Shown: in pieces, positions 1-64,000 of the stretch
Layout of the letters: every line of letters starts with the position of its first letter
Position numbering within the stretch: the stretch's first letter is position 1
DNA from: Candidatus Hydrogenedentota bacterium
GTDB taxonomy: Bacteria; Hydrogenedentota; Hydrogenedentia; Hydrogenedentales; G963678445
Length of the DNA: 64,000 nucleotides
Assembly: GCA_963678445.1 (NCBI GenBank)
Contig: OY782877.1
Coordinates: forward strand, 2,602,503-2,666,502
Reading direction: 5' to 3'
Program-made: the position numbers and the translations under genes
The notes under the pieces: model-generated
Seen by the model: the letters and a program-made list of their open reading frames with translations, nothing else
The model's database searches: none
Told to the model about the DNA's origin: nothing

Positions 1-819
1 ACAGCCTATACGGCATGTCAATGTCCGCGATGCAAAGCATTGCGTGCAAAAGAGGGTACACCGGCAGCCCCATGGTTAGCCGCAGTAAATCACCTTGCCG
101 AAGAAGTGGAACAAGCCTTTCCAGATGTAGACTACCGCTTACAAACGACGCTTGTGGGTGCATTGCACACCCCTCCGCAACAGTGGCGACCGCATGAAAA
201 TGTCGATATCCAGTTAGATAATCGCGATTGTGATTTTAGCGCCCCCCTGGAAGAGGGCTCCACACCCGAAAATGCCGCCTTTGTAGCCCATCTGAAAGCA
301 TGGACAAAAATAACAGCGCATGTGTGGGTTGTTGACACCGTATCCAGCTTCCAGCATGCATTGTGCCCTTTTCCCAACCTGCACGTGCTGCAACCCAATC
401 TGAGACTGTACGACGAGTACGAGGTGGAAGGGGTCCTGGCCCGCGCATGGCATGCGCCCGATACGCCGCTGGCGGAATTGGACCTGTTGCGTAACTATTT
501 AGTTTCTTCGTTACTTTGGGACCCTGATCTCCCCGTACACGTTTTACTCGATGAGTTCTGTTCCCAGTACTATGGACCGGCAGGGGACGCCGTTCAAAAC
601 TACGTCACCTTGTTGGCCGATGCCGTGAGCAAGGATTCCGTAAAACTACGTGCCGATGCGCCGCCCCAATGGTTTACGCCGGAACTGCTTGCAAAGGCAC
701 GCGCCCTATTTGAGGAAGTGCCGACAGAGCGCCTGAAAGACCCCTATATAAAACGTTTTGAACAGGTGCAAGCGCCTTTGCCGTATGTCGCGTCGCTGCT
801 TAAACCCAACGCCTCCTGA
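1..819 (+). CDS. Hypothetical protein, C-terminal fragment. Reading frame 1 is open from base 1, so the gene starts upstream of the window. Possibly a glycoside-hydrolase-associated DUF.
   Basis: Frame 1 has no stop from nt 1 to the stop at 817-819. ORF-track entry 40..819 is the Met-initiated part. Coding-like composition. No family assigned confidently. Confidence 0.45.
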   Translation, partial: TAYTACQCPRCKALRAKEGTPAAPWLAAVNHLAEEVEQAFPDVDYRLQTTLVGALHTPPQQWRPHENVDIQLDNRDCDFSAPLEEGSTPENAAFVAHLKAWTKITAHVWVVDTVSSFQHALCPFPNLHVLQPNLRLYDEYEVEGVLARAWHAPDTPLAELDLLRNYLVSSLLWDPDLPVHVLLDEFCSQYYGPAGDAVQNYVTLLADAVSKDSVKLRADAPPQWFTPELLAKARALFEEVPTERLKDPYIKRFEQVQAPLPYVASLLKPNAS

Positions 820-900
820 GTTCTGCCGCGTAAAACTGCTGGTGCGATTGTTCCCATGATGCTATGCTGAGATATAGGGCAATCAAGGGGGCGCCAGCAT

Positions 901-3399
901 ATGGAACGCATGCATGGTATTGTGCAACGTTTTGCGTTTTTAGTGACTAAAATTCCAAGAGTTGTCATAAAAAACGAAGTTTTGCTATGGTCAGGGACGG
1001 TGAGGACCAGACCTATAGCTTGCGGTCGCTGGACCGCTTTAGCGATCTTCAAAGCGGAAAAGGGAGCTGCAATTCGACGCTGGCTACAGCCCGTTTTCAT
1101 TCTTGGCGTGCTCATCGGCGGGATTAGCCTTTCCTATGCCGCGTTCGCATCATCCCACTATTTTTACAATGGTGCACAACGGGTCACGATATCGATACCA
1201 ACCGATGCGTTCTATGTCCAAGAAAAACCAGAACGTTCCCCTACACCCATTGTGCAACTATTTCCGGAGGCATTGTTCGAACGCAGTTATGCAAAGGGGA
1301 AGTATCTTTTACGCTTTCCTAACAAGCCGTTGGGGGAGCCCGCCCAAATTACAGCGCAATTACAAGAGGCCGGATGGGATGCCTTTCCTTTGATCTATTT
1401 CTCCGATACCCGCGAAGACATAAAAGGACAACGGCCCCGCATGTTGTTGCCCCGAATCAGTGTACGCCTTCCCGAGACAGCTTCGCTGGATAACCTGCTC
1501 GCCCGCTTCCCGGTTCAAAAAATAGAAGAAGTTGCCTACCTTCCCGATACATATATTCTGTCCCCCCTTTCGGATGTTTGGATTTCTGCTTTAGAGGTTG
1601 CCAATGCCCTGTATGAAAGCGGTCTGGTAGTATTTGCGACGCCGTGGGTTACGCAACGACGTGTGCTGCGAAGTATTCCCGATGATCCGCTGTTTTCTTC
1701 ACAATGGCACTTGCAGAATACCGCGCAAAACACGGGGGCGGTATCGGGTAACGATATCGATGTAGTCGATGCCTGGGACGATGCCACGGGGAGTGGGGTG
1801 CTTATTGCCATTACCGATGATGGTCTGGATCAAAGCCACGCAGATCTGGCTGCCCATGTAAGAGCCGACTTGGGACTCGACCTGGTAGATGACGATAACA
1901 ACCCTTCCGCAGGAGATCATGGCACCGCATGCGCCGGTTTGGCGGCTGCCATTGGAAATAACACGCTGGGCATTGCCGGGGTGGCCTACAATGCCGCGTT
2001 GGTCGGCGTGCGCCTCTTCGATTTAGAATATCCCGTGGACGATGATGAGGCGACAGCGTTTCAATACGGTGTTACAGCCGAAAATGACGCCGATATAATC
2101 GCTATTAATAACAATTCCTGGGGGCCTGCGGACGATGCCAGGCGTTTGGAAGGGCCGGGGCCGTTGGCGCAGGCGGCGTTGGAACAGGGGATACTGCAGG
2201 GACGCAACGGGAAAGGGGTTATTTATGTATGGGCAGGCGGTAATGGGCGTAGCCAAGGCGACAACGTAAACTACGATGGCTATGCCAACAGCCGTTATAC
2301 CATTGCCGTAGGTGCTTCCACCGATACCGGCGTATACGCTAGTTACAGCGAGGCGGGCGCGGCCCTGCTCCTAAACGCCCCCTCCAGCGGTGGAAACGCA
2401 GGCATTGTCACCACCGATTTTACCGGGGCAGCAGGCTATACCTCCACCGACTACGAAATGGATTTCGGCGGTACCTCCGCCTCCTGTCCACTCGTTTCCG
2501 GTGTCGTTGCGCTACTTTTGGAAACCAATCCAGCACTCACCTGGCGTGATGTACAAGATATCCTGCTGCGCAGCGCCACAAAGAACGATCCAACATCAGA
2601 CGGCTGGCGCACCAATGGAAGCGGCCTCTTGTTTCACCATGATTATGGATTTGGGCGTGTAAACGCAGAATTGGCAGTGAAAATGGCCCAGTCCTGGACC
2701 CTGCTTCCTGCTCAGGAGGCGGCACAAGAGTGGGAAGATGCCCCAGCAATGCCCATTCCTGATAACAACGCCCAAGGTATTGTGCTGCACAGATCGGTAA
2801 TTACGCCGGCCCGTTTCGTAGCGGAGCATGTTGAAGTGACGGTAGACATCAGTCACCCTCGACGCGGCGATTTGGAGATTAGTCTGATTTCACCCAGCGG
2901 TATGGAGTCGCAATTGACCAGAAAACACGATGACCCCAATGCCGACTTTTCCAACTGGTCCCTGATGTCGGTTGCTCACTGGGGAGAAGCGCCCAATGGC
3001 ATATGGACGCTCCGTGTTTGTGATCAACGCGGGGGCAATGTGGGGGTGCTCAACGCCTGGCGTTTAAGCATACATGGTTACCGTAGCGCCGATACAGTCC
3101 ACGAAGGAGAATCGGCCTATCATAGCGCCGACATCAACCAGGATGGCCAGATTAGCATAAGCGAACTCTTGCGGGTTATACAGCTCTATAACGCAAACGA
3201 ATACGGTTGCGACACCGGTTCAGAAGATGGCTACGCCCCTAACGGGTTGTTCCGTACCTGCCCGCCACACTACAGCGATTATGCCCCCGCAAACTGGCGC
3301 CTGGAACTTTCCGAACTGCTCCGCATCGTGCAGTTTTTCAATGCAACCGGCTATGAGCCTTGTGTGGAAAGCGAAGACGACTTTTGTCCTTTTCTTTAA
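901..3399 (+). CDS. Subtilisin-like serine protease of family S8 with a proprotein-convertase (kexin-like) P domain and a C-terminal dockerin-like or EF-hand-like segment. The true start is probably downstream of 901. An in-frame GTG at about 1108 precedes a hydrophobic signal or anchor segment.
   Basis: S8 catalytic motifs are present: Asp in IAITDDGLD, His in DHGTACAGLAAA and Ser in GGTSASCPLVSGVVALLLE. The P domain matches RRGDLEISLISPSGMESQL...WTLRVCD. The tail DINQDGQISISELLRVIQLYN matches a Ca-binding dockerin-like loop. The first 50 codons of the track ORF are occupied by a REP-like repeat. Confidence 0.85.
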   Translation: MERMHGIVQRFAFLVTKIPRVVIKNEVLLWSGTVRTRPIACGRWTALAIFKAEKGAAIRRWLQPVFILGVLIGGISLSYAAFASSHYFYNGAQRVTISIPTDAFYVQEKPERSPTPIVQLFPEALFERSYAKGKYLLRFPNKPLGEPAQITAQLQEAGWDAFPLIYFSDTREDIKGQRPRMLLPRISVRLPETASLDNLLARFPVQKIEEVAYLPDTYILSPLSDVWISALEVANALYESGLVVFATPWVTQRRVLRSIPDDPLFSSQWHLQNTAQNTGAVSGNDIDVVDAWDDATGSGVLIAITDDGLDQSHADLAAHVRADLGLDLVDDDNNPSAGDHGTACAGLAAAIGNNTLGIAGVAYNAALVGVRLFDLEYPVDDDEATAFQYGVTAENDADIIAINNNSWGPADDARRLEGPGPLAQAALEQGILQGRNGKGVIYVWAGGNGRSQGDNVNYDGYANSRYTIAVGASTDTGVYASYSEAGAALLLNAPSSGGNAGIVTTDFTGAAGYTSTDYEMDFGGTSASCPLVSGVVALLLETNPALTWRDVQDILLRSATKNDPTSDGWRTNGSGLLFHHDYGFGRVNAELAVKMAQSWTLLPAQEAAQEWEDAPAMPIPDNNAQGIVLHRSVITPARFVAEHVEVTVDISHPRRGDLEISLISPSGMESQLTRKHDDPNADFSNWSLMSVAHWGEAPNGIWTLRVCDQRGGNVGVLNAWRLSIHGYRSADTVHEGESAYHSADINQDGQISISELLRVIQLYNANEYGCDTGSEDGYAPNGLFRTCPPHYSDYAPANWRLELSELLRIVQFFNATGYEPCVESEDDFCPFL
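939..1048 (+). repeat. REP-like dispersed repeat copy, about 100 bp, ending in the GGTCGCTGGACCGCTTT motif.
   Basis: Sequence tagtgactaaaattcc...cttgcggtcgctggaccgcttt aligns with the units at 7901-8200, 32042-32165, 41502-41625, 45472-45612 and 59752-59870. Confidence 0.6.
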
Positions 3400-3451
3400 C
3401 GCCACTGTGTGCGCAGGTTGCTAACGGATACCACTGAGGCAGCGCGATTAT

Positions 3452-4036
3452 TTACTCCGCTGTCCCCGTCACGTCTTGTAGGGTCTTCTCGAGCTTCTCA
3501 ACATCGAACCCCTGCTGTGTCAGCTCCTCCACGATCGCATTATAGAGCTCCTCCTCCATATTCGGGGTGCGACTCAGTATCCAGAGCACACTGCGCGTCG
3601 GATTCGAAACCACCGCATAGCGATACGCTTCATCCAGCTGTATGATCCAATAATCAGCAGGGAAAAGGCACACGGGAAAAGGGTCGAAGCGTATCCGCAA
3701 TTTCGCGGGTTCATTTTCATCAGGAAGGGACGCATATCCTTGTATACGAGATACCTTCCCATCCAACGTTTCCTTATATCCCCGATTGATCAGGCGGATG
3801 CGGCCATCCTCCTCCAACGTATACTCCGCCGTGACCCCGACAAGGTTCCGTTCAAAAAAGACAGGAAAACGGGCGATTTCATACCAGAGTCCCATATACT
3901 GTGCGATATCCAGCTGCGCCACTGTCTGCGGTGGATTCTTTGCAGGACATCCCATGAGAAAAAGAGCACCCGTTACGCTCAAAAAAACGGTAATACTGGA
4001 TAGCCCCAGTATCCGGGCAGTGCTTTCCTTTTGCAT
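3452..4036 (-). CDS. blc: Outer-membrane lipoprotein of the bacterial lipocalin (Blc) family.
   Basis: Lipocalin motif YMGLWYEIARFP. Signal peptide with lipobox LFLMGC. The internal Met is preceded by AAAGGGGGAGACAA on the minus strand. The track ORF 3452..4090 was trimmed to this Met. Confidence 0.8.
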   Translation of the reverse strand: MQKESTARILGLSSITVFLSVTGALFLMGCPAKNPPQTVAQLDIAQYMGLWYEIARFPVFFERNLVGVTAEYTLEEDGRIRLINRGYKETLDGKVSRIQGYASLPDENEPAKLRIRFDPFPVCLFPADYWIIQLDEAYRYAVVSNPTRSVLWILSRTPNMEEELYNAIVEELTQQGFDVEKLEKTLQDVTGTAE

Positions 4037-4366
4037 TTGTCTCCCCCTTTCATTCGGCTTTCGAATAAGTCTACGCACGTAGCATAACATCAGGCCGCAG
4101 GAGCTTTAGTCCACCGAAAATATGCTAAAGCCTCTTAGCTAAGCCTAGCGTAGTGCAGAAAACCTGTCAAGGGAATTGTATAGCAGCATTTACAACGCTT
4201 TTCCCTGAAAGTACTCGTTATGTTTTTTCACAATCCATTTCTCTTTTTTTCTGTGTCCACACCCGTCAAGAAATACATTGTAGTCCTTGGAATGATCGTT
4301 CATAAAAACGGGATAATGTAAAAAATAGCAGTCTTTTTTATGGGCGGCTAGCGTGTTTTCCCCAAG

Positions 4367-4601
4367 TTATCCACAAGCACTTGGCAGCCCTCAATAGTAA
4401 TTTCTTGACAAAATAAACAGGAAGAATCCCCTTTCAAACGAAAATGAGATGTTTTTCGGGGTGCAATCTGCCTTAGAAATAGGTGGAGAATGGGGGTTTG
4501 ACTGATTATTAATGGATTGCGCCGAACTTTTAAGAAATTCGACCTTTTTTCATTCTCCGTCGTTAGACTTAGTCTAATTCGTTATCCACTGGTTATCCAC
4601 A
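4367..4601 (+). promoter_or_regulatory. Cluster of DnaA-box motifs. TTATCCACA occurs at about 4367-4375 and 4593-4601, and TTATCCACT at about 4582-4590. They sit in an AT-rich 960-bp intergenic region.
   Basis: Two exact matches to the DnaA-box consensus TTATCCACA and one 8/9 match. The tandem pair lies about 30-50 bp upstream of the -35 of the nrdDG promoter. Flanking A/T tracts are present. Confidence 0.4.
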
Positions 4602-4631
4602 GGATATAGGGGTCTCTTTTAAACAGACCCC

Positions 4632-4660
4632 TTGACATGGGGGACGAAGTGGGCTACAAT
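4632..4660 (+). promoter_or_regulatory. Near-consensus sigma70-type promoter for nrdDG, TTGACA-N17-TACAAT.
   Basis: cTTGACAtgggggacgaagtgggcTACAATc. Both hexamers are consensus or near-consensus and the spacer is 17 nt. The inverted repeat GGGGTCT-N10-AGACCCC at about 4608-4631 abuts the -35. Confidence 0.5.
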
Positions 4661-5051
4661 CAAATCCATCGTTGGTTGCGCTTGGGCGCATAAAGCCGAC
4701 GAACCTTTGATACGCTTTTTCATAGGCGAGAAAGCGGATCTTGAGGGGAAATGCAGTTTTGTATGCGGCATCCGGAGTGTGTTCTTGGGAGATTTCGTGT
4801 TTTTTACACTCTTGTCGATGTAGAAGTGGGGTGGCTGTATTCGATTGCACCAAAATGACAACAGGCGAGCTGTGTCTGTCCATAATTTGTGACGGTTGCT
4901 CCAGCAAGTGGTTCCGAAAGAACGAAGCTTCGCGATGGTGCAACAGGCAAGCGCTTGTTTATGGGTGTAGATAGAAAAGATGGTTGCTATTGGGTGTAGT
5001 CTTTGGGCTGCTGGGCGCATTTATATAACTGGGTGGAAGGGCGAAAGAGGG

Positions 5052-7211
5052 ATGAAAGCTGCGGCGCAGGAAGTACAAGATATACAAAAAGAGACCGAGA
5101 ATTCGTTTTTTACGGAGATTACCAAACGGGATGGTCGTCAAGCGCCTTTTGACGCGATGAAGATTACCCAGGCGCTACTGAAAGCGGGGCAGGCCACGGA
5201 TGAGTTTGGAGAAGATATCGCCCGACAGCTGACCATGCGGGTTTTGGTCGTATTACAAGCGATGCCCTATGAGGGGGCGCCCACAGTGGAACAGGTGCAG
5301 GATGTCGTAGAGCAGACGTTGCTGGTGTCGCCGTACAAACGCAGCGCCAAAGCCTATGTGTTATACCGTGATCAGCATGCCCGTATCCGTGAAATGGTGA
5401 AAAAGGCGGATGTCGACCTGATCGACCGATATTTGGAGCGTCTGGATTGGAAAGTCCAGGAAAACAGTAACATGGCCTATTCGCTGCAGGGCTTGAACAA
5501 CTATATCTCCAGCGAAGTAAGCAAGATTTACTGGCTGAACAAGATTTATACGCCCGATATTCGGGAAGCGCATAACAATGGCGATTTGCATGTACACGAT
5601 TTGGGCCTGCTTTCAGTCTATTGCGTGGGCTGGGATCTTCAGGATTTACTGCGTTGCGGTTTTCGCGGCGCTCCTGGTAAAGCAGAAAGTAGTCCGGCGC
5701 GCCACTTCCGTACAGCGCTGGGTCAGATTGTCAATTTCTTCTATACACTGCAGGGGGAAGCGGCTGGCGCGCAGGCGTTCAGCAATTTTGACACCCTTTT
5801 AGCACCGTTCATCCGCTATGACCAATTAGGCTATCCCGAAATCAAGCAGGCCTTGCAGGAATTTGTATTCAATCTCAATGTGGCCACCCGCGTGGGTTTT
5901 CAAACCCCGTTTACCAATGTCACGATGGATCTGCAACCCCCTGGCACCTTGGCAAATGAGCCGGTGATTATCGGTGGTGAGCTTAAATCGGAAACGTATG
6001 GCGACTTCCAGGAGGAAATGACCCTGCTGAATGCGGCCTTCCTTGAGGTGCTTTCCGAAGGCGACGCCAAGGGACGGGTTTTCAGTTTTCCAATCCCTAC
6101 ATATAATATTGCGGAGGATTTTGACTGGGAACGACCGGGATTGGACCGTTTGTGGGAAGTAACCGCGAAGTATGGTATTCCGTATTTTGCGAACTTTGTG
6201 AATTCGGACATGTCGCCCGATGATGCCCGCTCGATGTGCTGCCGACTGCGCCTCGATCTGCGTTCGTTGGAAAAGCGCGGCGGCGGTCTCTTTGGTGCTA
6301 ATCCGCTTACCGGTTCTATTGGCGTGGTCACGATCAACATGCCACGTCTGGGGCACCTGGCCAAAGATGAAGCCGATTTCATGGTGCGTCTGGATCGTCT
6401 TATGGAGGTGGCGCGCACCAGCCTGGAAACCAAGCGCAAGGTGCTGGAGCGTTTTACGGATAAGCATCTATATCCGTATACGAAATTCTATCTGCGCGAT
6501 ATCAAAAAACGCCACAAGCAGTATTGGTTTAACCATTTTTCGACCATTGGCCTTATCGGTATGAACGAGGCCTGTGTCAATTTGTTGGGTGTGGGCATCG
6601 GTACAGAAGAAGGGGTTGGTTTTGCCCAGCGCGTGCTCGATCACATGCGGGAACGCCTGACGCAGTTCCAAGAAGAGACAGGGAATTTCTACAATCTGGA
6701 AGCCACGCCCGCGGAAGGTACGACGTACCGCCTGGCGCGGTTGGACCGGGAACGCTTTCCGGGCATCCATTTTGCCAATGATCCGGAAATTGCAGACGGT
6801 GCGGAACCTTTTTACACCAATTCCACCCAGTTACCGGTGAATTACTGCGACGACGTTTTTCATGTGTTCGACTTGCAGGATAGCCTACAGGCGCGCTATA
6901 CCGGTGGCACCGTCCTGCACGTATTCCTGGGTGAGGCGGTGGCCGATCCTCAATCGGTAAAAACCTTTGTGAAGCAAGTGTGCAGCAATTACAAGCTGCC
7001 CTACTTCACCCTGTCTCCCAGTTTTTCGATATGTCCCAGCCATGGCTATCTGCGTGGAGAACATGCGGCCTGTCCGCAATGCGGCGCTACTACCGAAGTC
7101 TACTCACGCGTTGTAGGGTATCTCCGCCCCGTGAACCAGTGGAATGAAGGGAAACAGGCGGAATTTGAATTGCGTAGCCGCTACCAAATTGAGGCGACAT
7201 CATGCAAATAG
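5052..7211 (+). CDS. nrdD: Anaerobic ribonucleoside-triphosphate reductase, class III RNR.
   Basis: N-terminal ATP-cone (MKITQALLKAGQA...). C-terminal Cys cluster CPSHGY...CPQCG and the glycyl-radical motif RVVGYL. The start was moved to the Met preceded by AAAGAGGG. The track ORF starts at 4980. Confidence 0.9.
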   Translation: MKAAAQEVQDIQKETENSFFTEITKRDGRQAPFDAMKITQALLKAGQATDEFGEDIARQLTMRVLVVLQAMPYEGAPTVEQVQDVVEQTLLVSPYKRSAKAYVLYRDQHARIREMVKKADVDLIDRYLERLDWKVQENSNMAYSLQGLNNYISSEVSKIYWLNKIYTPDIREAHNNGDLHVHDLGLLSVYCVGWDLQDLLRCGFRGAPGKAESSPARHFRTALGQIVNFFYTLQGEAAGAQAFSNFDTLLAPFIRYDQLGYPEIKQALQEFVFNLNVATRVGFQTPFTNVTMDLQPPGTLANEPVIIGGELKSETYGDFQEEMTLLNAAFLEVLSEGDAKGRVFSFPIPTYNIAEDFDWERPGLDRLWEVTAKYGIPYFANFVNSDMSPDDARSMCCRLRLDLRSLEKRGGGLFGANPLTGSIGVVTINMPRLGHLAKDEADFMVRLDRLMEVARTSLETKRKVLERFTDKHLYPYTKFYLRDIKKRHKQYWFNHFSTIGLIGMNEACVNLLGVGIGTEEGVGFAQRVLDHMRERLTQFQEETGNFYNLEATPAEGTTYRLARLDRERFPGIHFANDPEIADGAEPFYTNSTQLPVNYCDDVFHVFDLQDSLQARYTGGTVLHVFLGEAVADPQSVKTFVKQVCSNYKLPYFTLSPSFSICPSHGYLRGEHAACPQCGATTEVYSRVVGYLRPVNQWNEGKQAEFELRSRYQIEATSCK

Positions 7212-7864
7212 GCGGTTTCCAACCTTTCACGCTTAGCGATTTTCCAGGGCATTTGGCGGCCATGGTATTTACACAAGGATGTAATTTCCGTTGCCCTTTC
7301 TGTCACAACGGCGCGTTGATTCCGAGTAGGGCAGCGGCAGGATTGATGCCGGAAGAAGAAGTGCTTTCTTTTTTGGAACAGCGTCGCAATCGTCTCACCG
7401 GTGTAGTGGTCACCGGCGGGGAGCCTACGATACAGCCGCGCCTGCCAGAGTTTTTGCGTCAGATAAAGGCGCTGGGCTATAAAGTGAAGCTGGACACCAA
7501 TGGCGCACGGCCTGCCGTATTGGCCGCATTGTTAGAAGAGGAGCTGCTGGATTACATCGCGATGGACCTCAAGGCGCCTCTAGAGCGCTATCACCGTTTG
7601 GCAGGGATTTGTGTGCCGGTACGCGATCTGGAAGAAAGCATTGCCATGATTTCATGGTCCGGCCTGGCCCACGAATTCCGCACGACGTTTGTAACGCCGT
7701 TGCTGAACCATCTCGATCTGATGGCGATACAAGCGTTGGTGCCGAGCAAATCGCACTATCGCGTGCAGCCCTTCGTGTCTGAGAATGCCCTCGATCCCGT
7801 ATTGCGTGGAGATGTGAAAGCGGTGCAGAAGCTCCCGAATACCACTACTGCAGAAGTTGCCTAA
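7202..7864 (+). CDS. nrdG: Anaerobic ribonucleotide reductase activating protein (radical SAM).
   Basis: CNFRCPFCHN is a CxxxCxxC radical-SAM motif. It overlaps the 3' end of nrdD by 10 nt, which is the typical operon arrangement. Confidence 0.85.
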   Translation: MQIGGFQPFTLSDFPGHLAAMVFTQGCNFRCPFCHNGALIPSRAAAGLMPEEEVLSFLEQRRNRLTGVVVTGGEPTIQPRLPEFLRQIKALGYKVKLDTNGARPAVLAALLEEELLDYIAMDLKAPLERYHRLAGICVPVRDLEESIAMISWSGLAHEFRTTFVTPLLNHLDLMAIQALVPSKSHYRVQPFVSENALDPVLRGDVKAVQKLPNTTTAEVA

Positions 7865-7895
7865 GCGAGCCGATAGGGAGATTCAGGCAACACAT

Positions 7896-8200
7896 TTAGT
7901 GACTTAAATCTGAAAAGCGGTCATCAAAAACGAAATTCCTGCTGCTGTCAGGAACGGTAAGGACCATATCTCTTGCTTGTGGTCGCTGGACCGCTTTGGT
8001 GGCTGACACCGCAAAAGCGGTCATCGAAGACGGAATTTCTGCTGCTGTCAGGAACGGCGAGGACCATATCTCTTGCTTGTGGTCGCTGGACCGCTTTGGT
8101 GACTGACACTGCAAAAGCGGTCATCGAAAACGGAATTTTTGCTGCTGTCAGGAACGGCGAGGACCATATCTCTTGCTTGTGGTCGCTGGACCACTTTAGT
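7896..8200 (+). repeat. Tandem array of three near-identical 100-bp REP-like units at 7901-8000, 8001-8100 and 8101-8200.
   Basis: The unit ...gcaaaagcggtcatcgaaRacgRaattYYtgctgctgtcaggaacggYRaggaccatatctcttgcttgtggtcgctggaccgctttggtg is repeated three times with a few substitutions. The motif GGACCGCTTT at each unit end can pair with AAAAGCGGTC at the next unit start. Confidence 0.85.
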
Positions 8201-8304
8201 AAGATCGCGGCAAGGCTCCTATGCTTTACAGCGAAGCTGGAGGTTGTACCTACAGCAATGGCCCCATGCAGCGTGCCACCCATTGCATATATCGAGGTAG
8301 TGCC

Positions 8305-9846
8305 ATGCCGTTGAATGTTTGTGTGCTTACAGAAGCAAGTCCTTTTTCCTGGACGCATCACTATGTCAATGCGTTTCGTCAACGTTGCAATGTTTTTGCC
8401 ATCGGTCCCGTGCCCCCGGATGCTTTTTATACGATGCTGCATCTGGAACACTTAAAGTCTTTGGTGCAACCGCACGATATTACAGAAAGACTGCGTAATA
8501 TCACTGATCTAAAATCGTTATTGCCTACCGGTTTTGTTCCCGATCTCGTTGTTTGTGTGATGCCATGTGTTAGCCAAGACACCTTTTATGCAACAACAAG
8601 CTTAGACTGTCCCAGCGTCTTTATTAGCATCGATATCTGGCAAGATTTTGCAGATTATGAGACAGCCGTAAATTACGATTTTGTTTTTGTAGCGCAACGA
8701 GAATTTGTTCCGTATTTGCGGGCAACGGGCTCGTTGCATCCTGAATGGTTACCGTTGGCCTGTGCTCCCGAAGTGCACCACTCACTGTCCACGCCTCCCA
8801 CACATGATATTGCCTATGTCGGCTCGAGTATTTCCCCAGTGCACAGCGAACGCCTACGATTGTTATTGCGGCTTGAAAAACAGTTTAAAGTAAATCGGCA
8901 GAGTCATGTTTATGGAGAAGAATATTGCCGGGGACTAGCGTCTGGGAAAATCATTTTCAATTACAGCGCTTCTGGTGATCTTAACATGCGGATATTTGAG
9001 GCCATGGCGGTCGGACGTATGCTGTTAACCGATCGTCGTGCTGTCCGAAATGGCTTGCTTGATCTTTTTGAAGAGGGCAAAGAGTTAGTCACCTATACAA
9101 ACGAGGATGACCTGCTTGAAAAGGCTGCCTATTATTTGGCGCATGACGAGGAGCGCGAACGGATCGCGGCGGCAGGACGCGCGGCGGTATTGCAACATCA
9201 TACCTATGCGCATCGTATCGATAGAATATTGGAGGTGGTCGGTCCTGCTTGTGCACGGCAAAAGGCATTTCGGGAAAGCACAGCAACGCCCTCGCCGTTG
9301 CTACAGTTATTGCCTGCCAACCCGGGACGTGTTGCGGATCTGGGTATGAGCGGGTTACTAAGCAAGTATGCGGTTAAGAAATGGGGCGGCGAAAATTTTT
9401 TTGGCGTTTCGCTTGACGAGTGTACGCCGCGTAGCATGCGCTATGATCAGGTTGTGTGTTGGCTAGGAGAGGCGCAAAGCGCCGATACGGTATTGCTTTG
9501 CGATTGTGACACCACGGTACATTCTCTATCCACGCAAATAAGCGCTTCGTGGAAGCTTTTGGATGTTTGCGGAACGCTCATTCTTCTGGTATTGAGGGAA
9601 GCTCTGGAAAAAGCGGATATTCCGACCGATTTTGAGGAGCTCAACACCTGGATGCTCAAGTTGGATTTTTACCTTATCTACGGTAACGTGTTGCGCGAAG
9701 ATATGTTGGTGCTGCGTGCGCGCAAGCGTACTCGACGGATCTACGATGTTTATACCGAACTCAAGCAGAGTTATCCGCTAGAGCACACGATGATGAACCC
9801 CCGTTTTTTTGAAAGCCTTTCAGAAGAAATGCAGAGATTACTGTAA
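8305..9846 (+). CDS. CgeB-family (DUF3880 plus Glyco_trans_1_2-like) glycosyltransferase-domain protein with an additional C-terminal domain of about 180 aa. Paralog 1.
   Basis: The CgeB-like C-terminal GT motif runs KIIFNYS...NMRIFEAMAVGRMLLTD...ELVTYTNEDDLLEKAAYYLAHDEERERIAAAGRAAVLQHHTYAHR. The start was set at the Met aligned to the paralog start (MPLNVCVLTE) with GAGGT upstream. The track ORF starts at 8221. Confidence 0.75.
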   Translation: MPLNVCVLTEASPFSWTHHYVNAFRQRCNVFAIGPVPPDAFYTMLHLEHLKSLVQPHDITERLRNITDLKSLLPTGFVPDLVVCVMPCVSQDTFYATTSLDCPSVFISIDIWQDFADYETAVNYDFVFVAQREFVPYLRATGSLHPEWLPLACAPEVHHSLSTPPTHDIAYVGSSISPVHSERLRLLLRLEKQFKVNRQSHVYGEEYCRGLASGKIIFNYSASGDLNMRIFEAMAVGRMLLTDRRAVRNGLLDLFEEGKELVTYTNEDDLLEKAAYYLAHDEERERIAAAGRAAVLQHHTYAHRIDRILEVVGPACARQKAFRESTATPSPLLQLLPANPGRVADLGMSGLLSKYAVKKWGGENFFGVSLDECTPRSMRYDQVVCWLGEAQSADTVLLCDCDTTVHSLSTQISASWKLLDVCGTLILLVLREALEKADIPTDFEELNTWMLKLDFYLIYGNVLREDMLVLRARKRTRRIYDVYTELKQSYPLEHTMMNPRFFESLSEEMQRLL

Positions 9847-9864
9847 CGAATGCGGAGTGGTGCT

Positions 9865-11391
9865 ATGCCGTTGAATGTTTGTGTGCTTACAGAGGCAGGG
9901 CCTTTTTCCTGGACGCATCACTATGTCAATGCGTTTCGTCAACGCTGCAACGTTTTTACTATCGGTCCTGTGCCCCCGGAAATCTTTTATGACGCACTTC
10001 ATCTGGAACATTTAAAACCTTTAGTGCAACCCCACGATGTTACGACGGAACTGCAGACTATTACCGATCTCAAATCGTTGTTGCCTGCCGACTTTATTCC
10101 CGATCTGGTTGTTTGCGTGATGTCATGCATTGTTCAGCAGGCCTTTTATGCCACGACGAAATTGGATTGCCCCAGTGTCTTTATTAGTATCGACACCTGG
10201 CAAAATTTCAAAGACTATGCTGCTGCCATAAATTATGATTTTGTTTTTGTCGCGCAACGAGAGTTCGTTCCGTATTTGCGAGCAACAGGCTCCGTGTGTC
10301 CTGAATGGCTGCCGTTGGCCTGTGCTCCCGAAGTGCATCATCCACTACCCACGCCTCCCACGCATGATATTTCCTATGTTGGTTCGAGCAGTTCACCGGT
10401 GCACGGCGAACGCATGCGGCTGCTATCGCAACTTGGAAAACATTTTCGCGTGCATCAGCAGAGCAGTGTTTATGGAGACGAATATTGCCGTAGTTTGTCC
10501 GCCGGGAAAATTATATTTAATCACAGCGCCGTGCGCGAAGTGAACATGCGCATTTTTGAGGCTATGGCGGTCGGACGCATGCTGTTGACCAATCGAGAGG
10601 CAGATCGTAACGGACTGTTGACGCTCTTTACCGATGGGGTCGAGCTGGTTACCTATACGGACGAAGAAGACCTGCTTGAAAAGGCTGCCTATTATTTGGC
10701 GCATGACGAGGAGCGCGAACGGATTGCAGCGGCAGGATGCGCGGCGGTATTGCAGCACCATACCTACACGCATCGCATCGATAGGATATTGGAGGTGGTC
10801 GGTCCTGCTTGTGCACGGCAAAAAGCATTTCGGGAAAGCACAGCAACGCCCTCGCCGTTGCTACAGTTATTGCCTGCCAACCCGGGACGTGTTGCGGATC
10901 TGGGTATGAGCGGGTTACTAAGCAAGTATGCGGTTAAGAAATGGGGCGGCGAAAGTTTTTTTGGCGTTTCGTTTGACGAGTGTACGCCGCGTAACATGCG
11001 CTATGATCAGGTTGTGTGTTGGCCAGGAGAGGCGCAAAGCGCCGATACGGTATTGCTTTACGATTGTGACACCACGGTACATTCGTTACCCACGCAAATA
11101 AGCGCTTCGTGGAAGCTTTTGGATGCTTGCGGCACGCTCATTCTTCTGATGTCCCGGGGAACGCTGGCAGAAAATAATCTTGAGCCAGCGCAACTCAATA
11201 TGTGGATGCTCAAATTGAATTTTTACCTTATTTATGCGGGCGTAACGGGGGACGATAGATTTTTACTGCATGCGCGCAAACGTACACGACGCATCTACGA
11301 TATCTATGCCGAGATCAAACAGCACTACCCAATGGAACACACTATGGTAGAGGCTTGTTTTGCCGAAGACGAGCAGTTAAGGCAGTTTTAA
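9865..11391 (+). CDS. CgeB-family glycosyltransferase-domain protein. Paralog 2, in tandem with 8305..9846.
   Basis: Same architecture as paralog 1. Long stretches are near-identical at nucleotide level, for example 9204-9437 against 10764-10997. GGAG lies upstream of the ATG. Confidence 0.75.
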   Translation: MPLNVCVLTEAGPFSWTHHYVNAFRQRCNVFTIGPVPPEIFYDALHLEHLKPLVQPHDVTTELQTITDLKSLLPADFIPDLVVCVMSCIVQQAFYATTKLDCPSVFISIDTWQNFKDYAAAINYDFVFVAQREFVPYLRATGSVCPEWLPLACAPEVHHPLPTPPTHDISYVGSSSSPVHGERMRLLSQLGKHFRVHQQSSVYGDEYCRSLSAGKIIFNHSAVREVNMRIFEAMAVGRMLLTNREADRNGLLTLFTDGVELVTYTDEEDLLEKAAYYLAHDEERERIAAAGCAAVLQHHTYTHRIDRILEVVGPACARQKAFRESTATPSPLLQLLPANPGRVADLGMSGLLSKYAVKKWGGESFFGVSFDECTPRNMRYDQVVCWPGEAQSADTVLLYDCDTTVHSLPTQISASWKLLDACGTLILLMSRGTLAENNLEPAQLNMWMLKLNFYLIYAGVTGDDRFLLHARKRTRRIYDIYAEIKQHYPMEHTMVEACFAEDEQLRQF

Positions 11392-11409
11392 GCGATCTAT
11401 CCTTTGTGG

Positions 11410-11522
11410 TCATGATTAGTGCCTTAAATCGGAAAAGTTATTCTGCAAGACGAAAAAGCTGTTTCGCTCAGGGAGGGCAAGGGGCACCGCATCGCCAGTG
11501 GCGCTGACCAGTGCTCGTGCTT
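11410..11522 (+). repeat. Degenerate copy of the REP-like repeat.
   Basis: ttagtgccttaaatcggaaaagttattctgcaagacgaaaaagctg...ccagtggcgctgaccagtgct aligns loosely to the consensus unit and terminal motif. Confidence 0.4.
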
Positions 11523-11533
11523 GCTGACCCGCT

Positions 11534-12766
11534 TCAGCTGCTAAAAGGGGACTCAGCAATATCAAAGATATGCAGCACACTGCGCCGGCAGGCCTGTAAC
11601 GCACTGCGTTGTTCTTCGTTCAAGACACCCAACTCATCATCCAGCAACAATTCCACAAACCCCAGCACAGCGGACAAAGGAGACTGTAGCCGTTGCGAGA
11701 TGAGCGTCAGGGTTGTTTCACGCAATTCATTAACCTGCTGAAACTCCCGATTAAGCTCCTCAAGCTGCAGATGGGCAACCCGCGAAGCCTCCTGCAATTG
11801 TTTGCGTTCCGAGATGTCATGAAACATCGAGACAAAGAAGCGTTTTTCATCGCGCAAGAACGAACGCACCAAAACCTCTGCATTTCGTTCATTCCCCTCG
11901 GCGGTGTTGATCAGGAATTCACCACGGTACTCACCGTGTGCGCGTAGATTAGACAACTTATTAGCCAGCGTGCCATCGTCAAAAAAGAAACGACGAAAGC
12001 GTTGGCCTACCAACTGCGATTTATCCATTTCAAAGAATTCGGCAGCACGATCATTGGTGTGTGAAATAAACCCGTTTTCCTCATAAACGACAATCGGATG
12101 CGGCATGCTATCCAGGATAGTACGCAGCATAGCCTCTGAAGAAGCCAGCATCTGCGCCTGACGTCGATACTCATACCGGGTCTGATGCAAGCGCTCATTT
12201 AACGTTGACGCCAGCCAGCCAAAAAGTAGAATCGCAAAAAACTGTAAAGCAATCGGGGGGTATGCCAAATTTACCCCCAATAGCAACCACCGTATGATTA
12301 CAGTGAAAGTATAGGCTACGCTACAAAGCAGAGCGACTTGAAAGGGGCCATACTTTTGTGGGGAGTAGGCGCAATAGCCAATAACCAACAAGCCATAGGC
12401 AAGAGAGATGGGGCTCTCCTCACCGCCTGTCATCCCGATGGCCAGACTAATGCTTACGAGATTAAGCAAAAAATTCAGCGGACTCAGAAAAATCCGGTGT
12501 CGCTCAGCATAGAGTACAGCATGCGCATATACATTGTGCGCAACCGTTGCCGTCATCACAAGCCAAAGATTTGGAAGATAATCCGGCGTGATACCTAACG
12601 CATAACACACCACCACACTGAAAAAGCATAAATAACGAAGCGTTAACAGCATCCATTCTATGCGCACAACCGTTGCAAGTCGCGATTTTGTCGATTCCGC
12701 TTCCGGGTCAGGAAGCGAGCCAATAAATGGCGAGTGCACCGTTGTTTCCATACAATTCTGCCTCAC
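11534..12766 (-). CDS. Membrane sensor protein of histidine-kinase ancestry. It has a multi-TM N-terminal sensor, a PAS domain and a degenerate HisKA dimerisation domain, with no HATPase_c domain. It is either a pseudo-kinase or a truncated gene.
   Basis: About 190 aa of hydrophobic helices come first, then a PAS-like region (ILDSMPHPIVVYEENG...FHDISERK), then an H-box-like ISQRLQSPLSAVLGFVELL. In that segment Gln replaces the phospho-accepting His of the canonical SHELRTPL. The ORF stops immediately afterwards, next to a REP-like repeat. Confidence 0.7.
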   Translation of the reverse strand: MRQNCMETTVHSPFIGSLPDPEAESTKSRLATVVRIEWMLLTLRYLCFFSVVVCYALGITPDYLPNLWLVMTATVAHNVYAHAVLYAERHRIFLSPLNFLLNLVSISLAIGMTGGEESPISLAYGLLVIGYCAYSPQKYGPFQVALLCSVAYTFTVIIRWLLLGVNLAYPPIALQFFAILLFGWLASTLNERLHQTRYEYRRQAQMLASSEAMLRTILDSMPHPIVVYEENGFISHTNDRAAEFFEMDKSQLVGQRFRRFFFDDGTLANKLSNLRAHGEYRGEFLINTAEGNERNAEVLVRSFLRDEKRFFVSMFHDISERKQLQEASRVAHLQLEELNREFQQVNELRETTLTLISQRLQSPLSAVLGFVELLLDDELGVLNEEQRSALQACRRSVLHIFDIAESPFSS

Positions 12767-13186
12767 TCAAGTCGTATGCAATTCCAAAGCCAGTACAAAT
12801 CCAGTTCGCATCATAACGGTGCATAGCGGTCTTTGGCAAAAAAAACTTTATCCGCCTCGCCGAAGTTATATTTAGGAGACGTCTTAAAAAGCCCCCCAAA
12901 ATTGTTTCGTCGTTTTTGGGGTGCAGGCTGCGGTAACTATGCAAGCTGCCGCTAATGCGAATACGTATTCTCTCTTGACGGTTGTGCAAGATTCTTTTAT
13001 AATTTTATCTTAGATTCACTCCATTGCCGCAGATTAAAGTATAAGTGAAGAACAGGAACGGCATGGAAAGCTAAAAGAATAGCGCATATAAACGCACATT
13101 GCACCACCAAAATGTAAAAAAAACCTTGCTGCAAGATGCAGACAAAATGCGGGAAAGTGAAAAAAATCAAAAGCGCGACAAGATAT

Positions 13187-13215
13187 TTGACTTTGCGCAC
13201 GACTTGTGTTCTAAT
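13187..13215 (+). promoter_or_regulatory. Putative sigma70-type promoter, TTGACT-N17-TCTAAT, in the AT-rich region upstream of the dockerin-protein gene.
   Basis: TTGACTttgcgcacgacttgtgtTCTAAT. It lies about 255 bp upstream of the 13471 start. Confidence 0.3.
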
Positions 13216-13470
13216 ACGCCACGTATTAGCGTAGGCGGAGTGTCGTTTATTGCACCGCAATATAAATCGCGACATGCCCCTAAAAACGCCAATACACCCC
13301 ACAATTTAAAGGAGAAACCTCGAAGCTTTTGGCCGTTCTGAGCCGAAGATGAACCGAAAAATCCCACTCGATTCGGCTGTAGAGCGCAAAAAGCGTCAAG
13401 GTGTTATTTAGTAGAATTAGTTTAGTCAGTATTCTTTTGGAAAGAATGGAACAACAGGGAGCTAACAAAA

Positions 13471-14283
13471 ATGAAGATGTTGCGTATCAGCCGAAGGAGT
13501 CAACTGGGGCGTTCGAAGTTTGCCCTGGCGCTCATGACCTTGACGTTAATTCTGGGCGTAGCGGCAGTACCGGCCTCGGCCCAAACCGTCACCTATAACC
13601 AAACTGTCCCCGCGACCTATCAAGCTGACAATGAAGTCACCGTAGTTTTGGAACTAACCAAGACTGCCGGCGACGGAGTCATTACCGCCTTGGGTGTTTC
13701 TCTCGTTATTCCCACCGGTTGGGAATTGGTGCTTGAAGCTCCCGATCCTGTCGAAGGACAGCTTTGCATTCCGGATATCACCTACGTATCCCCCAACGAC
13801 GGCCCTCCCGTTTTCGCTAAAGCCCCCTCTCCCGTCTATCTAGACGAAACTGCCGGCGCGGAAGTTTGTAACCCCTACGTTTCCCCCATCGAACTCGTCT
13901 GGGCGCCCAACGAAGCAGCTGAAGGCGAAAATAACGCGCCGCCTACCTTCCCTACCAGCGTCACCCTGAAGCTGAAAGTGCCTGCCGATGCAGATGGCGA
14001 CGTCTCCATTATCGGTACCGCCTTCTACCGTCTCGACGGCACCGAGCAATCCACCGCACCCGCGACCAGCAATCTGAGCCTAGCGACAGGCGTGCGTGGT
14101 GATGCCGATTGTAGCGGTGCGGTCAATATTTTTGACGCCCTCAAGATTCGTCAGCTGCTGGCCAGCCTGATCGACAGCATTGGCTGCCCCGAGCTGGCTG
14201 ACGTAAGTGGCAATGATACAGTTGATATTTTTGATGCTCTTAGAATTAGCCAGTTCCTGGCGGGTTTGGTTGACACACTCTAA
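13471..14283 (+). CDS. Secreted protein with a C-terminal type-I-like dockerin domain and an N-terminal beta-rich domain that may be cohesin-like.
   Basis: Signal peptide MKMLRISRRSQLGRSKFALALMTLTLILGVAAVPASA. Two Ca-binding dockerin segments are present: DADCSGAVNIFDALKIRQLL and DVSGNDTVDIFDALRISQFL. AGGGAG lies 9 nt upstream of the ATG. Confidence 0.8.
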   Translation: MKMLRISRRSQLGRSKFALALMTLTLILGVAAVPASAQTVTYNQTVPATYQADNEVTVVLELTKTAGDGVITALGVSLVIPTGWELVLEAPDPVEGQLCIPDITYVSPNDGPPVFAKAPSPVYLDETAGAEVCNPYVSPIELVWAPNEAAEGENNAPPTFPTSVTLKLKVPADADGDVSIIGTAFYRLDGTEQSTAPATSNLSLATGVRGDADCSGAVNIFDALKIRQLLASLIDSIGCPELADVSGNDTVDIFDALRISQFLAGLVDTL

Positions 14284-14377
14284 GAGCTGTACAAATGAGA
14301 GAAATGCAGTACATGACTGCAAAACCATATTAGCCGGGGCCTCGGCAACGAGGCCTCCCAATCTGGGGAGGTACACA

Positions 14378-17300
14378 ATGAGAACAAAGACAAGTAGGAT
14401 GTTTCGCAGCATGCCCTTGTGGGTGCTTTGCCTGACAGCGCTGTGCGTTGTCAGCAGCGGTGCATTTGCCGCCGTTGGAGACATTACCATTTCAGCACCT
14501 GCTGAAGCACAAAATACCGGTGATACCTTTGAAGTCGAAGTTACCTTCGATGCGGGCACTGGCGTATTAGGTGCATATGATTTAGTGTTTACTTTTGATA
14601 AAACTATTTTTCAAGTCAATAGCGTTGCCGGAGGAACGACCAGTGAATTCAGTGGTCCACCCACCAGCAACGTTCAAAACGATTCCGGCCAAGTGCTTTT
14701 TAACGCCGTGAACGCCGTCAGTCTGACCTCGCCTACCGGTGTAGTCAGCATTGCGCGTTTCACTGTTGAAGTGATTGGCAATCCTTCGGGCGGAACCAGT
14801 AACTTGGGTATTACAGTAACCGCTATTGGCGATACGACTGGTTCGTCCTTTGATACGGTAACACCGGTTGCGGGAACAGTCACACTGACAGAACCGCCTC
14901 TCGACGCTGTGATTGATTTGGCGCTGCCAGATACGTCTCCCGAAGCCAGTTCCCAGTTCACAGCCGAATTAACCATTGATGTTGGTGATAAGGTATTAGG
15001 CGCATATGACTTCAAATTGGTCTACGATAAAGACGTTGTTACAGTAGCGAAGGTCCTTGGTGGTTCGACCAGTGAATTCAGTGGTCCTCCAACCGCCAAC
15101 ATCCAGAATGAGTCTGGTCAAGTTCTGTTTAACGCCGTGAACGCCGTCAGCCTGTCTTCTCCGACGGGTGTAGTCAGCATCGCCAACATCACCTTTGATG
15201 TTGTAGGCGAAGCGGCGAGTTCTACCGCTATCGAAGTGCGCGTAACCGCATTGGGCGACACCGGTGGTTCCAGCCTGACAGTTGAAAACTTCAGCGAAAC
15301 CTTGACGGTAGCCGCAGGGCCACCCGATGCGGTGATCGATCTGGCTCTACCAGAAACCGATCCTGCGCCGAGTTCGCAATTCACGGCAGAATTGACGATT
15401 GATGTTGGTGATGATAACGTATTAGGCGCATATGACTTCAAATTGGTCTACGATAAAGACGTTGTTACAGTAGCGAAGGTCCTTGGTGGTTCGACCAGTG
15501 AATTCAGTGGTCCTCCAACCGCCAACATCCAGAATGAGTCTGGTCAAGTTCTGTTTAACGCTGTGAACGCCGTCAGCCTGTCTTCCCCGACGGGTGTAGT
15601 CAGCATCGCCAACATCACCTTTGATGTCGTAGGTGAAGCAGGCGCTTCTACCGCTATCGAAGTGCGCGTAACCGCATTGGGCGACACCGGTGGTTCCAGC
15701 CTGACAGTTGAAAACTTCAGCGAAACCTTGACGGTGTTGGATCAAGACGTCACTGATCCGACAGCGGTCTGTCAAAGCATCACCGTGCAGCTGGATGCTT
15801 CAGGAGCAGCCAACATCACAGCGGAACAGGTAGACAATGGCAGTTCCGATAATGTCGGTATTGACAGCATGGGCGTTTCGCCGAGTTCTTTCAGCTGTGC
15901 GGATCTGGGTGACAATACCGTTACCTTGACCGTGGCCGATGCAGCCGGTAACAACGCAACATGCGAGGCCACAGTAACCGTGGTGGACAACATTGCGCCA
16001 GTAGCCGTTTGCCAAAACATTACAGTCAATCTGAGTGCATTGGGCACTGCTACAATCACTGCTGCTCAGCTTGACGGCGGAAGTAGCGATAACTGCGGTA
16101 TTACCACCATGACGGCTAGCAAAGACAGCTTTACCTGCGCTGATCTTGGTGCGAATGACGTGACCTTCGCAGTTGAAGATGCCTCCGGAAATGGCGACTC
16201 CTGCACGGCGACGGTAACGGTGGTAGATGTTACGCCGCCGACCATCACCCTGACAGGCGCCAGCCCTGTGACCGTTGAATGCGGTGGCGACTACACCGAT
16301 GCCGGTGCCACTGCAATTGATACCTGCGATGTCGATTTGACGAACAGTATCATAGTCGGCGGTGACACCGTTGATACGACAACGCCGGGAAGCTATACCA
16401 TCACCTATAACGTGAGCGACACAGCAGGTAATGCTGCGACGCAAGTCACGCGTACCGTCAACGTTACCGATACAACAGCGCCAGTCGTTACCTTGAATGG
16501 TGCCGACAGTGTCACCATCGAATGTGGCGACACCTATATTGATGCGGGTGGTACGGCAACGGACAGCTGTGATTCCAGCAGCTTGACGGTAACCACCAAT
16601 GCCGCTACAGCAGTGAATACAGCTGCAGCAGGTACCTACACCGTAACCTTGCGTGCAGAAGATGCCAGCGGCAATGTCGGTACGGCAACACGTGAAGTAA
16701 AGGTGGAAGATACAGAAGCCCCAGTCATTAGCTTGATTGGTTCGGTCGCGGTTGAAGTTGAATGCGGTGGTATCTATGCAGACCAGGGTGCAAGTGCAAC
16801 CGATAGCTGCGCCGGTGACCTGAGCGCCAATATCGTAGTTAACAACCCGGTTGATACAACATCTCTGGGCGAATACACAGTAACCTACAACGTGAGCGAT
16901 GCTACCGGTAATGCGGCTGAGCAAGTCACGCGTACAGTCACGGTCGTTGACGAAGTCGCTCCCACACTGGTGTTAGTAGGCGGCAACGTGACCGTTGAAT
17001 GTGGCGATTCCTACACGGATGCCGGTGCAACAGCGACGGATACCTGTGAAGGCGACTTGACGGCGAGCATCGTTGCCACTGGCATCGACGCCGTTGATAC
17101 GGCAACGCCGGGCACCTACACCATCAGCTACAACGTAAGTGACACCGCTGGCAATGCTGCGGATCAGGTTGCACGCACAGTGCAGGTGATTGACACCACC
17201 ATTCCAGTGATTACCCTGGCAGGTGCAAATCCGCTGACCGTAGACTGCAGCGACAGCTACACCGATCCTGGCGCTAGCGTTGAAGATGCCTGCGACACGA

Positions 17301-18619
17301 ACCTCGCAGAAGTCATCATCAACAGCGCAAACGTTGTGCCAGATGTTGCCGGTACCTATACCGTAAGCTTCAGTGCGACGGACGAAGCCGGTAATACAGC
17401 GACAGCAACACGTACGGTTATCGTTGATGGTCCGAACTGTGGTGGTGAAGGCGAAGGCGAAGGCCAGGTTCCAGAAGGTGAAGGCGAAGGTCAAGCGGCA
17501 ATCTGTGAAGACGTCAATGGCGATGCTATCGTCGACAATCCCTTCATCTGCCTGCTTCAAGACGGCAGCCGTTGGGATGCCGCTGCTAACCTTGGCGGAA
17601 CCTGCGCACGTAACGTCTCCATGGTTACCTGGTTTGGCAATGTTGCAGGTGCGGATGTAGCCCTGACCGTTGCTAACCCCGCCGATGCAACCCAAGAAGT
17701 GACCGTTACCGTACCACGCGGCGTCTTGGCGGCTGATGAACAGGCCGTATTGATGCTGACCGTATCTTGTGACGATCTCACCAGCTTGTTGGGTGCAGGC
17801 GAAGCCGCTCTCGTCGGTGAAGAACCCAGTGGCTTCGTTGCCGGTGGTCTTTTCTTCGATGTTAGCATCCTCGTTACCAACGACGGTGGTGCAACCTACG
17901 CCGAACTTGATAACCGTGTACTCGAAGCACAGCCGGTCCGTCTGAGCCTCAACGGCTTGGCCTTCACGCCGGGTGCTGTGCCCTCCTTCTACGCATATCC
18001 GACCGAGATGGTCTTTGACATGGTCAACGGCTTTGGGCTGGAAGTGACAGCAGGTGCGGCATGGAGTGCGGGTATGTTGCAGAACGTAACCGCAGACGGT
18101 GCAACCTTAACGGCTGAGACGGCAGAGCTCTCCATCTTCGGTGCCTACGAAACCATGCCGATGGGTCCGGTGCTTTCGGTCTCCCCGAATCCTGCCTACG
18201 ATGTGGTCGCGGGTATCGTCGAAGTGGGTCAATCTGTTGACACCACCCTGACCCTGAGCAACATCGGCGGTGGTGTTCTTAACGGAACAGCTACCCTGAA
18301 CGATCCGGCGGGTGTCTTCACCTTGGTCAGTGACCCCAACTACAGCTTGGGTGAAGCTGCGGCGTTGACCATTCGCTTTACGCCGGCGGCTGCACAAGAG
18401 TACACCGCTGAGTTGACTCTGAGTGGTGGCGAAAACGACGTAGTAATCACCCTTACCGGTGCTGGTACGACCGTTGCCAAACGCTACAGCTTCTTCGGCT
18501 GCTCGCCGGTGACGGCGTCTGGCGCAGGACTGTTCGGCGACCTGCTCGCGATTGCCATCGTGGTAATGGCACTGGTCGGGTTCGGACGCTTCTACCGTCG
18601 GAATAGCCAGGAAGGCTAA
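14378..18619 (+). CDS. Giant surface protein of 1413 aa. It has a signal peptide, three cohesin-like modules, two HYR-like domains, six DUF5011-like Ig domains, a GEGEGEG linker, a 370-aa C-terminal region and a sorting-signal-like tail.
   Basis: Cohesin-like pattern GDTFEVEVTFDAGTGVLGAYDLVFTFDKTIFQVNSV...SGQVLFNAVNA...TGVVSIARFTVEVIG. The DUF5011-like repeat (P-x-I-T-L-x-G-x-x-x-V-x-V-E-C-G-x-x-Y-x-D-x-G-A-x-A-x-D-x-C) occurs six times. GGGGAGGT lies upstream of the MRTK start. The track ORF starts at 14207. Confidence 0.85.
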   Translation: MRTKTSRMFRSMPLWVLCLTALCVVSSGAFAAVGDITISAPAEAQNTGDTFEVEVTFDAGTGVLGAYDLVFTFDKTIFQVNSVAGGTTSEFSGPPTSNVQNDSGQVLFNAVNAVSLTSPTGVVSIARFTVEVIGNPSGGTSNLGITVTAIGDTTGSSFDTVTPVAGTVTLTEPPLDAVIDLALPDTSPEASSQFTAELTIDVGDKVLGAYDFKLVYDKDVVTVAKVLGGSTSEFSGPPTANIQNESGQVLFNAVNAVSLSSPTGVVSIANITFDVVGEAASSTAIEVRVTALGDTGGSSLTVENFSETLTVAAGPPDAVIDLALPETDPAPSSQFTAELTIDVGDDNVLGAYDFKLVYDKDVVTVAKVLGGSTSEFSGPPTANIQNESGQVLFNAVNAVSLSSPTGVVSIANITFDVVGEAGASTAIEVRVTALGDTGGSSLTVENFSETLTVLDQDVTDPTAVCQSITVQLDASGAANITAEQVDNGSSDNVGIDSMGVSPSSFSCADLGDNTVTLTVADAAGNNATCEATVTVVDNIAPVAVCQNITVNLSALGTATITAAQLDGGSSDNCGITTMTASKDSFTCADLGANDVTFAVEDASGNGDSCTATVTVVDVTPPTITLTGASPVTVECGGDYTDAGATAIDTCDVDLTNSIIVGGDTVDTTTPGSYTITYNVSDTAGNAATQVTRTVNVTDTTAPVVTLNGADSVTIECGDTYIDAGGTATDSCDSSSLTVTTNAATAVNTAAAGTYTVTLRAEDASGNVGTATREVKVEDTEAPVISLIGSVAVEVECGGIYADQGASATDSCAGDLSANIVVNNPVDTTSLGEYTVTYNVSDATGNAAEQVTRTVTVVDEVAPTLVLVGGNVTVECGDSYTDAGATATDTCEGDLTASIVATGIDAVDTATPGTYTISYNVSDTAGNAADQVARTVQVIDTTIPVITLAGANPLTVDCSDSYTDPGASVEDACDTNLAEVIINSANVVPDVAGTYTVSFSATDEAGNTATATRTVIVDGPNCGGEGEGEGQVPEGEGEGQAAICEDVNGDAIVDNPFICLLQDGSRWDAAANLGGTCARNVSMVTWFGNVAGADVALTVANPADATQEVTVTVPRGVLAADEQAVLMLTVSCDDLTSLLGAGEAALVGEEPSGFVAGGLFFDVSILVTNDGGATYAELDNRVLEAQPVRLSLNGLAFTPGAVPSFYAYPTEMVFDMVNGFGLEVTAGAAWSAGMLQNVTADGATLTAETAELSIFGAYETMPMGPVLSVSPNPAYDVVAGIVEVGQSVDTTLTLSNIGGGVLNGTATLNDPAGVFTLVSDPNYSLGEAAALTIRFTPAAAQEYTAELTLSGGENDVVITLTGAGTTVAKRYSFFGCSPVTASGAGLFGDLLAIAIVVMALVGFGRFYRRNSQEG

Positions 18620-18653
18620 ATCACAAGCCAAATACAGCTGAGTTAATCGTAAA

Positions 18654-18692
18654 GCCCCGCAGGCGCTGCTTGCGGGGCTTCGTTGTGTGTAT
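18654..18692 (+). terminator. Rho-independent terminator-like hairpin downstream of the giant surface-protein gene.
   Basis: GCCCCGCAGG-cgctg-CTTGCGGGGC followed by the T-rich cgttgtgtgt. Confidence 0.5.
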
Positions 18693-18829
18693 TGGAGATA
18701 ATAAATAGCTCCTTCTTTCTTTTTACGGAAAAAGAAAGAAGAAAAAACGGATATGTAAGTAGCTTTGTTCTGATTGGCCACGGGAAGTAGCATGTTTTTG
18801 GGTGTAGCCTGCTCAGCGAAAAAGGAAGG

Positions 18830-18872
18830 ACCAGCGAGTAGTGAGGGCTGTGCCCGATACTACTCGCTGACC
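18830..18872 (-). terminator. Hairpin downstream of rhaB on the minus strand, a probable terminator in the convergent intergenic region.
   Basis: CAGCGAGTAGT-N16-ACTACTCGCTG inverted repeat. The minus strand is followed by ccttcctttttcgc. A second AT-rich palindrome TTCTTTCTTTTTacggAAAAAGAAAGAA lies at about 18713-18740. Confidence 0.4.
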
Positions 18873-18941
18873 CTTTGGGATTCTGCTCTATATACCCTCT
18901 GCGATAACCGATTGTAAAAAAAGAATGGTTTAAGCTGCCTT

Positions 18942-20414
18942 TTATTTCGCGCTGTGCTGGTCCCAATCGGTTGTGTTTTTGGGTTGGTACTGTTCAAGGG
19001 GGCTGGAATGGGCGATAAGGGTGCGCAAGGCCTGGACGGAGTCAAGGGCGCCCACGCCAATCGCCTGTAATCCGATATTTCCCAGCGCGGTGGCTTCAAC
19101 GGGGCCGGCAGTAACGGGAATGCCGCAGGCATCCGCTGTCATTTGGCATAGAAGCTTGTTTTGAGTGCCGCCACCGATGATGTAGAGGCGTTCGGTCTTG
19201 CGTCCGAGCAGCCGGTCGAGCGTATGCAGGGTCTGGCGATATTTCATCGCAAGGCTCTCGAGCGCACAGCGGATGATCTCGCCGCGGGTTTCTGGGACGG
19301 GTTGTCCAGACTCACGGCAGAGTGTTTGGATAAGTTCAGGCATGTTGTCGGGAGCCAGCAGGCGCGGATCATCGAGATCGATTAGCGCAGTGAACGCAGG
19401 GGCAGCCTCGGCCTCGGCGGTGAGTGTACTGTAGTCGAGGGATTCTCCTGTTTCACGCTCCCAGACACGTCGACATTCTTGCACAAGCCAGAGCCCAAAG
19501 ATATTTTTGAGGAAGCGGATGGTGTTTTCTGCACCACCTTCGTTGGTGAAATCTTCTTTCAGACTCTCCTCGTTGACCATGGGTTCGGGGAGTTCTGCGC
19601 CAAGCAGCGACCAGGTGCCACTGGAGAGATAGGCCCAAGGCCCACTGTCAGTCGAAACAGGGGTGGCCGCTACAGCAGAACCCGTGTCGTGAATGCAGGG
19701 GGCGATAATGGGGGTATCGGGGCTCAGACCGGTACGCTCAGCTATGTCGGGGAGAAGCTTTCCGATAATCGTTCCGGGGGGGACAATATCGCGCAGCAGG
19801 TTTTTGGGCAGGTCAAACGTATCCAGCAGCTCCTTGTTCCATGTGCGGGTATGGGGTTCTACCAATTGTGAGGTGGAGGCGGCGGTGTATTCGCAGGCTT
19901 GGTTGCCACAGAGTAGATAACTGAGTAAATCGCCCATCATGAGGAGTCCGTCAGCCACTTCTAATATGGGGGACTGTGCTTGGCGCATGCTGAGTAATTG
20001 GTAGAGGGTATTGAATGGGAGGAACTGGATTCCGGTGGCGCGATAGATATCATCTTTGGGGAGGATACTAAAGGCGTGGTCCATCATGCCGTCTGTACGT
20101 TTATCGCGATAGTGTACCGGATTCGCCAATAATTCCCCATCTTTTGTGAGTAGACCAAAGTCGACGCCCCAAGTGTCCACGCCGATTCCGTCGAGCTGAG
20201 GCCCATATTTGCGTGCATAACAAGTGAGCCCGGTACAAATTTCTTCATAGATACGCGGCAAGTCCCATTGTCGCGTCCCCAGCATGGTTAACCCTTCGGT
20301 GCGAAACCGATGCAAGACTTCTAGTTCAATGTGGTCCTTGGCCAGCACTCCGCATACTGCACGCCCACTTTCAGCGCCTAAATCAAAGGCCAGAAAGCGA
20401 TATAACTCCTTCAT
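18942..20414 (-). CDS. rhaB: Rhamnulokinase (FGGY-family carbohydrate kinase).
   Basis: Strong match to RhaB segments: FLAFDLGAESGR, GIGVDTWGVDFGLL, YRDKRTDGMM, GIQFLPFNTLYQL, GGGTQNKLLCQMTADACGIPV. Confidence 0.85.
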   Translation of the reverse strand: MKELYRFLAFDLGAESGRAVCGVLAKDHIELEVLHRFRTEGLTMLGTRQWDLPRIYEEICTGLTCYARKYGPQLDGIGVDTWGVDFGLLTKDGELLANPVHYRDKRTDGMMDHAFSILPKDDIYRATGIQFLPFNTLYQLLSMRQAQSPILEVADGLLMMGDLLSYLLCGNQACEYTAASTSQLVEPHTRTWNKELLDTFDLPKNLLRDIVPPGTIIGKLLPDIAERTGLSPDTPIIAPCIHDTGSAVAATPVSTDSGPWAYLSSGTWSLLGAELPEPMVNEESLKEDFTNEGGAENTIRFLKNIFGLWLVQECRRVWERETGESLDYSTLTAEAEAAPAFTALIDLDDPRLLAPDNMPELIQTLCRESGQPVPETRGEIIRCALESLAMKYRQTLHTLDRLLGRKTERLYIIGGGTQNKLLCQMTADACGIPVTAGPVEATALGNIGLQAIGVGALDSVQALRTLIAHSSPLEQYQPKNTTDWDQHSAK

Positions 20415-20440
20415 GCAAAACTCCTTTACTTCATCCGAAG

Positions 20441-20974
20441 TTACTCCAGAAAATGGCTACTCGTAGTAAGTTGAATATTTGTAATGCCGCTATCTGCCGC
20501 GAGTACGACATTTAAGGTGCGTTTCTCTTTTTCGACATTGTACATGCGCGTATCGCCCATGGCGGCGATATTCATTTCTTGTTTCCAGCCGTGTTTAGTC
20601 AGTTGCTCTTTATAAAAAGCATCCACCTTAGCCAAGGGATCGGCACTTTGTCCATTGAGGATATAAGTGTTACTTTCTTCAATAGACTGGACGAGTTGCA
20701 GGGTCATATTCGTATAGAGCGGGATGTCTTTGGGGAATCCTTCAGGGGGTGTTAACGCATCACCGGTGGCTATATCCATTGTACTTTCGTCACCCTGTAT
20801 AGCGATGGAAATGTTTTCCCCTTTGGAATCCAGATCGACCTGGACCTTTTGCCCATCTTCGCTAAGTGCCGTTTCCAGAGCTTTTTCAGCCACTTTATCG
20901 CCCACGGAGCCGCTACACCCCGCAAGCACAACGGCAAGTATTACGCTGATCATGATTCTTGAGTAAAGTTTCAT
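20441..20974 (-). CDS. Lipoprotein of unknown function.
   Basis: MKLYSRIMISVILAVVLAGCSGS carries a signal peptide and a lipobox. GGGGAG lies 10 nt upstream of this Met. The track ORF extends 6 codons further. Confidence 0.7.
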   Translation of the reverse strand: MKLYSRIMISVILAVVLAGCSGSVGDKVAEKALETALSEDGQKVQVDLDSKGENISIAIQGDESTMDIATGDALTPPEGFPKDIPLYTNMTLQLVQSIEESNTYILNGQSADPLAKVDAFYKEQLTKHGWKQEMNIAAMGDTRMYNVEKEKRTLNVVLAADSGITNIQLTTSSHFLE

Positions 20975-21096
20975 AATAGTTTGGCTCCCCATGGTTGTTG
21001 GCCGTTACATGCACACCTCATTTTGCATAATAGCACATGCACGCATTTTCGCCTATGCTGTTTTTAAAGGACGCCGCCAACAGAACAGGGCCGTAG

Positions 21097-21438
21097 TTAA
21101 GTGTCGAGTAAATCCATCATGTCGCGGACTTCATCATTGATTTTGTCCAGCAGATCGATTACCTCCTGATTGGTTTTTGGCCGGCCTTCCCCGTGTAATT
21201 CCTGTGCTAAACGCAAGCGGGCCCCATCAATGGTCATTTTTTCGTGCCGCAGTAAAAAGTGGATGCGCCGGATAATCTCCACATCTCTTTTGAGATAATA
21301 GCGGCGCCCGCTACGATCCCGACGGGGATGTAGCTGGGGGAATTTGGCTTCCCACTGTCGTAATAGATGCGGCGCGATATGGGTAAGCTCGCTTACCTCG
21401 CTTATTTTCAGGCGCCGTTCGGTATTTGATATATCCAT
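21097..21438 (-). CDS. MerR-family transcriptional regulator.
   Basis: N-terminal helix-turn-helix LKISEVSELTHIAPHLLRQWEAKF...YYLKRDVEIIRRIHFL followed by a coiled-coil dimerisation region. Confidence 0.8.
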   Translation of the reverse strand: MDISNTERRLKISEVSELTHIAPHLLRQWEAKFPQLHPRRDRSGRRYYLKRDVEIIRRIHFLLRHEKMTIDGARLRLAQELHGEGRPKTNQEVIDLLDKINDEVRDMMDLLDT

Positions 21439-22046
21439 GCGGTGTGTTACTCAATGTGTTTCTCAGGTCTTACGGTATAGTAGCGAATTTTCCTCGAAAA
21501 TATCTAACGCGGTCCAGCGAGCGCAGGCAGGTGAGCAGCGGCACAACCGATAAAGAAAATGGCATACGGCCCATTGTGCTGATTGTGCCCAAAGCCGAAC
21601 AGCTCGAAGCGGCTGATTTTCCACGGGGATATAATCCGCGACGTCCGCAGGATAGCATTCTCAAGGCGATGGCGGGGAAAGCTCTTTGCATCGATCTGCT
21701 GTCCCTGCTACAGGAAGAAACCACCCGACATGAAGGCCCGTATTGGTGGAACATCCCCCATGACGGCCATTTCTCCGAAGAAGGGCACGCATTCGTAAAA
21801 TCCGTCCTTTTGAAGTACTTGGGGAAGGAGAAAACGGGGTCGATTAGGCAGGAAATCGAAGTTATTGGCGCAGAGAGTTTTTTGCAAAAAATTGAGAAGT
21901 TGTGTTACAGTCAATGGGTTGCTTATATAGTAAGCAGCAAAATTGCCTTGATTGAAGGGCACAACTACGAATACATAGTAGTTTGTTTTTGGACGCTTTG
22001 CATTTATGATTGCTTCTATCTGCGTTTGAGGGGACTGCAACGGTAA
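21426..22046 (+). CDS. Hypothetical ORF running from normal-GC sequence into the low-GC island. The start is uncertain and a GTG at about 21527 is possible. It may not be a real gene.
   Basis: The only support is the ORF-track ORF. No recognisable domain was found. Composition shifts partway through the ORF. Confidence 0.25.
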   Translation: MIYPCGVLLNVFLRSYGIVANFPRKYLTRSSERRQVSSGTTDKENGIRPIVLIVPKAEQLEAADFPRGYNPRRPQDSILKAMAGKALCIDLLSLLQEETTRHEGPYWWNIPHDGHFSEEGHAFVKSVLLKYLGKEKTGSIRQEIEVIGAESFLQKIEKLCYSQWVAYIVSSKIALIEGHNYEYIVVCFWTLCIYDCFYLRLRGLQR

Positions 22047-22119
22047 CGCAGTATTTATAGAAGGTAATACCAATGTATAGTTCAGGTTAGTTTATTGTTT
22101 TTTGATTACATGAGAGTAG

Positions 22120-22148
22120 TTGACAAAAGAGCTATAAATGATTATATT
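22120..22148 (+). promoter_or_regulatory. Near-consensus sigma70-type promoter, TTGACA-N17-TATATT, inside the low-GC island.
   Basis: gtagTTGACAaaagagctataaatgatTATATTtac lies about 45 nt upstream of the 22193 ORF. Confidence 0.4.
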
Positions 22149-22192
22149 TACAATATTAAGTCATATAGTCTAAATGAAAGGGGATAGGTGTC

Positions 22193-22393
22193 ATGCCCAG
22201 TCATGAAAATGAGATACCTATTAGTGAACAGGCGAAAAAAGAAGTGTGTGAAGTGATTAAGGGTCAGCCTTGTGGGGTATTAGCACAAGACATTTGGCCG
22301 GAGGCACTTGAATGTGCGGAAAGAATGAAGCAACAAGTTGCCGAAGAGCAAACGGCAGCGATTCGATTTGGACAGTGTGAACCACTTTATTAG
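22193..22393 (+). CDS. Small 66-aa protein with four Cys residues, encoded in the low-GC island.
   Basis: GGGGATAGGTG lies upstream of the ATG. The four cysteines are CEVIKGQPCG...ECAERMK...GQCEPLY. A GGCCTT/AAGGCC hairpin follows the stop. Confidence 0.4.
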   Translation: MPSHENEIPISEQAKKEVCEVIKGQPCGVLAQDIWPEALECAERMKQQVAEEQTAAIRFGQCEPLY

Positions 22394-22500
22394 TCGGCCT
22401 TTTATACAATAAGGCCTTGCGTGGGCTTGCTTTCTAGGGGAAAGAGGGTATAGTATTTTCTTTGCATTATTCCCCTATTTAGATAGTTGAGGAATTTTGT

Positions 22501-24219
22501 ATGCAGACGTTGTGTCGTATTCTTGTGACCACGCTCAAAGAAGATACGTTTAGCTTTTTCCGTTATACTCGTGATATTGCTGGCCCAAAACCTCCAGAAC
22601 CTTTGCGAAAAGTTTGCTCTTTAATGCGAACTATGGGGTGTGCCTTCGTTGTTGAAGAAGAGGTGGAGGTAACACCGGAAGCTAAGGAAGAGGTCCGGCT
22701 TCTTGAAAGGTTCAGGAATAAGGGACCTATAGCGCGTACCGTAAAACGGCTGTCTTTTTTTAGGCTTTCCTGTCAGTCAAACGCATTAGACTCTACGTCT
22801 CTTGAAAAGGAACTTACCGCTGATTTTTCCACCTTATCTACCGTGCAATATGATCTGTCGAAGCAGACGGAGCGGTTTAATAAGTTTGTTTCCTTACCTA
22901 ACAAGTACGACCTAAAATTACTTGGAATACTAACACTTCATGTGGATTATCAAGGGAAAGAGTTACTTGGTGCCTATGTTCAGGAAGCATTCATCCGAAA
23001 TTCACCGAGTTTATGTGAATTTATCCACAGTGAGGCAAAACAAAAATTTTTTGTGCTTGGTAAGGAATTTTCGATAACGGGAAGCTATTTTGCCCAGCAG
23101 CAGGGAAGGTTAACCTGTTGTGCTCATGCAGCCCTCATGGTAGTAGCCAAAAATATCTACGCAGCGCTCAACAAGGAGTGTCCTTTATCCTATAGTAAAA
23201 TCAATGGCATTCTTAAGATTGATTCTGAGGAGTTCTCCACCGAATGTGTATGCAAAGGACTTTCACCTGAAGAGATGCAAAAAGCGCTTCGGGACGGAGC
23301 TGGAATTCAGTCAGTGATCATGCGTGCGTCTCCCGACGGAACTACTTTGACAACCCCAGCAGAATTGATCAACGCTGTTTACCATTGTGTCGAAGTTGGG
23401 CTCCCCACAATTATTTGTTTTAGCGGAGACAACCAATCTCATGCCATGGCCGTCGTTGGGCATAATTTTGCCCCAAATCTTTGGCAAGGATGTGTCACGA
23501 ATGCCTATTTTTCCTGCACGCAATCTCAACCCTATTTGCCGAGTCATAGTTGGGTCGAAGGATTGCTGGTGCAAGATGACAACTTTGGGCCATATTGCTT
23601 ATTGCCCAAAAAAATTCTCGATAAACTAAAATTGGTGGCGATATTGCCTCAATTTCCTCAGAATATACTATACGGGCGACCCGAGTATGCTGAAATTGCG
23701 ATAGTCCGTGGATTGAAGAATAGTTTTTGCAAAAATAGTGTATACACTTTGATTCAGGATATTTCTACTTCTCATGTTTCGTCGAATGTAAAAGAGCTGT
23801 TTTGGTTCAAAACACTATGCGAAAATTTTGATAAAAACAGACTAATTCTTCGAACTACCCTGTGTACAAAAGACCGATATATAAACCACTTAAACGAACT
23901 TTTCATGTTTAATTCTAAACAGCCAGCGTTTAAAACGTTGCAAAATCATCTCTTTGAAAACCCTTTTTGGTTTGTGGAAATCAGTGTGCCCGAATTGTTT
24001 ACACACAATCGGCATAAGCTCGGCGAAGCAATTGTCTATAGAACAAGCGAAAAGATTTGCGTTGTCTCGGCAATACGGTTGCCAGGAGTATTGACATTAG
24101 TGAATAGTTTGGGCGAACTAGAGCATTTTTATCTTGAAAATGCTACATATCATTATCCACTTATTGAACGATGCGAGGAGGTATTTGAAGATACCTTTGA
24201 ATTGCAATGTACGGCGTGA
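22501..24219 (+). CDS. Hypothetical 572-aa protein with a possible papain- or transglutaminase-like thiol-hydrolase signature (Gln, Cys, His, Asp). It is encoded in the low-GC island and no family was assigned.
   Basis: GAGGAA RBS 7 nt upstream. Candidate catalytic elements are AQQQGRLTCCAHAAL (Q-x5-C), SHAMAVVGHNF (His) and LLVQDDNFG (Asp). AT-rich codon usage is atypical for this window. Confidence 0.7.
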   Translation: MQTLCRILVTTLKEDTFSFFRYTRDIAGPKPPEPLRKVCSLMRTMGCAFVVEEEVEVTPEAKEEVRLLERFRNKGPIARTVKRLSFFRLSCQSNALDSTSLEKELTADFSTLSTVQYDLSKQTERFNKFVSLPNKYDLKLLGILTLHVDYQGKELLGAYVQEAFIRNSPSLCEFIHSEAKQKFFVLGKEFSITGSYFAQQQGRLTCCAHAALMVVAKNIYAALNKECPLSYSKINGILKIDSEEFSTECVCKGLSPEEMQKALRDGAGIQSVIMRASPDGTTLTTPAELINAVYHCVEVGLPTIICFSGDNQSHAMAVVGHNFAPNLWQGCVTNAYFSCTQSQPYLPSHSWVEGLLVQDDNFGPYCLLPKKILDKLKLVAILPQFPQNILYGRPEYAEIAIVRGLKNSFCKNSVYTLIQDISTSHVSSNVKELFWFKTLCENFDKNRLILRTTLCTKDRYINHLNELFMFNSKQPAFKTLQNHLFENPFWFVEISVPELFTHNRHKLGEAIVYRTSEKICVVSAIRLPGVLTLVNSLGELEHFYLENATYHYPLIERCEEVFEDTFELQCTA

Positions 24220-24443
24220 TTATCTGCGAAACTTTTTGCATAATACCCCTCTGCGTTGAAAAATAGGGCATGCAAAGGCGCTGAGTCGCAAAGTACGCAC
24301 GTTATCAACGTATACAGGAAATGGCTGGCGACATAGGCTTTCGTATGCGTCCTCACGGGGGAGCTTGGGGACGAGTAAAGGCGGGCGGCGTTCTGTTGTG
24401 GGGTGCCGAGCCGGGTGGGTAGAGGCAGGGAAGAATGAGAGGG

Positions 24444-26501
24444 CTATTTGTACAGGCTGTGGTAGGCGGCGTAGTTGGCGAGGACTTTTTTCACGTACTT
24501 CCGGGTTTCGTTGAAGGGGATGGCTTCGATGAATTGGTCCATGTCGTCGGTGGGGAAGCGTTTGCGCCATTTGTCGCAGTTGCCGGGGCCGCCGTTGTAG
24601 GAGGCCAGGGCGTAGACGAGGTTGTTGTCGGAGCGTTTGAGCATGCGTGAAAGATAGTGTGCGCCGAGGTAGAGGGAGTGGAGGGGGTGGGTCAATTCTT
24701 GTGCTTGTTTGGCGGTGAGTTCGGAGGTGATTTTGGCGAGCCATTGGGCGGTGGCGGGCATGAGTTGCATGACGCCTGTTGCACCGGCGGAGGAACGAAC
24801 TGCAGCGCGGAAGGTGCTTTCTTGTCGGGCGACGGCGAGTAGGAGGTAGGGGTCGATATCTATTTCCAGGGCTACTTTTTGGACGAGTGGCCAGTAGGCG
24901 AGTGGGTAGTCGATATAGTTTTTTTCAGGTTCTGCGGGGGAAGTTGCTGTATGCTGCATGTGCTGGCGTGCGGTGTGCATGTAGCCTGCCTGGGCGAGTG
25001 CGTGATAGGTTTTTGTGTCGCCGGGTTGCACTTGGCTGCATAGGGAACGGGCTTCCCATTCTCCTTCTTCGAGGCCATGTTTTCCGAACAGAAAGAGACG
25101 TTGCAGGGCAGGCGTATCAATAGCGTCTGGTGCCAGGGGTTGGGCATAGGGAGAAGCTGGTGGGGTGGTGCTGATGGGCTGCAGGCCGTCGATATGGTTC
25201 CAGAGCGTTGAAAGGGGTGTCGGGGGCGCATCGGGGTGGGAGAGGCGGTGTAAACGGGCGGTGGCGCGGTGTGCGTAGTAGTCGCCGAGTCCGGATTGCA
25301 TTGCACAGGCGTAGTAAAGTCGGGCCAAGGGGGCCTTGGATTCGTCGTCGTGCTGGGCCATTTGCGCACAGGTATAGTAGGCTTGCGAGCGTAGGGAGCT
25401 GTCGGGAAAAGTATTGCACAGTTGCAGAAAAGCGGTTTCCGCTTTGTTTGTTTCTTTGGCGTGATAGTGTGCCAGGGCGATTTCAAACTGGGCGTCGTCG
25501 GCGCGGTAATGCTCGGGGCATTCACGCAATAGCTTTTCGTAGAGCGAAAGGGCCTGTGTGTCGCGTTGTTCCCGCTGCAAGTAGCGCGCCAGCCACCAAA
25601 GTCCTTCGCCGGCTTCACGGGTTTGTCGGTATTCACGTACCAGAAGGTCGCAAAGGCGTTCAGAGTTTGCGAAGTGTCCTTTTTGTGCTTGCTGGCGCAT
25701 GGCGTAGATGAGCCACAGTTGCATCCAGGGGGAGCCTGCATGCTGGGTGACCAACGTGCTCCAGATGGCGTTGGATTCCTCCTTTGGCGATGTGTCCAGC
25801 AATTGCGTTAGTTCGGCCAAGGTGGGTTGGGTGGGGTGCGGGGATGCAAAGTGGGGCAGGGCGCGCACGAGTGCTTTCCGGGCTTCGTCGTATGCGCCGG
25901 AACGCAGAAGGCCCAGTACGGCGTAAAAATGGTCTTCGGCGTTTTCCGATTGTAATAAGAGGCGGGCAGCGTCGCGCCGTGGGCCGATATAGGGTGCGTT
26001 TTCCGCTTGTTCACGGAGCCAGGAAAATGCAGCGGGGTGTTGTTTGGGTATTTCCAGCATCGACTTGATCCGTTTCCACGCGTGGCGTTCCATCCACCAG
26101 GGCTGCCATGGATCGGTCAAGACGGCATTATAGGATTGCAAAGCTTTTTCGTAGTCTTTTTCTTTGTATAGCAGGTTTCCCCACTCAATTTGCAGCATCT
26201 GGGTCCAGGGAGCGTTTGGCGCGGAGCGTATTAACTTTGTCCGTATTTTTTTTGCTGCTTTTTTGTCGCCCAATTGATAGCGGCATAGGGCTAAGCGTGC
26301 TGTGGCGTAGGAGGATATCAGACTTTCCGATTGGATGCTGATTTCATATTGCTGAGCGGCCTCGTCGTAGCGTTTTGCGGCCTCTGCGGCGCGCGCTGCC
26401 AGATAGTGGGTTATGGAAGCGTGGCTTGTGCAGCACAGCAACAGGAGGGGGCAGATTATGATGAGGTATATTTGAAAACGATGTTTGCGTTCTTGGCTCA
26501 T
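24444..26501 (-). CDS. Soluble lytic murein transglycosylase (Slt-domain protein with TPR/superhelical N-terminal region).
   Basis: C-terminal SLT domain VARQESTFRAAVRSSAGATGVMQLMP...ALASYNGGPGN. N-terminal signal peptide MSQERKHRFQIYLIIICPLLLLCC. Confidence 0.85.
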   Translation of the reverse strand: MSQERKHRFQIYLIIICPLLLLCCTSHASITHYLAARAAEAAKRYDEAAQQYEISIQSESLISSYATARLALCRYQLGDKKAAKKIRTKLIRSAPNAPWTQMLQIEWGNLLYKEKDYEKALQSYNAVLTDPWQPWWMERHAWKRIKSMLEIPKQHPAAFSWLREQAENAPYIGPRRDAARLLLQSENAEDHFYAVLGLLRSGAYDEARKALVRALPHFASPHPTQPTLAELTQLLDTSPKEESNAIWSTLVTQHAGSPWMQLWLIYAMRQQAQKGHFANSERLCDLLVREYRQTREAGEGLWWLARYLQREQRDTQALSLYEKLLRECPEHYRADDAQFEIALAHYHAKETNKAETAFLQLCNTFPDSSLRSQAYYTCAQMAQHDDESKAPLARLYYACAMQSGLGDYYAHRATARLHRLSHPDAPPTPLSTLWNHIDGLQPISTTPPASPYAQPLAPDAIDTPALQRLFLFGKHGLEEGEWEARSLCSQVQPGDTKTYHALAQAGYMHTARQHMQHTATSPAEPEKNYIDYPLAYWPLVQKVALEIDIDPYLLLAVARQESTFRAAVRSSAGATGVMQLMPATAQWLAKITSELTAKQAQELTHPLHSLYLGAHYLSRMLKRSDNNLVYALASYNGGPGNCDKWRKRFPTDDMDQFIEAIPFNETRKYVKKVLANYAAYHSLYK

Positions 26502-27814
26502 TACTTATCCAGGTGCTTTTGCAATGCATTCTGTAGCTTGCGGTATTCTGGTTGGTTGTAGCGGTTGTCCCATTCGTTTGGGTCGGCGTTCAGATCGTAG
26601 AAGGCGCATTGTGCTGGATCGGGGGAGGAGATCAGTTTATGTTCGCTGGTGCGCAGGATATGGGTATTGTTGGGGGCTGTAACCTGTGCGACATCGCGTA
26701 GCGGAGTGTTGTTTTCCCGCAGGAGTGGTAGCAGGTTTTTGCCCTTCAGAGAGGCTGGGATGGGGCATTGTGCGATAGACAGCAGTGTGGGGGCGAGGTC
26801 TACCATTTCGACCAGTGCGGGGTCTGATACGCCGCGACGTTGTCCGGTTACGCCGGCAATAAGCATGGGGATGCGCAGCAGAGCATCGTAGCATACCGTT
26901 CCTTGCCCAATTAGACCGTGCTGTCCCATGTAATCCCCGTGGTCGGCGCAGAAGAGGATTACGTTGTTACTTATGGCACGCGAGGTCAGGGTGGCCAGTA
27001 TACGCCCTATTTGTCGGTCCATATAGCTGATGCATGCGTAGTAATAGGCCAATGCCTTTCGAAAGCGTGCTTCCGTTATACGATTTGCATCCACTGTTTT
27101 ACAGGCGGCTGCGTCGGCATCTGAAATGGGTAGGCGGAACCCGCCAGGCAGTTGTAGCGTACGCGGTTCATAGGTGGTATCCCAGGGGGAGGGGGGATCG
27201 AAGGGGAATTGTGGTTTGTCAAAGCCAATCCAGAGGAAGAAGGGTTCTTCTACGGTCTGGATATAGCGTACCGCCTGGTTGCCTACCCAGGTGATGCTGT
27301 GTTCACGTTCGGGAAGGTTGGATCGATGTGCCCCTAACGTGTTTTTGAAATAGGCAGGCGCCTTTTTTTCAGAGGCATGCGCCCATGTGCGCACCTTGTC
27401 ATGCAGGCCCTTTTCCAGCAGGCAGGTATGATAGTCATCGTCTTCAGGAAGCTGCTCCAGTAATCGCATAAATGCCAAGCCATGGCGTGTTTCACGATGC
27501 CCAATATTGCGGCGACCCACTACAGCAGTGCGGTAACCGGCTTCCGATAGGCGTTGTGCGAGGGTAACTGTCCCGGGGCTGAGATGTTTCTCTGTCGATA
27601 GTTCGATTTCTTCCGGATAGGAGCCGGTCAACATGACCGCCCGTGACATAGCGCAATCGGGAAAAGGGCAGAGGGCCTGTTCGAAGGAAACACCGTGTTG
27701 CGCCAATGCATCCAGATTAGGGGTCTTTACATCGGGGTTTCCCGCATAGCCTGGTGCATCCCAACGCATCCCGTCGGCCATGATGAGTATAATGTTTGGA
27801 ACTGTTTTTGCCAT
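26501..27814 (-). CDS. Sulfatase (arylsulfatase family) with an atypical C-A-M-S-R active-site motif.
   Basis: IILIMADGMRWD...PNLDALA...CPFPDCAMSRAVMLTGSYP. Sulfatase N-terminal signature with Met in place of the usual Pro in CxPxR. Confidence 0.85.
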   Translation of the reverse strand: MAKTVPNIILIMADGMRWDAPGYAGNPDVKTPNLDALAQHGVSFEQALCPFPDCAMSRAVMLTGSYPEEIELSTEKHLSPGTVTLAQRLSEAGYRTAVVGRRNIGHRETRHGLAFMRLLEQLPEDDDYHTCLLEKGLHDKVRTWAHASEKKAPAYFKNTLGAHRSNLPEREHSITWVGNQAVRYIQTVEEPFFLWIGFDKPQFPFDPPSPWDTTYEPRTLQLPGGFRLPISDADAAACKTVDANRITEARFRKALAYYYACISYMDRQIGRILATLTSRAISNNVILFCADHGDYMGQHGLIGQGTVCYDALLRIPMLIAGVTGQRRGVSDPALVEMVDLAPTLLSIAQCPIPASLKGKNLLPLLRENNTPLRDVAQVTAPNNTHILRTSEHKLISSPDPAQCAFYDLNADPNEWDNRYNQPEYRKLQNALQKHLDK

Positions 27815-27896
27815 GATGGTCTTTTTAAAACTGTAGTTGTCTGCACGCCGAAAAGCTATAGCGGTTTATCCGATTTGTTATCATGGGGGTTGCGTT

Positions 27897-28628
27897 TCAG
27901 GAGGCGAGCGGCCCAAGTTGGCCGCGTTCATATTGGAGCAAGGTTGTTGCTGCAATGGCGGCCGCCTCCGCACGGAAGGTCGTTTGTCCTAACGAAATGG
28001 GCGTTGCGCCCCGTTGCAGTAGCAGCGTCAATTCCTCGTCGGAAAAGTCCCCCTCGGGCCCCAGGATAACGGTTAGCGCGGTCTGTGGAACGGCGTCGTG
28101 CAATGGGACAGGGGACGCGTCCATCGTGGCGACCAAGTGCGCACCCGACGTTCGGGTCAGCATCTCCTCTGTGCTTGCGCAAACATGAAATTCGGGCAGG
28201 CGCACCCGTCCGCATTGTTTACATGCTTCAATGGCCAAGCGACGCCATTTGGGGGAAAGTTTGGGCGCGCGTTCCGAGTGTTGGGCGCGGAAGAAGCAAA
28301 AGGTGTCTATGCCCAGCACCACCCCCTGTTGTATAAGGTGTTCTACTGCTTTGTCCCGATGTAACCATGCCTGTGCCACCGTCAAGGGGGCCGCTGGCGC
28401 CTCTACATAGTGCGTTTCCGTGATTTCTGCATGCACATCGCGTCGGGTACACTCTGTGATTATGGCGGTGAAGGCATGTCCATAGCCATCAAACAAGCCG
28501 ATGGTGTCTCCTTCACGCACCCGTACTACACGCAAGGCGTGGTGTGCTTCCTCCGCGGAAAGGGATAGCTGCGCACCCACTGCTGGCGACGATGCAGGTT
28601 CTATAAAAAATCGATGTAAATGTGCCAT
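27897..28628 (-). CDS. rsmE: 16S rRNA (uracil1498-N3)-methyltransferase RsmE family.
   Basis: The start HRFFIEPA...LSAEEAHHALRVVRVREGDTIGLFDG and the C-terminal ILGPEGDFSDEE motif are typical of RsmE. Confidence 0.8.
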   Translation of the reverse strand: MAHLHRFFIEPASSPAVGAQLSLSAEEAHHALRVVRVREGDTIGLFDGYGHAFTAIITECTRRDVHAEITETHYVEAPAAPLTVAQAWLHRDKAVEHLIQQGVVLGIDTFCFFRAQHSERAPKLSPKWRRLAIEACKQCGRVRLPEFHVCASTEEMLTRTSGAHLVATMDASPVPLHDAVPQTALTVILGPEGDFSDEELTLLLQRGATPISLGQTTFRAEAAAIAATTLLQYERGQLGPLAS

Positions 28629-28675
28629 GCGTATAGCATAGCAAGCGCAACGTCTTCATACAATAAGATTGCATT

Positions 28676-31408
28676 TTAGTACGAGCGTACCTCATCCAGA
28701 ATCTGGCGAATAGTTGCTGCCATGGTGCGTGTCGAGATAGGTTTGGTCAGGTAAGCACGGATTCCAATTGTCCGCGCCTTATCTTCATCCAGCGTTTCGC
28801 TATAGCCCGTGGCGATAACAATGGGTAAATCAGCACGTAGTTCAAGAAGATGCTGCGCCAGTTGCTCCCCTGTGATACCGGGCATGGTTTGGTCTGTGAT
28901 CACGAGGTCGAACTGATCCGGATTGGATTTGAAGTCCTGCAGTGCTTCGTCGGGGCTGGTGTAGGTGGTTACCGTATAGCCTAAACGCTCCAGCAAACTT
29001 TTCATCAGTACAGTAATGGAGACCTCATCATCGACGAATAGAATGCGCTCCTTGCCCGTTTCAATTGGCCCATTCTTTTGTGCAACGCGCGTAGCTGAGG
29101 CTTCCAGCGTTTGTTTCGACAAGGGTAAATGAATGGTAAATGCCGTTCCTTTATTGGGGGTGCTATACACCCCGATATGGCCATTACAGCTTCGGACGAT
29201 TCCATGCACGGTAGACAACCCCAGCCCTGTTCCTTCGCCGGCCTCCTTGGTTGTGAAGTACGGCTCAAAGATGCGTTCGATGGTTTCCTTTGGCATTCCG
29301 ACACCCGTGTCCTCGATCGACAGGCATGCGTAATTTCCTGCCTTCAAATCGGGTAGCTCAGCAATGGCTGTGCCGCTTAGATAGACTTGACGCAACGACA
29401 CGGTCAACGTGCCGCCCTGTTTACGCATGGCATGGTATGCGTTAGTCGCCAGATTCATGATTACCTGGTGTATTTGCGACGAATCGGCCAATACGGGACC
29501 ACAATCCGCATCCAGGTGTTGCACCAAATCAATGGTAGTGGGCAACACCCCACGCAATAATTTCAGGGCTTCTTCAATGATCGGTTGTAAGCGCAGCGTG
29601 CGTTCCTTACGTTCCGTTTGGCGGCTGAAGGTTAGGATTTGTCCCACCAGATCGGTCGCCCGTTGTGCGGCATACTCAATTTCACGTAAGAATTCATAGC
29701 CCTTGCTCGTCGTCGGCAGGCTTTCTTTTACCAGGTCTGTATAGCCCATGATACTAAAGAGGATATTGTTAAAGTCATGCGCTATTCCCCCAGCCAAGGT
29801 GCCGATCGCTTCCATTTTTTGTGCCTGAAGGAGTTGCTTTTCAAGTTCCACCTCATGGCTTACATCACGCGAAACCCCTACACAATTCACCAGCCGTCCC
29901 GCATGGTCGAAAACGGGCGAAAGCGTACTGTCAACCTCGCATAATTGTCCATCCTGCCGTTTGATGAGGATGCGCCCACTCCATGCTTTTCCATTACGCA
30001 CCTGTTCCCAGAGTTGCTCCTGGAAATTTTCCCCCTGTTGATTGCTTTCCAGGAAATAGGGCGTTTGACCAATTACATTGGATATGACATATCCCGTCAT
30101 CTTTTCGAAAGCGGGATTGGCATATTCTATAGTCCCTTCTGCGTCGGTAATAAGGATGCTTTCCGCGGCCTGTTCGATGGCTTTGGCCAAACGTGCGCGT
30201 TCTTCCTCAGCGCGTGCGCGCTCCGTGACATCGCGCGCCAATGCCAGAACCATTTGTTGCCCTTGCAGTTCAATAAATCCGCTTCGCACCTCTACGGGAA
30301 ACTCCGTGCCATCCTTGCGACGCTGTCTGCCCTCCAGCGTAACAGGGGAGCCTGAGGCGACCCGTTTACGTGCGTCCTCAAACGAAATTCCCCTTTCTAT
30401 ATCCTCCACCTTCATCTGTAATAATTCGCGTCGGGTATAGCCTAATGTTTCACAAGTGCGACGATTAACGTCGACAAAATGCCCCTCCAGATCGATCAGG
30501 AAAATGGCATCCGCCGCCTGGTCAATGACCGCACGAAAGCGTTTTTCACTTTCCTGTAATGCATCTTCCGTCAGTTTGCGTTCGGTAATATCTAGCGAAA
30601 TAGTGACTACGCCCGCGACCGAACCATTTTTGTCGCGGTAGGGAACTCGGTGGCGCAGCATCCAGCGTTCCCCTTTAGGGGTTATCTGGTATTCCAGCAG
30701 TCCTTTCTGAGGGCGTCCGGAAAACAGTACCGCCTGATCCGCCCATACAGCCAGATCAGGATACGTCGGTGTCATTTCCCGCGGTGTCTTTCCCACCCAG
30801 TCCTTTTCAGGTCGGTCAAAAAGTTCCTCCAAAGCGTGGTTCACCCGGATATAGCGCAATGAAGTATCTTTGAAAGATATAGCAGCTGGTATTGAATCCA
30901 GAATCGTCTGCAATTGTTCGCGCTGTTCAAAAAGCGCCTCATTGATAGTGCGCAATTCCTCTGTGCGTTTACGCACCTCCCGCTCCAGAAAATTCTGATA
31001 CAACTTGTTCTCGCGCAACAATTGCGCCTTTTCCAACGAACGCGTCACAGCATAGCGAAGCGTTACCATGTCGGAAATCGGTTTCAAGATATAATCCCAG
31101 GCGCCTACATGCAATGCTTCGACAACGTCATCGATCATTCCCGTGCCCGACACTACGATGACCGGTGTCTCTGGGGATTCCTCCCCCAATATTTTCATCA
31201 CAGAGATACCGTCCATACGCGGCATACGCAAATCCACCAACACCAGATCCACCGCATTACTTCGAAAGAGCGCCAAGCCCTCTTCGCCATCCTGCGCACT
31301 TAAAACGGTATAGCCCAAATCATCCAGATAGGCGGCAATGCTGTTTCGCACTACGGCCTCATCATCTATCGCCAATATTGTAACCGTTTTATTCTCAGGC
31401 ATATGCAA
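28676..31408 (-). CDS. Hybrid sensor histidine kinase / response regulator with REC, several PAS, HisKA, HATPase_c and REC domains.
   Basis: N-terminal REC ([14 protein letters not shown]...[11 protein letters not shown]). H-box [12 protein letters not shown]. HATPase G-boxes IEDTGVGMP and GTGLGLS. C-terminal REC (ILFVDDE...[12 protein letters not shown]). Confidence 0.9.
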
Positions 31409-31536
31409 TCAACCGCCTTAATTCTGTCTGCAATGCGCGCTTTATATCAAGGGGTTAACATCATCGCGACGCTATCCCCCAAAAATTGAATTCAAAGGCG
31501 GCATTTTTCCGCCACTATACAGGCTAATGCTCCGCT

Positions 31537-31941
31537 TTATTTCACTTCCGTATCCGTCGAATGGGCCAGTTGGCGAATCAACAGGGGTAATGCCTGCAAT
31601 TCTTTGATGGGTTTATGCATAACCTGTTGTGCGGTGATTCCCTGCTCCTTTAAGATTTTTGGCAGGTGGTAATCGACCGACCCGGTATGGATTAAAACCC
31701 CGATTCCAGGCTGTATTTTGCAGGCGTGAAGCACCAACGCATTACCATCCAACTCCCCCGGTAATCTCATGTCTATAATAGCTACCTCGACAGACTCTCG
31801 TCTCAAAAAACGCAGCGCCTCCTGTCCATCCCCTGCGGCATATACTTCAAAATTCTGATCTTCCAAAAAACCGGCCAAACTTAAGCGGATAGATGCATCA
31901 TCTTCCACAATCAACACCCGGACAACGTGTTGCTCCTTCAT
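31537..31941 (-). CDS. Single-domain response regulator (CheY-like receiver).
   Basis: VLIVEDDASIRLSLAGFLE...VAIIDMRLPGELDGNAL...K. Confidence 0.85.
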   Translation of the reverse strand: MKEQHVVRVLIVEDDASIRLSLAGFLEDQNFEVYAAGDGQEALRFLRRESVEVAIIDMRLPGELDGNALVLHACKIQPGIGVLIHTGSVDYHLPKILKEQGITAQQVMHKPIKELQALPLLIRQLAHSTDTEVK

Positions 31942-32041
31942 TCTTACCCCTATTATTTCGATTCTACATCTACTCCGTGTCGTGTTTAGTTCGACGCGTA
32001 CACTCGTCGAGAACGCAATATCGCGTATAGTTCATTGAGCA

Positions 32042-32165
32042 TAGTAGTGACTGACACTTAAAAGCTATCATAAAAACGAAATTTTTTGCTGTTATTGGGA
32101 ACGGCAAGGAGCATATTTTTTGGGTGTGGCCTTGTCACCTTGTGGTCGCTGGACCACCTTGCATG
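32042..32165 (+). repeat. REP-like dispersed repeat copy (longer variant).
   Basis: gtgactgacacttaaaagctatcataaaaacgaaatt...ccttgtggtcgctggaccacc. Confidence 0.6.
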
Positions 32166-32410
32166 GTGGCATAATGTGAAAGAAAAGCCCCGCTTTTTAA
32201 CAGGCTGAGCTTATGAAATGGGCAACACATACGCCTCACCGCTGGTTCGTCTGCCCAAAACTTAACGTCTCCTTACACTGTTATCAGAATTAAAGGATTC
32301 ATCATATTTTCGATTACGATTATATAGTATCACATTGAAACAATAACGAAAATGAAAAAATAGCGGCACGGTACGGATTTTGGGGCGCTCCAGGCGGAAT
32401 AGTTCCCTGT

Positions 32411-33172
32411 TTAAAGGGCCAAGACAAGCGGCTCAGGGTGAATCCGTTGCAGCACCAGGGGCGTAATATGTGTCCAGTTCGATACGCGATCCAGGATCCA
32501 GCTATCCGCTGTAATCACGCAATTTGTGCTTTCTGCCAGCAACGCATCTACATGGTTGTGCGTCTGTACCGTCCACTGCCAATCTTTACGTTCTGCCTCA
32601 CGGCGCAAAAAAGAACACAACCGTCCACTGTTCGAGACAGGTGCATCAAAAAACCACGCTACCTGCAACGGATGTAGCTGCTCAAGTACCTGGCCGATAA
32701 GGTGTACCGCAGCAGCGGTTTCATCCACACGGCGGTACGTGCCATGCAGACTGGCCAGATCGCGGATGCAGCCATCGCGTCCCTCAATAAGGATGCCGTT
32801 CCCCAGCGCACTCTCGATAGTGATAAGCAAGTTGTATCCATCTACCCACACCGTCTGTTCTGAAATGGCTTCTGGGGGACAGCGATGTGCATTTCTGTGT
32901 GCGCGCTCTACATTCGAACATGCGCTGCGTTGTAGCGCCATCCGTTGCCGCACATTCAGCTGATAATGGTCCCCGACCAGTTTTAATGCCGATTTTTTGG
33001 CATAACCACGTGAATACAGCCAACAGAGGTCCCCCGTTCCCACTTGCAATATCGGACGCCAGCGGGAATGGAAAGAAGCGTCGTCTCCTGGATGTCGCCC
33101 CCTGTGGCGGTGATTAAGAGTTGAATGCTGGAAAGATGTCATGCCCCCGAGTGGTCCAGGCACCACCGCCAA
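32411..33172 (-). CDS. Hypothetical protein. The VDGYNLLI segment resembles the NYN/YacP-like nuclease motif. This is a low-confidence assignment.
   Basis: ORF of 253 aa with coding-like composition. The motif WVDGYNLLITIESAL was noted. The start may be an internal Met. Confidence 0.5.
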   Translation of the reverse strand: MAVVPGPLGGMTSFQHSTLNHRHRGRHPGDDASFHSRWRPILQVGTGDLCWLYSRGYAKKSALKLVGDHYQLNVRQRMALQRSACSNVERAHRNAHRCPPEAISEQTVWVDGYNLLITIESALGNGILIEGRDGCIRDLASLHGTYRRVDETAAAVHLIGQVLEQLHPLQVAWFFDAPVSNSGRLCSFLRREAERKDWQWTVQTHNHVDALLAESTNCVITADSWILDRVSNWTHITPLVLQRIHPEPLVLAL

Positions 33173-33234
33173 ACGGCATAATTTCTTCTATGCCTGAACA
33201 TCTACAGTAGTGCAAGTTATCGCAAGCGCAGTGC

Positions 33235-33714
33235 TTAGGTGGCGTCGGTTTCTACATCCGCTTCCACACTAGCCGCCTCGATGTTTTTCTCTTCCGGTAC
33301 AACGTGTTCCAAAGAAGAAGGCTCTTCCGCCATAGCGTCGTCTGCCCCTAAGGAGTCTTCTGTATCCTCAGCGGTGTCGGCAGCGGACGGCGTATCGGCA
33401 GAATTTATGGATGCCTGCTTCTGCTCCTGCTCAGCCTGGTTCTGGGCAAGATGATCGTGCAGCACCGCTTCCCACTCTTCCCGCGTTTCCTGCAAATGAG
33501 CCTGCAGATTCGCCGCCACCACGGCGCGTGGGTACTGTTGGGGTGCCGAAAACGTATCCTGCCACGAGTTTTGGCGGACAATACCGTACACCGTCCCCAA
33601 TTCTGCGACATGCTGCTCTACGCGTCGGTTGGGATCGGGCGTATTGCCAGCGCACATGAAAGCGCTGACCGTATCGTCGCCTACAAATGTTTTCCAAAAA
33701 TCAATCGGTTTCAT
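33235..33714 (-). CDS. Hypothetical protein with an acidic, low-complexity C-terminal tail.
   Basis: ORF of 159 aa with an E/D/A/S-rich tail. No domain was recognised. Confidence 0.5.
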   Translation of the reverse strand: MKPIDFWKTFVGDDTVSAFMCAGNTPDPNRRVEQHVAELGTVYGIVRQNSWQDTFSAPQQYPRAVVAANLQAHLQETREEWEAVLHDHLAQNQAEQEQKQASINSADTPSAADTAEDTEDSLGADDAMAEEPSSLEHVVPEEKNIEAASVEADVETDAT

Positions 33715-33835
33715 AACGTCATTCTAGCAAAAAAACAGCGTCCGCCGCTACGTTAGAAAAGCACAGATTCCCAAGCCGTTCTTCCTCCAGAAACAACTTG
33801 ATTTTCACGCGGCAAAAGCATACACTCCTGCCGCT

Positions 33836-35077
33836 ATGTTTTCACCACACTATCGCATCTGCTATATCGGCTTTCTCTTCGATTTCGCGATTATGATCGC
33901 CATGATTGCGACGCCCTTCTTCGTGTATCAACAGCTGGGCGGCGGCGTCGCCATGTCTGGCGCCTTTGGAGCCAGCCAGGCAGCCGTATATCTACTGACC
34001 TGTCTTATTGCCTCCCGTTTCGTCAGCAAAGCTAAAAACGGCCTTTATTTTGCCCTTGTCGGCGTGGCCGTGTTCACCACTTTTTTTTGTGGGATGTCCT
34101 TTTTTCGCAACCCCTGGCTTTGCGGCACCCTGGCGGCGCTTGCCTTTGGTTCATTGGCGCTTGCATGGCCTGCTTTCCATTCCTGGGTAGGTGCGGAACC
34201 CGATCCAATCAAGCGCACCCGTCGCTTAGGTTGGTTCAACGTTGCCTGGAGTTTTGGCTTTGCCATGAGTCCGCTTTTAGCGGGTCCCTTAGTCGATTTG
34301 GACTACCGGTTTGCATTTCTGGCCGTTTTTGGTATCGACATTGTCGTTTTTCTGATGATTTTGTCCATGCCTCACGAATCTACCCATTTTGAGGCTTTGA
34401 CCGAAGAAACCTTGCAGGCGCGCGTAGATCATGATCGCGAAAGCGAGGGGCATTTATACTACGCCTGGTTTGCCACAATGGTTATCAACGCACTCATTGG
34501 CATAAGCCGCAACGTATACCCCAAACACGTCGCCAACTTGGTGGAAACGGGCGAATTGCGCTTGTTTTTTGAGAGCCAGCCCTATTCTTTCATCGTAGAG
34601 GCTGCCGCGACCAAATATTCCTGGCTGGCTGCCGGTTCCGCTTTAGCCACGGCGTTGGCCTTTTTGCTTCTCGGCAAAACCAATCGTTGGCGCCACAACT
34701 TCAATGCCCTCATGCTGATCCAAGTCGCCGCCGCTGTTGCATTCTGGAGCCTGGGCAGCACACATAGTCTGGCTGTCATGATGCTTGGTTTTATTGTATT
34801 GGGACTCAACTTGGGCATGGCTTTCTTTGCAAGCGTGTATTACAGCATTGCCGATCCCCAGAAAAAACACGCCCGCGCCAGTATTAACGAAGGTATGGTC
34901 GGCCTGGGCGGGTTTATGGGCAGCATGCTCTTTGGGCAACTGGTTGGGCGATACGGGGTGGCTCTTCCCTTTCACTATGCCCCCATTGTGCTTCTATTGG
35001 CTATCATACTGCAGTGGCTGTTGCTGCACTACGGTCGCAAACGCGCTGCCCTTCGCTACGCTCCCACCTCCTCCTGA
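33836..35077 (+). CDS. MFS-type transporter.
   Basis: About 12 predicted hydrophobic helices with a central loop. Overall MFS-like organisation. Confidence 0.8.
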   Translation: MFSPHYRICYIGFLFDFAIMIAMIATPFFVYQQLGGGVAMSGAFGASQAAVYLLTCLIASRFVSKAKNGLYFALVGVAVFTTFFCGMSFFRNPWLCGTLAALAFGSLALAWPAFHSWVGAEPDPIKRTRRLGWFNVAWSFGFAMSPLLAGPLVDLDYRFAFLAVFGIDIVVFLMILSMPHESTHFEALTEETLQARVDHDRESEGHLYYAWFATMVINALIGISRNVYPKHVANLVETGELRLFFESQPYSFIVEAAATKYSWLAAGSALATALAFLLLGKTNRWRHNFNALMLIQVAAAVAFWSLGSTHSLAVMMLGFIVLGLNLGMAFFASVYYSIADPQKKHARASINEGMVGLGGFMGSMLFGQLVGRYGVALPFHYAPIVLLLAIILQWLLLHYGRKRAALRYAPTSS

Positions 35078-35127
35078 CAGGCTTGCCCAAAGGCCTCCCC
35101 TGATGCTTCAAAAGCATAGCGCTATTT

Positions 35128-35157
35128 CCAAAAGTATGGTATAGTATATCCGATAGG
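35128..35157 (+). promoter_or_regulatory. Putative sigma28 (FliA)-type promoter for fliC, aAAAG-N15-CCGATAgg.
   Basis: ccAAAAGtatggtatagtatatCCGATAgg compared with the consensus TAAAG-N15-GCCGATAA. It lies about 140 nt upstream of the fliC start. The leader contains the GGA motifs CAAGGAT and AGGAGG. Confidence 0.35.
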
Positions 35158-35293
35158 CTAAAAAGGAAAATTACCCAAGGATTCCGTAAACGCATACTAG
35201 GGACGCATTGACGGATCGGAGATGCGGTTGCGCTTACGGCCTTTAGCGTTTCTTGTGATTAAAAACGGGAGGCGCGCTCAAGGAGGTAAAGCT

Positions 35294-36100
35294 ATGGGCA
35301 TGCGGATAAATACCAATATAGCAGCGCTGGGCGCTCAGCGCGGCTTGCAGAAGAGTTCTGGGTTACTTACCAGTACGCTGCGCCAACTTTCTTCAGCACG
35401 TCGCATTAACCGTGCAGCGGACGATGCGGCCGGCTTGCAAATTGCAGAGCAACTCGATGCCTTGCGACGTCAGTCGCAGGTCGAGATGAACAACCTGCAA
35501 AGTGGGGTGAATTACGCGCAGACCGCCGAGGGCGGGCTCGACGTACAACAACAATCGGTGCAACGTATCCGTGAGTTGGCCGTGCAGGCCTCTAATGGTA
35601 CGCTGAGTGACGGTCAGCGGGCTGCTATCAATCAGGAAGCACAACAGCTTATAGAGCAGGTACAAACCGTTGCTGACGATACGCAGTTCAATGGGCAGAA
35701 CCTGCTGGGGCAAACCCAGAGTGTGGATCTGGGCACCACGGGTACGCTTTCCGTATCGACTACAGAATCAACCGCTACTTCACTGAATCTGGACTCGCTT
35801 GATTTGAGCACGGCGGCGGGAGCGACGGCGGCGCTGGAAACTACCGATACAGCGCTCAACAATATAAGTCAGAATCGAGCCAGTCTTGGCGCTCAGATGA
35901 ACCGCTTTGAATCGGCGATAGAGCAGCGCGGTATTCAGGAGGAGAATACGGCTGCTGCGGAGTCGGCTATTCGTGACGCGGATATGGCGCTTCAGGCCAC
36001 CAATCTCTCGCGTGCGCGTATACTCAACCAAGGCGGAATGTCGGCGTTGATTCAAAGCAATGTGCAGCCTCAAACGGCGCTACAGCTTTTGGGTGGGTAA
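35294..36100 (+). CDS. fliC: Flagellin.
   Basis: N-terminal MRINTNIAALGAQRGLQKSS...RINRAADDAAGLQIAEQL and C-terminal RARILNQGGMSALIQSNVQPQTALQLLGG flagellin domains. AGGAGG lies 7 nt upstream of the ATG. Confidence 0.9.
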   Translation: MGMRINTNIAALGAQRGLQKSSGLLTSTLRQLSSARRINRAADDAAGLQIAEQLDALRRQSQVEMNNLQSGVNYAQTAEGGLDVQQQSVQRIRELAVQASNGTLSDGQRAAINQEAQQLIEQVQTVADDTQFNGQNLLGQTQSVDLGTTGTLSVSTTESTATSLNLDSLDLSTAAGATAALETTDTALNNISQNRASLGAQMNRFESAIEQRGIQEENTAAAESAIRDADMALQATNLSRARILNQGGMSALIQSNVQPQTALQLLGG

Positions 36101-36131
36101 GAAAGTATCGTAGCGATATCGAAAATGATAC

Positions 36132-36171
36132 ATGCGGCCTCGTCTTATTGACGAGGCCGCATATGTTTTTC
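36132..36171 (+). terminator. Strong rho-independent terminator after fliC. It is likely bidirectional for the convergent 36177..37133 gene.
   Basis: GCGGCCTCGTC-ttatt-GACGAGGCCGC followed by atatgtttttct. Confidence 0.75.
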
Positions 36172-36176
36172 TGACG

Positions 36177-37133
36177 TTAGTTGCAATCCGGTTCCAGCGG
36201 TCCCGCCAGTTCCTTCAGAAAGAAGACACGTCCGGGTAAAGTTGTCATAAAAGTGCTGGGAATCCAGGGGGTGGGCTTATGGTGCAACGTGGCCCACAGT
36301 GACATGCCCTGCCACATCATGCCCCGTCCCAAAGCGCCATCGCAGCCGCCAATCACCCTGTCGGACTGCAAAAAGAGCCCCGGTCCTACCGTGTTGGCGC
36401 GTGTCGGTACCAAGGTAGTGCGGCTTTTAAAGCTGGTAATCGCATTTTGTTCCACGGTCAAAGGGCATAATTTCGCCCCCAGGCGATACTTCGCATCGCG
36501 CCATGCTTTCAGCGATTTGTATTCCGCGGCAAAGTGGGGTTCCCAAAAGGCAATATGGCAGGCGCGTCCCACCCCGAACACGGTGACCAGTTTCGCGCCC
36601 TTTTTCTTCAGGTTACGGATTTTTGTGGCATAAGTCGGCAGCGCTTTACGCGTGGCGAAATGGCGCTGTCCTTTCGGAACCGTTAATTTGCCCAAGGGGC
36701 CATAAAATGCCTGCTCCATAGCGTTTTGGAACGCACCAGAATCATTGGCGGGCAAGGTATTGCCGTCCGCATCACTCCATTCATCCATATTGAAGCCATG
36801 TACATGCTTACAATCCACATTCCATTCCTGCAAGAAATACACCGCCCAGCGATACATGCCCATTGGTCCCACCGGCAGGATAAAGGCCAGCGGATGTTCC
36901 GCTTCCTTTGCGCGCGCAATTTCCAATGCAATTTCATGCCCCAACATCATGTCGAAATCCGCCAGGCTTTCACAGGGGACAGCCTCAAAGGCCTTATTCC
37001 ACCAGCGTTCCTTACGTGTTATCGAATCAGGTTGGCGTGCGCACAATGCGTCCAACGTTGCCAAATCCCAGCCAGCGGGAAAGAAACCCTCCAGCATCGA
37101 TCCTTCTAAAGTGCTCATGAGATTGATGGCCAT
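36177..37133 (-). CDS. Glucosamine-6-phosphate deaminase / 6-phosphogluconolactonase (NagB-like) family protein.
   Basis: [16 protein letters not shown] resembles the NagB G-x-G-x-D-G-H-x-A motif. AGGAAAGG lies upstream of the chosen Met (MAINLM). The track ORF starts at 37172. Confidence 0.65.
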
Positions 37134-37202
37134 ACATTCGCCTTTCCTTGTATTGCGGTAGCGACCGCTCACACCCTCTATGTATCACAACAAGCGATTT
37201 GA

Positions 37203-37823
37203 CTACATCGCGTCTTCCGCCACTACGGTCATGCGATGGAAACAGACTTCACCCGGACAATGCTCTACATACGCCACTGGCCCTAGTGCAGCGACCGCTT
37301 GCGCCAGTAAATTGCATTGTGCAACCTGCTGTAAAAAGGCGGGGGGCAAAACCTCGCCCTCAACCCAAACCTGATGCAGATGCAGGGCCAGTTTTCCGGC
37401 ATCGCACGTCAGCGTGCACTGCGCCGCCCCATTTAAATAGCGTTCACCCAATCCGAGAGGCGCCAAAGGCAAGCTCAATCGTCCCCAGAGCCCCTCCTTT
37501 TCTATACGTTGCACACAAAAGGGCGGGGGAGTATCCGGCGGTGAGGCTTCGCGAAAAAATCTGTTCAACGCCTGTGGCGAAAACGAAAGTGAATGCGCCT
37601 TTTGATCGAGATGCAATTCGCCTTCCCTGGGTTCTCCAGGAAAAAGCTGGATGGGGGTAGCAGCCGTATAGGTGTGCACGGCGTCGAGTAGCATCTGATG
37701 TCCTGCATACGACATCAAAGAAAGCAAAACAAGTAGCATCCCCCCTGCGGCCAACGCCCCCCAACGGCAACAACGTCCTGTGATGTGGCTGCGTTCTCTC
37801 TTCTGGACCGGCGATTGCGACAT
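37203..37823 (-). CDS. Hypothetical membrane-anchored protein downstream of flgK.
   Basis: ORF of 206 aa with an N-terminal TM segment ALAAGGMLLVLLSLMSYAG. No domain was recognised. Confidence 0.5.
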   Translation of the reverse strand: MSQSPVQKRERSHITGRCCRWGALAAGGMLLVLLSLMSYAGHQMLLDAVHTYTAATPIQLFPGEPREGELHLDQKAHSLSFSPQALNRFFREASPPDTPPPFCVQRIEKEGLWGRLSLPLAPLGLGERYLNGAAQCTLTCDAGKLALHLHQVWVEGEVLPPAFLQQVAQCNLLAQAVAALGPVAYVEHCPGEVCFHRMTVVAEDAM

Positions 37824-37932
37824 GATGCGCTCCTTTGCGTAGCGTTTTCAGTGACAAGCCTTACCTTATCCATCCTACACACGCAATCGCTTTAGAGCAA
37901 GCCCACATTTATTGTTAAGCGGCAAGGGACGC

Positions 37933-39645
37933 TTACGAAACCAGGTTAATCAATGTTTGCAGCATGGAGTCTGCTACAGTGATTACCCGCGCCGCGCCTT
38001 CAAAGGCGCGCTGATACAGGATTAGCGATGTAACCTCCTCATCCAAACTTACCCCCGAGACCTCCTGTCGCCGTGCATCGAAATCGGCTACAAAAGCCTG
38101 CTCCACCTCCAGGCGTTCCAGATTGGCCCGTGAGTTGATCCCCACCTCTACGATGGTGGATTCATAGTGTTCATTGATGGTCTGTGTTCCATCCTCCAGG
38201 AAAGCCTGATTCCGCACTGCAGCCAAATCCAGTGCCGCAGAATTATCGCCCGTTTCCAGTGGGTCCAGACTGTATCCCGTACTCAGCTGGTTTGGGTTGT
38301 CCAGAATATCTTGATTAACGGCGATTGTTTCTGCATCCGTACCTGTAAACAAGCCGTTAAAGCCCACTGCTGTTAAGAAACCTGCGGTATCATTGCTAAA
38401 TGTAAACGAGGTCCCTGCTGCTGGTGTTAATGTTACGCGACCACTTAAATCCAGCGTCATAGTCAAGTTTGCGGACGCATTGATTGCATCCCGGACATCT
38501 ACCATAGTCGTAGGCGTCGCCCCTGTTACATCTACCGGCACTGAAACAGTTTCAATGGCAGTGCCTGTTGCATCGTAGACCACTATATCAAAGGAACCAT
38601 CTTCTATTTCAAAAGGGAACCCAACTGCATTTAATTCCGCCAGAAAACTAGTTGCTGGGTTTGCCGAGGTTAAAGCATCTGAAATGTTTGTGACACCGTT
38701 ACCCTGCGAATGGATCCGGTTTACCTGCTCAATCAGTCCCGCCGCCAAAGCATCCGTGCGCTGCTCTAACTCGAGCAGTTGCTCATCGCGGATTTCCAAA
38801 GCCGCCGCCAACTCGCCATCGGTAATGTTTACCGGTTGTGCACTATCCACAAATTTCACTGCCAGAAAATCATCCCGTTTTTCATCCAACGTGGGATCAG
38901 GCGTTACTTCCAGTTCTCGATAACGACGCCCGTTGACCAGCTCCTCTCCGCCCAACAGCAGCGTATAATTTCCCTTGTCATCCTCGCGGGTGACAATGTT
39001 TACCAGGCTCGCCAGTTCATCCACCAGTACATCGCGATCATCGCGCAAATCATTTGCATGGATGCCCCCCACCTCCACCGCCTGAATTGCAACATTCAAA
39101 TCACGGATGCGTTCTGCCAGCGAGTTGATTTCCGGTATCGTATTACGTACCTGTTCATTTGCTTCTGTTCGCAGGCTCCGCAGGCGCTGTGAAACCTCAT
39201 TCAACGTATCCGCCACCGCCTCGGCCTCTGCCAAGGTCGCCACACGCACCGCCAGTTCATCCGGACCATTGGCCAAGTCATTTAGCGAGTCAAAAAAGAC
39301 ATTCAATCGGTTCGACAAACCATTCTCAGAGGGTTCCAGAAAGATATCTTCGATACGCGTGTAATACTGCGCCTGCGTTTCGGCTTTGCCCAATCCCTGC
39401 ACCTGTTCCCGGTACATTTCGTCCAGAAAGACATCGCGCAAACGAACGATTCCTTCAATCGCGGGACCCCGACCGATTGCGCCATAGCTGCGGTAATTGG
39501 GCAGGCGTGTAGTAAGCTCCACCCGCTGTCGCGAGAAGCCCTCCTTATTTACATTTGAGATATTGTGCCCGGCGGTATCCAACTGCACCCGCGCCACCTG
39601 CATGCCCGCCCGGCCAAGATCCAATGCGCTAAACAACGTTCCCAC
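37933..39645 (-). CDS. flgK: Flagellar hook-associated protein 1.
   Basis: N-terminal GTLFSALDLGRAGMQVARVQLDTAGHNISNVNKEGFSRQ and C-terminal VSGVSLDEEVTSLILYQRAFEGAARVITVADSMLQTLINLVS match FlgK. A GTG start was chosen with AAGGA upstream. The track ORF runs 37933..39948 through the leader. Confidence 0.85.
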   Translation of the reverse strand: MGTLFSALDLGRAGMQVARVQLDTAGHNISNVNKEGFSRQRVELTTRLPNYRSYGAIGRGPAIEGIVRLRDVFLDEMYREQVQGLGKAETQAQYYTRIEDIFLEPSENGLSNRLNVFFDSLNDLANGPDELAVRVATLAEAEAVADTLNEVSQRLRSLRTEANEQVRNTIPEINSLAERIRDLNVAIQAVEVGGIHANDLRDDRDVLVDELASLVNIVTREDDKGNYTLLLGGEELVNGRRYRELEVTPDPTLDEKRDDFLAVKFVDSAQPVNITDGELAAALEIRDEQLLELEQRTDALAAGLIEQVNRIHSQGNGVTNISDALTSANPATSFLAELNAVGFPFEIEDGSFDIVVYDATGTAIETVSVPVDVTGATPTTMVDVRDAINASANLTMTLDLSGRVTLTPAAGTSFTFSNDTAGFLTAVGFNGLFTGTDAETIAVNQDILDNPNQLSTGYSLDPLETGDNSAALDLAAVRNQAFLEDGTQTINEHYESTIVEVGINSRANLERLEVEQAFVADFDARRQEVSGVSLDEEVTSLILYQRAFEGAARVITVADSMLQTLINLVS

Positions 39646-39682
39646 GATAGATTCCTTTACCCGTTTACCTGAGAGCAACCCA

Positions 39683-39720
39683 GGGGATGTGCGGACCCTA
39701 TCCAAAAGGTCCGCACATCC
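39683..39720 (-). promoter_or_regulatory. Perfect 14-bp inverted repeat (GGGATGTGCGGACC-N10-GGTCCGCACATCCC) in the flgK 5' leader.
   Basis: Seen directly in the sequence. It lies 40-75 nt upstream of the flgK start and downstream of the sigma28-type promoter. No T-tract follows, so it is unlikely to be a terminator. Confidence 0.5.
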
Positions 39721-39778
39721 CCGCAGGCCCAAGAGAACTCGCCCTGAGTTCTTGTGCAGGAGCAATTCCTGTTCCAAT

Positions 39779-39808
39779 TTATCGGCAAGCCCCTTAAACA
39801 ACTTTAAA
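39779..39808 (-). promoter_or_regulatory. Sigma28 (FliA)-type promoter for flgK, TAAAG-N16-GCCGATAA on the minus strand.
   Basis: The minus strand reads TTTAAAGttgtttaaggggcttGCCGATAAatt. The -10 element is an 8/8 match to the enteric sigma28 consensus GCCGATAA. flgK is a class III gene in model systems. Confidence 0.55.
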
Positions 39809-40062
39809 ACCAGCACCTTTAGATATCTTTCGAGATAATGGCCTGTTTTCGATAGCGCCTTATTACCTGCAATTCTTGCCTTATAGCGGGAAAATATTGC
39901 ATCCCTTTTCAATTTTCGCAGAAAAATTGAAACCCACAGCTTTTTCAATCAGTCTCATTGATGCAAAACGGACTTCCTTCTGTTACGAGGGCCGGCGCAT
40001 TGTCCTTCCTGAAATGATGCGCCGGTTTCTCTATTTTCTACAGGTAGCTGCGTCCAGTAGGC

Positions 40063-40100
40063 TATAAAAAAACGCCCACTCCAAAGAGCGGGCGTTTTGT
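40063..40100 (-). terminator. Rho-independent terminator after nadA (bidirectional hairpin flanked by an A-tract and a T-tract).
   Basis: aaaaaaaCGCCCACTCcaaaGAGCGGGCGtttt. Confidence 0.6.
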
Positions 40101-40122
40101 CATTCTTCTCGCGAACTATCTA

Positions 40123-41187
40123 TCAGCGTATGGCCACCATCCGATCAATGGCGGTTTTCGCACGTGCTATCAGGGTTTCATCCAATTCAACGGCGTGCTG
40201 CATATGTTCCAGGGCATGCAACGTGTCTTCCAAGGTGATCAAACGCATATGCTTACAGCTTAAGCTGCAAGAACGCACCATTTCGCGATGAGGATACTGC
40301 GCGGCAATATTTTCACCCATGCTACATTCGGTCAGCAAGGCATAGCGGGGTGCATCAACCTGCTCCACATAATCCACCATCACCTTTGTGCTGCCCGCGA
40401 CATCGACCTGCTTGATAACCTCTGGGCTACATTCAGGATGCGCCAGAATTACGGCATCGGGATACGCTGTACGAATCTTTTGTACATCTTCCGGCTTAAA
40501 GAGTTCGTGCACCTCGCAGCGCACATCCCAACCTACGATCGCCTTTTCCTGCTTGGGCAACACGGCACTGTCCTGGTGTCGGCCTTCGATATACGCTACC
40601 CCCAATTCCGCTGCTGTGTTGCGGGCCAGATATTCATCCGGCAAAAACAGGATATGCTGATGGCCTTTTTCAAACAGATACTCCACCACTTTCTTGGCAT
40701 TGCCGGAGGTGCAACAATAGTCAGACTCTGCTTTTACATCCGCATAGGTGTTCACATACGTAACCACGGGTAATCCGGGGAAACGTTCTTTCAATGCCCG
40801 CACATCGGCACCTGTAATGCCTGCGGCCAGTGAGCATCCGGCTTGTCGGGAAGGCACGAGCACAGTACGATCGGGGCTGAGTACCTTGGCCGTTTCCCCC
40901 ATGAACCATACGCCGCAGAAGAGGATAATGTCTGCATCGGTTTGCGAAGAAACCACGGAAAGCTGTAAGGAATCGCCTACATAATCCGGCACCGAATGGA
41001 AAAGAGCCGGCTCCATGTAATTGTGCCCCAGAATTACGGCGTTCATTTCACGCTTTAGTAAATTGATCTTGTGCGCAACTTCCGCCTTCGCCTGAATCTC
41101 GGAATCCGGAATAATGCCCGTCAATTTTGCGCGCATCGCTTTAAGCGTTTCATCTATGGTGAAAACAGCCTCAACGGTGGTGTTCAT
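40123..41187 (-). CDS. nadA: Quinolinate synthase.
   Basis: NadA motifs are present: AVILGHNYMEP, FCGVWFMGETAKVL, CSLAAG, HPECSPEV. The start was set at MNTTVEAVF. The track ORF begins 12 codons upstream at a GTG. Confidence 0.85.
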   Translation of the reverse strand: MNTTVEAVFTIDETLKAMRAKLTGIIPDSEIQAKAEVAHKINLLKREMNAVILGHNYMEPALFHSVPDYVGDSLQLSVVSSQTDADIILFCGVWFMGETAKVLSPDRTVLVPSRQAGCSLAAGITGADVRALKERFPGLPVVTYVNTYADVKAESDYCCTSGNAKKVVEYLFEKGHQHILFLPDEYLARNTAAELGVAYIEGRHQDSAVLPKQEKAIVGWDVRCEVHELFKPEDVQKIRTAYPDAVILAHPECSPEVIKQVDVAGSTKVMVDYVEQVDAPRYALLTECSMGENIAAQYPHREMVRSCSLSCKHMRLITLEDTLHALEHMQHAVELDETLIARAKTAIDRMVAIR

Positions 41188-41501
41188 GTCACGTATACCT
41201 GCCTTTTTTGCCGAAGAATACACCGATACCTTCGTGTACCTTGCCTTGCGAAAAAACTATTGTGGCCTGTGCCACTGGCAAGAAGTTATGGCTCTTGCCC
41301 TTATAACCACAGTAGTGTTGGCGGTTTCCACTATGGCCTTTGTAAATTACAAGATGCTTAAACCACCAACTGCACGCGACTTCCAAAATTACCGTGCGCT
41401 CCAACGTGGCAACGATTTTGTTGCGCCACCGCCCAAACCGTTTTTAGTTCCTAAACTTTTGCAAAAGCTGTCATTTGCTATGGTCATACCCTAGTTATTG
41501 T

Positions 41502-41625
41502 GGGCACTGGACCATAACTTTAGTGCCAAACTTCGCAGAAGTTGCCATCAAAACGAAATCTTTGCTGTGCTCACGCACGTCGAGGACCGTAGTTCTTGCA
41601 TGTGGACGCTGGACACTTTAGGTAA
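41502..41625 (+). repeat. REP-like dispersed repeat copy.
   Basis: gtgggcactggacca...aaacgaaatctttgctgtgctcacgcacgtcgaggaccgtagttcttgcatgtggacgctggacacttta. Confidence 0.6.
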
Positions 41626-41858
41626 TAAATTGGCCCCTCCGTTTAGGATAGGGGCGTCGTCAGTGGCTTATTGACTTAAAACTGTAGCACATTTTGGCGG
41701 ATAAGTACAAGTTATACGCGAATTTAGCATACCTTTCAAAAAAACGAAGTTTTCATTCGGGAAATACCGACAATGGAATATTTTGTATGGTTTGAGTGAA
41801 AAACCAGAGGAAGACCACAATATAGATTGTCTCTGCATACGCCCTGTGTTAAAATCAG

Positions 41859-44054
41859 GTGCAGGAGGCAAGAACGGTGCGATTTGGAAAACGAAGCAAA
41901 AACTGGACAGCCGCTGGACGGCGTTGGTTAGGTGAACGGCGTAATGCTGAGGAGAATGCGGTTGCCTCGGCGGAACGAAGTGCGCTCTTGGAGCCCCAAG
42001 AAGAGGAGGAGGATGTCATGGCCCCCCCGCCTGTACAAGAAGAACCCGTACTCACGGGTGATCCTACCCAGCATTTGTTGACTGCGTTGGGACGTTTTCA
42101 ACGTCAAGTAGCCAAAGCGGAAGGCGGCGCGCCGCCGGATGCCTGGACAGATGAATGCATGGCGCAGTTGATCCGTGGTATTGAAATCGCACTGGCGCAG
42201 GATTGGGAGGATGTGCAGGAGGCGATGACGGATACGGCGCGCATTTTACAATCGTATGAAGATGGCGGTAATGCTGCGGCGTGCACGCCTTTTTTGCAGG
42301 ATAGCTACGAAATTCTTTGCCTGATGGTAGGCGATCTTATTGTCGATAACGTGCGGTCAGGCGTGATCCAGAAATGGCGCAATCGGTATCAGTTGGCTGT
42401 GGAAGAACTACTCAAAGCGGGGCTGCAACTGGTCGACGATGAGGAAGGCGAGGCCGCCTCGGAGAGTGCGTCGGAAGCACTGGACGACGCGAATGAAGAA
42501 GTGGAAAGCCCTTTGTCGGAAGAACCGGTTGAAGCCATAGCGGAAAGTCCTTTCGAGGCTGCGCCATCCCCCTTTGCCGACGCTGCGGTGGAGGAAGATA
42601 CCGTTTTTGAAGCGGAGGTTTCCGACACTGCTGTACAGGGAGAAGAAGCTCCTGTCGTGCATGAGGCGGTAGTCGAAAGTCCTTTTGAATCGCCCGACGA
42701 GATGCTTTTGGAGGAAGATATCGATACGAGCGAGTTGCCTTCGCTCGATGAAATGATCGCAGCACCCATGCAGCCAACAGTATCGGAGTCCTCCGTCGAA
42801 GAAGAAACACTGCAAGAATTGGAGGAGGAGCTTGAGCCGCCGGTGTTGGAACAGGTTTCGGTTCAGGAAGAAGTTGAGGACGTAGAAGATGAGGAAGTTG
42901 AGAATTTAGAAGAACCTGATCTGTCTGAAGAATTTGGTGCGCTCGAAGCCTCAGCGCTTTCTGAATCGCCCGGCGTGTTTGAAGAATCCGATATGCCTGA
43001 AGCGGCGGACGCGCTTGAGGAGATTGCGGTTGAAGACGCAGCGCAACAAGAGGAAGGCGCGGAGGCTGCGTTGACATTGGAGATGGCGGAGTCCGAGGGG
43101 TTGGATATTGAAGAGGTGGAGCAAGAGGAGGAGATGGCGTTGGTAGCGGCGGTGGTGGATGACGAAACGGCGTCGCTTGAAAGTGCTGAATTGCAGGAAG
43201 ATGGCGCTGAAGAATATCTTGAGATGGAAGGGGGAGAGGAGTCAGCAGAAGCGTCGTCTGCGCTTGTTGAAGAAGATTCGTCGTCAGCCCCTGTCGAAGT
43301 GCCAGAGGAAGAGGGGACGGAAGAGCTGGAGCCAGTGCCCGTTGAAGAGACTGCGTCGGTGGCGACGCCGGTGGCGGCGACTTCGTTGGAAAGCTTGTTG
43401 CAATCGGCGATTGCGACGGGCAACGTTGCGGAGGCGAAGCTGTTGGCTTTGAAGCTGGCGGCGCAGATGGCGCAGTTGGAGGCGGAGAAGATACAGCAAA
43501 CGGTGCAGGAAACGCAGACGGGACTTTCTGAGGATGACAAGGCCATCATCGCTGCGCAAACGGAGGTGGAGAATACAACGCAACGTCTGAAGGAGTTAGG
43601 AGAGACTCTGGCGCGTCGCGAGGAAGCCTTTCAGCAGCAACGTCAGTATATTGATGAGCTGCGAGGAGAGACGGATACGATTGAGGGGGCTATTCATCAA
43701 TTGCAGGAGCAGATACAGGCGCTGCAGAAACAGATTGATGACCGTGTCAGTCAGTTAAACGCGGTGCAGGATCAAATGGAGGCGGCGCGTGCGGAGGAGG
43801 AGCATATCCAGAATGATCTGGATACGCTGGCGGAGGAAGAGGTGGCGACAGGGGCGCTGTTGGAGGCGGCGCAACAGCAGGTGACGATGTTGCAGAAAAA
43901 ACGCGCGGAGGATGAAAGTAAAGCTACCAATGCGGAAGGCGTGTTGCGTCGTCAACTGGAAGCGGTGGCCGATATTGAGCGCACACTGGGACAGATTGAA
44001 GAGGGGGGAGCGGGCTCTCTGCAGGAAAACCCGGATGATACTTTGCTGTTTTGA
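41859..44054 (+). CDS. Highly acidic (E/A/S/V-rich) low-complexity protein with a C-terminal coiled-coil region of about 230 aa.
   Basis: ORF of 731 aa. The start is GTG with AGGAGG nearby. It is preceded by an extended -10-like TGTTAAAAT. Heptad-like repeats run from about aa 500 to the end. Confidence 0.7.
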   Translation: MQEARTVRFGKRSKNWTAAGRRWLGERRNAEENAVASAERSALLEPQEEEEDVMAPPPVQEEPVLTGDPTQHLLTALGRFQRQVAKAEGGAPPDAWTDECMAQLIRGIEIALAQDWEDVQEAMTDTARILQSYEDGGNAAACTPFLQDSYEILCLMVGDLIVDNVRSGVIQKWRNRYQLAVEELLKAGLQLVDDEEGEAASESASEALDDANEEVESPLSEEPVEAIAESPFEAAPSPFADAAVEEDTVFEAEVSDTAVQGEEAPVVHEAVVESPFESPDEMLLEEDIDTSELPSLDEMIAAPMQPTVSESSVEEETLQELEEELEPPVLEQVSVQEEVEDVEDEEVENLEEPDLSEEFGALEASALSESPGVFEESDMPEAADALEEIAVEDAAQQEEGAEAALTLEMAESEGLDIEEVEQEEEMALVAAVVDDETASLESAELQEDGAEEYLEMEGGEESAEASSALVEEDSSSAPVEVPEEEGTEELEPVPVEETASVATPVAATSLESLLQSAIATGNVAEAKLLALKLAAQMAQLEAEKIQQTVQETQTGLSEDDKAIIAAQTEVENTTQRLKELGETLARREEAFQQQRQYIDELRGETDTIEGAIHQLQEQIQALQKQIDDRVSQLNAVQDQMEAARAEEEHIQNDLDTLAEEEVATGALLEAAQQQVTMLQKKRAEDESKATNAEGVLRRQLEAVADIERTLGQIEEGGAGSLQENPDDTLLF

Positions 44055-44134
44055 CGAATATCAGAAAGTTTTCTTAAATAAAGTTTAATGAAAGAACGCC
44101 CGGATGTATAGCGTTTGGGCGCTAGGGAAAAGCA

Positions 44135-45436
44135 GTGGCGAAAAAAGGTGAAATTGTCGGCGCGGTAGATTTTGGTGCTCGTTCGGTGCGTGTATTGATT
44201 GCACGGAAAGGCGAGGATGGCGCTATCCAGATTATGGGGCATGGCGTTGAGCAGGGACGCGGATGCGTTTCACAAGGCGTTATACAAGACGTGGGCGCTG
44301 CGCAGCTTGCGCTTAAGCGTGCGCTCACTGCTGCTGAAAAGGAGGCGGGGGTGAAGGTGAACACGCTTTTTTGTGGCGTGAACGGCAAGAATGTCGAGAC
44401 GTTTATCCGCGAAGGTAATGTGAAGCTTGAAAAGGAACAGGTCGAGCTTAGCCATCTTGAGGAGGCGCTCGATGTGGCTGCGCGCGATATCCTGGCGCCC
44501 GGTAAACGGGTTATTTCTTCCATTACTTCGCAGGAGTGGTATGTCGACGATTTGCGCGTGAACGATCCGGTCGGCATTCGCGGTAGCGTGCTGAAAGCAC
44601 GTGTGCATTTTGCGCAGCTTCCAGCGGCCATCGAAGATAATCTTACTTGCTGTATCGAGTCGCAAGGGCGGGAGTTGGAAGACATCGTCTTCCTGCCGTT
44701 GGCGGCAGGGCTGGGTTGTCTTACTCCGGAGGATATGGATCTGGGCGTTGCCGTAATCGATATGGGGCGCACCACCACAGGTATTGCCGTCTACCGGGAT
44801 CGTCGTATTTTGGCGACCACTTCCTTTGATTGGGGGAGTTTTCATATTACCCGCGACGTTGCCGCTGGACTCCAGATTTCGTTTGAAGAAGCGGCGGAGC
44901 TTACCTTGGAATATGGTATCGCCGAGAGTCTGGTAAAGGAGATGGAGAAGGACGAAGAGGAGGATAACTCCTCGGAGAAGACGACGCTGACGCAAGATAG
45001 AAGCAACGCTAATATAAAATTGAAGAGTGCGGTGCGCGGCGCTCCTTCGGTCGTTGCCCGTAGTGAGCTGGATATGATTGTCTTTGAGCGCTCCAAGGAA
45101 TTATTGACCAAAGTGCGCCAATACCTACACGCTCGCGGGCTTGCCAAGCATTTGGTGCGCGGTATTGTACTCGTTGGCGGGACTGCGGAAATCCGCTATC
45201 AGGATGCACTTGCCGAAGCTGTTTTTCAGGTGCCCGCACGTATTGGTCTGCCCGACGGGATCGATGTATTGCCCCAGCCCGTCAATACACCAGAATACGT
45301 GCCGGTCTTTGGCGTGGTGCGCCACGGCTTCGAATACCGGGCAGCAGCACAGAGTGGACGTGTCGATGCTAATCACGGCGTTATTCGTAGATTTTTTTCT
45401 GGCATTGGGAATTTTTTCAGGAAATACGTCTTCTAA
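44135..45436 (+). CDS. ftsA: FtsA-like actin-family ATPase (cell-division protein FtsA family) with a C-terminal amphipathic membrane-targeting tail.
   Basis: N-terminal VGAVDFGARSVRVLIA... The 1C-domain region and phosphate-2 region are VAVIDMGRTTTGIAVY. The tail is RRFFSGIGNFFRKYVF. No ftsZ is adjacent. Confidence 0.75.
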   Translation: MAKKGEIVGAVDFGARSVRVLIARKGEDGAIQIMGHGVEQGRGCVSQGVIQDVGAAQLALKRALTAAEKEAGVKVNTLFCGVNGKNVETFIREGNVKLEKEQVELSHLEEALDVAARDILAPGKRVISSITSQEWYVDDLRVNDPVGIRGSVLKARVHFAQLPAAIEDNLTCCIESQGRELEDIVFLPLAAGLGCLTPEDMDLGVAVIDMGRTTTGIAVYRDRRILATTSFDWGSFHITRDVAAGLQISFEEAAELTLEYGIAESLVKEMEKDEEEDNSSEKTTLTQDRSNANIKLKSAVRGAPSVVARSELDMIVFERSKELLTKVRQYLHARGLAKHLVRGIVLVGGTAEIRYQDALAEAVFQVPARIGLPDGIDVLPQPVNTPEYVPVFGVVRHGFEYRAAAQSGRVDANHGVIRRFFSGIGNFFRKYVF

Positions 45437-45471
45437 GAGAAGGCAGGAGTGTTAAGGGCTATATCTCCTGG

Positions 45472-45612
45472 GTGTGGCTGGCCATCTTGTGGCCGCTGGA
45501 CCGCTTTAGTGACTGAAATCTGAAAAGCTGTCATGAAAAACAGCGTTTTACTTCGGTCAGGATTGGTAAGGACCCTATCTATTGGTTGCGGTCGCTGGAC
45601 CGCCTTAGACGC
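45472..45612 (+). repeat. REP-like dispersed repeat copy with two motif copies.
   Basis: cttgtggccgctggaccgctttagtgactgaaatctgaaaagctgtcatgaaaaacagcg...ggttgcggtcgctggaccgcctta. Confidence 0.6.
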
Positions 45613-46060
45613 TGAATTGACGCAGGTGATACAAAAAATGTCGTACATGGATACGTTCCCATCCATCGATGCCGACGTCGTCAAAAATTGGATGGGGGGC
45701 GGGGGTAAACGCATCGGCTTGCACTAAAGATATATACCGTTTCATCAATGCATGTAAATCCGATAGTGTGCCAGGTTCACGCATGGTAATGCCCCTCTGT
45801 TGCAGCACGGAAGGCAATTGCAGGTTTTTAACCACCGGAATTAAGCCCCAAATGAATAGTGGGCCGACGATTCGTGAGCTAAACCAAGTCCCGTAATAAG
45901 GGACCTGCTGCGATTCCCCCATCGAATGCTGCAGGACCCATATCAGGTGTTCTGTCAGCGTATCTTTGCGTAACTTTCCCCACTGTGGCGTGGCGTCATG
46001 CGGAATCGCCGATAGACGCCGCATGACCTCCTCCACAAAAGGCTCATCAAAATGTTGCAT
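45605..46060 (-). CDS. Hypothetical protein. The DUF1569- or DinB-like assignment is low confidence.
   Basis: ORF of 151 aa ending in HVRHFLYHLRQF. Confidence 0.55.
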   Translation of the reverse strand: MQHFDEPFVEEVMRRLSAIPHDATPQWGKLRKDTLTEHLIWVLQHSMGESQQVPYYGTWFSSRIVGPLFIWGLIPVVKNLQLPSVLQQRGITMREPGTLSDLHALMKRYISLVQADAFTPAPHPIFDDVGIDGWERIHVRHFLYHLRQFSV

Positions 46061-46277
46061 TTTGTTTTGCTTCCTGTTGTTTGAGGATTTTTATTGTACG
46101 AAAGCGGCTGTAATTTTGCGGGTGTATCAGAACCCCTGCATCTTCATCAGGATGCTCAGGACCACAACATTCGAATATGGTCCTGAGCATTTAGGGCGCG
46201 CATATTAAAAAACGTTTCCCCCCAAAGAGACAGTGGTTCAGTCAGCGCCGGTGGGGGATGTTGTATGGGGGCAGTCC

Positions 46278-47249
46278 TCAAGTGCTGAGGATGTGGGCGA
46301 TACGTAGTAGTCGTGGGTCGAATTGCGTGCGGCATTCCCAAGCCTCGCTGAGGGGTCGCAATACCATATTTTGGTGATCGACGCCAACCATTTTTCCGGT
46401 TTCGCCTTCAAGGAGCGCTTCGACGGCGCGTACTCCCATGCGGCTGGCAAGGACGCGATCAAAAGCGGTGGGGGTGCCGCCACGTTGGAGGTGGCCGATG
46501 ACTGTGACACGGGTATCTTTGAATTCGGAAGTGTCGGCGACTTTTTGCGCGATAGTGAAGGCGTTGCCGGCGTCGTCTCCTTCGGCGACGACGATGATGG
46601 AGGATGTCTTGCCGCTGGATTGTCCTTTGCGCAGTCGGTGGATGAGGGTATCGATGTCGGTGGGTTCTTCGGGGGTGAGGATTTCTTCGCTGCCACCGGC
46701 GATGCCGCTGAGCATGGCAATGTAGCCGCTGTGGCGGCCCATGACTTCGACGAAAAAGATGCGGTCGTGGGAGAAGGCGGTGTCGCGGACGCGGTCGATG
46801 GCTTCGACGGCGATGTTGAGGGCGGTGTCGAAACCGATGGTATATTCGGTGCCGCCGATGTCGTTGTCGATGGTGCCGGGCAGGCCGATGCAGCGGATGC
46901 CGTGTTCGCTATGGAGCGCTTGTGCACCGTGGTAGGAACCGTCGCCACCGATAACGATGATGCCTTCGATACTGTATTTTTGTAGCTGTTCGGCAGCCAG
47001 AATGCGCCCTTCTGCTTCGTAGAAATCTTTGCAGCGTGCGCTGTGCAGAATGGTTCCGCCGCGGTTGATAATGCCACTGACGCTACGGGCGTTGAGGGGG
47101 ATGATGTCGCCGTCGATCATGCCCTGATAACCGCGCTTGATGCCGAATATTTCGAGGTCGTTATAGATGGCGGCGCGTACGACGGCACGGATAGCAGCGT
47201 TCATGCCGGGGGCGTCGCCGCCGCTGGTGAGTACCGCGATTCGTTTCAT
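46278..47249 (-). CDS. pfkA: ATP-dependent 6-phosphofructokinase.
   Basis: MKRIAVLTSGGDAPGMNAAIRAVVR, GIIVIGGDGS, IGLPGTIDNDI, GHLQRGGTP. Confidence 0.9.
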   Translation of the reverse strand: MKRIAVLTSGGDAPGMNAAIRAVVRAAIYNDLEIFGIKRGYQGMIDGDIIPLNARSVSGIINRGGTILHSARCKDFYEAEGRILAAEQLQKYSIEGIIVIGGDGSYHGAQALHSEHGIRCIGLPGTIDNDIGGTEYTIGFDTALNIAVEAIDRVRDTAFSHDRIFFVEVMGRHSGYIAMLSGIAGGSEEILTPEEPTDIDTLIHRLRKGQSSGKTSSIIVVAEGDDAGNAFTIAQKVADTSEFKDTRVTVIGHLQRGGTPTAFDRVLASRMGVRAVEALLEGETGKMVGVDHQNMVLRPLSEAWECRTQFDPRLLRIAHILST

Positions 47250-47320
47250 AGGGAGAAGCTCCTTGAGTTGTAATTGTACGATGAATAAGTTTTTTTAACG
47301 TCGCCTGTTATGGCGTGTCT

Positions 47321-49462
47321 TTAATTTTCCGCAGGAAGTGTTATCGTGAGTTTGTCGCCGATGTTAAGGATGCTCCGTTTAGTCAGCTTGTTCCATTTCA
47401 TCAGATCGGCGACCTCTACTTTATATTTGCGCGCGATAACGCTGGCGTTTTCGCCACGAGATACCGTGTGGGTGATCTCCTTGGGTTCCGGGGGAGCTGG
47501 CTCCGGCACAGCTTCGTTTTCGTTTGCTTCGGCAGCGTCAGTCTCTTGCATTTGTGCCTCCCCTTCTGTGGAGGAGGTGTCGTTTTCTTCTGGTTCGGGC
47601 TCCGGTTCGGGTTCGGGTTCACGGAAGGCATCTTCGCTAAGTTCGCTGAGGGGGCCTGCCTTGGCGGCAAATTCGAGGGCGCGCGCGCGCCATTCGGCCA
47701 GTGCAGCCAGTGCGGCGGCTTCGGTGAGATGGTTGGCGGCCTGTAATGCCTGCGCGCGTTCCATAAGGCGGCGGACTTCTTCTACCAGCCAGTCGCCGCG
47801 TTCATAATTGTGGGCGCGTCCTACCGACCCGGTGAGGTAGAGGGATTGATATTCGTCGCAGTGCGCCAGTGTGTCTTGCACAGGTTCCAGGAAGGGTTTT
47901 CCTGCGGCGGCCTCAAGGGAAGTGAGTGCGTGCAGGAGCTGTGCGAGCTGGGCTATGCCGGATACGGCTACGGTTTTGGGCAGTTTTCCTGCGTGCCACT
48001 GTTGTTCCAATTCGGGCAAGGCGCGCAGCAGGCTGAAGAAGAGGGCGCGGTCACTGGTGAAGGGGGGGCGTTGCGCTATGCCACGTACAAGTGTGCAAAG
48101 GGGCGCGGGGAAGAATTTTTGAATGCCTGAATCCTGAGTGAAGGCCTGTGCGATACGCTTGGCCTGTTGTCCGGCAGCGTGACCAGGCAGGGGGCCGCCA
48201 ACGCCGGTGAGGTATTGTGGAATAGGGGTTGCCTGTAGGGCAAGTAAGCCGTTTTCGTTGCTGTCGGGCATGGTCTGGGGATTGTTGAATGCATCGGTGA
48301 GCAGGATGTTCTGTGCATCGCCAATAGGCAGGTCGATATCCTGACGCTGTTGTGTGGTCCAAAATGCAAGAAACCAGTGTGTGCTGTTGCGGAAGAGGTA
48401 GGCGCGTATTCCTTCGGTATCGACCGGTGGACCGAGGTATTCGGGCGTGTCAAAACGTTGTGCAAAGGCGTTAAGATAGACCAACGTCTCTTGTACGTCG
48501 CCATCGTATATCCAGTTTGTATCGATGCTTGTTTCTGCAGCGCCTGCAGCCAGCTGCTGCAGGAAGTTTTTGACCATAGTGGGGCCATCGCACTGAGCTT
48601 GGGGGGCGGGGGGGGTGAGGACACGCCAGGATTCGTATCCCGCATGTGCAGCGGTGTGATGGGTGCGTTCGATTTCCTGTGGGGTAGCGTTGGCGCTATG
48701 TAAGATGGTCGTGCGCACGGCCTTTCCTGCACCATTTTCCAGCAGATAGGCCAGGGTGGCGCTGTCGGGTACGGCGAGGGCGACTGGGGCGGTGCACCCG
48801 GCTTTGCGAATGAGCTCAATCGTATGGGTTAAGGTGTCGATATCGCCGTCAGGGGCAATTTCCCATCGCGCAATCGCATCACAATGCTTTTGAGCAAGTT
48901 CCGCGATTTGGGCGTCCGGGTTGGGAAGGGTGGACGGGCGGAGGTAAAGCACCAGTTTTAAATGGGCCTGCAGTGCGGCCTGCAGATCTTCCTGCCATGT
49001 GGAGGAGGACAAATCAATGCGTACGCGTCGGACTGCGGCGGCGCTCAGGGCGAGCAAGCTGCGTTGGTGGGCATTTTCCGCACAGAGCCAGGGGGTCTGG
49101 GTGTCGGCGACGCGATCAATACGGCAAAAGGTTTTGTTTTGCTGATGAGTTTCCTCTCCGGCATGCAGGGTTAGCCGTACCTGATAATATCCTCGTTCGG
49201 AAGGAGCGTCTTCCAGGGCGCACCAGTGGCTGCCATGGGCACGCAGCAGGAATGGACCGCATGTGGTGGTGTAGGGGGTGTTCAGATGTTTTTGCTGCAG
49301 GACAACATCCAAGGTCGCGTTAATATCATTGTCGGCACGTAATTCCACGATGAGGGGATCGTCGGTATACACGAAATTCAGCGGTTGATCGGGCGCCAAC
49401 TCAAACTGCACCGTTGTTGCAGTTAGCCACATTGTCAGCAGTAAAGCCGTTAAAGTAGTCAT
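47321..49462 (-). CDS. Secreted LysM-domain protein with a large N-terminal region of unknown function and an EPEPEPEP linker.
   Basis: Signal peptide MTTLTALLLTMWLTATT. C-terminal LysM ITHTVSRGENASVIARKYKVEVADLMKWNKL...GDKLTIT. Confidence 0.75.
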   Translation of the reverse strand: MTTLTALLLTMWLTATTVQFELAPDQPLNFVYTDDPLIVELRADNDINATLDVVLQQKHLNTPYTTTCGPFLLRAHGSHWCALEDAPSERGYYQVRLTLHAGEETHQQNKTFCRIDRVADTQTPWLCAENAHQRSLLALSAAAVRRVRIDLSSSTWQEDLQAALQAHLKLVLYLRPSTLPNPDAQIAELAQKHCDAIARWEIAPDGDIDTLTHTIELIRKAGCTAPVALAVPDSATLAYLLENGAGKAVRTTILHSANATPQEIERTHHTAAHAGYESWRVLTPPAPQAQCDGPTMVKNFLQQLAAGAAETSIDTNWIYDGDVQETLVYLNAFAQRFDTPEYLGPPVDTEGIRAYLFRNSTHWFLAFWTTQQRQDIDLPIGDAQNILLTDAFNNPQTMPDSNENGLLALQATPIPQYLTGVGGPLPGHAAGQQAKRIAQAFTQDSGIQKFFPAPLCTLVRGIAQRPPFTSDRALFFSLLRALPELEQQWHAGKLPKTVAVSGIAQLAQLLHALTSLEAAAGKPFLEPVQDTLAHCDEYQSLYLTGSVGRAHNYERGDWLVEEVRRLMERAQALQAANHLTEAAALAALAEWRARALEFAAKAGPLSELSEDAFREPEPEPEPEPEENDTSSTEGEAQMQETDAAEANENEAVPEPAPPEPKEITHTVSRGENASVIARKYKVEVADLMKWNKLTKRSILNIGDKLTITLPAEN

Positions 49463-49465
49463 AAT

Positions 49466-50074
49466 TCACACCAAAAAGGGGTTGGAACGCCGCTCTTCAC
49501 CAATGGTGGTTTCGGGGCCGTGTCCCGAGTAGACCACGGTATCGTCGGGCAGGGTAAGCAGCTTTGTTTTGATACTGTCAATCAGTTGAGCGTAGCTGCC
49601 GCCGGGCAGATCCGTTCGACCGATGGAACCAGAAAAAAGGCAGTCGCCCACAATGGCGATACCCTCGCTAACAAGGGAGATATGGCCGGGGGTGTGGCCG
49701 GGGGTATGCAGAATTTTAAATTCAGTATTACCGACGGTGACGGTATCGTTTTCTTTCAAATCTATACTTGGTTCGGGCGAAGCAGAGCAGGAAAGTCCGA
49801 ACATGACCGCTTGCTGTTCCATGCTATGCAGCAGGGGAAGATCGGCAGCGTGCAGGGCGAGGGGGGCACCCGTGGCTTCGAGCACCTCTGCATTGCCACC
49901 GCAATGGTCCAGGTGGCCATGGGTATTGATAATCATCTTGATACGGTACTGCGATAGGGTGTCGAGCAGGTCGGGGTGCGATTCGCCGGGATCGATAACC
50001 AGGGCCTCGCCTTGATCTTCGATAACCAGACAGTTTTGCATGAAAGGGGTTAACACAAAGGTTTTTATCTGCAC
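49466..50074 (-). CDS. MBL-fold metallo-hydrolase (hydroxyacylglutathione hydrolase-like).
   Basis: INTHGHLDHCGGN and HTPGHTPGH motifs. A GTG start was chosen with AAGGAGA upstream. The track ORF extends to 50179. Confidence 0.8.
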   Translation of the reverse strand: MQIKTFVLTPFMQNCLVIEDQGEALVIDPGESHPDLLDTLSQYRIKMIINTHGHLDHCGGNAEVLEATGAPLALHAADLPLLHSMEQQAVMFGLSCSASPEPSIDLKENDTVTVGNTEFKILHTPGHTPGHISLVSEGIAIVGDCLFSGSIGRTDLPGGSYAQLIDSIKTKLLTLPDDTVVYSGHGPETTIGEERRSNPFLV

Positions 50075-50283
50075 GGTGTTCTCCTTTTTTCGAACACTAC
50101 CGATTTTTTGTATTCCGTAAGATGTTGGCGTTGTTGGATTGTGTTTACTTTCGTACAACCCCAGCGCATGTGTCTGCATAGATGCTACCGCCTTGTGCTG
50201 GACGAGTCAAGCATGAACCGCTACAATGGAGGCGTTGTTGCGCTCTGTTCATAGATTTCGAAACAGTATTTTGGGGAGGTAAT

Positions 50284-52653
50284 ATGAGCTGGTCTGCGGT
50301 CGTGTTCGGATATGGCGATGGTGGACGGGGGGGGAAGGGTGTTTTTCAGGGGGGATTGTGCAGCACATTTATAATGCTGCTTCTTGTTTTTTTCGTGCAT
50401 GTGTCCGCAAGCGCCCTGATATTGGATGAATCGCCTGCAGAACCCGGCTCTTGGGGGTTTCGTCCTGCGGATGGGACGAGCGTTTTTGTGAATCCGCCTG
50501 CGTTTACTTGGCGTCCGCATAAGAATCGAGAGGTTTTGTATGCGCTGCAGGTGGCTAAGGATGCCGATTTTGCGAATATCCTGTATCAGCAGACCGCACT
50601 GCCTTGGTCGACACATTGCCCGGCACAGGTCTTTCCGGCGGGCGTGTCTTTGTACTGGCGGTATCGCGCTCAGGAACCGGAGGGCCGATGGAGTGATTGG
50701 AGTACGGTGCGCCGTATGACGATTGCACCCGAGGCGACGGCATATCCCAAACCCGAACGTGCTGCATTGGCGGCGCGCATTCCCAAAGGACATCCCCGCT
50801 TGTTCTTTTTGGCGGAGGAAATCGATTTTTTGCGTGAGCAGGCAAAGACGGACCAGGCGGAATTATGGACGAAACTGCGTGAGAAAGCGGATGCCTTATT
50901 GGCGACTCCGCCGGATACGACAGAACCGCCGCGATATCCTGAAGGAGTAAAGTACAAGGGCGAAGAATGGAAAAAGATCTGGTGGGGTAACCGTCGTCGT
51001 GCTGTGGCGGTAGCAGATGGCGCTGCCTTGCTCGCTTTTGTATATGCACTTTCCGGTGAGAAAAGCTATGGCGAGGGTGCGCGTGAGTTGTTGTTGGCTT
51101 TTTGTGAATGGGACCCTAAGGGGGCTACCAATTATGAGTACAACGATGAAGCCGCTATGCCGTTGCTGTACTATCCCTCCCGCACCTATTCCTGGATCTA
51201 TGATCTGCTGACGCCGGAGCAACGTAGCCGTGTCATCTCGGTGATGCGCCAGCGTGGTCAGGATTGTTACCAGCATTTACGTGGTCGCAGACATTTGTGG
51301 CGTCCCTACGCCAGCCACTCCAACCGCGCCTGGCACTGGTTGGGCGAGGTGGCCATTGCCTTCCACGGTGAGATCCCTGAGTCGGAGGAATGGCTCGATT
51401 ACAGCATGACCCTGTTTTACAGTTGTTACCCGGTATGGGGCGGTAATGATGGGGGCTGGCACGAGGGCATGGCGTATTGGGAAAGCTATCTGAGCCGTTT
51501 CATGAACTGGGCGCTTGTATCCAGGACCGCCTTTCAGATAGATCCTTTTGAGAAGCCGTTCTTCCGCGAAACAGGTTACTATGGTATGTACACGTTGCCG
51601 CCGGGCACCCAAACGGGCGCTTTTGGTGATTTGGCGTTTCGCATGACCTCGCACAGGATTGCGCCGTTAATGTCGCAATTGGCCGTGGGTGCAAACAACC
51701 GGTATTGGTGTTGGTATGCCGACAAGCACCGGCTGTCAGGACGCAACTACCTCGATTTTGTCTTTACGGCCAAAAGCGGTTCCCTGACTGCGGAAGTGCC
51801 GGAGGCGTTACCCTCGTCGCGTTGTTTTAAGGATACCGGGCTGGCGGTGTTGAATACCAACTTGCTGGATGGCCTGAATAATGTGCAGGTACACTTCAAG
51901 AGTAGTCCCTTTGGACGCCAAAGCCATGGCTATAATGCAAACAACGCCTTCTTGCTTAACGTAGACGGTGCGCCGGTATTCATTCGTTCCGGCCACCGCG
52001 ATGTCTATGGCAGCCCGCACCATGCCAAATGGATGTTTGAGACCAAATCTGACAACGCTATTTTGATCAACGGCAAGGGACAACGTGTGCATACGGCTGA
52101 TGCGACCGGTCAGATTACCGAATTTCATACGCAGCCACAGCTTGATGTACTCATCGGGGAAGCAGGGGATGCTTATGAGCCGGGTACGCGCTGGACGCGA
52201 CGCATTTTCTTCTTCAAACCCTCCGCGGTGCTGATTCACGACGTCCTTGAGGCGCCTGAACCTGCACAGTACCAGTGGCTATTGCACGCGACAGCACCCT
52301 TTGAACTGGGACCGAACTATGCTGCCTGCACACCCGATGTGGGTAAGGCGGAGGTGCGTTTTCTGCGTCCGCTTTCCCTCAATCTTAGCCAAAAGGATGT
52401 GTGCGACCCACCGCCATATGCGTGGTCGAATATCGAGCTGAAAGAGTGGCATTTAACAGCCGAAACGACGGAACAGAAGGCCCAACAGGAGTTTATAACC
52501 CTGATTACGGTAAAAGAAGCGCCCGCTACAGCGATTACGACGCCGGCAGCCGAGGGTGTACGTGTAGTTTTGACCCTGCCTGAGGAATATACGGTGCTTT
52601 TGACGTGTGAACACGCCAAAGTACAAGGAAAGGGTGTCGATCTTCAGTTTTGA
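50284..52653 (+). CDS. Heparinase II/III-like polysaccharide lyase family protein with an N-terminal DUF4962-like domain. Secreted.
   Basis: Signal peptide after MSWSAV... GGAGGT lies upstream of the ATG. The C-terminal Hepar_II_III-like region is NANNAFLLNVDGAPVFIRSGHRDVYGSPHHAKWMFETKSDN. Confidence 0.75.
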   Translation: MSWSAVVFGYGDGGRGGKGVFQGGLCSTFIMLLLVFFVHVSASALILDESPAEPGSWGFRPADGTSVFVNPPAFTWRPHKNREVLYALQVAKDADFANILYQQTALPWSTHCPAQVFPAGVSLYWRYRAQEPEGRWSDWSTVRRMTIAPEATAYPKPERAALAARIPKGHPRLFFLAEEIDFLREQAKTDQAELWTKLREKADALLATPPDTTEPPRYPEGVKYKGEEWKKIWWGNRRRAVAVADGAALLAFVYALSGEKSYGEGARELLLAFCEWDPKGATNYEYNDEAAMPLLYYPSRTYSWIYDLLTPEQRSRVISVMRQRGQDCYQHLRGRRHLWRPYASHSNRAWHWLGEVAIAFHGEIPESEEWLDYSMTLFYSCYPVWGGNDGGWHEGMAYWESYLSRFMNWALVSRTAFQIDPFEKPFFRETGYYGMYTLPPGTQTGAFGDLAFRMTSHRIAPLMSQLAVGANNRYWCWYADKHRLSGRNYLDFVFTAKSGSLTAEVPEALPSSRCFKDTGLAVLNTNLLDGLNNVQVHFKSSPFGRQSHGYNANNAFLLNVDGAPVFIRSGHRDVYGSPHHAKWMFETKSDNAILINGKGQRVHTADATGQITEFHTQPQLDVLIGEAGDAYEPGTRWTRRIFFFKPSAVLIHDVLEAPEPAQYQWLLHATAPFELGPNYAACTPDVGKAEVRFLRPLSLNLSQKDVCDPPPYAWSNIELKEWHLTAETTEQKAQQEFITLITVKEAPATAITTPAAEGVRVVLTLPEEYTVLLTCEHAKVQGKGVDLQF

Positions 52654-52804
52654 TTTTTACAACGCCGGCAGGCATTATGTACCCAGTGCGGCGGCAGAGG
52701 ACACAACACAGGGTCTGCTGTTGACGTACAAAAATTTCCGGTAGACTACCGCCTCCTCCGCTGAATGCGGCTTTCCTCCGGCAACTTCGAAAGGAATAAA
52801 GTGT

Positions 52805-55621
52805 ATGACCCATTTTTTTGATTCCAGCCTGCGCCTACTCCGCCAACAGCTGCAAAGGAAGCGGCTTGTAATAGCCGGCCTGTGCATCTGTACAGCGATG
52901 CTTCCGTCGCTGGCTATGGCGGCAGTCTCGCACAGCGAGACGCAGGATGCTTCCCGGGCTTCGGAAGGGGTGCATACGGCCAAATACAACCTTGCATTGG
53001 GAGATACGCGCTTGGCGATGGCGCAGCAGGCATACACGCAGTTTGCCAGCACGTTGACCAGTGGCGCGGTTCCGGAAACAGACGATTCCTGGCGTTCCTT
53101 CCTGGGACTGGATGTAGGCCTGGGAGAGGCGTATCTCAATGCGGGGATGGAACAATACCGACAGGGTAACTATTTTCAGGCAGCAGAATTACTTGCTTTG
53201 GCGCATGATTTTCGGCCAGATGATACTACCCTGACCGGGCAGCTCGGTTTTGCTTACAAAGAAACCGGTGCGTATGAAAAAGCGCATGCGTTGCTTTTGG
53301 AAGCGACAGAAAAAGACGCTGAGAACTATTATGTGTGGTGGTGGCTCTCTGACACACAACGGTTGCTGGGTGAATATGAGAACGCGGTTGAGAGTATGAG
53401 CACTGCGCGTGATTTGGCGCCTGCCGCACAAGCAAAGAATCTGCAGAGCTATGTTGATTTTACCCAGCGCATGGCCGATCCGGAACGGTCCTGGGAAAGC
53501 GTGAACGCACACGTCGATTTTGCCAAACGGCATGCGAAATTGCGTCGCATTGAACGTGCTACCGCCGAATATTTCGCCGCTCTGGAACATGTGCCCGAAT
53601 TTGAAGTAGGTAATTCCCAGGGTACAGCGCGTGTCGGATGGCTCCATCAGCAACTGGGTATCCAATACGATTATGTCAAGGAACCACGCATTGCGTTATA
53701 CCACTACCGCCAGGCGATCCAGCACTTCGAACAGATGGGTAGCCAGGGCGATGTGATGCGTAATTATCAGAACCTGGCGCTTTCTTACCGGCGTCTGGCG
53801 GAACGCACGCTGCCGATGGATGCCACCTGTCTCGAAAAATCCGTAGCGGCATGGGATGCTTCCCTGAAAATCGCACGCGACTTGAAAGACATCGAATATG
53901 AGCGCTACCTCTTAGGAGGTAAGCTGATCACCCTGAGTTGTCAGTTGCCCGTAGACGCGCCGGAGGTACAAGAACTTCGCGAGGCCATCCGTCTGGAAAT
54001 ACCGCGCCAGGGTCCAGTTGGCGAATATACTGTCGCGGAAGCAGTTGTGGCCGAGGCGACCTGCCGTCTCAAGGAAGGTGACTGGGCAGGGGCGCGCATT
54101 CTGTTCGAAATGGCGTTGCCGCACTACGATGCGTCTACCTACCTTACCGATAGCGAACGATTGGCTACATTGTATACCCACCTTTCCTACGTCTACTACC
54201 GCCAGAAGCATTACGAGCGTGCCCTGGAAATGGCGGATAAGGCCGAGGAAGCGTTGGATTCAGTACGCCAGTTCATGACTTCCGCCGCTTTTAACAAGAG
54301 CAATAACAGCCGTGCACTGAGGCATATCTGTGCGGCCCGTATTCGCGCAGCCCTCGCCCTGGAGGATTTTTCGCAGGTATTAACCGTTGTTGAAGAATAC
54401 TCCCAGCAACTGCGGAGCGATATGTTTGCCTTGTTGCAGGAGGAAGCGGGAAAACTGGATCAGGCTACGGAAGCTGCGTTGTTGCCCAATCGTATTGTAC
54501 GCCTGGAAGAGGCGTTGCAGCGCACCTTAGGAGAACGCGACAGTGAGGCTTCGACATTTATCGAACAATGCCTGAAAGAAGATCAGGCGCGTCTGATTTT
54601 TTTGGAACGCGGCGTGAAATTTGATGCCGCTCTTCTGAAAACTGCCACGACCACCTCGTTGGAAGGTTTGGCGACCGATTTCCCCGAAGACAGCACCGTG
54701 GTGAATTACCTGGTGGACGAGTGGGGTGCGGTTGCCGTATTAACCAGTCGTGCGGGGGTGCAAGGTCTGGTGCTTGAAAATGTGGATGAAGCGGCTCTGT
54801 GCCAAAAAATGGTGTTTTTTCACGAGCTGCGCGAAGCAGGCGATACGGCCCAACCGGTCTTGCAACACTTCTATCAGGTGCTGATAGCACCGTTGTTTTC
54901 AAAACTGAAAACAGAAAAGCTCTACATTGCGACGGACGAGGTCTTGGCTGGCGCGCCCTTTGATGCTTTCCTGGATGCCGATGGTAAAGCTCTGCTGGAC
55001 CAATTCCTTATTGCACACACATCCAGTCCAGGCGCGTTGCTTGCCACTCAGGGAAACAACGCTATCGCATCTTCCACAGCATTGTCGGTCATTGCGGGCC
55101 ATGGCAAAGAAGGCGTCGCCTTTTTTCCGGCCAGCGCAGCACCGACGGTATATGCCGACGCGGAAGCAACAGAAAGCAATGCGATGGCTGCTGCTCAACG
55201 GGGGGATATGCTGTACCTGGATGTCGACGTGGACACAAGTTTGACCGATCCGATTTTAGCGGCCCTATTGCTGCAGGCGGATGGAAAGCAGGACGGACGT
55301 TTGTATGTTGCCGAATTGCTTGACGCGGCATTTGCGAGCGATTTTGTTACCCTCTACGCGCATTATGGCGAGGTGGTGGCTCCGTCTGTTGTTTTGGCAG
55401 CGCTTTCCGAAGGATTTCAACAGGCGGGCGTAAATGCCTTCCTTTTCAACCAGTGGAACATGGCGGATCAGGCCGCGCAAACGCTGCTGCAATCCTTCTA
55501 TACAAATCTGTTGGCAGGTCAAGACGCCCTGCATGCCCTGGTCGCTGCAAAACGCGCTCTGCGTGACGCAGCGCCTACGCAATACGATTGGGCAGCCTTT
55601 TCCCTCTTTGGCGTGCGTTAA
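52805..55621 (+). CDS. Secreted TPR-repeat protein with a C-terminal CHAT (caspase-like) domain.
   Basis: The signal peptide and TPR-like repeats span about aa 100-500. The C-terminal CHAT-like region is LYIATDEVLAGAPFDAF...VIAGHGKEG...YDWAAFSLFGVR. Confidence 0.8.
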   Translation: MTHFFDSSLRLLRQQLQRKRLVIAGLCICTAMLPSLAMAAVSHSETQDASRASEGVHTAKYNLALGDTRLAMAQQAYTQFASTLTSGAVPETDDSWRSFLGLDVGLGEAYLNAGMEQYRQGNYFQAAELLALAHDFRPDDTTLTGQLGFAYKETGAYEKAHALLLEATEKDAENYYVWWWLSDTQRLLGEYENAVESMSTARDLAPAAQAKNLQSYVDFTQRMADPERSWESVNAHVDFAKRHAKLRRIERATAEYFAALEHVPEFEVGNSQGTARVGWLHQQLGIQYDYVKEPRIALYHYRQAIQHFEQMGSQGDVMRNYQNLALSYRRLAERTLPMDATCLEKSVAAWDASLKIARDLKDIEYERYLLGGKLITLSCQLPVDAPEVQELREAIRLEIPRQGPVGEYTVAEAVVAEATCRLKEGDWAGARILFEMALPHYDASTYLTDSERLATLYTHLSYVYYRQKHYERALEMADKAEEALDSVRQFMTSAAFNKSNNSRALRHICAARIRAALALEDFSQVLTVVEEYSQQLRSDMFALLQEEAGKLDQATEAALLPNRIVRLEEALQRTLGERDSEASTFIEQCLKEDQARLIFLERGVKFDAALLKTATTTSLEGLATDFPEDSTVVNYLVDEWGAVAVLTSRAGVQGLVLENVDEAALCQKMVFFHELREAGDTAQPVLQHFYQVLIAPLFSKLKTEKLYIATDEVLAGAPFDAFLDADGKALLDQFLIAHTSSPGALLATQGNNAIASSTALSVIAGHGKEGVAFFPASAAPTVYADAEATESNAMAAAQRGDMLYLDVDVDTSLTDPILAALLLQADGKQDGRLYVAELLDAAFASDFVTLYAHYGEVVAPSVVLAALSEGFQQAGVNAFLFNQWNMADQAAQTLLQSFYTNLLAGQDALHALVAAKRALRDAAPTQYDWAAFSLFGVR

Positions 55622-55792
55622 CCGATACGCTTAACAGACAACATAGCAGAGCAAAACACAGTGGCCGGCGAATTACCAACGCTGGCCACTATTTTTTTAT
55701 AACGCCTTCTTTGCGTTTTCTGGAAAAAGAAAGAGAGTGCGGAGAAAACAGCCCATTTTTTCCATGAGGGATATGGAATGCTAATGTTGGTA

Positions 55793-57466
55793 CTAAAATT
55801 TTCGTGACCAGAGGATGGAGATGATAAGTCCAGCGCCCAGTAGCCCTGCAAAGATGTAACCGCCGATCCCCAGTCGGCTCAAGGGCGAGTCGGTAGCGAT
55901 GATGAGGCTGGAACCAACGATAATAGCGGCGGTAATCATTCCGACGACTTGTCGGTTGCTGGAACGGTCAATAGTGTGGGCGAGATTTTCGAGGTACTCA
56001 TGGTGGATATTGAAGCGCACTTTGCCGTGCCGCATTTGTTGTAGCAATCGGCCTACATCATCAGGGATTTGGCGTCCAAGCTTGAGTAATGCGCTGGCGT
56101 TGAGACGTGCTTCTTTGAGCACCTGCTTGGGGTGAAAGCGCATAAGGATGAGGTGTTCGAGATAGGGCTGGATAATGGGGACGAAATCGAACTTGGGATC
56201 GAGAGCGCGCCCTACAGTTTCGATGGTGGCCAGGGCTTTGAGCAGGAGCGAGAAACGGGGGGCCAGTTCGAGCTTGTAGCGGCGCAGGATTTGCAGCGCG
56301 GTTTCGATACCACGGCCAACCTGTCCCCCTCCAATAATGGTGGGCGCTTCGAAGGCAATAAATTCAGCGATTTCATGTTCCAGTGCATGCATGTCATGCG
56401 GTTCACCCTGGGTCGTCAGCGTGAGAATAGCATTGATACATGCTGAGGTATCCTCATGGAAGATAGCAAGGAACAGGTCGGCGATTGCAGCGACATCCGT
56501 GCGTTCCAGATGTCCCGCCATGCCCAAATCCAGGAAGGCAATCTGGTTGTTTTGGGTGATGAAGAGATTGCCCGGGTGGGGATCGGCATGAAAGAGGCGC
56601 TGTTCAAAGATCATGCGACAGAGGACGTCGCAGCCGAGTAAGGCCATTGTATGCGGATCGCAGTTGCGTGCTTCGTAGGCATCCAACTGATCCACCCGTA
56701 CTCCGTCGATCCAATCCATTGTGATGATGCGTGAGGAAGAGAAGTCATGATACACACCGGGGATAAAAACCTGCGGCATATCTTCAAAATTTTGGGCAAA
56801 TTGATCGATAATGCGTGCCTCGATATTGAAATCGAGTTCGCGGTGGATAGAACGGGCAAACTCATCTACGATGCCCGCAGGGTCAAGGAGCTTTGCATCC
56901 TCCATGTGCTCTGCAATCCAGTCCGCGATTTGTCGCATCAGACTGAGGTCGGCCTCGATCTTCTTTTCCGAGCCGGGACGTTGTACTTTTACAGCAACCT
57001 TTTCTCCCCCCGAAAGCGTCGCTTGATACACTTGACTGAGCGAAGCACTGGCGACGGGGGTAGTATTAAAAGTAGCGTATAAAGTCTCTATCTCTTCCCC
57101 CAGCGTTTCGACAAAGACACCGCGCATTTTATCGAAAGGGACGGGTTCTACATTATCCTGCAGGTGTGTCAGCTCCTGGGCTAACGTGGGACCGACAATG
57201 TCGGAACGTGTGCTGAGGATCTGTCCGAATTTTACGAAAGTCGGCCCCAGTTCTGTCAGTGCAGCACACAAACGGGCGCCCAATGTTTCCGGCGGACCTT
57301 TAGGGGCCTCTATTAAGTTCAGGCTTCGTAGCACGCGGGCAGGCAGGCCGTTACGGAAGCCTGCGCGCCCCAACAAATCGGCGAAACCGTGGCGTGCCAT
57401 CACCTGCAATACTTCGGCAAAGCGTACTGCGTTGACCGTATTTTTCCCCAGCTTGGTGTAATACAC
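55793..57466 (-). CDS. ABC1/UbiB-family atypical protein kinase with C-terminal TM helices.
   Basis: ABC1 motifs ASLSQVY, ADPHPGNLFI and DLGMAGHL. C-terminal hydrophobic helices. Confidence 0.85.
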   Translation of the reverse strand: MYYTKLGKNTVNAVRFAEVLQVMARHGFADLLGRAGFRNGLPARVLRSLNLIEAPKGPPETLGARLCAALTELGPTFVKFGQILSTRSDIVGPTLAQELTHLQDNVEPVPFDKMRGVFVETLGEEIETLYATFNTTPVASASLSQVYQATLSGGEKVAVKVQRPGSEKKIEADLSLMRQIADWIAEHMEDAKLLDPAGIVDEFARSIHRELDFNIEARIIDQFAQNFEDMPQVFIPGVYHDFSSSRIITMDWIDGVRVDQLDAYEARNCDPHTMALLGCDVLCRMIFEQRLFHADPHPGNLFITQNNQIAFLDLGMAGHLERTDVAAIADLFLAIFHEDTSACINAILTLTTQGEPHDMHALEHEIAEFIAFEAPTIIGGGQVGRGIETALQILRRYKLELAPRFSLLLKALATIETVGRALDPKFDFVPIIQPYLEHLILMRFHPKQVLKEARLNASALLKLGRQIPDDVGRLLQQMRHGKVRFNIHHEYLENLAHTIDRSSNRQVVGMITAAIIVGSSLIIATDSPLSRLGIGGYIFAGLLGAGLIISILWSRKF

Positions 57467-57521
57467 GCATTGGTCCCTTGCGTTATGCTTCGGTGCAGTG
57501 GCGTTGTTTCTTTATACTACG

Positions 57522-59684
57522 CTATTTTCGTCGGAATTTAAATTCAAACCGGCTAGCCGCACCATTAACCCGGAAAGCCAGTCGTTTCCCTTCGATGCGA
57601 CTACGTAAGGGTTTGCCATTCAGGCGTGCTGATTTTAATTCCCACTCCGTGGGGATAAAGACATAGGCCGTGGCTTCCCCCTCTGTCATGGCCTCGATTT
57701 GGCCACACAACACGCCGCCGCCCTCCTCCCACGCCAGATTCTTGACCTTGTCCAGGTGCAGGGCGGCTGCATCCGAGGTTCCCATGAAAGTAGGATGAGC
57801 GGTCATTGGGGTGAGTCCATACAACGCCAGTGTGTCCGATGCGGCAACAGTGCGATTTACTGCATCGACAAAAGCACCGTCCTTGGCCTGCCATAATACG
57901 GTCGGGATATCGGCGTTTTCCGCGGACTGAACGTCGGCGAGATGCCAAGGCTGTGCCCCGGGAAATACAACCACGGCGCTACCCAGGTAAGCCTGCTTGT
58001 CATCCTCTTGGTGAACCACCCACAGACGCGGTATTTCATGTTCGGCATCTAACGGCAGCGCGCAGAGCCGTTCCTGGCACAGTAGCTGATCGAATATGCG
58101 GCGGCCTGCCGTAGAGGGCGTGCCGATAATTTCGACAGGGCCACGCCATAGACGCATGGCGGCCAAGGTTTCCGGGGCCAGATGTTTTACCGAGCTGGCA
58201 TCCAGGCGTACCGGACCTGTTGTGACGCCGTAGTGCAGCATGCGTGCGTTTTCGCAGGCCGCTTCCAGCCAATTTTCGTAGTTTGGCGTCAAGGTGGTTG
58301 CGCAAGCAGGGAAGACGGGTGCATCGCCTACCGCTTCTTCTACAACCTGGAAGGCCCAGTTTTCTGCCTGCGCCTGAGAGAGGCCGAAAGATTTTAATGC
58401 CTCCACAGGAATGGTGGGCGGCGCGACAACAAAGAACGCAAAGCCCCAATCCCGCATTTTTTGAATACGTGTGCGAGCAGTCTCTCGCGCCTTTTCATGA
58501 CTGAGATCAAGCCAGATAGAGCCATCAGGCGACTGGACCGCCCAAGGTGCTTCTCCCTTCCTGGCCAGGAAGGGATTGAGGCTAAGGCCGGGGGTTAAGC
58601 CGGCGTTTCGAATCGCCTTTGCCGCCGAGGCCATGTTTTTAGGATAGCGGGGCGCGCCGCCTTGCATAGAGCCGGGCCGCCCCTCCCAATTTGCAGGGAT
58701 CAGGGCATGGCGTACGCCTGCCTTTGTCGCCCACGAAGCATTCTGTAAAATGTCCTTCAATCCCTCCTCCTCCGTCGCCGTGATCCAGGCTCCGATAGGG
58801 GCAGCAGAGCTCTCACGGGGTGGCAACATACTGAAAGCCCAGGAATAAAACAAATCCACCATATGCGGCTTGTCTATCCCATATGCGATAAACAGATCAT
58901 TTGTACGTAATGTTTCACCGCGCACCAATCGCGCCGCAGGTATACAATCAGCATACACTCCGCCTTGCCATGCGCCAGCAGAGGACTGCAATTGCGTGTG
59001 CGCCGGTATGCCCTCGCCGGGCAATACGCCAATAGCCAGGGAGCGTTGCCGGGCGCTTTCGTAGAAAGAAGTCATGACCGGCGGTTGTGCTTTGTCCAGC
59101 ACCGGGTATCCACCATGCAACTGCAGTTTGCGCTGTTGTACCTGCGCATCCGCATGCCATCCCGACATACCACCAGGGGGAATGCATGCCGGACACAACC
59201 GTTGTATCGCAACGGGGTTTTCGCCATCATTTTTTACTTGAAGCCCCATAAGCACAAAGGGACGCTCTGTAAAGGCATATACACGCTGTTCCACATATAG
59301 ACCCTGATACGGGGGGAAGCGCAACACAAAACAGGTTCCTGTCCCCATCGTATTTTCAAAGGGTTCGCGAGTTACAGCACCTTCCCCCAAAGATGTCGGG
59401 GTTAATTCGGCACCATCTTCCAAAACGACCTTAATGCCGCACGATTCGGCCAGGACCTCATCCTTCACCGGTTCCTTGCGCAATTTGGCCTCAGGGATTT
59501 TGCGTACCCGCCATGCGCCCGAGGCGACATCAAAGTCCAGGGCATAGCCATTGTAGTCCAGCGTATAGAGTTCCCGCAGCGCCCACACTTTTGACGCCGC
59601 CGTCTCTGCTACAAGCTGCTGCGTCGTGCCTGCGATACTAAATACTGTAATGAGAAAAACAAAGCGCATGTGCAACCGCTTCAT
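57522..59684 (-). CDS. Secreted putative glycoside hydrolase with a melibiase / GH-D-clan-like TIM-barrel segment. The family assignment is low confidence.
   Basis: The signal peptide MKRLHMRFVFLITVFSIAG is preceded by a GGAGG RBS. The track ORF starts 29 codons upstream. SPDGSIWLDLSHEKARE...KMRDWGFAFFVV resembles alpha-galactosidase catalytic-region patterns. Confidence 0.65.
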   Translation of the reverse strand: MKRLHMRFVFLITVFSIAGTTQQLVAETAASKVWALRELYTLDYNGYALDFDVASGAWRVRKIPEAKLRKEPVKDEVLAESCGIKVVLEDGAELTPTSLGEGAVTREPFENTMGTGTCFVLRFPPYQGLYVEQRVYAFTERPFVLMGLQVKNDGENPVAIQRLCPACIPPGGMSGWHADAQVQQRKLQLHGGYPVLDKAQPPVMTSFYESARQRSLAIGVLPGEGIPAHTQLQSSAGAWQGGVYADCIPAARLVRGETLRTNDLFIAYGIDKPHMVDLFYSWAFSMLPPRESSAAPIGAWITATEEEGLKDILQNASWATKAGVRHALIPANWEGRPGSMQGGAPRYPKNMASAAKAIRNAGLTPGLSLNPFLARKGEAPWAVQSPDGSIWLDLSHEKARETARTRIQKMRDWGFAFFVVAPPTIPVEALKSFGLSQAQAENWAFQVVEEAVGDAPVFPACATTLTPNYENWLEAACENARMLHYGVTTGPVRLDASSVKHLAPETLAAMRLWRGPVEIIGTPSTAGRRIFDQLLCQERLCALPLDAEHEIPRLWVVHQEDDKQAYLGSAVVVFPGAQPWHLADVQSAENADIPTVLWQAKDGAFVDAVNRTVAASDTLALYGLTPMTAHPTFMGTSDAAALHLDKVKNLAWEEGGGVLCGQIEAMTEGEATAYVFIPTEWELKSARLNGKPLRSRIEGKRLAFRVNGAASRFEFKFRRK

Positions 59685-59751
59685 GCGTACTACCTCCATC
59701 AACCTTGTTGCGCTACGCCCTATGGGCGCACCGTCATTTGGAATACTCGTC

Positions 59752-59870
59752 TCTAAAGCGCGGTCCAGCAACGCAAGGTGGCTCGATGATCCTTACCGTG
59801 CCTGACCGTAGCAAAACTTCATTTTTAATGTCAGCGTTTGAAGTGTCGGCCACTAAAGCACTGCACATGT
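59752..59870 (-). repeat. REP-like dispersed repeat copy in the opposite orientation.
   Basis: The reverse complement reads ...gtggccgacacttcaaacgctgacattaaaaatgaagttttgctacggtcaggcacggtaaggatcatcgagccaccttgcgttgctggaccgcgcttta. Confidence 0.6.
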
Positions 59871-60171
59871 TCCCAATCCAGCAGAAGTTGCTTTAAACAA
59901 TTACGGGTGGCTTTACCGCGCGAGCGCCATGCTGTACAATACACCACCATATTGTAGCAACGATGTTGCAAATACGCCAAGCTTAATGCGAAGTTCGGGC
60001 GCGAAACGGCAGGTTTTTCAAAAAAAGTTTTTTTAGCAGAACCCACCTGCCGCAGGAGACGGACAACCCTTGTCGAAACGGGCTGGTCAGAAATTTGACA
60101 AGCCCCCTGTGCACGGAGTACTATACCACACTCTGTGCGTCTGTATGCGGCGAAAAACCGTTTATTTATAC

Positions 60172-60200
60172 TCAAAGCGGTCCAGCGACCGTAGACGATA
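60172..60200 (-). repeat. Solo copy of the repeat terminal motif. The reverse complement is ctacggtcgctggaccgctttgag.
   Basis: An exact GGTCGCTGGACCGCTTT core with no attached 100-bp unit. Confidence 0.4.
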
Positions 60201-60355
60201 GATTATGGTTCTTGCGCTTCGTGAACGAGACAACATCAAAGTTGTTACTCCTGTATTTTGAGTGGTAAACCGCTCAATTGGCGCATCGGAAATCACACTG
60301 GTTGAACCGGCGGCGCGTGCCGCCAGGAAATGAGAAAAGGACAAAGAGAAACCCT

Positions 60356-60964
60356 ATGGCCAAGTATCTGGGACCAAGACACAAGTTGTGCCGTCGGCTC
60401 GGCTATTGCATCTGGGGGAGCCCGAAGTGCCCCGCTATCAAGCGGCCCTATGCCCCTGGACAGCACGGACAAAACATGCGCCGAAAAATGTCGGTATATG
60501 GCGAGCAGCTTTTGGAAAAACAACGGATTCGTACCCATTACGGGCTGTTGGAAAAACAGATGCGCAAGACCTTTAAAGAAGCTCAGCGGATGGGCGGCGT
60601 GACCGGTACCAACCTGTTGATGCTGCTTGAATCGCGCTTGGACTGCATCGTGTTCCGTCTTGGCTTTGCTCCCACCATTTCCGCCGGACGCCAACTGGTT
60701 AATCACGGCCACATTCTTGTCAACGGCAAGAAAGTGGACATCGCTTCCTTCCGCGTGATGCCGGGCATGGTAATTGGTGTGCGTGAGCGCAGCAAAAAGA
60801 TGCCGATGATTGTAGAAGGTGTAGAACATCCGCCAACGGTAATGCCCGAATACCTTGAGCGTTCCCCGAAATCCTTCGAAGGTCGGATGAGCGCCTTGCC
60901 GAATGCAGAAACCCTGCCATTCAAGGCTGATACCTTGGGTGTTATCGGATTCTACTCCCACTAA
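60356..60964 (+). CDS. rpsD: 30S ribosomal protein S4.
   Basis: MAKYLGPRHKLCRRLG...RPYAPGQHGQ...LESRLDCIVFRLGFAPTISAGRQLVNHGHILVNGKKVDIASFRVMPG. The start was placed at MAKYLG. The track ORF is N-terminally extended. Confidence 0.95.
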   Translation: MAKYLGPRHKLCRRLGYCIWGSPKCPAIKRPYAPGQHGQNMRRKMSVYGEQLLEKQRIRTHYGLLEKQMRKTFKEAQRMGGVTGTNLLMLLESRLDCIVFRLGFAPTISAGRQLVNHGHILVNGKKVDIASFRVMPGMVIGVRERSKKMPMIVEGVEHPPTVMPEYLERSPKSFEGRMSALPNAETLPFKADTLGVIGFYSH

Positions 60965-60981
60965 ATTAGAGCGACTCACAT

Positions 60982-61022
60982 GTAGCGGGCCGCTCCATGA
61001 CGGCGGTCCGCTACTTTTTTGT
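60982..61022 (+). terminator. Rho-independent terminator after rpsD.
   Basis: GTAGCGGGCCGC-tccatgac-GGCGGTCCGCTAC followed by ttttttgtg. Confidence 0.7.
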
Positions 61023-61322
61023 GTGCGGATGAACACAAAAAATGGGGAAGGTGCTTACGGTCGTGGCAGCGCGTGTTGCCCACCAACGAAAGGCCGACCC
61101 TTTCCGCGATTTGAAATCAGGACACGCCATAGCTGTGTGTTTTGGGTTGCGTAAATACATGTGATTCTCGCAAACGCTATACCTTTGAGCGTATATGCCA
61201 TGTTACACCCCTTTGTGGAGGTGTGTTCGTGCCGGGTTTGCGATAGCGATTCCTTTGCCCAAAATACATGTAAACAAGATATGCATTGAGGCGTATAAAA
61301 CCAGGGGGAATGAGGGCTGAAC

Positions 61323-62603
61323 ATGAGCATAGAAATCGTTGTAGGCGCAAATTGGGGTGATGAAGGCAAAGGCCGTATGGTGGATTACCTGGCGCAAGAC
61401 GCTAACTATGTCGTGCGTTTCCAGGGGGGTAACAACGCGGGCCATACCGTGGTGAATCAGTACGGAGAATTTAAACTCCACCTGCTTCCCTCTGGGGTAT
61501 TCAACCCCAACGTCGTCAACATTCTCGGTCCCGGCATGGTGATCGACCTGCAAGGTCTGGTCGAAGAACTGGAGGAACTGAAAGCACGCGGAATCACGCC
61601 CAACATCCGGGTTTCCGAGCGCGCCACCATCTGTTTCCCCTTCCACCGCATGGAAGATGGTTGGGAAGAAGAACGTCTGGGAAAAAATGCCTACGGTTCG
61701 ACCCGTCGCGGCATTGCACCCGCTTATGGCGACCGCACCATGAAAAAAGCCCTGCAGGTAGGCGAATTACTCTACCCCGAACGTTTCCGGGCACGGCTTG
61801 GACAGGCCGTAGAGTGGAAATTAGAACGCGCCAAAGCCTTCTACGGAAAAGAAGAAGCCCCCTTTACTTTCGAAGAAATGCTGGATTGGGCTCAGACCTA
61901 CGGCGGCCGCTTGATGGATATTATCGGCGACACCTCCGAACTCCTGGAAGAAGGCGTGAAAGCCGGTAAAAAGATCCTTTTCGAGGCGCAACTAGGCACC
62001 CTGCGCGACCTCAACTATGGCATCTACCCCTACAGCACCTCCTCCTGTACCCTGGCGGCCTATGCCCCCATTGGTGGCGGCCTTTTCGGCTGTACCCCCG
62101 ACCGCGTCATCGCGGTTGTCAAAGCATTCTCCACCTGCGTAGGCGAAGGCCCCTTCGTTACCCTGATGGAAGAAGACGAGGCCAATGAGCTGCGGGAAAG
62201 CGCCAAAGAATACGGTGCTGCTACAGGGCGTCCACGTACCATTGGCCACTTCGACGCCCTCGCCACCCGCTACGGTGCCTGGGCGCAAGGCGCAACTGAA
62301 ATCGCCCTGACCAAACTCGACAGCATCAGTGGTCGCAAGACCCTCAAGATCTGCACCCACTACGAATACGACGGTAAAAAAATCGACCGTTTCCCGCTCA
62401 ACGCCGTACTCGACGAAGCCAAGCCAGTCTATGTCGAGATGCCCGGTTGGGACGAAGACATCACCGGCGTGCGCACCTTCGACGCCCTGCCCAAAGCAGC
62501 GCAAGATTACGTGCTCGCGATTGAGCAATACACTCAATGCCGGATTCGGTACGTGTCCGTCGGTCCCGAACGTGAGGCACTCATTGATCGCGGCGAATCC
62601 TGA
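61323..62603 (+). CDS. purA: Adenylosuccinate synthetase.
   Basis: GANWGDEGKGRMVDYLAQDANYVVRFQGGNNAGHTV and the GTTGRPRTIG-like motif ATGRPRTIGHFD. Confidence 0.95.
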   Translation: MSIEIVVGANWGDEGKGRMVDYLAQDANYVVRFQGGNNAGHTVVNQYGEFKLHLLPSGVFNPNVVNILGPGMVIDLQGLVEELEELKARGITPNIRVSERATICFPFHRMEDGWEEERLGKNAYGSTRRGIAPAYGDRTMKKALQVGELLYPERFRARLGQAVEWKLERAKAFYGKEEAPFTFEEMLDWAQTYGGRLMDIIGDTSELLEEGVKAGKKILFEAQLGTLRDLNYGIYPYSTSSCTLAAYAPIGGGLFGCTPDRVIAVVKAFSTCVGEGPFVTLMEEDEANELRESAKEYGAATGRPRTIGHFDALATRYGAWAQGATEIALTKLDSISGRKTLKICTHYEYDGKKIDRFPLNAVLDEAKPVYVEMPGWDEDITGVRTFDALPKAAQDYVLAIEQYTQCRIRYVSVGPEREALIDRGES

Positions 62604-62758
62604 TCGTTTTCATCGACGACAAATAAATATTTTCTGGCGAGAGTAGGTTTTTTCCTGCTTTCGCCGTTGTTTTTAATTTTGCCATATTGTATAAAACACA
62701 GGCGCAGAAGTGTCGTGATGGTATTCCCGTATTCTGAATAAACAGCAGAGCAAGCATC

Positions 62759-64000
62759 ATGTTTTCTACCTTCAATGTCATACAAGATATCGCTAAACTC
62801 CTCTCTCGAAAAGCACCGTCGCAGGTCGAGGTGGTAGGGGCGTGGGGTTCGGCGAAGACATTGACGGCGGTGCAGGCGGCGCAGGCGGTGCAGCGTCCGT
62901 TGCTGTTTGTGACTGCGGGCCGGATGGATGCGGAGGCGGTTCATGATGATTTGGCGACGTTCGTTGGTGAGGAGCATGCGGCGTTGTTTCCGGCGTGGGA
63001 GGTGTTACCGTCGGATACGATGAATCCGGCGGATGATATCGTGGCGGAGCGAATGAATACGTTGAAACGCCTGGCAACGGCTTTGGAGACGGGGGAAGCG
63101 ATGCACACGGTGGCGCCGGTGCGGGCGTTGTTGCAGTATGTGACGCCGCTGAAGCGTTTGCAGGCGGATACGTTGTCGTTGGAAACGGGCCAGGAGTATG
63201 ACCTTGAGACGGTGTTGGAGCAGTTGATTGGAATGGGCTATGTGCGTGAGGTGATGGTGGAGCAGCGGGGGGAAATTAGTGTGCGGGGCGGCATTATCGA
63301 TGTGTTTCCCATTTCAAGTGAGTTGCCGTATCGCATTGAGTTTTTTGGCGATGAGTTGGATTCTATCCGTCGTTTTGAACCGGAAACGCAGCGTAGTGTA
63401 GAGGCCGTGGATGCGGTGCGTATTCTCCCTCGATCGGAAAAGGTGATGCTGGCAGAGTTGGCCAAGAAGCCGGAGCAGATGAAGGCGTTGACAACGTATT
63501 TTCCAAAGGAAACGCTGGTGGTCCTGGATGAGCCGTTGCTGCTAAAGGAGGAGGCGGAGAAGTTGGCGACGCAGATCGGAGGCAATCCGTTCTATTTTTC
63601 TTGGGAACTGGCGCAGGAGAAACTGGCACGTTTTGCAACGCTGGCGATGGCGCAGGTGGGCGGAGAAAAGAAGTCGGGCGAAGCCCGTTTTAGGATGCCG
63701 ATGCGCTCGATTGCCGGGTGGGCGGGCAATGTGGCGGAGTTTTGGGAACAGCTGAAGCAGTGGGATTTGGCGGGCTACACCGTTCGCTTGTATTGCGTGA
63801 ATTCGGGTGAGCGCCGTCGGTTGTATGAACTGCTGGAGGAGCAGGGGTATCGTCCTGGACAGGACGCTTTTGATTTGCGGGTGGAGTTGGGCCGTCTGCG
63901 GGCGGGTTTTGACAGTCCCGAAGACAAAGTAGCGGTATTGAGCGAACGGGAAATTTTTGGACGCCATTATATTCGCCGCAAGCGTCGTCGTTTCGAAGCA
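62759..64000 (+). CDS. mfd: Transcription-repair coupling factor, N-terminal part. The ORF runs off the window end and is absent from the ORF track because no stop lies in the window.
   Basis: Hand translation from the ATG at about 62759 gives GAWGSAKTLTAVQAA...LLFV...FPAWEVLPSD...GYVREVMVEQRGEISVRGGIIDVFPISSELPYRIEFFGDELDSIRRFEPETQRS. This matches the Mfd N-terminal UvrB-like domain. Confidence 0.8.
   Translation, partial: MFSTFNVIQDIAKLLSRKAPSQVEVVGAWGSAKTLTAVQAAQAVQRPLLFVTAGRMDAEAVHDDLATFVGEEHAALFPAWEVLPSDTMNPADDIVAERMNTLKRLATALETGEAMHTVAPVRALLQYVTPLKRLQADTLSLETGQEYDLETVLEQLIGMGYVREVMVEQRGEISVRGGIIDVFPISSELPYRIEFFGDELDSIRRFEPETQRSVEAVDAVRILPRSEKVMLAELAKKPEQMKALTTYFPKETLVVLDEPLLLKEEAEKLATQIGGNPFYFSWELAQEKLARFATLAMAQVGGEKKSGEARFRMPMRSIAGWAGNVAEFWEQLKQWDLAGYTVRLYCVNSGERRRLYELLEEQGYRPGQDAFDLRVELGRLRAGFDSPEDKVAVLSEREIFGRHYIRRKRRRFEA

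Follow-up and report, generated by a model that had tools for sequence, protein, structure and literature searches.

A family of small non-coding intergenic repeats with a 3' hairpin and turnover at unit boundaries in a Hydrogenedentes-like bacterium

Repeat copies between genes

The stretch of DNA analyzed here (the window, 64 kb) comes from an uncultured Hydrogenedentes-like bacterium, and the spacers between its genes carry 13 copies or fragments of an intergenic repeat of about 105 bp. Copies were detected by blastn and an nhmmer profile, and the tandem array by TRF. They are listed below in window coordinates, together with one site that is empty in the window; L059 and L068 are loci of relatives about 94% identical to the window.

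937..1046, plus strand: full unit flanked by DUF4838 and subtilase genes, with TTTAG at either end (nhmmer E=4e-30)
1022-1037, plus strand: 3' hairpin of this unit, GCGGTC-GCTG-GACCGC
7891..8001, plus strand: first of three head-to-tail array units, between nrdG and a glycosyltransferase gene (nhmmer E=8e-34)
7992..8101, plus strand: second array unit (nhmmer); the array junctions are TTTGG, not TTTAG
8094..8203, plus strand: third array unit (nhmmer), hairpin in the U-A form, like the single orthologous L059 unit
11409..11543, plus strand: degenerate unit carrying a small nested hairpin insert; the flanking glycosyltransferase and PAS histidine-kinase genes are convergent (nhmmer E=9e-17)
12875..12892, no strand: empty site; L059 has a full unit here (L059 16081-16186, minus strand)
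21500..21530, minus strand: weak 3' hairpin fragment, GCGCTC-GCTG-GACCGC then GTTAG (nhmmer E=0.017; motif match with 2 mismatches)
32040..32165, plus strand: full unit with the 3' hairpin module duplicated, antisense to both neighboring genes (nhmmer E=9e-24)
41435..41514, plus strand: shortened, diverged unit in the divergent spacer between nadA and a gene of unknown function, kept in L068 (nhmmer E=8e-7)
41515..41625, plus strand: full unit, second of a diverged tandem pair (nhmmer E=1e-23)
45443..45510, plus strand: 3' partial unit with a double hairpin, directly 3' of the stop codon of an FtsA-like gene (nhmmer E=5e-6)
45498..45613, plus strand: full unit, inserted exactly after ...CGCTTTAG and ending ...CCTTAG (nhmmer E=8e-30)
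59751..59863, minus strand: full unit, inverted, upstream of a 720-aa gene of unknown function (nhmmer E=1e-22)
60173..60235, minus strand: 3' fragment of core, hairpin and tail in the spacer before rpsD (nhmmer E=6e-6; exact 17-mer match)

A preliminary description of this DNA had proposed a dispersed non-coding family, and its coordinates agree with ours to within a few bases. All of its sites stand, but it had missed that there are two units each at 41.5 kb and 45.5 kb, as well as the fragment at 21500-21530. The copies in the window all lie between real genes, spread over nine distinct intergenic positions within 60 kb; they are clustered and often fill the entire spacer. The GGTCGCTGGACCGCTTT motif, allowing up to three mismatches, occurs nine times in the window compared with 0.2 expected from shuffles. 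In the same genome outside the window, 11 further copies or fragments were found in 35 kb, some of them 5 kb upstream (L058) and nine in L069, a 21.9-kb piece of another contig (3.55 Mb) from the same assembly. In all, the 99.4 kb of non-redundant DNA sampled on two contigs contains 24 copies or fragments, which make up about 2.4% of it. The sampled density, about one per 4 kb, is even higher than the initial estimate of about one copy per 8 kb.

Local segmental or tandem duplication alone is hardly conceivable as the origin of these copies. The three units at 7891-8203 are indeed closer to each other than to the others, but dispersed copies are only about 60-75% identical with unrelated flanks, the nine sites are spread over the window, and the copies upstream and on the second contig already refute this reading, which the preliminary description had named as the outcome if no further copies existed.

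No orientation bias is seen. Along the chromosome, five copies on the second contig are on the plus and four on the minus strand, and around the window about eight sites are plus and five minus. Between co-directional genes, the ratio of sense to antisense copies is about 5 to 7.

Unit anatomy and the 3' hairpin

The unit is about 100-105 bp long, starts as TTTAG/TGACTGAAATCTGAAAAGCnGTCAT (slashes mark unit boundaries) and ends as CTTG-GYGGTC-GCTG-GACCRC-TTTAG. From 5' to 3' it consists of a head that has a stop codon in each of the three frames, a stretch rich in A, the core GGTCAGGnACGGyAAGGACCATAyCT, a hairpin module (GYGGTC-GCTG-GACCRC) present once or sometimes twice, and the TTTAG tail. 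Most solo copies have AAAGCTGTC or AAAGTTRTC as their 5' box. Every full copy is preceded by (T)TTAG, where conservation stops, with none further upstream, and the right end of copies is yTTAG; (T)TTAG flanks nearly every copy on both sides, and one TTTAG is possibly the element's own. Left and right flank variants do not covary and so give no sign of a random-target duplication.

The 16-nt 3' hairpin with its 6-bp stem is the sole part of the unit with structural support, 88.6% of its alignment cells being paired. At its second pair we counted 11 C-G, 8 U-A, 5 U.G and no C.A combinations, with one non-pair from a misaligned copy (41515). The covariation score was reached by none of 500 shuffles, although it rests essentially on this one base pair and could be inflated by kinship among copies. 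CG-type and UA-type copies are interspersed among nearest neighbors. On the unit strand CTTG stands before the hairpin and TTTAG after it; on the opposite strand the hairpin comes after CTAAA. The module is also separable from the rest of the unit, occurring alone, doubled or within 3' fragments (60173-60235, 21500-21530, 45443-45510 and L058 4-91).

One possibility is that this hairpin is a REP sequence read by a domesticated RAYT (Y1 HUH), which would have spread and clustered the 105-bp unit as a BIME-like mosaic. REP, BIME and REPIN elements are likewise extragenic and clustered, with a GC-rich short hairpin as the most conserved and separable part, and tolerance of U.G with complete avoidance of C.A would fit recognition of one strand, as for HUH enzymes. 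However, about 85% of our unit is conserved, non-palindromic sequence, and at about 105 nt it is five times the length of its hairpin, unlike the imperfect palindromes of 20-40 nt of REP. No GTAG-type tetranucleotide was found beside the hairpin in the aligned copies, the units are arranged head-to-tail rather than in the inverted pairs or alternating orientation typical of BIMEs or REPINs, and no RAYT or other Y1_Tnp gene was found in about 100 kb of sampled DNA. The REP/BIME label of the preliminary description is not supported, and we consider this origin unlikely.

The preliminary description also noted that AAAGCGGTC and GACCGCTTT are complementary and suggested that the end of one unit pairs with the start of the next. 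The complementarity is real, and the junction of array units 1 and 2 (window 7985-8030) folds into a hairpin of -20.7 kcal/mol, but as a general stem the pairing fails: it is strong only in the three-unit array, and across 15 copies this subterminal inverted repeat, 9 bp long and imperfect, reaches 73% pairing, just as shuffles do, and shows no covariation. The head contains no conserved or covarying left-end hairpin, as TGAC/GTCA pairing fails in several copies by alignment inspection. Terminal inverted repeats are absent too; the ends TGACTGAAAT... and ...GGACCGCTTTAG are not complementary, and the label of a classical MITE is not supported.

Folding of whole units is weak and inconsistent overall, with mean z values of -1.3 and -1.1 on the two strands and an RNAalifold consensus of merely -7.2 kcal/mol. 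Where just one side of an RNAalifold helix changes, the result is always compatible with G-U pairing on the unit's plus strand. A multi-copy set of small RNA genes or of cis-regulatory RNAs, sometimes tandem like some sRNA arrays, would match the roughly 100-nt unit, the presence of a tandem array, these one-sided changes and the U.G tolerance of the hairpin. Against them stand the poor folding, rapid sequence decay, occurrence in both orientations relative to neighboring genes, one copy antisense inside a coding region, the lack of a promoter-like site in the unit and the lack of Rfam matches (none at the gathering score over the whole window, none at E<=1 on the array). An RNA family is thus very improbable.

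Turnover at unit boundaries between close relatives

Approximately eight sites are shared with the 94% relatives, and three of them differ, always at unit boundaries. The nrdG site has three units in the window and a single one, carrying a 38-nt nested hairpin insert, in L059; a full unit of L059 is absent from the window at 12875-12892; and the 45.5-kb site holds 1.5 units in the window versus 0.5 in L068, where only a 3' partial unit is found. At this last site the blastn alignment breaks (window 45440-45573 versus L068 12396-12414), and the breakpoints of the 45498-45613 insert are exactly TTTAG/TGAC and TTAG/. The filled site reads ...CGCTTTAG/TGAC...CCTTAG/ACGC in the window and the empty one ...CGCTTTAG/ACGT in L068. 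These differences support two earlier suggestions, that the repeats are a substrate for rearrangement and that they behave as small mobile DNA. As to direction, each of the three polymorphisms could equally be an exact deletion produced when flanking TTTAG repeats, or homologous 3' halves, recombined. The most similar dispersed pair in the sample is at most about 80% identical, so nothing points directly to transposition in the very recent past.

Diverged units are paired head to tail at 41435/41515, 45443/45498 and L058 582/683; being at most 74-75% identical, they are not recent local duplications. The array at 7891-8203 (plus strand; period 100, 2.8 copies, 94% matches) is different: its units are 81-89% identical outside the hairpin and 88-95% over whole units, closer to each other than to any other copy, which indicates that the array grew locally.

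Between the two lineages the repeats are 87.5% identical, whereas the remaining intergenic DNA is at 92.5% and coding DNA at 93.8%. At individual sites, identity to L059 is 96% for the copy at 937..1046 and only 73% for the degenerate unit at 11409..11543, and identity to L068 is 92% across the 41435/41515 pair. The repeats therefore diverge no more slowly than other intergenic DNA, and no sequence constraint is seen. This bears on the possibility that the repeat is a DNA or RNA site maintained by the host for nucleoid organization, mRNA 3'-end stabilization or transcription punctuation, and spread passively by recombination. REP and BIME elements are known to have such host roles, and the intergenic location, often filling whole spacers, and a conserved hairpin with compensatory change would agree with one. 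In contrast, orthologous copies diverge faster than other intergenic DNA, sites were gained or lost between 94%-identical genomes, copies show no preference relative to flanking transcription, and just three T follow the hairpin, a terminator scan on the unit strand finding nothing. We regard a host-maintained site as unlikely.

Comparison with known elements and a possible mode of spread

We consider it probable (roughly two chances in three) that these repeats are lineage-specific, small, non-coding, non-autonomous elements that are mobile now or were so recently. In behavior they are best read as an ordinary family closest to the bcr1-type repeats (bcr1-bcr18) of the Bacillus cereus group, with no new category of biology involved. 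The latter are also lineage-restricted non-coding units, 100-400 bp long and in tens to more than 100 copies, with no classical terminal inverted repeats and with copy numbers that vary between close strains. To our knowledge, the transposition enzyme of bcr1-like repeats is still not known, and Okstad and colleagues reportedly documented bcr1 transcription in 2004. Mobility of bcr1 has been linked to the flanking or repeated pentanucleotide TTTAT (PMC6542083), and a pentanucleotide likewise lies at both ends here, although it is TTTAG. This likeness is one of behavior and implies no homology: the phylum is different, sequence similarity was neither found nor expected, the sampled density given above is higher, and the present unit has a short hairpin module at its 3' end, which in some copies is doubled.

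Elements derived from IS200/IS605 (palindrome-associated transposable elements) share asymmetric ends, no terminal inverted repeats, a subterminal hairpin near the right end and insertion directly 3' of a fixed tetra- or pentanucleotide, all left flanks here ending in TTAG. They differ in that our left end has no matching hairpin, the same TTTAG occurs at the left flank and the right end, which is unusual for that family, no tnpA or tnpB lies near copies in the sampled DNA, and there is no strand bias along the chromosome. Classical MITEs (Correia/NEMIS, RUP, ERIC) and Rickettsia palindromic elements (RPEs) resemble our repeats in size, multiple non-coding copies, intergenic preference and presence/absence polymorphism. 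RPEs and some MITEs insert in frame in protein loops (PMC10969869), as one copy here does, but such genic insertion is exceptional in our family (one of 24 copies), and the whole unit lacks both terminal inverted repeats and a long-hairpin fold. With no terminal inverted repeats and no 5' hairpin, the family does not fit the pattern of a DDE-type MITE or that of a textbook derivative of IS200/IS605.

The element may be inserted immediately 3' of (T)TTAG by an enzyme whose gene lies elsewhere in the genome and which recognizes the 3' hairpin on one strand. With the element's own TTTAG end, the target would be recreated at the 3' end of each copy, which would account for diverged units so often standing head to tail in pairs. 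Local unequal recombination could then amplify or collapse arrays, as in three units versus one, and inserted copies would decay at a roughly neutral rate, surviving mostly between genes, with an occasional in-frame copy tolerated in a variable protein loop. Neither Y1_Tnp nor RAYT nor any other transposase domain was detected in the roughly 100 kb examined (window, L058, L067 and L069), about 2% of the 5.1-Mb genome, and the mobilizing enzyme is therefore hypothetical. The more specific proposal of a hairpin-reading, single-strand-specific enzyme, HUH-type or undescribed, that inserts at TTTAG and regenerates its site is a doubtful, tentative one. If true, the family would supply its own insertion sites, accumulate in head-to-tail arrays and now and then reshape a protein loop; Hydrogenedentota would gain its first described mobile-element system, whose architecture of one hairpin, no inverted repeats and an identical flanking pentanucleotide on both sides would lie outside the catalogued IS families. 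The many copies in a complete genome, together with a sister genome at 94% identity, would make a good system to find the enzyme, and the repeats would in any case add one further example of small, pentanucleotide-associated repeats without inverted repeats, like bcr1.

Seven loci (96.8 kb) of relatives whose NrdD is 80-84% identical contained no copies, JGI metagenomes gave chance matches only, and the IMG/VR, plasmid and phage records contained none. The family is best read as lineage-specific and newly seen. Making up about 2% of the sampled genome, the repeats mark rearrangement hot spots between close strains, and may prove a useful marker for strain typing and assembly quality in this lineage.

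The repeats also corrupt gene calls. The called subtilase ORF at 901-3399 spans the copy at 937-1046, and its start looks mis-called. In the Wzy_C gene P0242, an in-frame copy antisense to the coding strand occupies residues 245-280, contributing 35 repeat-derived residues to the protein; homologs of P0242 have a gap or a variable loop at this position.

Copies in the window and anatomy of the unit

The 17-nt motif GGTCGCTGGACCGCTTT occurs nine times in the window with up to three mismatches, compared with 0.2 times in shuffled sequence. Searches by blastn with one unit and then with an nhmmer profile identified 13 copies or fragments of a repeat of about 105 bp at nine intergenic window sites. 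The preliminary description had reported this repeat from the sequence alone; its finding was real and well described, its coordinates were accurate on re-search and its sites were right, while the presence of two units at each of two sites and a weak fragment at 21.5 kb had been overlooked.

Repeat copies and fragments in the window
937-1046, repeat copy (blastn and nhmmer)
7891-8203, three tandem units with a period of 100 (TRF)
11409-11543, repeat copy (blastn and nhmmer)
21500-21530, minus strand, weak repeat fragment (blastn/nhmmer)
32040-32165, repeat copy (blastn and nhmmer)
41435-41514 and 41515-41625, two units at one site (blastn and nhmmer)
45443-45510 and 45498-45613, two units at one site (blastn and nhmmer)
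59751-59863, minus strand, repeat copy
60173-60235, minus strand, repeat copy or fragment

Gene content in the window is ordinary for a chromosome (nrdDG, glycosyltransferases, histidine kinases, flagellar genes, nadA, pfk, rpsD and purA), with no transposase. In the public annotation, a subtilase/P-domain protein of 832 aa begins at 901, so that the copy at 937-1046 is translated as its N-terminus. This start is probably a mis-call, since the signal-peptide-like segment of the protein begins only around residue 60.

An alignment, which the preliminary description had recommended for defining the termini, shows that conservation starts at the left (T)TTAG, with none upstream of it, and that the consensus closes with TTTAG. 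The consensus reads TTTAG, TGACTGAAATCTGAAAAGCTGTCAT, AAAAAACGAAATTTTT, GCTgcGGTCAGGgAyGGyAAGGACCATAyCTcTTG, CTTG, GYGGTC, GCTG, GACCRC, TTTAG; its head is TTTAG followed by TGACTGAAATCTGAAAAGC, its tail is GYGGTCGCTGGACCRCTTTAG, and direct reading of the head finds stop codons in all three forward frames. Several sites have the 3' part alone, consisting of core, hairpin and tail. Seven copies carry an additional, degenerate hairpin module (GTGGCGCTGGCCAC-like) ahead of the terminal one. Members of this doubled-module subfamily lie at 32120-32137 and 45460-45480 in the window and, in two further loci of the same genome, at 8-30 in L058 and at ~4735-4752, 7330-7347 and 13550-13570 in L069. The additional copy lies immediately 5' of the terminal hairpin, so the hairpin acts as a module that can be duplicated separately. 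A few copies carry small unrelated nested hairpins, CCCACGG-AGGA-CCGTGGG and CGCCA-G-TGGCG in single units (12885-12922 in L059, a locus of a relative about 94% identical in DNA, and ~11497-11515 in the window), which may be a second kind of insert, a tiny hairpin, or palindromes formed locally.

Extent of the family

The NrdD protein P0001 is 100% identical to that of the window and is carried on both the 5.11-Mb NCBI contig, equivalent to contigs ctg97346l and ctg97496l of ENA ERZ21831104, and a 926-kb ENA contig. L058 was taken from the latter and is 99.1% identical to window positions 1-17209. In the 5 kb of L058 upstream of the window there are three further copies or fragments, namely two full units in tandem and a 3' fragment whose hairpin module is doubled; the first profile alone gave a fourth match, weak and on the minus strand. 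The 8.6 kb downstream of the window (L067) contain no copy.

We also translated the repeat in all six frames and searched the concatenated product against a set of 5.8 billion proteins, looking for mis-called ORFs that overlap copies. Only two matches were obtained, the subtilase N-terminus and the predicted protein P0242, which led to L069. P0242 is encoded on a separate 3.55-Mb contig belonging to the same assembly. Within the 21.9 kb surrounding it (L069), the first profile detects nine copies or fragments, the refined profile eight. The genome-wide search proposed in the preliminary description, run here on part of the genome, thus extends the family beyond the window in L058 and L069, though not in L067. 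The total for this genome is 24 copies or fragments (19 near full length) in 99.4 kb of non-redundant DNA, or about one per 4 kb and about 2.4% of the bases sampled. As far as sampled, this is a genome-wide family. Scaled up to 5.1 Mb, this density would correspond to between several hundred and roughly a thousand copies, an uncertain estimate because L069 was reached via a repeat.

In P0242, a Wzy_C/TPR (O-antigen-ligase-like) protein, a full unit at L069 10733-10840 (ctg97496l) lies opposite in strand to the gene, whose reading frame continues through it. The repeat-derived segment comprises residues 245-280, SKAVQRPQARGMVLAIPERQKNSFFMTAFQILATKT, and adds 35 residues. To cover 146 profile positions, the Pfam Wzy_C match takes up 182 residues, and most homologues align as two stretches split at this segment, which in a multiple alignment falls in a variable loop where five of seven homologues have a gap. 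In-frame genic insertion is known for Rickettsia palindromic elements and some MITEs (PMC10969869); in the family described here such a copy is exceptional.

Outside this genome and its 94% relative (ENA assembly ERZ21878204, loci L059 and L068), the repeat was not found in the loci and collections searched. The closest named homologues are from Candidatus Hydrogenedentes, with 77-79% identity for NrdD and at most 70% for the 731-aa protein encoded at 41859-44054; the taxon is inferred from the names of these homologues. Relatives with 80-84% NrdD identity (L060-L063 and L070-L072; seven loci, 96.8 kb) gave no match at E<=10. A 21-nt degenerate pattern had three chance matches without extended similarity in JGI metagenomes, IMG/VR gave none, and blastn found no match in plasmids and phages. 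The bare 17-mer, for which about 70 chance matches are expected in 596 Gb of genome contigs, matched 57 loci in unrelated taxa, each with a single 19-25 nt match. Looking up the exact protein sequences of the 823-aa heparinase-like ORF and S4 returned no record, probably due to differing start-codon calls. One distant relative (L070, 84% NrdD identity) has a bAvd/23S_rRNA_IVP-like gene beside a RelB/YafQ toxin-antitoxin pair at 10439-11495, without relation to the repeat family.

The terminal hairpin and sequence constraint

The 6-bp hairpin GYGGTC-GCTG-GACCRC is the sole structure supported, with 88.6% of cells paired across 25 copies. Its second pair is C-G in 11 copies, U-A in eight and U.G in five, with one non-pair from a misaligned copy and, on inspection, no C.A. 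None of 500 shuffles reached its covariation score and slid registers all scored far lower, both with 25 copies and in a 15-copy run. This covariation depends on one variable pair, and it does not simply reflect two subfamilies, since C-G and U-A copies mingle among mutual nearest neighbours. The tolerance of U.G and consistent lack of C.A suggest that the hairpin acts on the plus strand of the unit, as single-stranded DNA or RNA. The stem originally proposed between the unit end and the next unit start, 5' AAAGCGGTC with 3' GACCGCTTT, does form a junction hairpin of -20.7 kcal/mol inside the tandem array, but across copies it is unsupported: its 73% pairing equals the shuffled mean, covariation is absent and the central pair is broken in 10 of 15 copies. 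A 5' hairpin TGAC/GTCA does not hold up on inspection.

Folding of the whole unit as RNA is weak and inconsistent, with z-scores of -1.7 and -2.0 on the two strands of a single array unit, means of -1.3 and -1.1 over 15 copies and an RNAalifold consensus of -7.2 kcal/mol. Rfam yields no matching family, even with the threshold relaxed to E<=1. No promoter was detected in the array. Its single terminator-like site, restricted to unit 1 and its minus strand, does not exceed what shuffles give, and other copies do not conserve it. Where neighbouring genes are co-directional, about five copies run sense and seven antisense to transcription. By chromosomal strand, about eight sites are plus and five minus around the window, and five are plus and four minus in L069; neither bias is significant. 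Mean pairwise identity of copies is about 0.6, reaching 0.75-0.79 in the top dispersed pairs and 0.81-0.89 in array units alone. The copies are old and diverged. Between the two lineages, orthologous repeats share 87.5% identity, compared with 92.5% for other intergenic DNA and 93.8% for coding DNA, so that these copies are without protection from change. A small-RNA family is disfavoured by this lack of constraint, the absence of orientation bias and the weak folding. A protein-binding site maintained by the host is a further rival explanation.

Turnover and nature of the element

Three of about eight sites shared with the 94% relative differ, and they do so at unit boundaries. The nrdG site has three units in the window and one in the relative, while at 12875-12892 the window has no unit and L059 a full one. 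Where the FtsA-like gene ends, the relative carries a 3' partial unit alone, ending ...CGCTTTAG before ACGT, where the window has this partial plus a complete unit, ...CGCTTTAG followed directly by TGACTGAAAT...CCTTAG and then ACGC. The extra unit is not a duplicate of its neighbour because it has a 5' half which is missing in the partial unit. Alternatively, the relative could have lost one unit by recombination between homologous 3' halves.

The best-supported interpretation is that the family is a non-autonomous, lineage-specific DNA element, mobile or recently mobile. Such an element would go in beside (T)TTAG, with the 3' subterminal hairpin as its likely recognition element, and its own end would restore the target site; local recombination would make arrays grow and shrink. 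Head-to-tail pairs of mutually diverged units, found at five of about 17 sites, fit the expectation if the terminal TTTAG of a resident copy is a preferred insertion point.

Bacterial interspersed repeats are a known kind, to which this family adds one more, of modest interest. The REP/BIME label originally given does not apply in the defined sense, since the unit is non-palindromic, lacks a GTAG box and occurs in head-to-tail order, and no RAYT turned up in about 100 kb of sampled DNA; a RAYT-driven REP-like system is nevertheless a rival explanation. A classical MITE is ruled out by the lack of terminal inverted repeats. Like elements derived from IS200/IS605, the repeat described here has asymmetric ends, a fixed pentanucleotide at its flank and a hairpin near its right end, but it has no left-end hairpin and no strand bias. 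Nearest in behaviour are bcr1-type repeats of the Bacillus cereus group, which are lineage-restricted, 100-400 bp long and without classical inverted repeats, and whose mobility is linked to a TTTAT motif (PMC6542083).

Other features of the window are recorded here. Directly downstream of the three-unit array are two adjacent Glyco_trans_1_2 paralogues (8221-9846 and 9850-11391; about 83% identical DNA), of which L059 has one only, a gene-copy polymorphism beside the repeat-copy polymorphism. A 426-bp tandem repeat at 14948-15735 (1.9 copies, 95% matches) lies within a 1470-aa surface-protein ORF (14207-18619), for which the public gene table lists cohesin and Ig-like domains, and looks like a duplicated protein domain. 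A local GC-skew spike of +0.23 with an AT-skew dip of -0.15 at 24001-28000 coincides with minus-strand SLT/TPR and sulfatase genes and is probably a gene-strand effect.

What the first reader, a model, noticed from the sequence alone, without database searches (positions are those of the whole stretch)
13471..18619. Cohesin/dockerin-type surface assembly locus in a non-cellulosomal, flagellated anaerobe
Two adjacent genes are involved. The first encodes a 270-aa secreted protein with a canonical two-segment dockerin (DADCSGAVNIFDAL...DVSGNDTVDIFDAL). The second encodes a 1413-aa secreted protein with three N-terminal cohesin-like modules. Their sequence pattern (GDTFEVEVTFDAGTGVLGAYDLVFTFD...SGQVLFNAVNA...VVSIARFTVEVIG) matches the type-I cohesin beta-sandwich signature. 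These modules are followed by 2 HYR-like and 6 DUF5011-like Ig domains, a Gly-Glu linker, an uncharacterised 370-aa region and a membrane-anchoring tail. About 10 kb away, an S8 kexin-like protease (901..3399) ends in a dockerin-like Ca-loop segment. Together these suggest a scaffoldin-like surface platform. It could recruit dockerin-tagged enzymes such as the protease, and perhaps polysaccharide-degrading enzymes encoded elsewhere. Noncellulosomal cohesin/dockerin modules are known from comparative genomics. Experimentally defined assemblies outside clostridial cellulosomes are rare.
Basis: partly seen in the sequence, partly recalled or inferred. Interest (0 to 1): 0.7.

Follow-up and report, generated by a model that had tools for sequence, protein, structure and literature searches.

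The report
Two-gene cohesin–dockerin surface adhesin cassette
Two neighbouring genes encode a long cell-surface stalk protein tipped with three cohesin sockets and a small secreted protein carrying the matching dockerin plug; this pair is conserved in Hydrogenedentota-like bacteria and most likely forms a two-part surface adhesin rather than an enzyme-carrying cellulosome.

Summary
Gene 1 (13471-14283) encodes a 270-aa secreted protein: an orphan beta-sandwich followed by a canonical two-segment dockerin that just passes Pfam's threshold. Gene 2 (14378-18619) encodes a 1413-aa protein with a signal peptide, 3 cohesins, 2 HYR, 5 (not 6) DUF5011-type Ig domains, a Gly-Glu linker, a 230-aa unknown region, a choice-of-anchor-D-like Ig domain, and a Cys-motif/TM/basic tail. 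The AF2 model of cohesin 1 (pLDDT 91) matches only cohesins in the PDB.

The small gene is directly followed by an orthologous cohesin-tipped giant gene in 8 of 9 distinct loci, one from Candidatus Hydrogenedens sp. Dockerin type and cohesin type switch together in all 8 (2 "A" pairs, 6 "B" pairs). This argues for a dedicated cognate pair: a stalk that displays a partner loaded in trans.

The partner has no recognisable catalytic domain, and no other dockerin lies in the 64 kb. The S8 protease tail is a different, recurrent EF-hand-like module that scores below the dockerin threshold. Binding itself is untested.

Verdict: a new variant of non-cellulosomal cohesin-dockerin systems, of moderate interest.

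The parts
13471..14283 (+). Gene 1: 270-aa secreted 'beta-sandwich + dockerin' protein (P0001)
   Evidence: ORF. Exact protein is on record on a 5.11-Mb contig. Family members were found by exhaustive HMMER.
13471..13581 (+). Signal peptide (aa 1-37, ...PASA|Q)
   Evidence: Read from the sequence. A37 and Q38 are invariant in the family alignment.
13582..14091 (+). Orphan N-domain (aa 38-207): beta-sandwich with a long loop bracketed by two invariant Cys (C99, C133) and the motif CNPYVSPIELVW
14098..14280 (+). Two-segment type-I-like dockerin (aa 210-270): GDADCSGAVNIFDALKIRQLLASL ... ADVSGNDTVDIFDALRISQFLAGL
   Evidence: Pfam Dockerin_1 23.3 bits against 22.9. PDB best hits are dockerins. 774 library proteins match at E<=1e-3, and nearly all of the 150 listed match only the dockerin end of the query.
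14338..14355 (+). GC-rich hairpin (GGCCUCG-GCAA-CGAGGCC) in the 94-bp spacer, with no U-tract, just upstream of the gene-2 Shine-Dalgarno sequence
   Evidence: RNA fold of 14284-14380: -31.9 kcal/mol, z = -3.0. Function unknown.
14378..18619 (+). Gene 2: 1413-aa cohesin-tipped surface stalk protein (P0003)
14378..14470 (+). Signal peptide (aa 1-31, ...GAFA|A)
   Evidence: Read from the sequence.
14471..14890 (+). Cohesin module 1 (aa 32-171), type 'A'
   Evidence: Pfam Cohesin. AF2 pLDDT 90.8. All listed Foldseek hits are cohesins. A1 HMM E 4e-52.
14903..15313 (+). Cohesin module 2 (aa 176-312), type 'A'
   Evidence: A1 HMM E 2e-57. 48-55% identical to module 1.
15326..15736 (+). Cohesin module 3 (aa 317-453), type 'A'; recent duplicate of module 2
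   Evidence: 92-94% amino-acid identity to module 2. 426-bp tandem repeat at 14948-15735, 95% matches.
15746..16222 (+). Two HYR domains (aa 457-535, 537-615)
   Evidence: Pfam HYR 62 bits. Self-search boundaries.
16244..17425 (+). Five Bact_surface_Ig-like (DUF5011-type) domains (aa 623-696, 704-776, 784-856, 864-937, 945-1016)
   Evidence: Pfam PF16403 292 bits, 5 stretches. Self-search.
17432..17497 (+). Gly-Glu linker (PNCGGEGEGEGQVPEGEGEGQA)
   Evidence: Read from the sequence. A similar linker is present in the L005 orthologue.
17498..18187 (+). Unassigned region of about 230 aa, conserved in orthologues
   Evidence: No Pfam or NCBIfam hit. Lies inside the 31-32%-identity alignment with the L005 and L006 proteins.
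18188..18472 (+). HYDIN/VesB-type Ig domain, choice-of-anchor-D-like
   Evidence: PF22544 25.7 bits against 25.5 on the isolated region. NF012200 scores 28.4 bits, below its cut-off of 45.
18473..18616 (+). C-terminal tripartite tail: FFGC motif, about 12 residues, TM helix, then RFYRR basic cluster
   Evidence: Read from the sequence. The GC...TM...basic pattern is conserved in the L005, L006 and L012 orthologues. No NCBIfam sorting-signal model hits it.
18652..18680 (+). Terminator-like stem-loop (13-bp stem, 9 GC pairs) after gene 2
   Evidence: The overall count of such sites in the region is not above shuffled expectation.

Best explanation
The two genes form a dedicated two-component surface structure.

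Gene 2 makes a fibre-like stalk of about 1400 aa: 2 HYR domains, 5 Ig-like domains, a linker and further domains. Its C-terminal Cys-motif/TM/basic tail holds it at the cell envelope, and three cohesin modules sit at its far (N-terminal) end. Gene 1 makes a small secreted protein whose C-terminal dockerin plugs, with calcium, into those cohesins. Up to three copies of its disulfide-looped beta-sandwich domain are therefore displayed at the tip of the stalk. The assembly most likely works as a modular adhesin or ligand-binding tip, not as an enzyme scaffold.

Shown here: domain identities, the cohesin fold, secretion signals, conserved gene order, and co-variation of dockerin and cohesin types.

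Inferred: physical binding, stoichiometry, tip display, an adhesive role, and the way the tail anchors the protein.
For: 1. Domain calls pass curated thresholds, and the cohesin fold is confirmed structurally.

2. The genes are co-oriented and 94 bp apart, with a terminator-like hairpin only after gene 2.

3. Exhaustive HMMER finds a small family with the same 'sandwich + dockerin' architecture at 24-35% N-domain identity. In 8 of 9 distinct loci the small gene is followed within about 50-120 bp by a large secreted protein whose N-terminus carries 1-3 cohesins: window/L001, L009/L013, L005, L006/L007, L008, L010, L012 and L015. Where the sequence is complete (L005, L006/L007, L012), it is an orthologue of gene 2: L005 and L006 align at 31-32% identity over aa 434-1412, and all three end in the GC...TM...basic tail.

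4. Types co-vary 8 out of 8.
- Classic IFDAL/INIGDAL dockerins sit next to 'GAYD...TSEFSG...SLTSPTG' cohesins (type A: window, L009).
- 'GDADGxGxVDPADAQ' variant dockerins sit next to 'FGVExxYD...WGLVNGN' cohesins (type B: six loci).
- Neither cohesin HMM cross-hits the other type at E<1e-3.
- In the N-domain tree the A pair nests among B lineages. This implies a joint replacement of the dockerin in one gene and the cohesins in the other.

6. No other Pfam-grade dockerin motif is present in the 64 kb.
Against: - No binding was tested.
- Phylogenetically, the co-variation amounts to about one switch event, so it is suggestive rather than statistical proof.
- The N-domain tree rests on about 25-35% identity.
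- One related locus (L014) has two tandem small genes and no giant gene on its 4.8-kb contig.
- The dockerin passes Pfam's gathering score by only 0.4 bit.
- The rest of the genome could hold many other dockerin proteins that share these cohesins.
- The N-domain function is unknown, and its model is low-confidence (mean pLDDT 55).
- The tail matches no curated sorting-signal model.
Confidence: 0.6

Rival explanations
1. General scaffoldin. The three cohesins recruit a range of dockerin-tagged enzymes encoded across the genome, including the S8 protease. This would be a cellulosome-like multi-enzyme surface platform, with the upstream small protein as just one of many clients.
For: - There are multiple cohesins, and module 1 differs from modules 2 and 3 (48-55% identity). 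Different specificities are therefore possible.
- A related metagenomic locus (L008) carries a dense network of cohesin- and dockerin-bearing proteins.
- The window encodes secreted glycan-degrading enzymes.
Against: - There is no second dockerin in 64 kb.
- The S8 tail scores below the Dockerin_1 threshold, and its best matches are EF-hands.
- The conserved 1:1 adjacency and the type co-variation argue for a dedicated partner.
- The scaffold carries no CBM.
- The hydrolases in the window (sulfatase, heparinase-like, DUF4838) have no dockerin.
Confidence: 0.2
2. No cohesin-dockerin pairing at this locus. The cohesin-fold modules act only as distal Ig-like adhesive or spacer domains of a fibrillar adhesin. 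The small protein's dockerin binds something else, or merely binds calcium.
For: - Non-cellulosomal cohesin-like and dockerin-like modules are widespread, and few have a demonstrated partner (PMC4611034; PMC10066038).
- Many single-cohesin proteins lack an obvious dockerin partner.
Against: - The joint switch of dockerin and cohesin type in adjacent genes is hard to explain without an interaction.
- The gene order is conserved across lineages that share only about 25% identity.
Confidence: 0.12
3. Adaptor or polymer model. The N-domain of the small protein is itself a divergent cohesin-like socket. The small protein would then be an adaptor, or would polymerise head-to-tail, extending the structure from the stalk tip.
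Against: - The model is low-confidence.
- Profile-profile comparison with cohesins gives probability 4%.
- Generic adhesin and pilin sandwiches score equally well.
Confidence: 0.06

Closest known systems
Cellulosomal scaffoldin / type I cohesin-dockerin systems (e.g. C. thermocellum CipA, C. cellulolyticum CipC, C. acetobutylicum CipA)
   Same: Same two domain families. There are tandem cohesins on a cell-associated protein and a two-segment Ca-loop dockerin with near-symmetric helices. The best structural neighbours of cohesin 1 are type I cohesins, with TM about 0.8.
   Different: - The scaffold has no CBM.
- No dockerin-tagged glycoside hydrolases are seen.
- Anchoring is by a C-terminal Cys-motif/TM/basic tail, not by SLH domains or sortase.
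- The cohesins sit at the tip of a HYR/Ig stalk.
- The client is a single small protein with no recognisable catalytic domain, encoded immediately upstream.
- The host is probably a diderm of a candidate phylum, not a Firmicute.
Non-cellulosomal cohesin/dockerin modules known from comparative genomics (Peer et al. 2009, cited in PMC10066038; Archaeoglobus fulgidus cohesin, PDB 2xdh)
   Same: Cohesin and dockerin modules occur outside cellulose degraders. 2xdh is among the structural matches. Most partners are unknown.
   Different: Here the cognate partner can be nominated from conserved adjacency and type co-variation across 8 loci. I did not find this described in the searchable literature.
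Ruminococcus bromii amylosome (PMC4611034) and Clostridium perfringens cohesin-dockerin glycosidase/toxin complexes (PDB 2jh2, 2vo8, 2w1n)
   Same: These are experimentally supported uses of cohesin-dockerin pairs for non-cellulosic extracellular assemblies.
   Different: Those systems assemble enzymes in Firmicutes. This one pairs a small protein with no recognisable catalytic domain with an Ig-stalk protein.
Gram-negative fibrillar / RTX-type giant adhesins with Ig-like stalks and distal ligand-binding domains
   Different: In those adhesins the tip domains are part of the same polypeptide. Here the tip module would be supplied in trans through a cohesin-dockerin joint.
Cys-containing tripartite C-terminal sorting signals (MYXO-CTERM and relatives; Haft 2023 bioRxiv 10.1101/2023.06.07.544157; PMC11980579)
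   Same: The tail has a short motif with a conserved Cys (GC), then a hydrophobic helix, then a basic cluster. It follows a choice-of-anchor-like Ig domain and is conserved in orthologues.
   Different: No curated model matches it. No CPBP/myxosortase-like gene was seen among the ORFs scanned in the window. Processing is entirely inferred.

Membership tests
Cohesin (Pfam PF00963) | Sequence match above the curated gathering score | tested here: met
   44.6 bits against 24.1, with 3 stretches.
Cohesin (Pfam PF00963) | Nine-stranded jelly-roll beta-sandwich fold of solved cohesins | tested here: met
   AF2 model pLDDT 90.8. All 50 Foldseek PDB hits listed are cohesins, with TM up to 0.82.
Cohesin (Pfam PF00963) | Binds a dockerin | not testable with these tools
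The only evidence is indirect, from co-variation.
Dockerin type I (Pfam PF00404) | Sequence match above the gathering score | tested here: met
   23.3 bits against 22.9, E 7.2e-5, which is marginal. The relative P0065 scores 38.2 bits. PDB best hits are dockerins.
Dockerin type I (Pfam PF00404) | Two duplicated segments of about 22 residues, each a 12-residue Ca loop (ligands at positions 1, 3, 5, 9, 12) plus a helix | tested here: met
   Read from the sequence: D-A-D-C-S-G-A-V-N-I-F-D + ALKIRQLLASL, and D-V-S-G-N-D-T-V-D-I-F-D + ALRISQFLAGL.
Cellulosome (scaffoldin-based cellulolytic complex) | Scaffoldin carries a cellulose-binding CBM, and the clients are dockerin-bearing plant-cell-wall hydrolases | tested here: not met
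   Gene 2 has no CBM. The only dockerin client in 64 kb has no recognisable catalytic domain. The rest of the genome was not scanned.
Cellulosome (scaffoldin-based cellulolytic complex) | Cell anchoring through SLH domains or a sortase motif | tested here: not met
   No SLH or LPXTG. The protein ends in a GC/TM/basic tail.
Dockerin (applied to the S8 protease tail, window 3082-3396) | Dockerin_1 match above the gathering score, with two intact Ca loops | tested here: not met
   14.6 bits against 22.9, one segment only. The second loop (DYAPANWRLELSE) lacks the ligands. The best PDB matches are EF-hand proteins.
MYXO-CTERM-like Cys-containing C-terminal sorting signal | Tripartite tail: a motif with an invariant Cys, a TM helix and a basic cluster at the extreme C-terminus | tested here: met
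   Window, L005, L006 and L012 orthologues all show GC - 10-13 aa - TM - basic.
MYXO-CTERM-like Cys-containing C-terminal sorting signal | Match to a curated sorting-signal HMM and presence of a cognate CPBP-family sorting protease | tested here: not met
   No NCBIfam hit at E<=10. No CPBP protease among the ORFs scanned in the window. The genome-wide search was not possible.
Choice-of-anchor D domain (NF012200) | Score above the curated cut-off | tested here: not met
   28.4 bits against a cut-off of 45 (E 1.9e-6). PF22544, an Ig domain of the same kind, passes only just (25.7 against 25.5).

The most novel reading that the evidence does not exclude
Hydrogenedentota-like bacteria may build their cell-surface appendages from interchangeable plug-and-socket parts.
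- A cohesin-tipped Ig stalk, anchored by an undescribed Cys-type sorting signal, is loaded in trans with a dockerin-tagged tip domain.
- Cohesin-dockerin specificities are swapped as matched pairs between lineages.
- A second, undescribed duplicated EF-hand-like docking module (the S8 protease tail, 'SLSELLRVIQFYN...GYxC...EDGF') links proteases and further cohesin proteins into the same network.

This would be a non-enzymatic, adhesin-type use of the cellulosome joint in a diderm candidate phylum.
Probability: 0.3. Interest if true: 0.65.

Novelty: new variant of a known kind. Interest (0 to 1): 0.5.

Why it matters
Cohesin-dockerin pairs are the classic high-affinity joint of cellulosomes and a widely used tool in synthetic biology. 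Outside cellulolytic Firmicutes, however, few natural pairs have a known partner or purpose (PMC4611034).

This locus offers a directly testable cognate pair in an uncultured-type phylum, plus two naturally orthogonal specificity classes (A and B) that switched together. If confirmed, it would show that the joint is used to assemble a two-piece adhesin. It would also supply new orthogonal pairs for protein engineering, and give a handle on the surface biology of Hydrogenedentota-like bacteria.

Tried and rejected
- **Naming the source genome.** The exact-protein look-up of the 270-aa protein found nothing. The GTDB genome scan with the 1413-aa protein returned only HYR/Ig hits in Bacteroidota and a Firmicute MAG. 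The window has no Rfam hits such as rRNA. The phylum assignment therefore rests only on one family member being labelled Candidatus Hydrogenedens sp. and on shared lineage-specific modules.
- **Collection scans with alignments.** The narrower A4 scan only re-found the P0065 locus.
- **afdb50 fold library.** It was unavailable.
- **Is the small protein's N-domain a cohesin?** hhalign gives probability 4%. The PDB profile search gives only a weak hit to a Gram-positive anchoring protein. Fold searches are ambiguous on a low-confidence model. The question is left open.
- **Microsynteny via the AF_1845-like neighbour.** This is not supported by tblastn and was dropped.
- **Promoter scan.** One 11/12 sigma-70-like site lies at 12975-13003. 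However, the number of sites in the region is below shuffled expectation, so it is not used as evidence.
- **L011 (P0015, a type-A cohesin protein).** A Dockerin_1 gene lies about 7.5 kb away, but its dockerin is beyond the end of the fetched locus, so this is uninformative.
Full report
**1. Observation**

The two ORFs are present as described. The 1413-aa product starts at ATG 14378, behind a GGGGAGG Shine-Dalgarno sequence, not at the GTG 14207 listed mechanically. Both proteins are on record verbatim on a 5.11-Mb contig. A 98.5-99% identical pair lies on a 926-kb metagenomic contig, L001.

Pfam gives the following:
- Dockerin_1 on residues 210-263 of the 270-aa protein: 23.3 bits against a gathering score of 22.9, E 7e-5.
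- Cohesin, three stretches: 44.6 bits.
- HYR: 62 bits.
- Bact_surface_Ig-like (ex-DUF5011): 292 bits.
- A HYDIN/VesB-type Ig domain near the C-terminus.

Both dockerin loops have Ca ligands at positions 1, 3, 5, 9 and 12, followed by near-identical helices (IFDALKIRQLLASL and IFDALRISQFLAGL). The best PDB sequence matches of the dockerin are all dockerins. An alignment of 14 metagenomic homologues with the three window modules gave an AF2 model of cohesin 1 with pLDDT 90.8. All 50 Foldseek PDB hits listed for this model are cohesins. Type I cohesins rank first, with TM about 0.8.

- There are five Ig repeats, not six.
- The '370-aa unknown' region contains a choice-of-anchor-D-like Ig domain: NF012200 at 28 bits (below its cut-off) and PF22544 at threshold.
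- Cohesins 2 and 3 are a recent 426-bp tandem duplication.

**2. Surroundings**

The genes are co-oriented and 94 bp apart. The spacer holds a stable GC hairpin without a U-tract, and a strong terminator-like hairpin follows gene 2. The rest of the window is ordinary chromosome:
- NrdD/NrdG, flagellin, FlgK, NadA, PFK, FtsA-like and PurA.
- A sulfatase, a heparinase II/III-like protein and a DUF4838 protein.
- Sensor kinases, a CHAT-TPR protein and an S8+P-domain protease.

A six-frame motif scan found dockerin-like loops only in gene 1 and in the S8 tail.

**3. Relatives**

The word-indexed search found no relative of the 270-aa protein apart from itself. The exhaustive HMMER search found full-length relatives: P0065, P0067, P0088 and P0171. 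It also found hundreds of proteins that match only the dockerin. A profile search then recovered more members, one of which NCBI labels Candidatus Hydrogenedens sp. (GCA_016125095.1, lineage).

All members share the following:
- A signal peptide.
- An N-domain of about 170 aa with two invariant Cys that bracket a variable loop, and a C-x-P...(P)IE-x-F-W motif.
- A C-terminal two-segment dockerin.

Genomic context was retrieved for nine distinct loci. In eight of them the small gene is followed within about 50-120 bp by a large secreted protein that starts with 1-3 cohesin modules. Where the sequence is complete (L005, L006/L007, L012), the large protein is an orthologue of gene 2. The L005 and L006 proteins align with it at 31-32% identity from the HYR region to the end, and all three share the acidic Gly-rich linker, the unassigned region, the Ig domain and a GC...TM...basic tail. 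The exception is L014. It has two tandem small paralogues and no giant gene on its 4.8-kb contig.

**4. Co-variation**

Two dockerin classes exist.
- Class A is classic: window 'VNIFDAL', P0065 'INIGDAL' (Pfam 38 bits).
- Class B is a variant: 'GDADGxGxVDPADAQxxF' with a shortened second loop. It has no Pfam hit, but it aligns with the A dockerin at the same position.

Two cohesin classes exist.
- Class A has the pattern 'GAYD...TSEFSG...SLTSPTGVVS'.
- Class B has the pattern 'FGVExxYD...WGLVNGN', and scores Pfam Cohesin 69.7 bits in L008.

HMMs built for each cohesin class do not cross-hit the other class at E<1e-3. The pairing is perfectly concordant. A goes with A in the window/L001 and in L009/L013. 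B goes with B in L005, L006/L007, L008, L010, L012 and L015.

If the eight loci were independent, the chance of this concordance would be 1 in 28. They are not independent, so the pattern is effectively one joint switch. In an N-domain NJ tree the A pair nests among B lineages, with P0067 and P0088 as sisters. The dockerin in one gene and the cohesins in the neighbouring gene therefore appear to have been replaced together. Two unrelated proteins also combine a cohesin with a classic dockerin in one chain: P0060 (a type-A cohesin) and P0221 (a cohesin-like N-terminus with an IFDAL-type dockerin). This is the strongest available evidence that the two modules are cognate partners.

**5. Mechanism proposed**

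**6. The S8 protease**

The S8 and P-domain calls are solid. The 105-aa tail is a duplicated unit: a loop, then the helix 'S(L/I)SELLR(V/I)(I/V)Q(L/F)(Y/F)N', then 'GYxC...EDG(Y/F)'. Only the first loop is a good EF-hand. Dockerin_1 scores 14.6 bits, and the best PDB matches are calmodulin-like proteins.

The same module, at 44-53% identity, occurs five times in the related locus L008:
- At the C-termini of three cohesin-bearing proteins.
- At the N-terminus of the small-family member P0220.
- In one further ORF.

It is thus a separate, mobile, lineage-specific module that travels with cohesin/dockerin proteins. Nothing links it to the type-A cohesins.

**7. Comparison and novelty**

Non-cellulosomal cohesin and dockerin modules are known from comparative genomics. 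A few functional non-cellulosomal systems are known, and examples in non-cellulolytic species are described as few. Searches for Hydrogenedentes/Hydrogenedentota together with dockerin or cohesin found no description of this cassette.

The tail resembles the tripartite Cys-containing sorting signals of the MYXO-CTERM kind. However, it matches no curated model, and no cognate protease was seen in the window.

I class the locus as a new variant of a known kind. The modules are familiar. The architecture is new: cohesins on an Ig stalk, a dedicated client with no recognisable catalytic domain loaded in trans, and matched-pair switching. The host lineage is also new for this kind of system. The main limits are that there is no binding evidence, only 64 kb of the genome was visible, and the phylum assignment is indirect.

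Noticed in passing
window 3082-3396 (C-terminal 105 aa of the S8/P-domain protease, gene 901-3399); L008 9260-9541, 10229-10519, 14675-14956, 18313-18582, 20458-20733(-): An undescribed duplicated module of about 95 aa: an EF-hand-like loop, the helix 'SLSELLRVIQFYN', then 'GYxC..EDGF', twice over. It has no Pfam or NCBIfam family. It ends the window's S8 protease and recurs five times (44-53% identity) on cohesin/dockerin-bearing proteins of a related metagenomic locus. It may be a second docking or sorting module.
   Followed up: partly
L005 15015-17840; L006/L007 15010-17848; L012 6051-9059; L014 2314-4792: In type-B relatives the cassette is followed by a 79-80-aa ORF with a Ser/Thr/Cys-rich C-terminus (e.g. 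...SKSCWFTCGISCAKTNQ) and a RamC_N/Pkinase/LANC_like gene. This looks like a class III/IV lanthipeptide cluster. It is absent from the window. In L014 it follows two tandem small dockerin genes with no giant gene between.
   Followed up: no
window 14338-14355: A stable GC hairpin (GGCCUCG-GCAA-CGAGGCC) without a U-tract lies between the two genes, just before the gene-2 ribosome-binding site. The region folds at z = -3.0. It is identical in the sister strain. It could be an mRNA processing, stability or translation-coupling element that sets the small:large protein ratio.
   Followed up: partly
L008 5262-18594: A related metagenomic locus holds a dense cohesin/dockerin network. It includes a 290-aa cohesin protein, a 1075-aa fn3+dockerin+cohesin protein, the small-family member P0220, a 1221-aa protein (2 type-B cohesins + HYR + dockerin + cohesin) and a 1136-aa Kelch+cohesin protein. 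Most of them end in the S8-tail module.
   Followed up: partly
window 8221-9846 and 9850-11391: Two tandem paralogous Glyco_trans_1_2 genes (541 and 513 aa) lie upstream of the cassette, after NrdD/NrdG. The same arrangement is in the sister strain L001. Their role is unknown.
   Followed up: no
window 40-819, 26501-27814, 50182-52653, 52805-55621: Several genes suggest a lifestyle of degrading sulfated glycans or glycosaminoglycans rather than cellulose: a DUF4838 protein, a sulfatase (SGSH-like) and a DUF4962/heparinase II/III-like protein. A TPR-CHAT protein lies nearby.
   Followed up: no
window 22501-24219, 57522-59771, 41859-44054: Three large ORFs (572, 749 and 731 aa) have no significant Pfam family. 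They were not examined further.
   Followed up: no
L001 17506-21368 versus window about 21000-24400: The sister strain carries a D12-class methyltransferase, an AAA/SMC-like ATPase and an IS (rve) element between the AF_1845-like gene and the SLT transglycosylase gene. At the corresponding place the window has different ORFs (21426-22046, 22501-24219). This is a strain-variable island next to the cassette.
   Followed up: no
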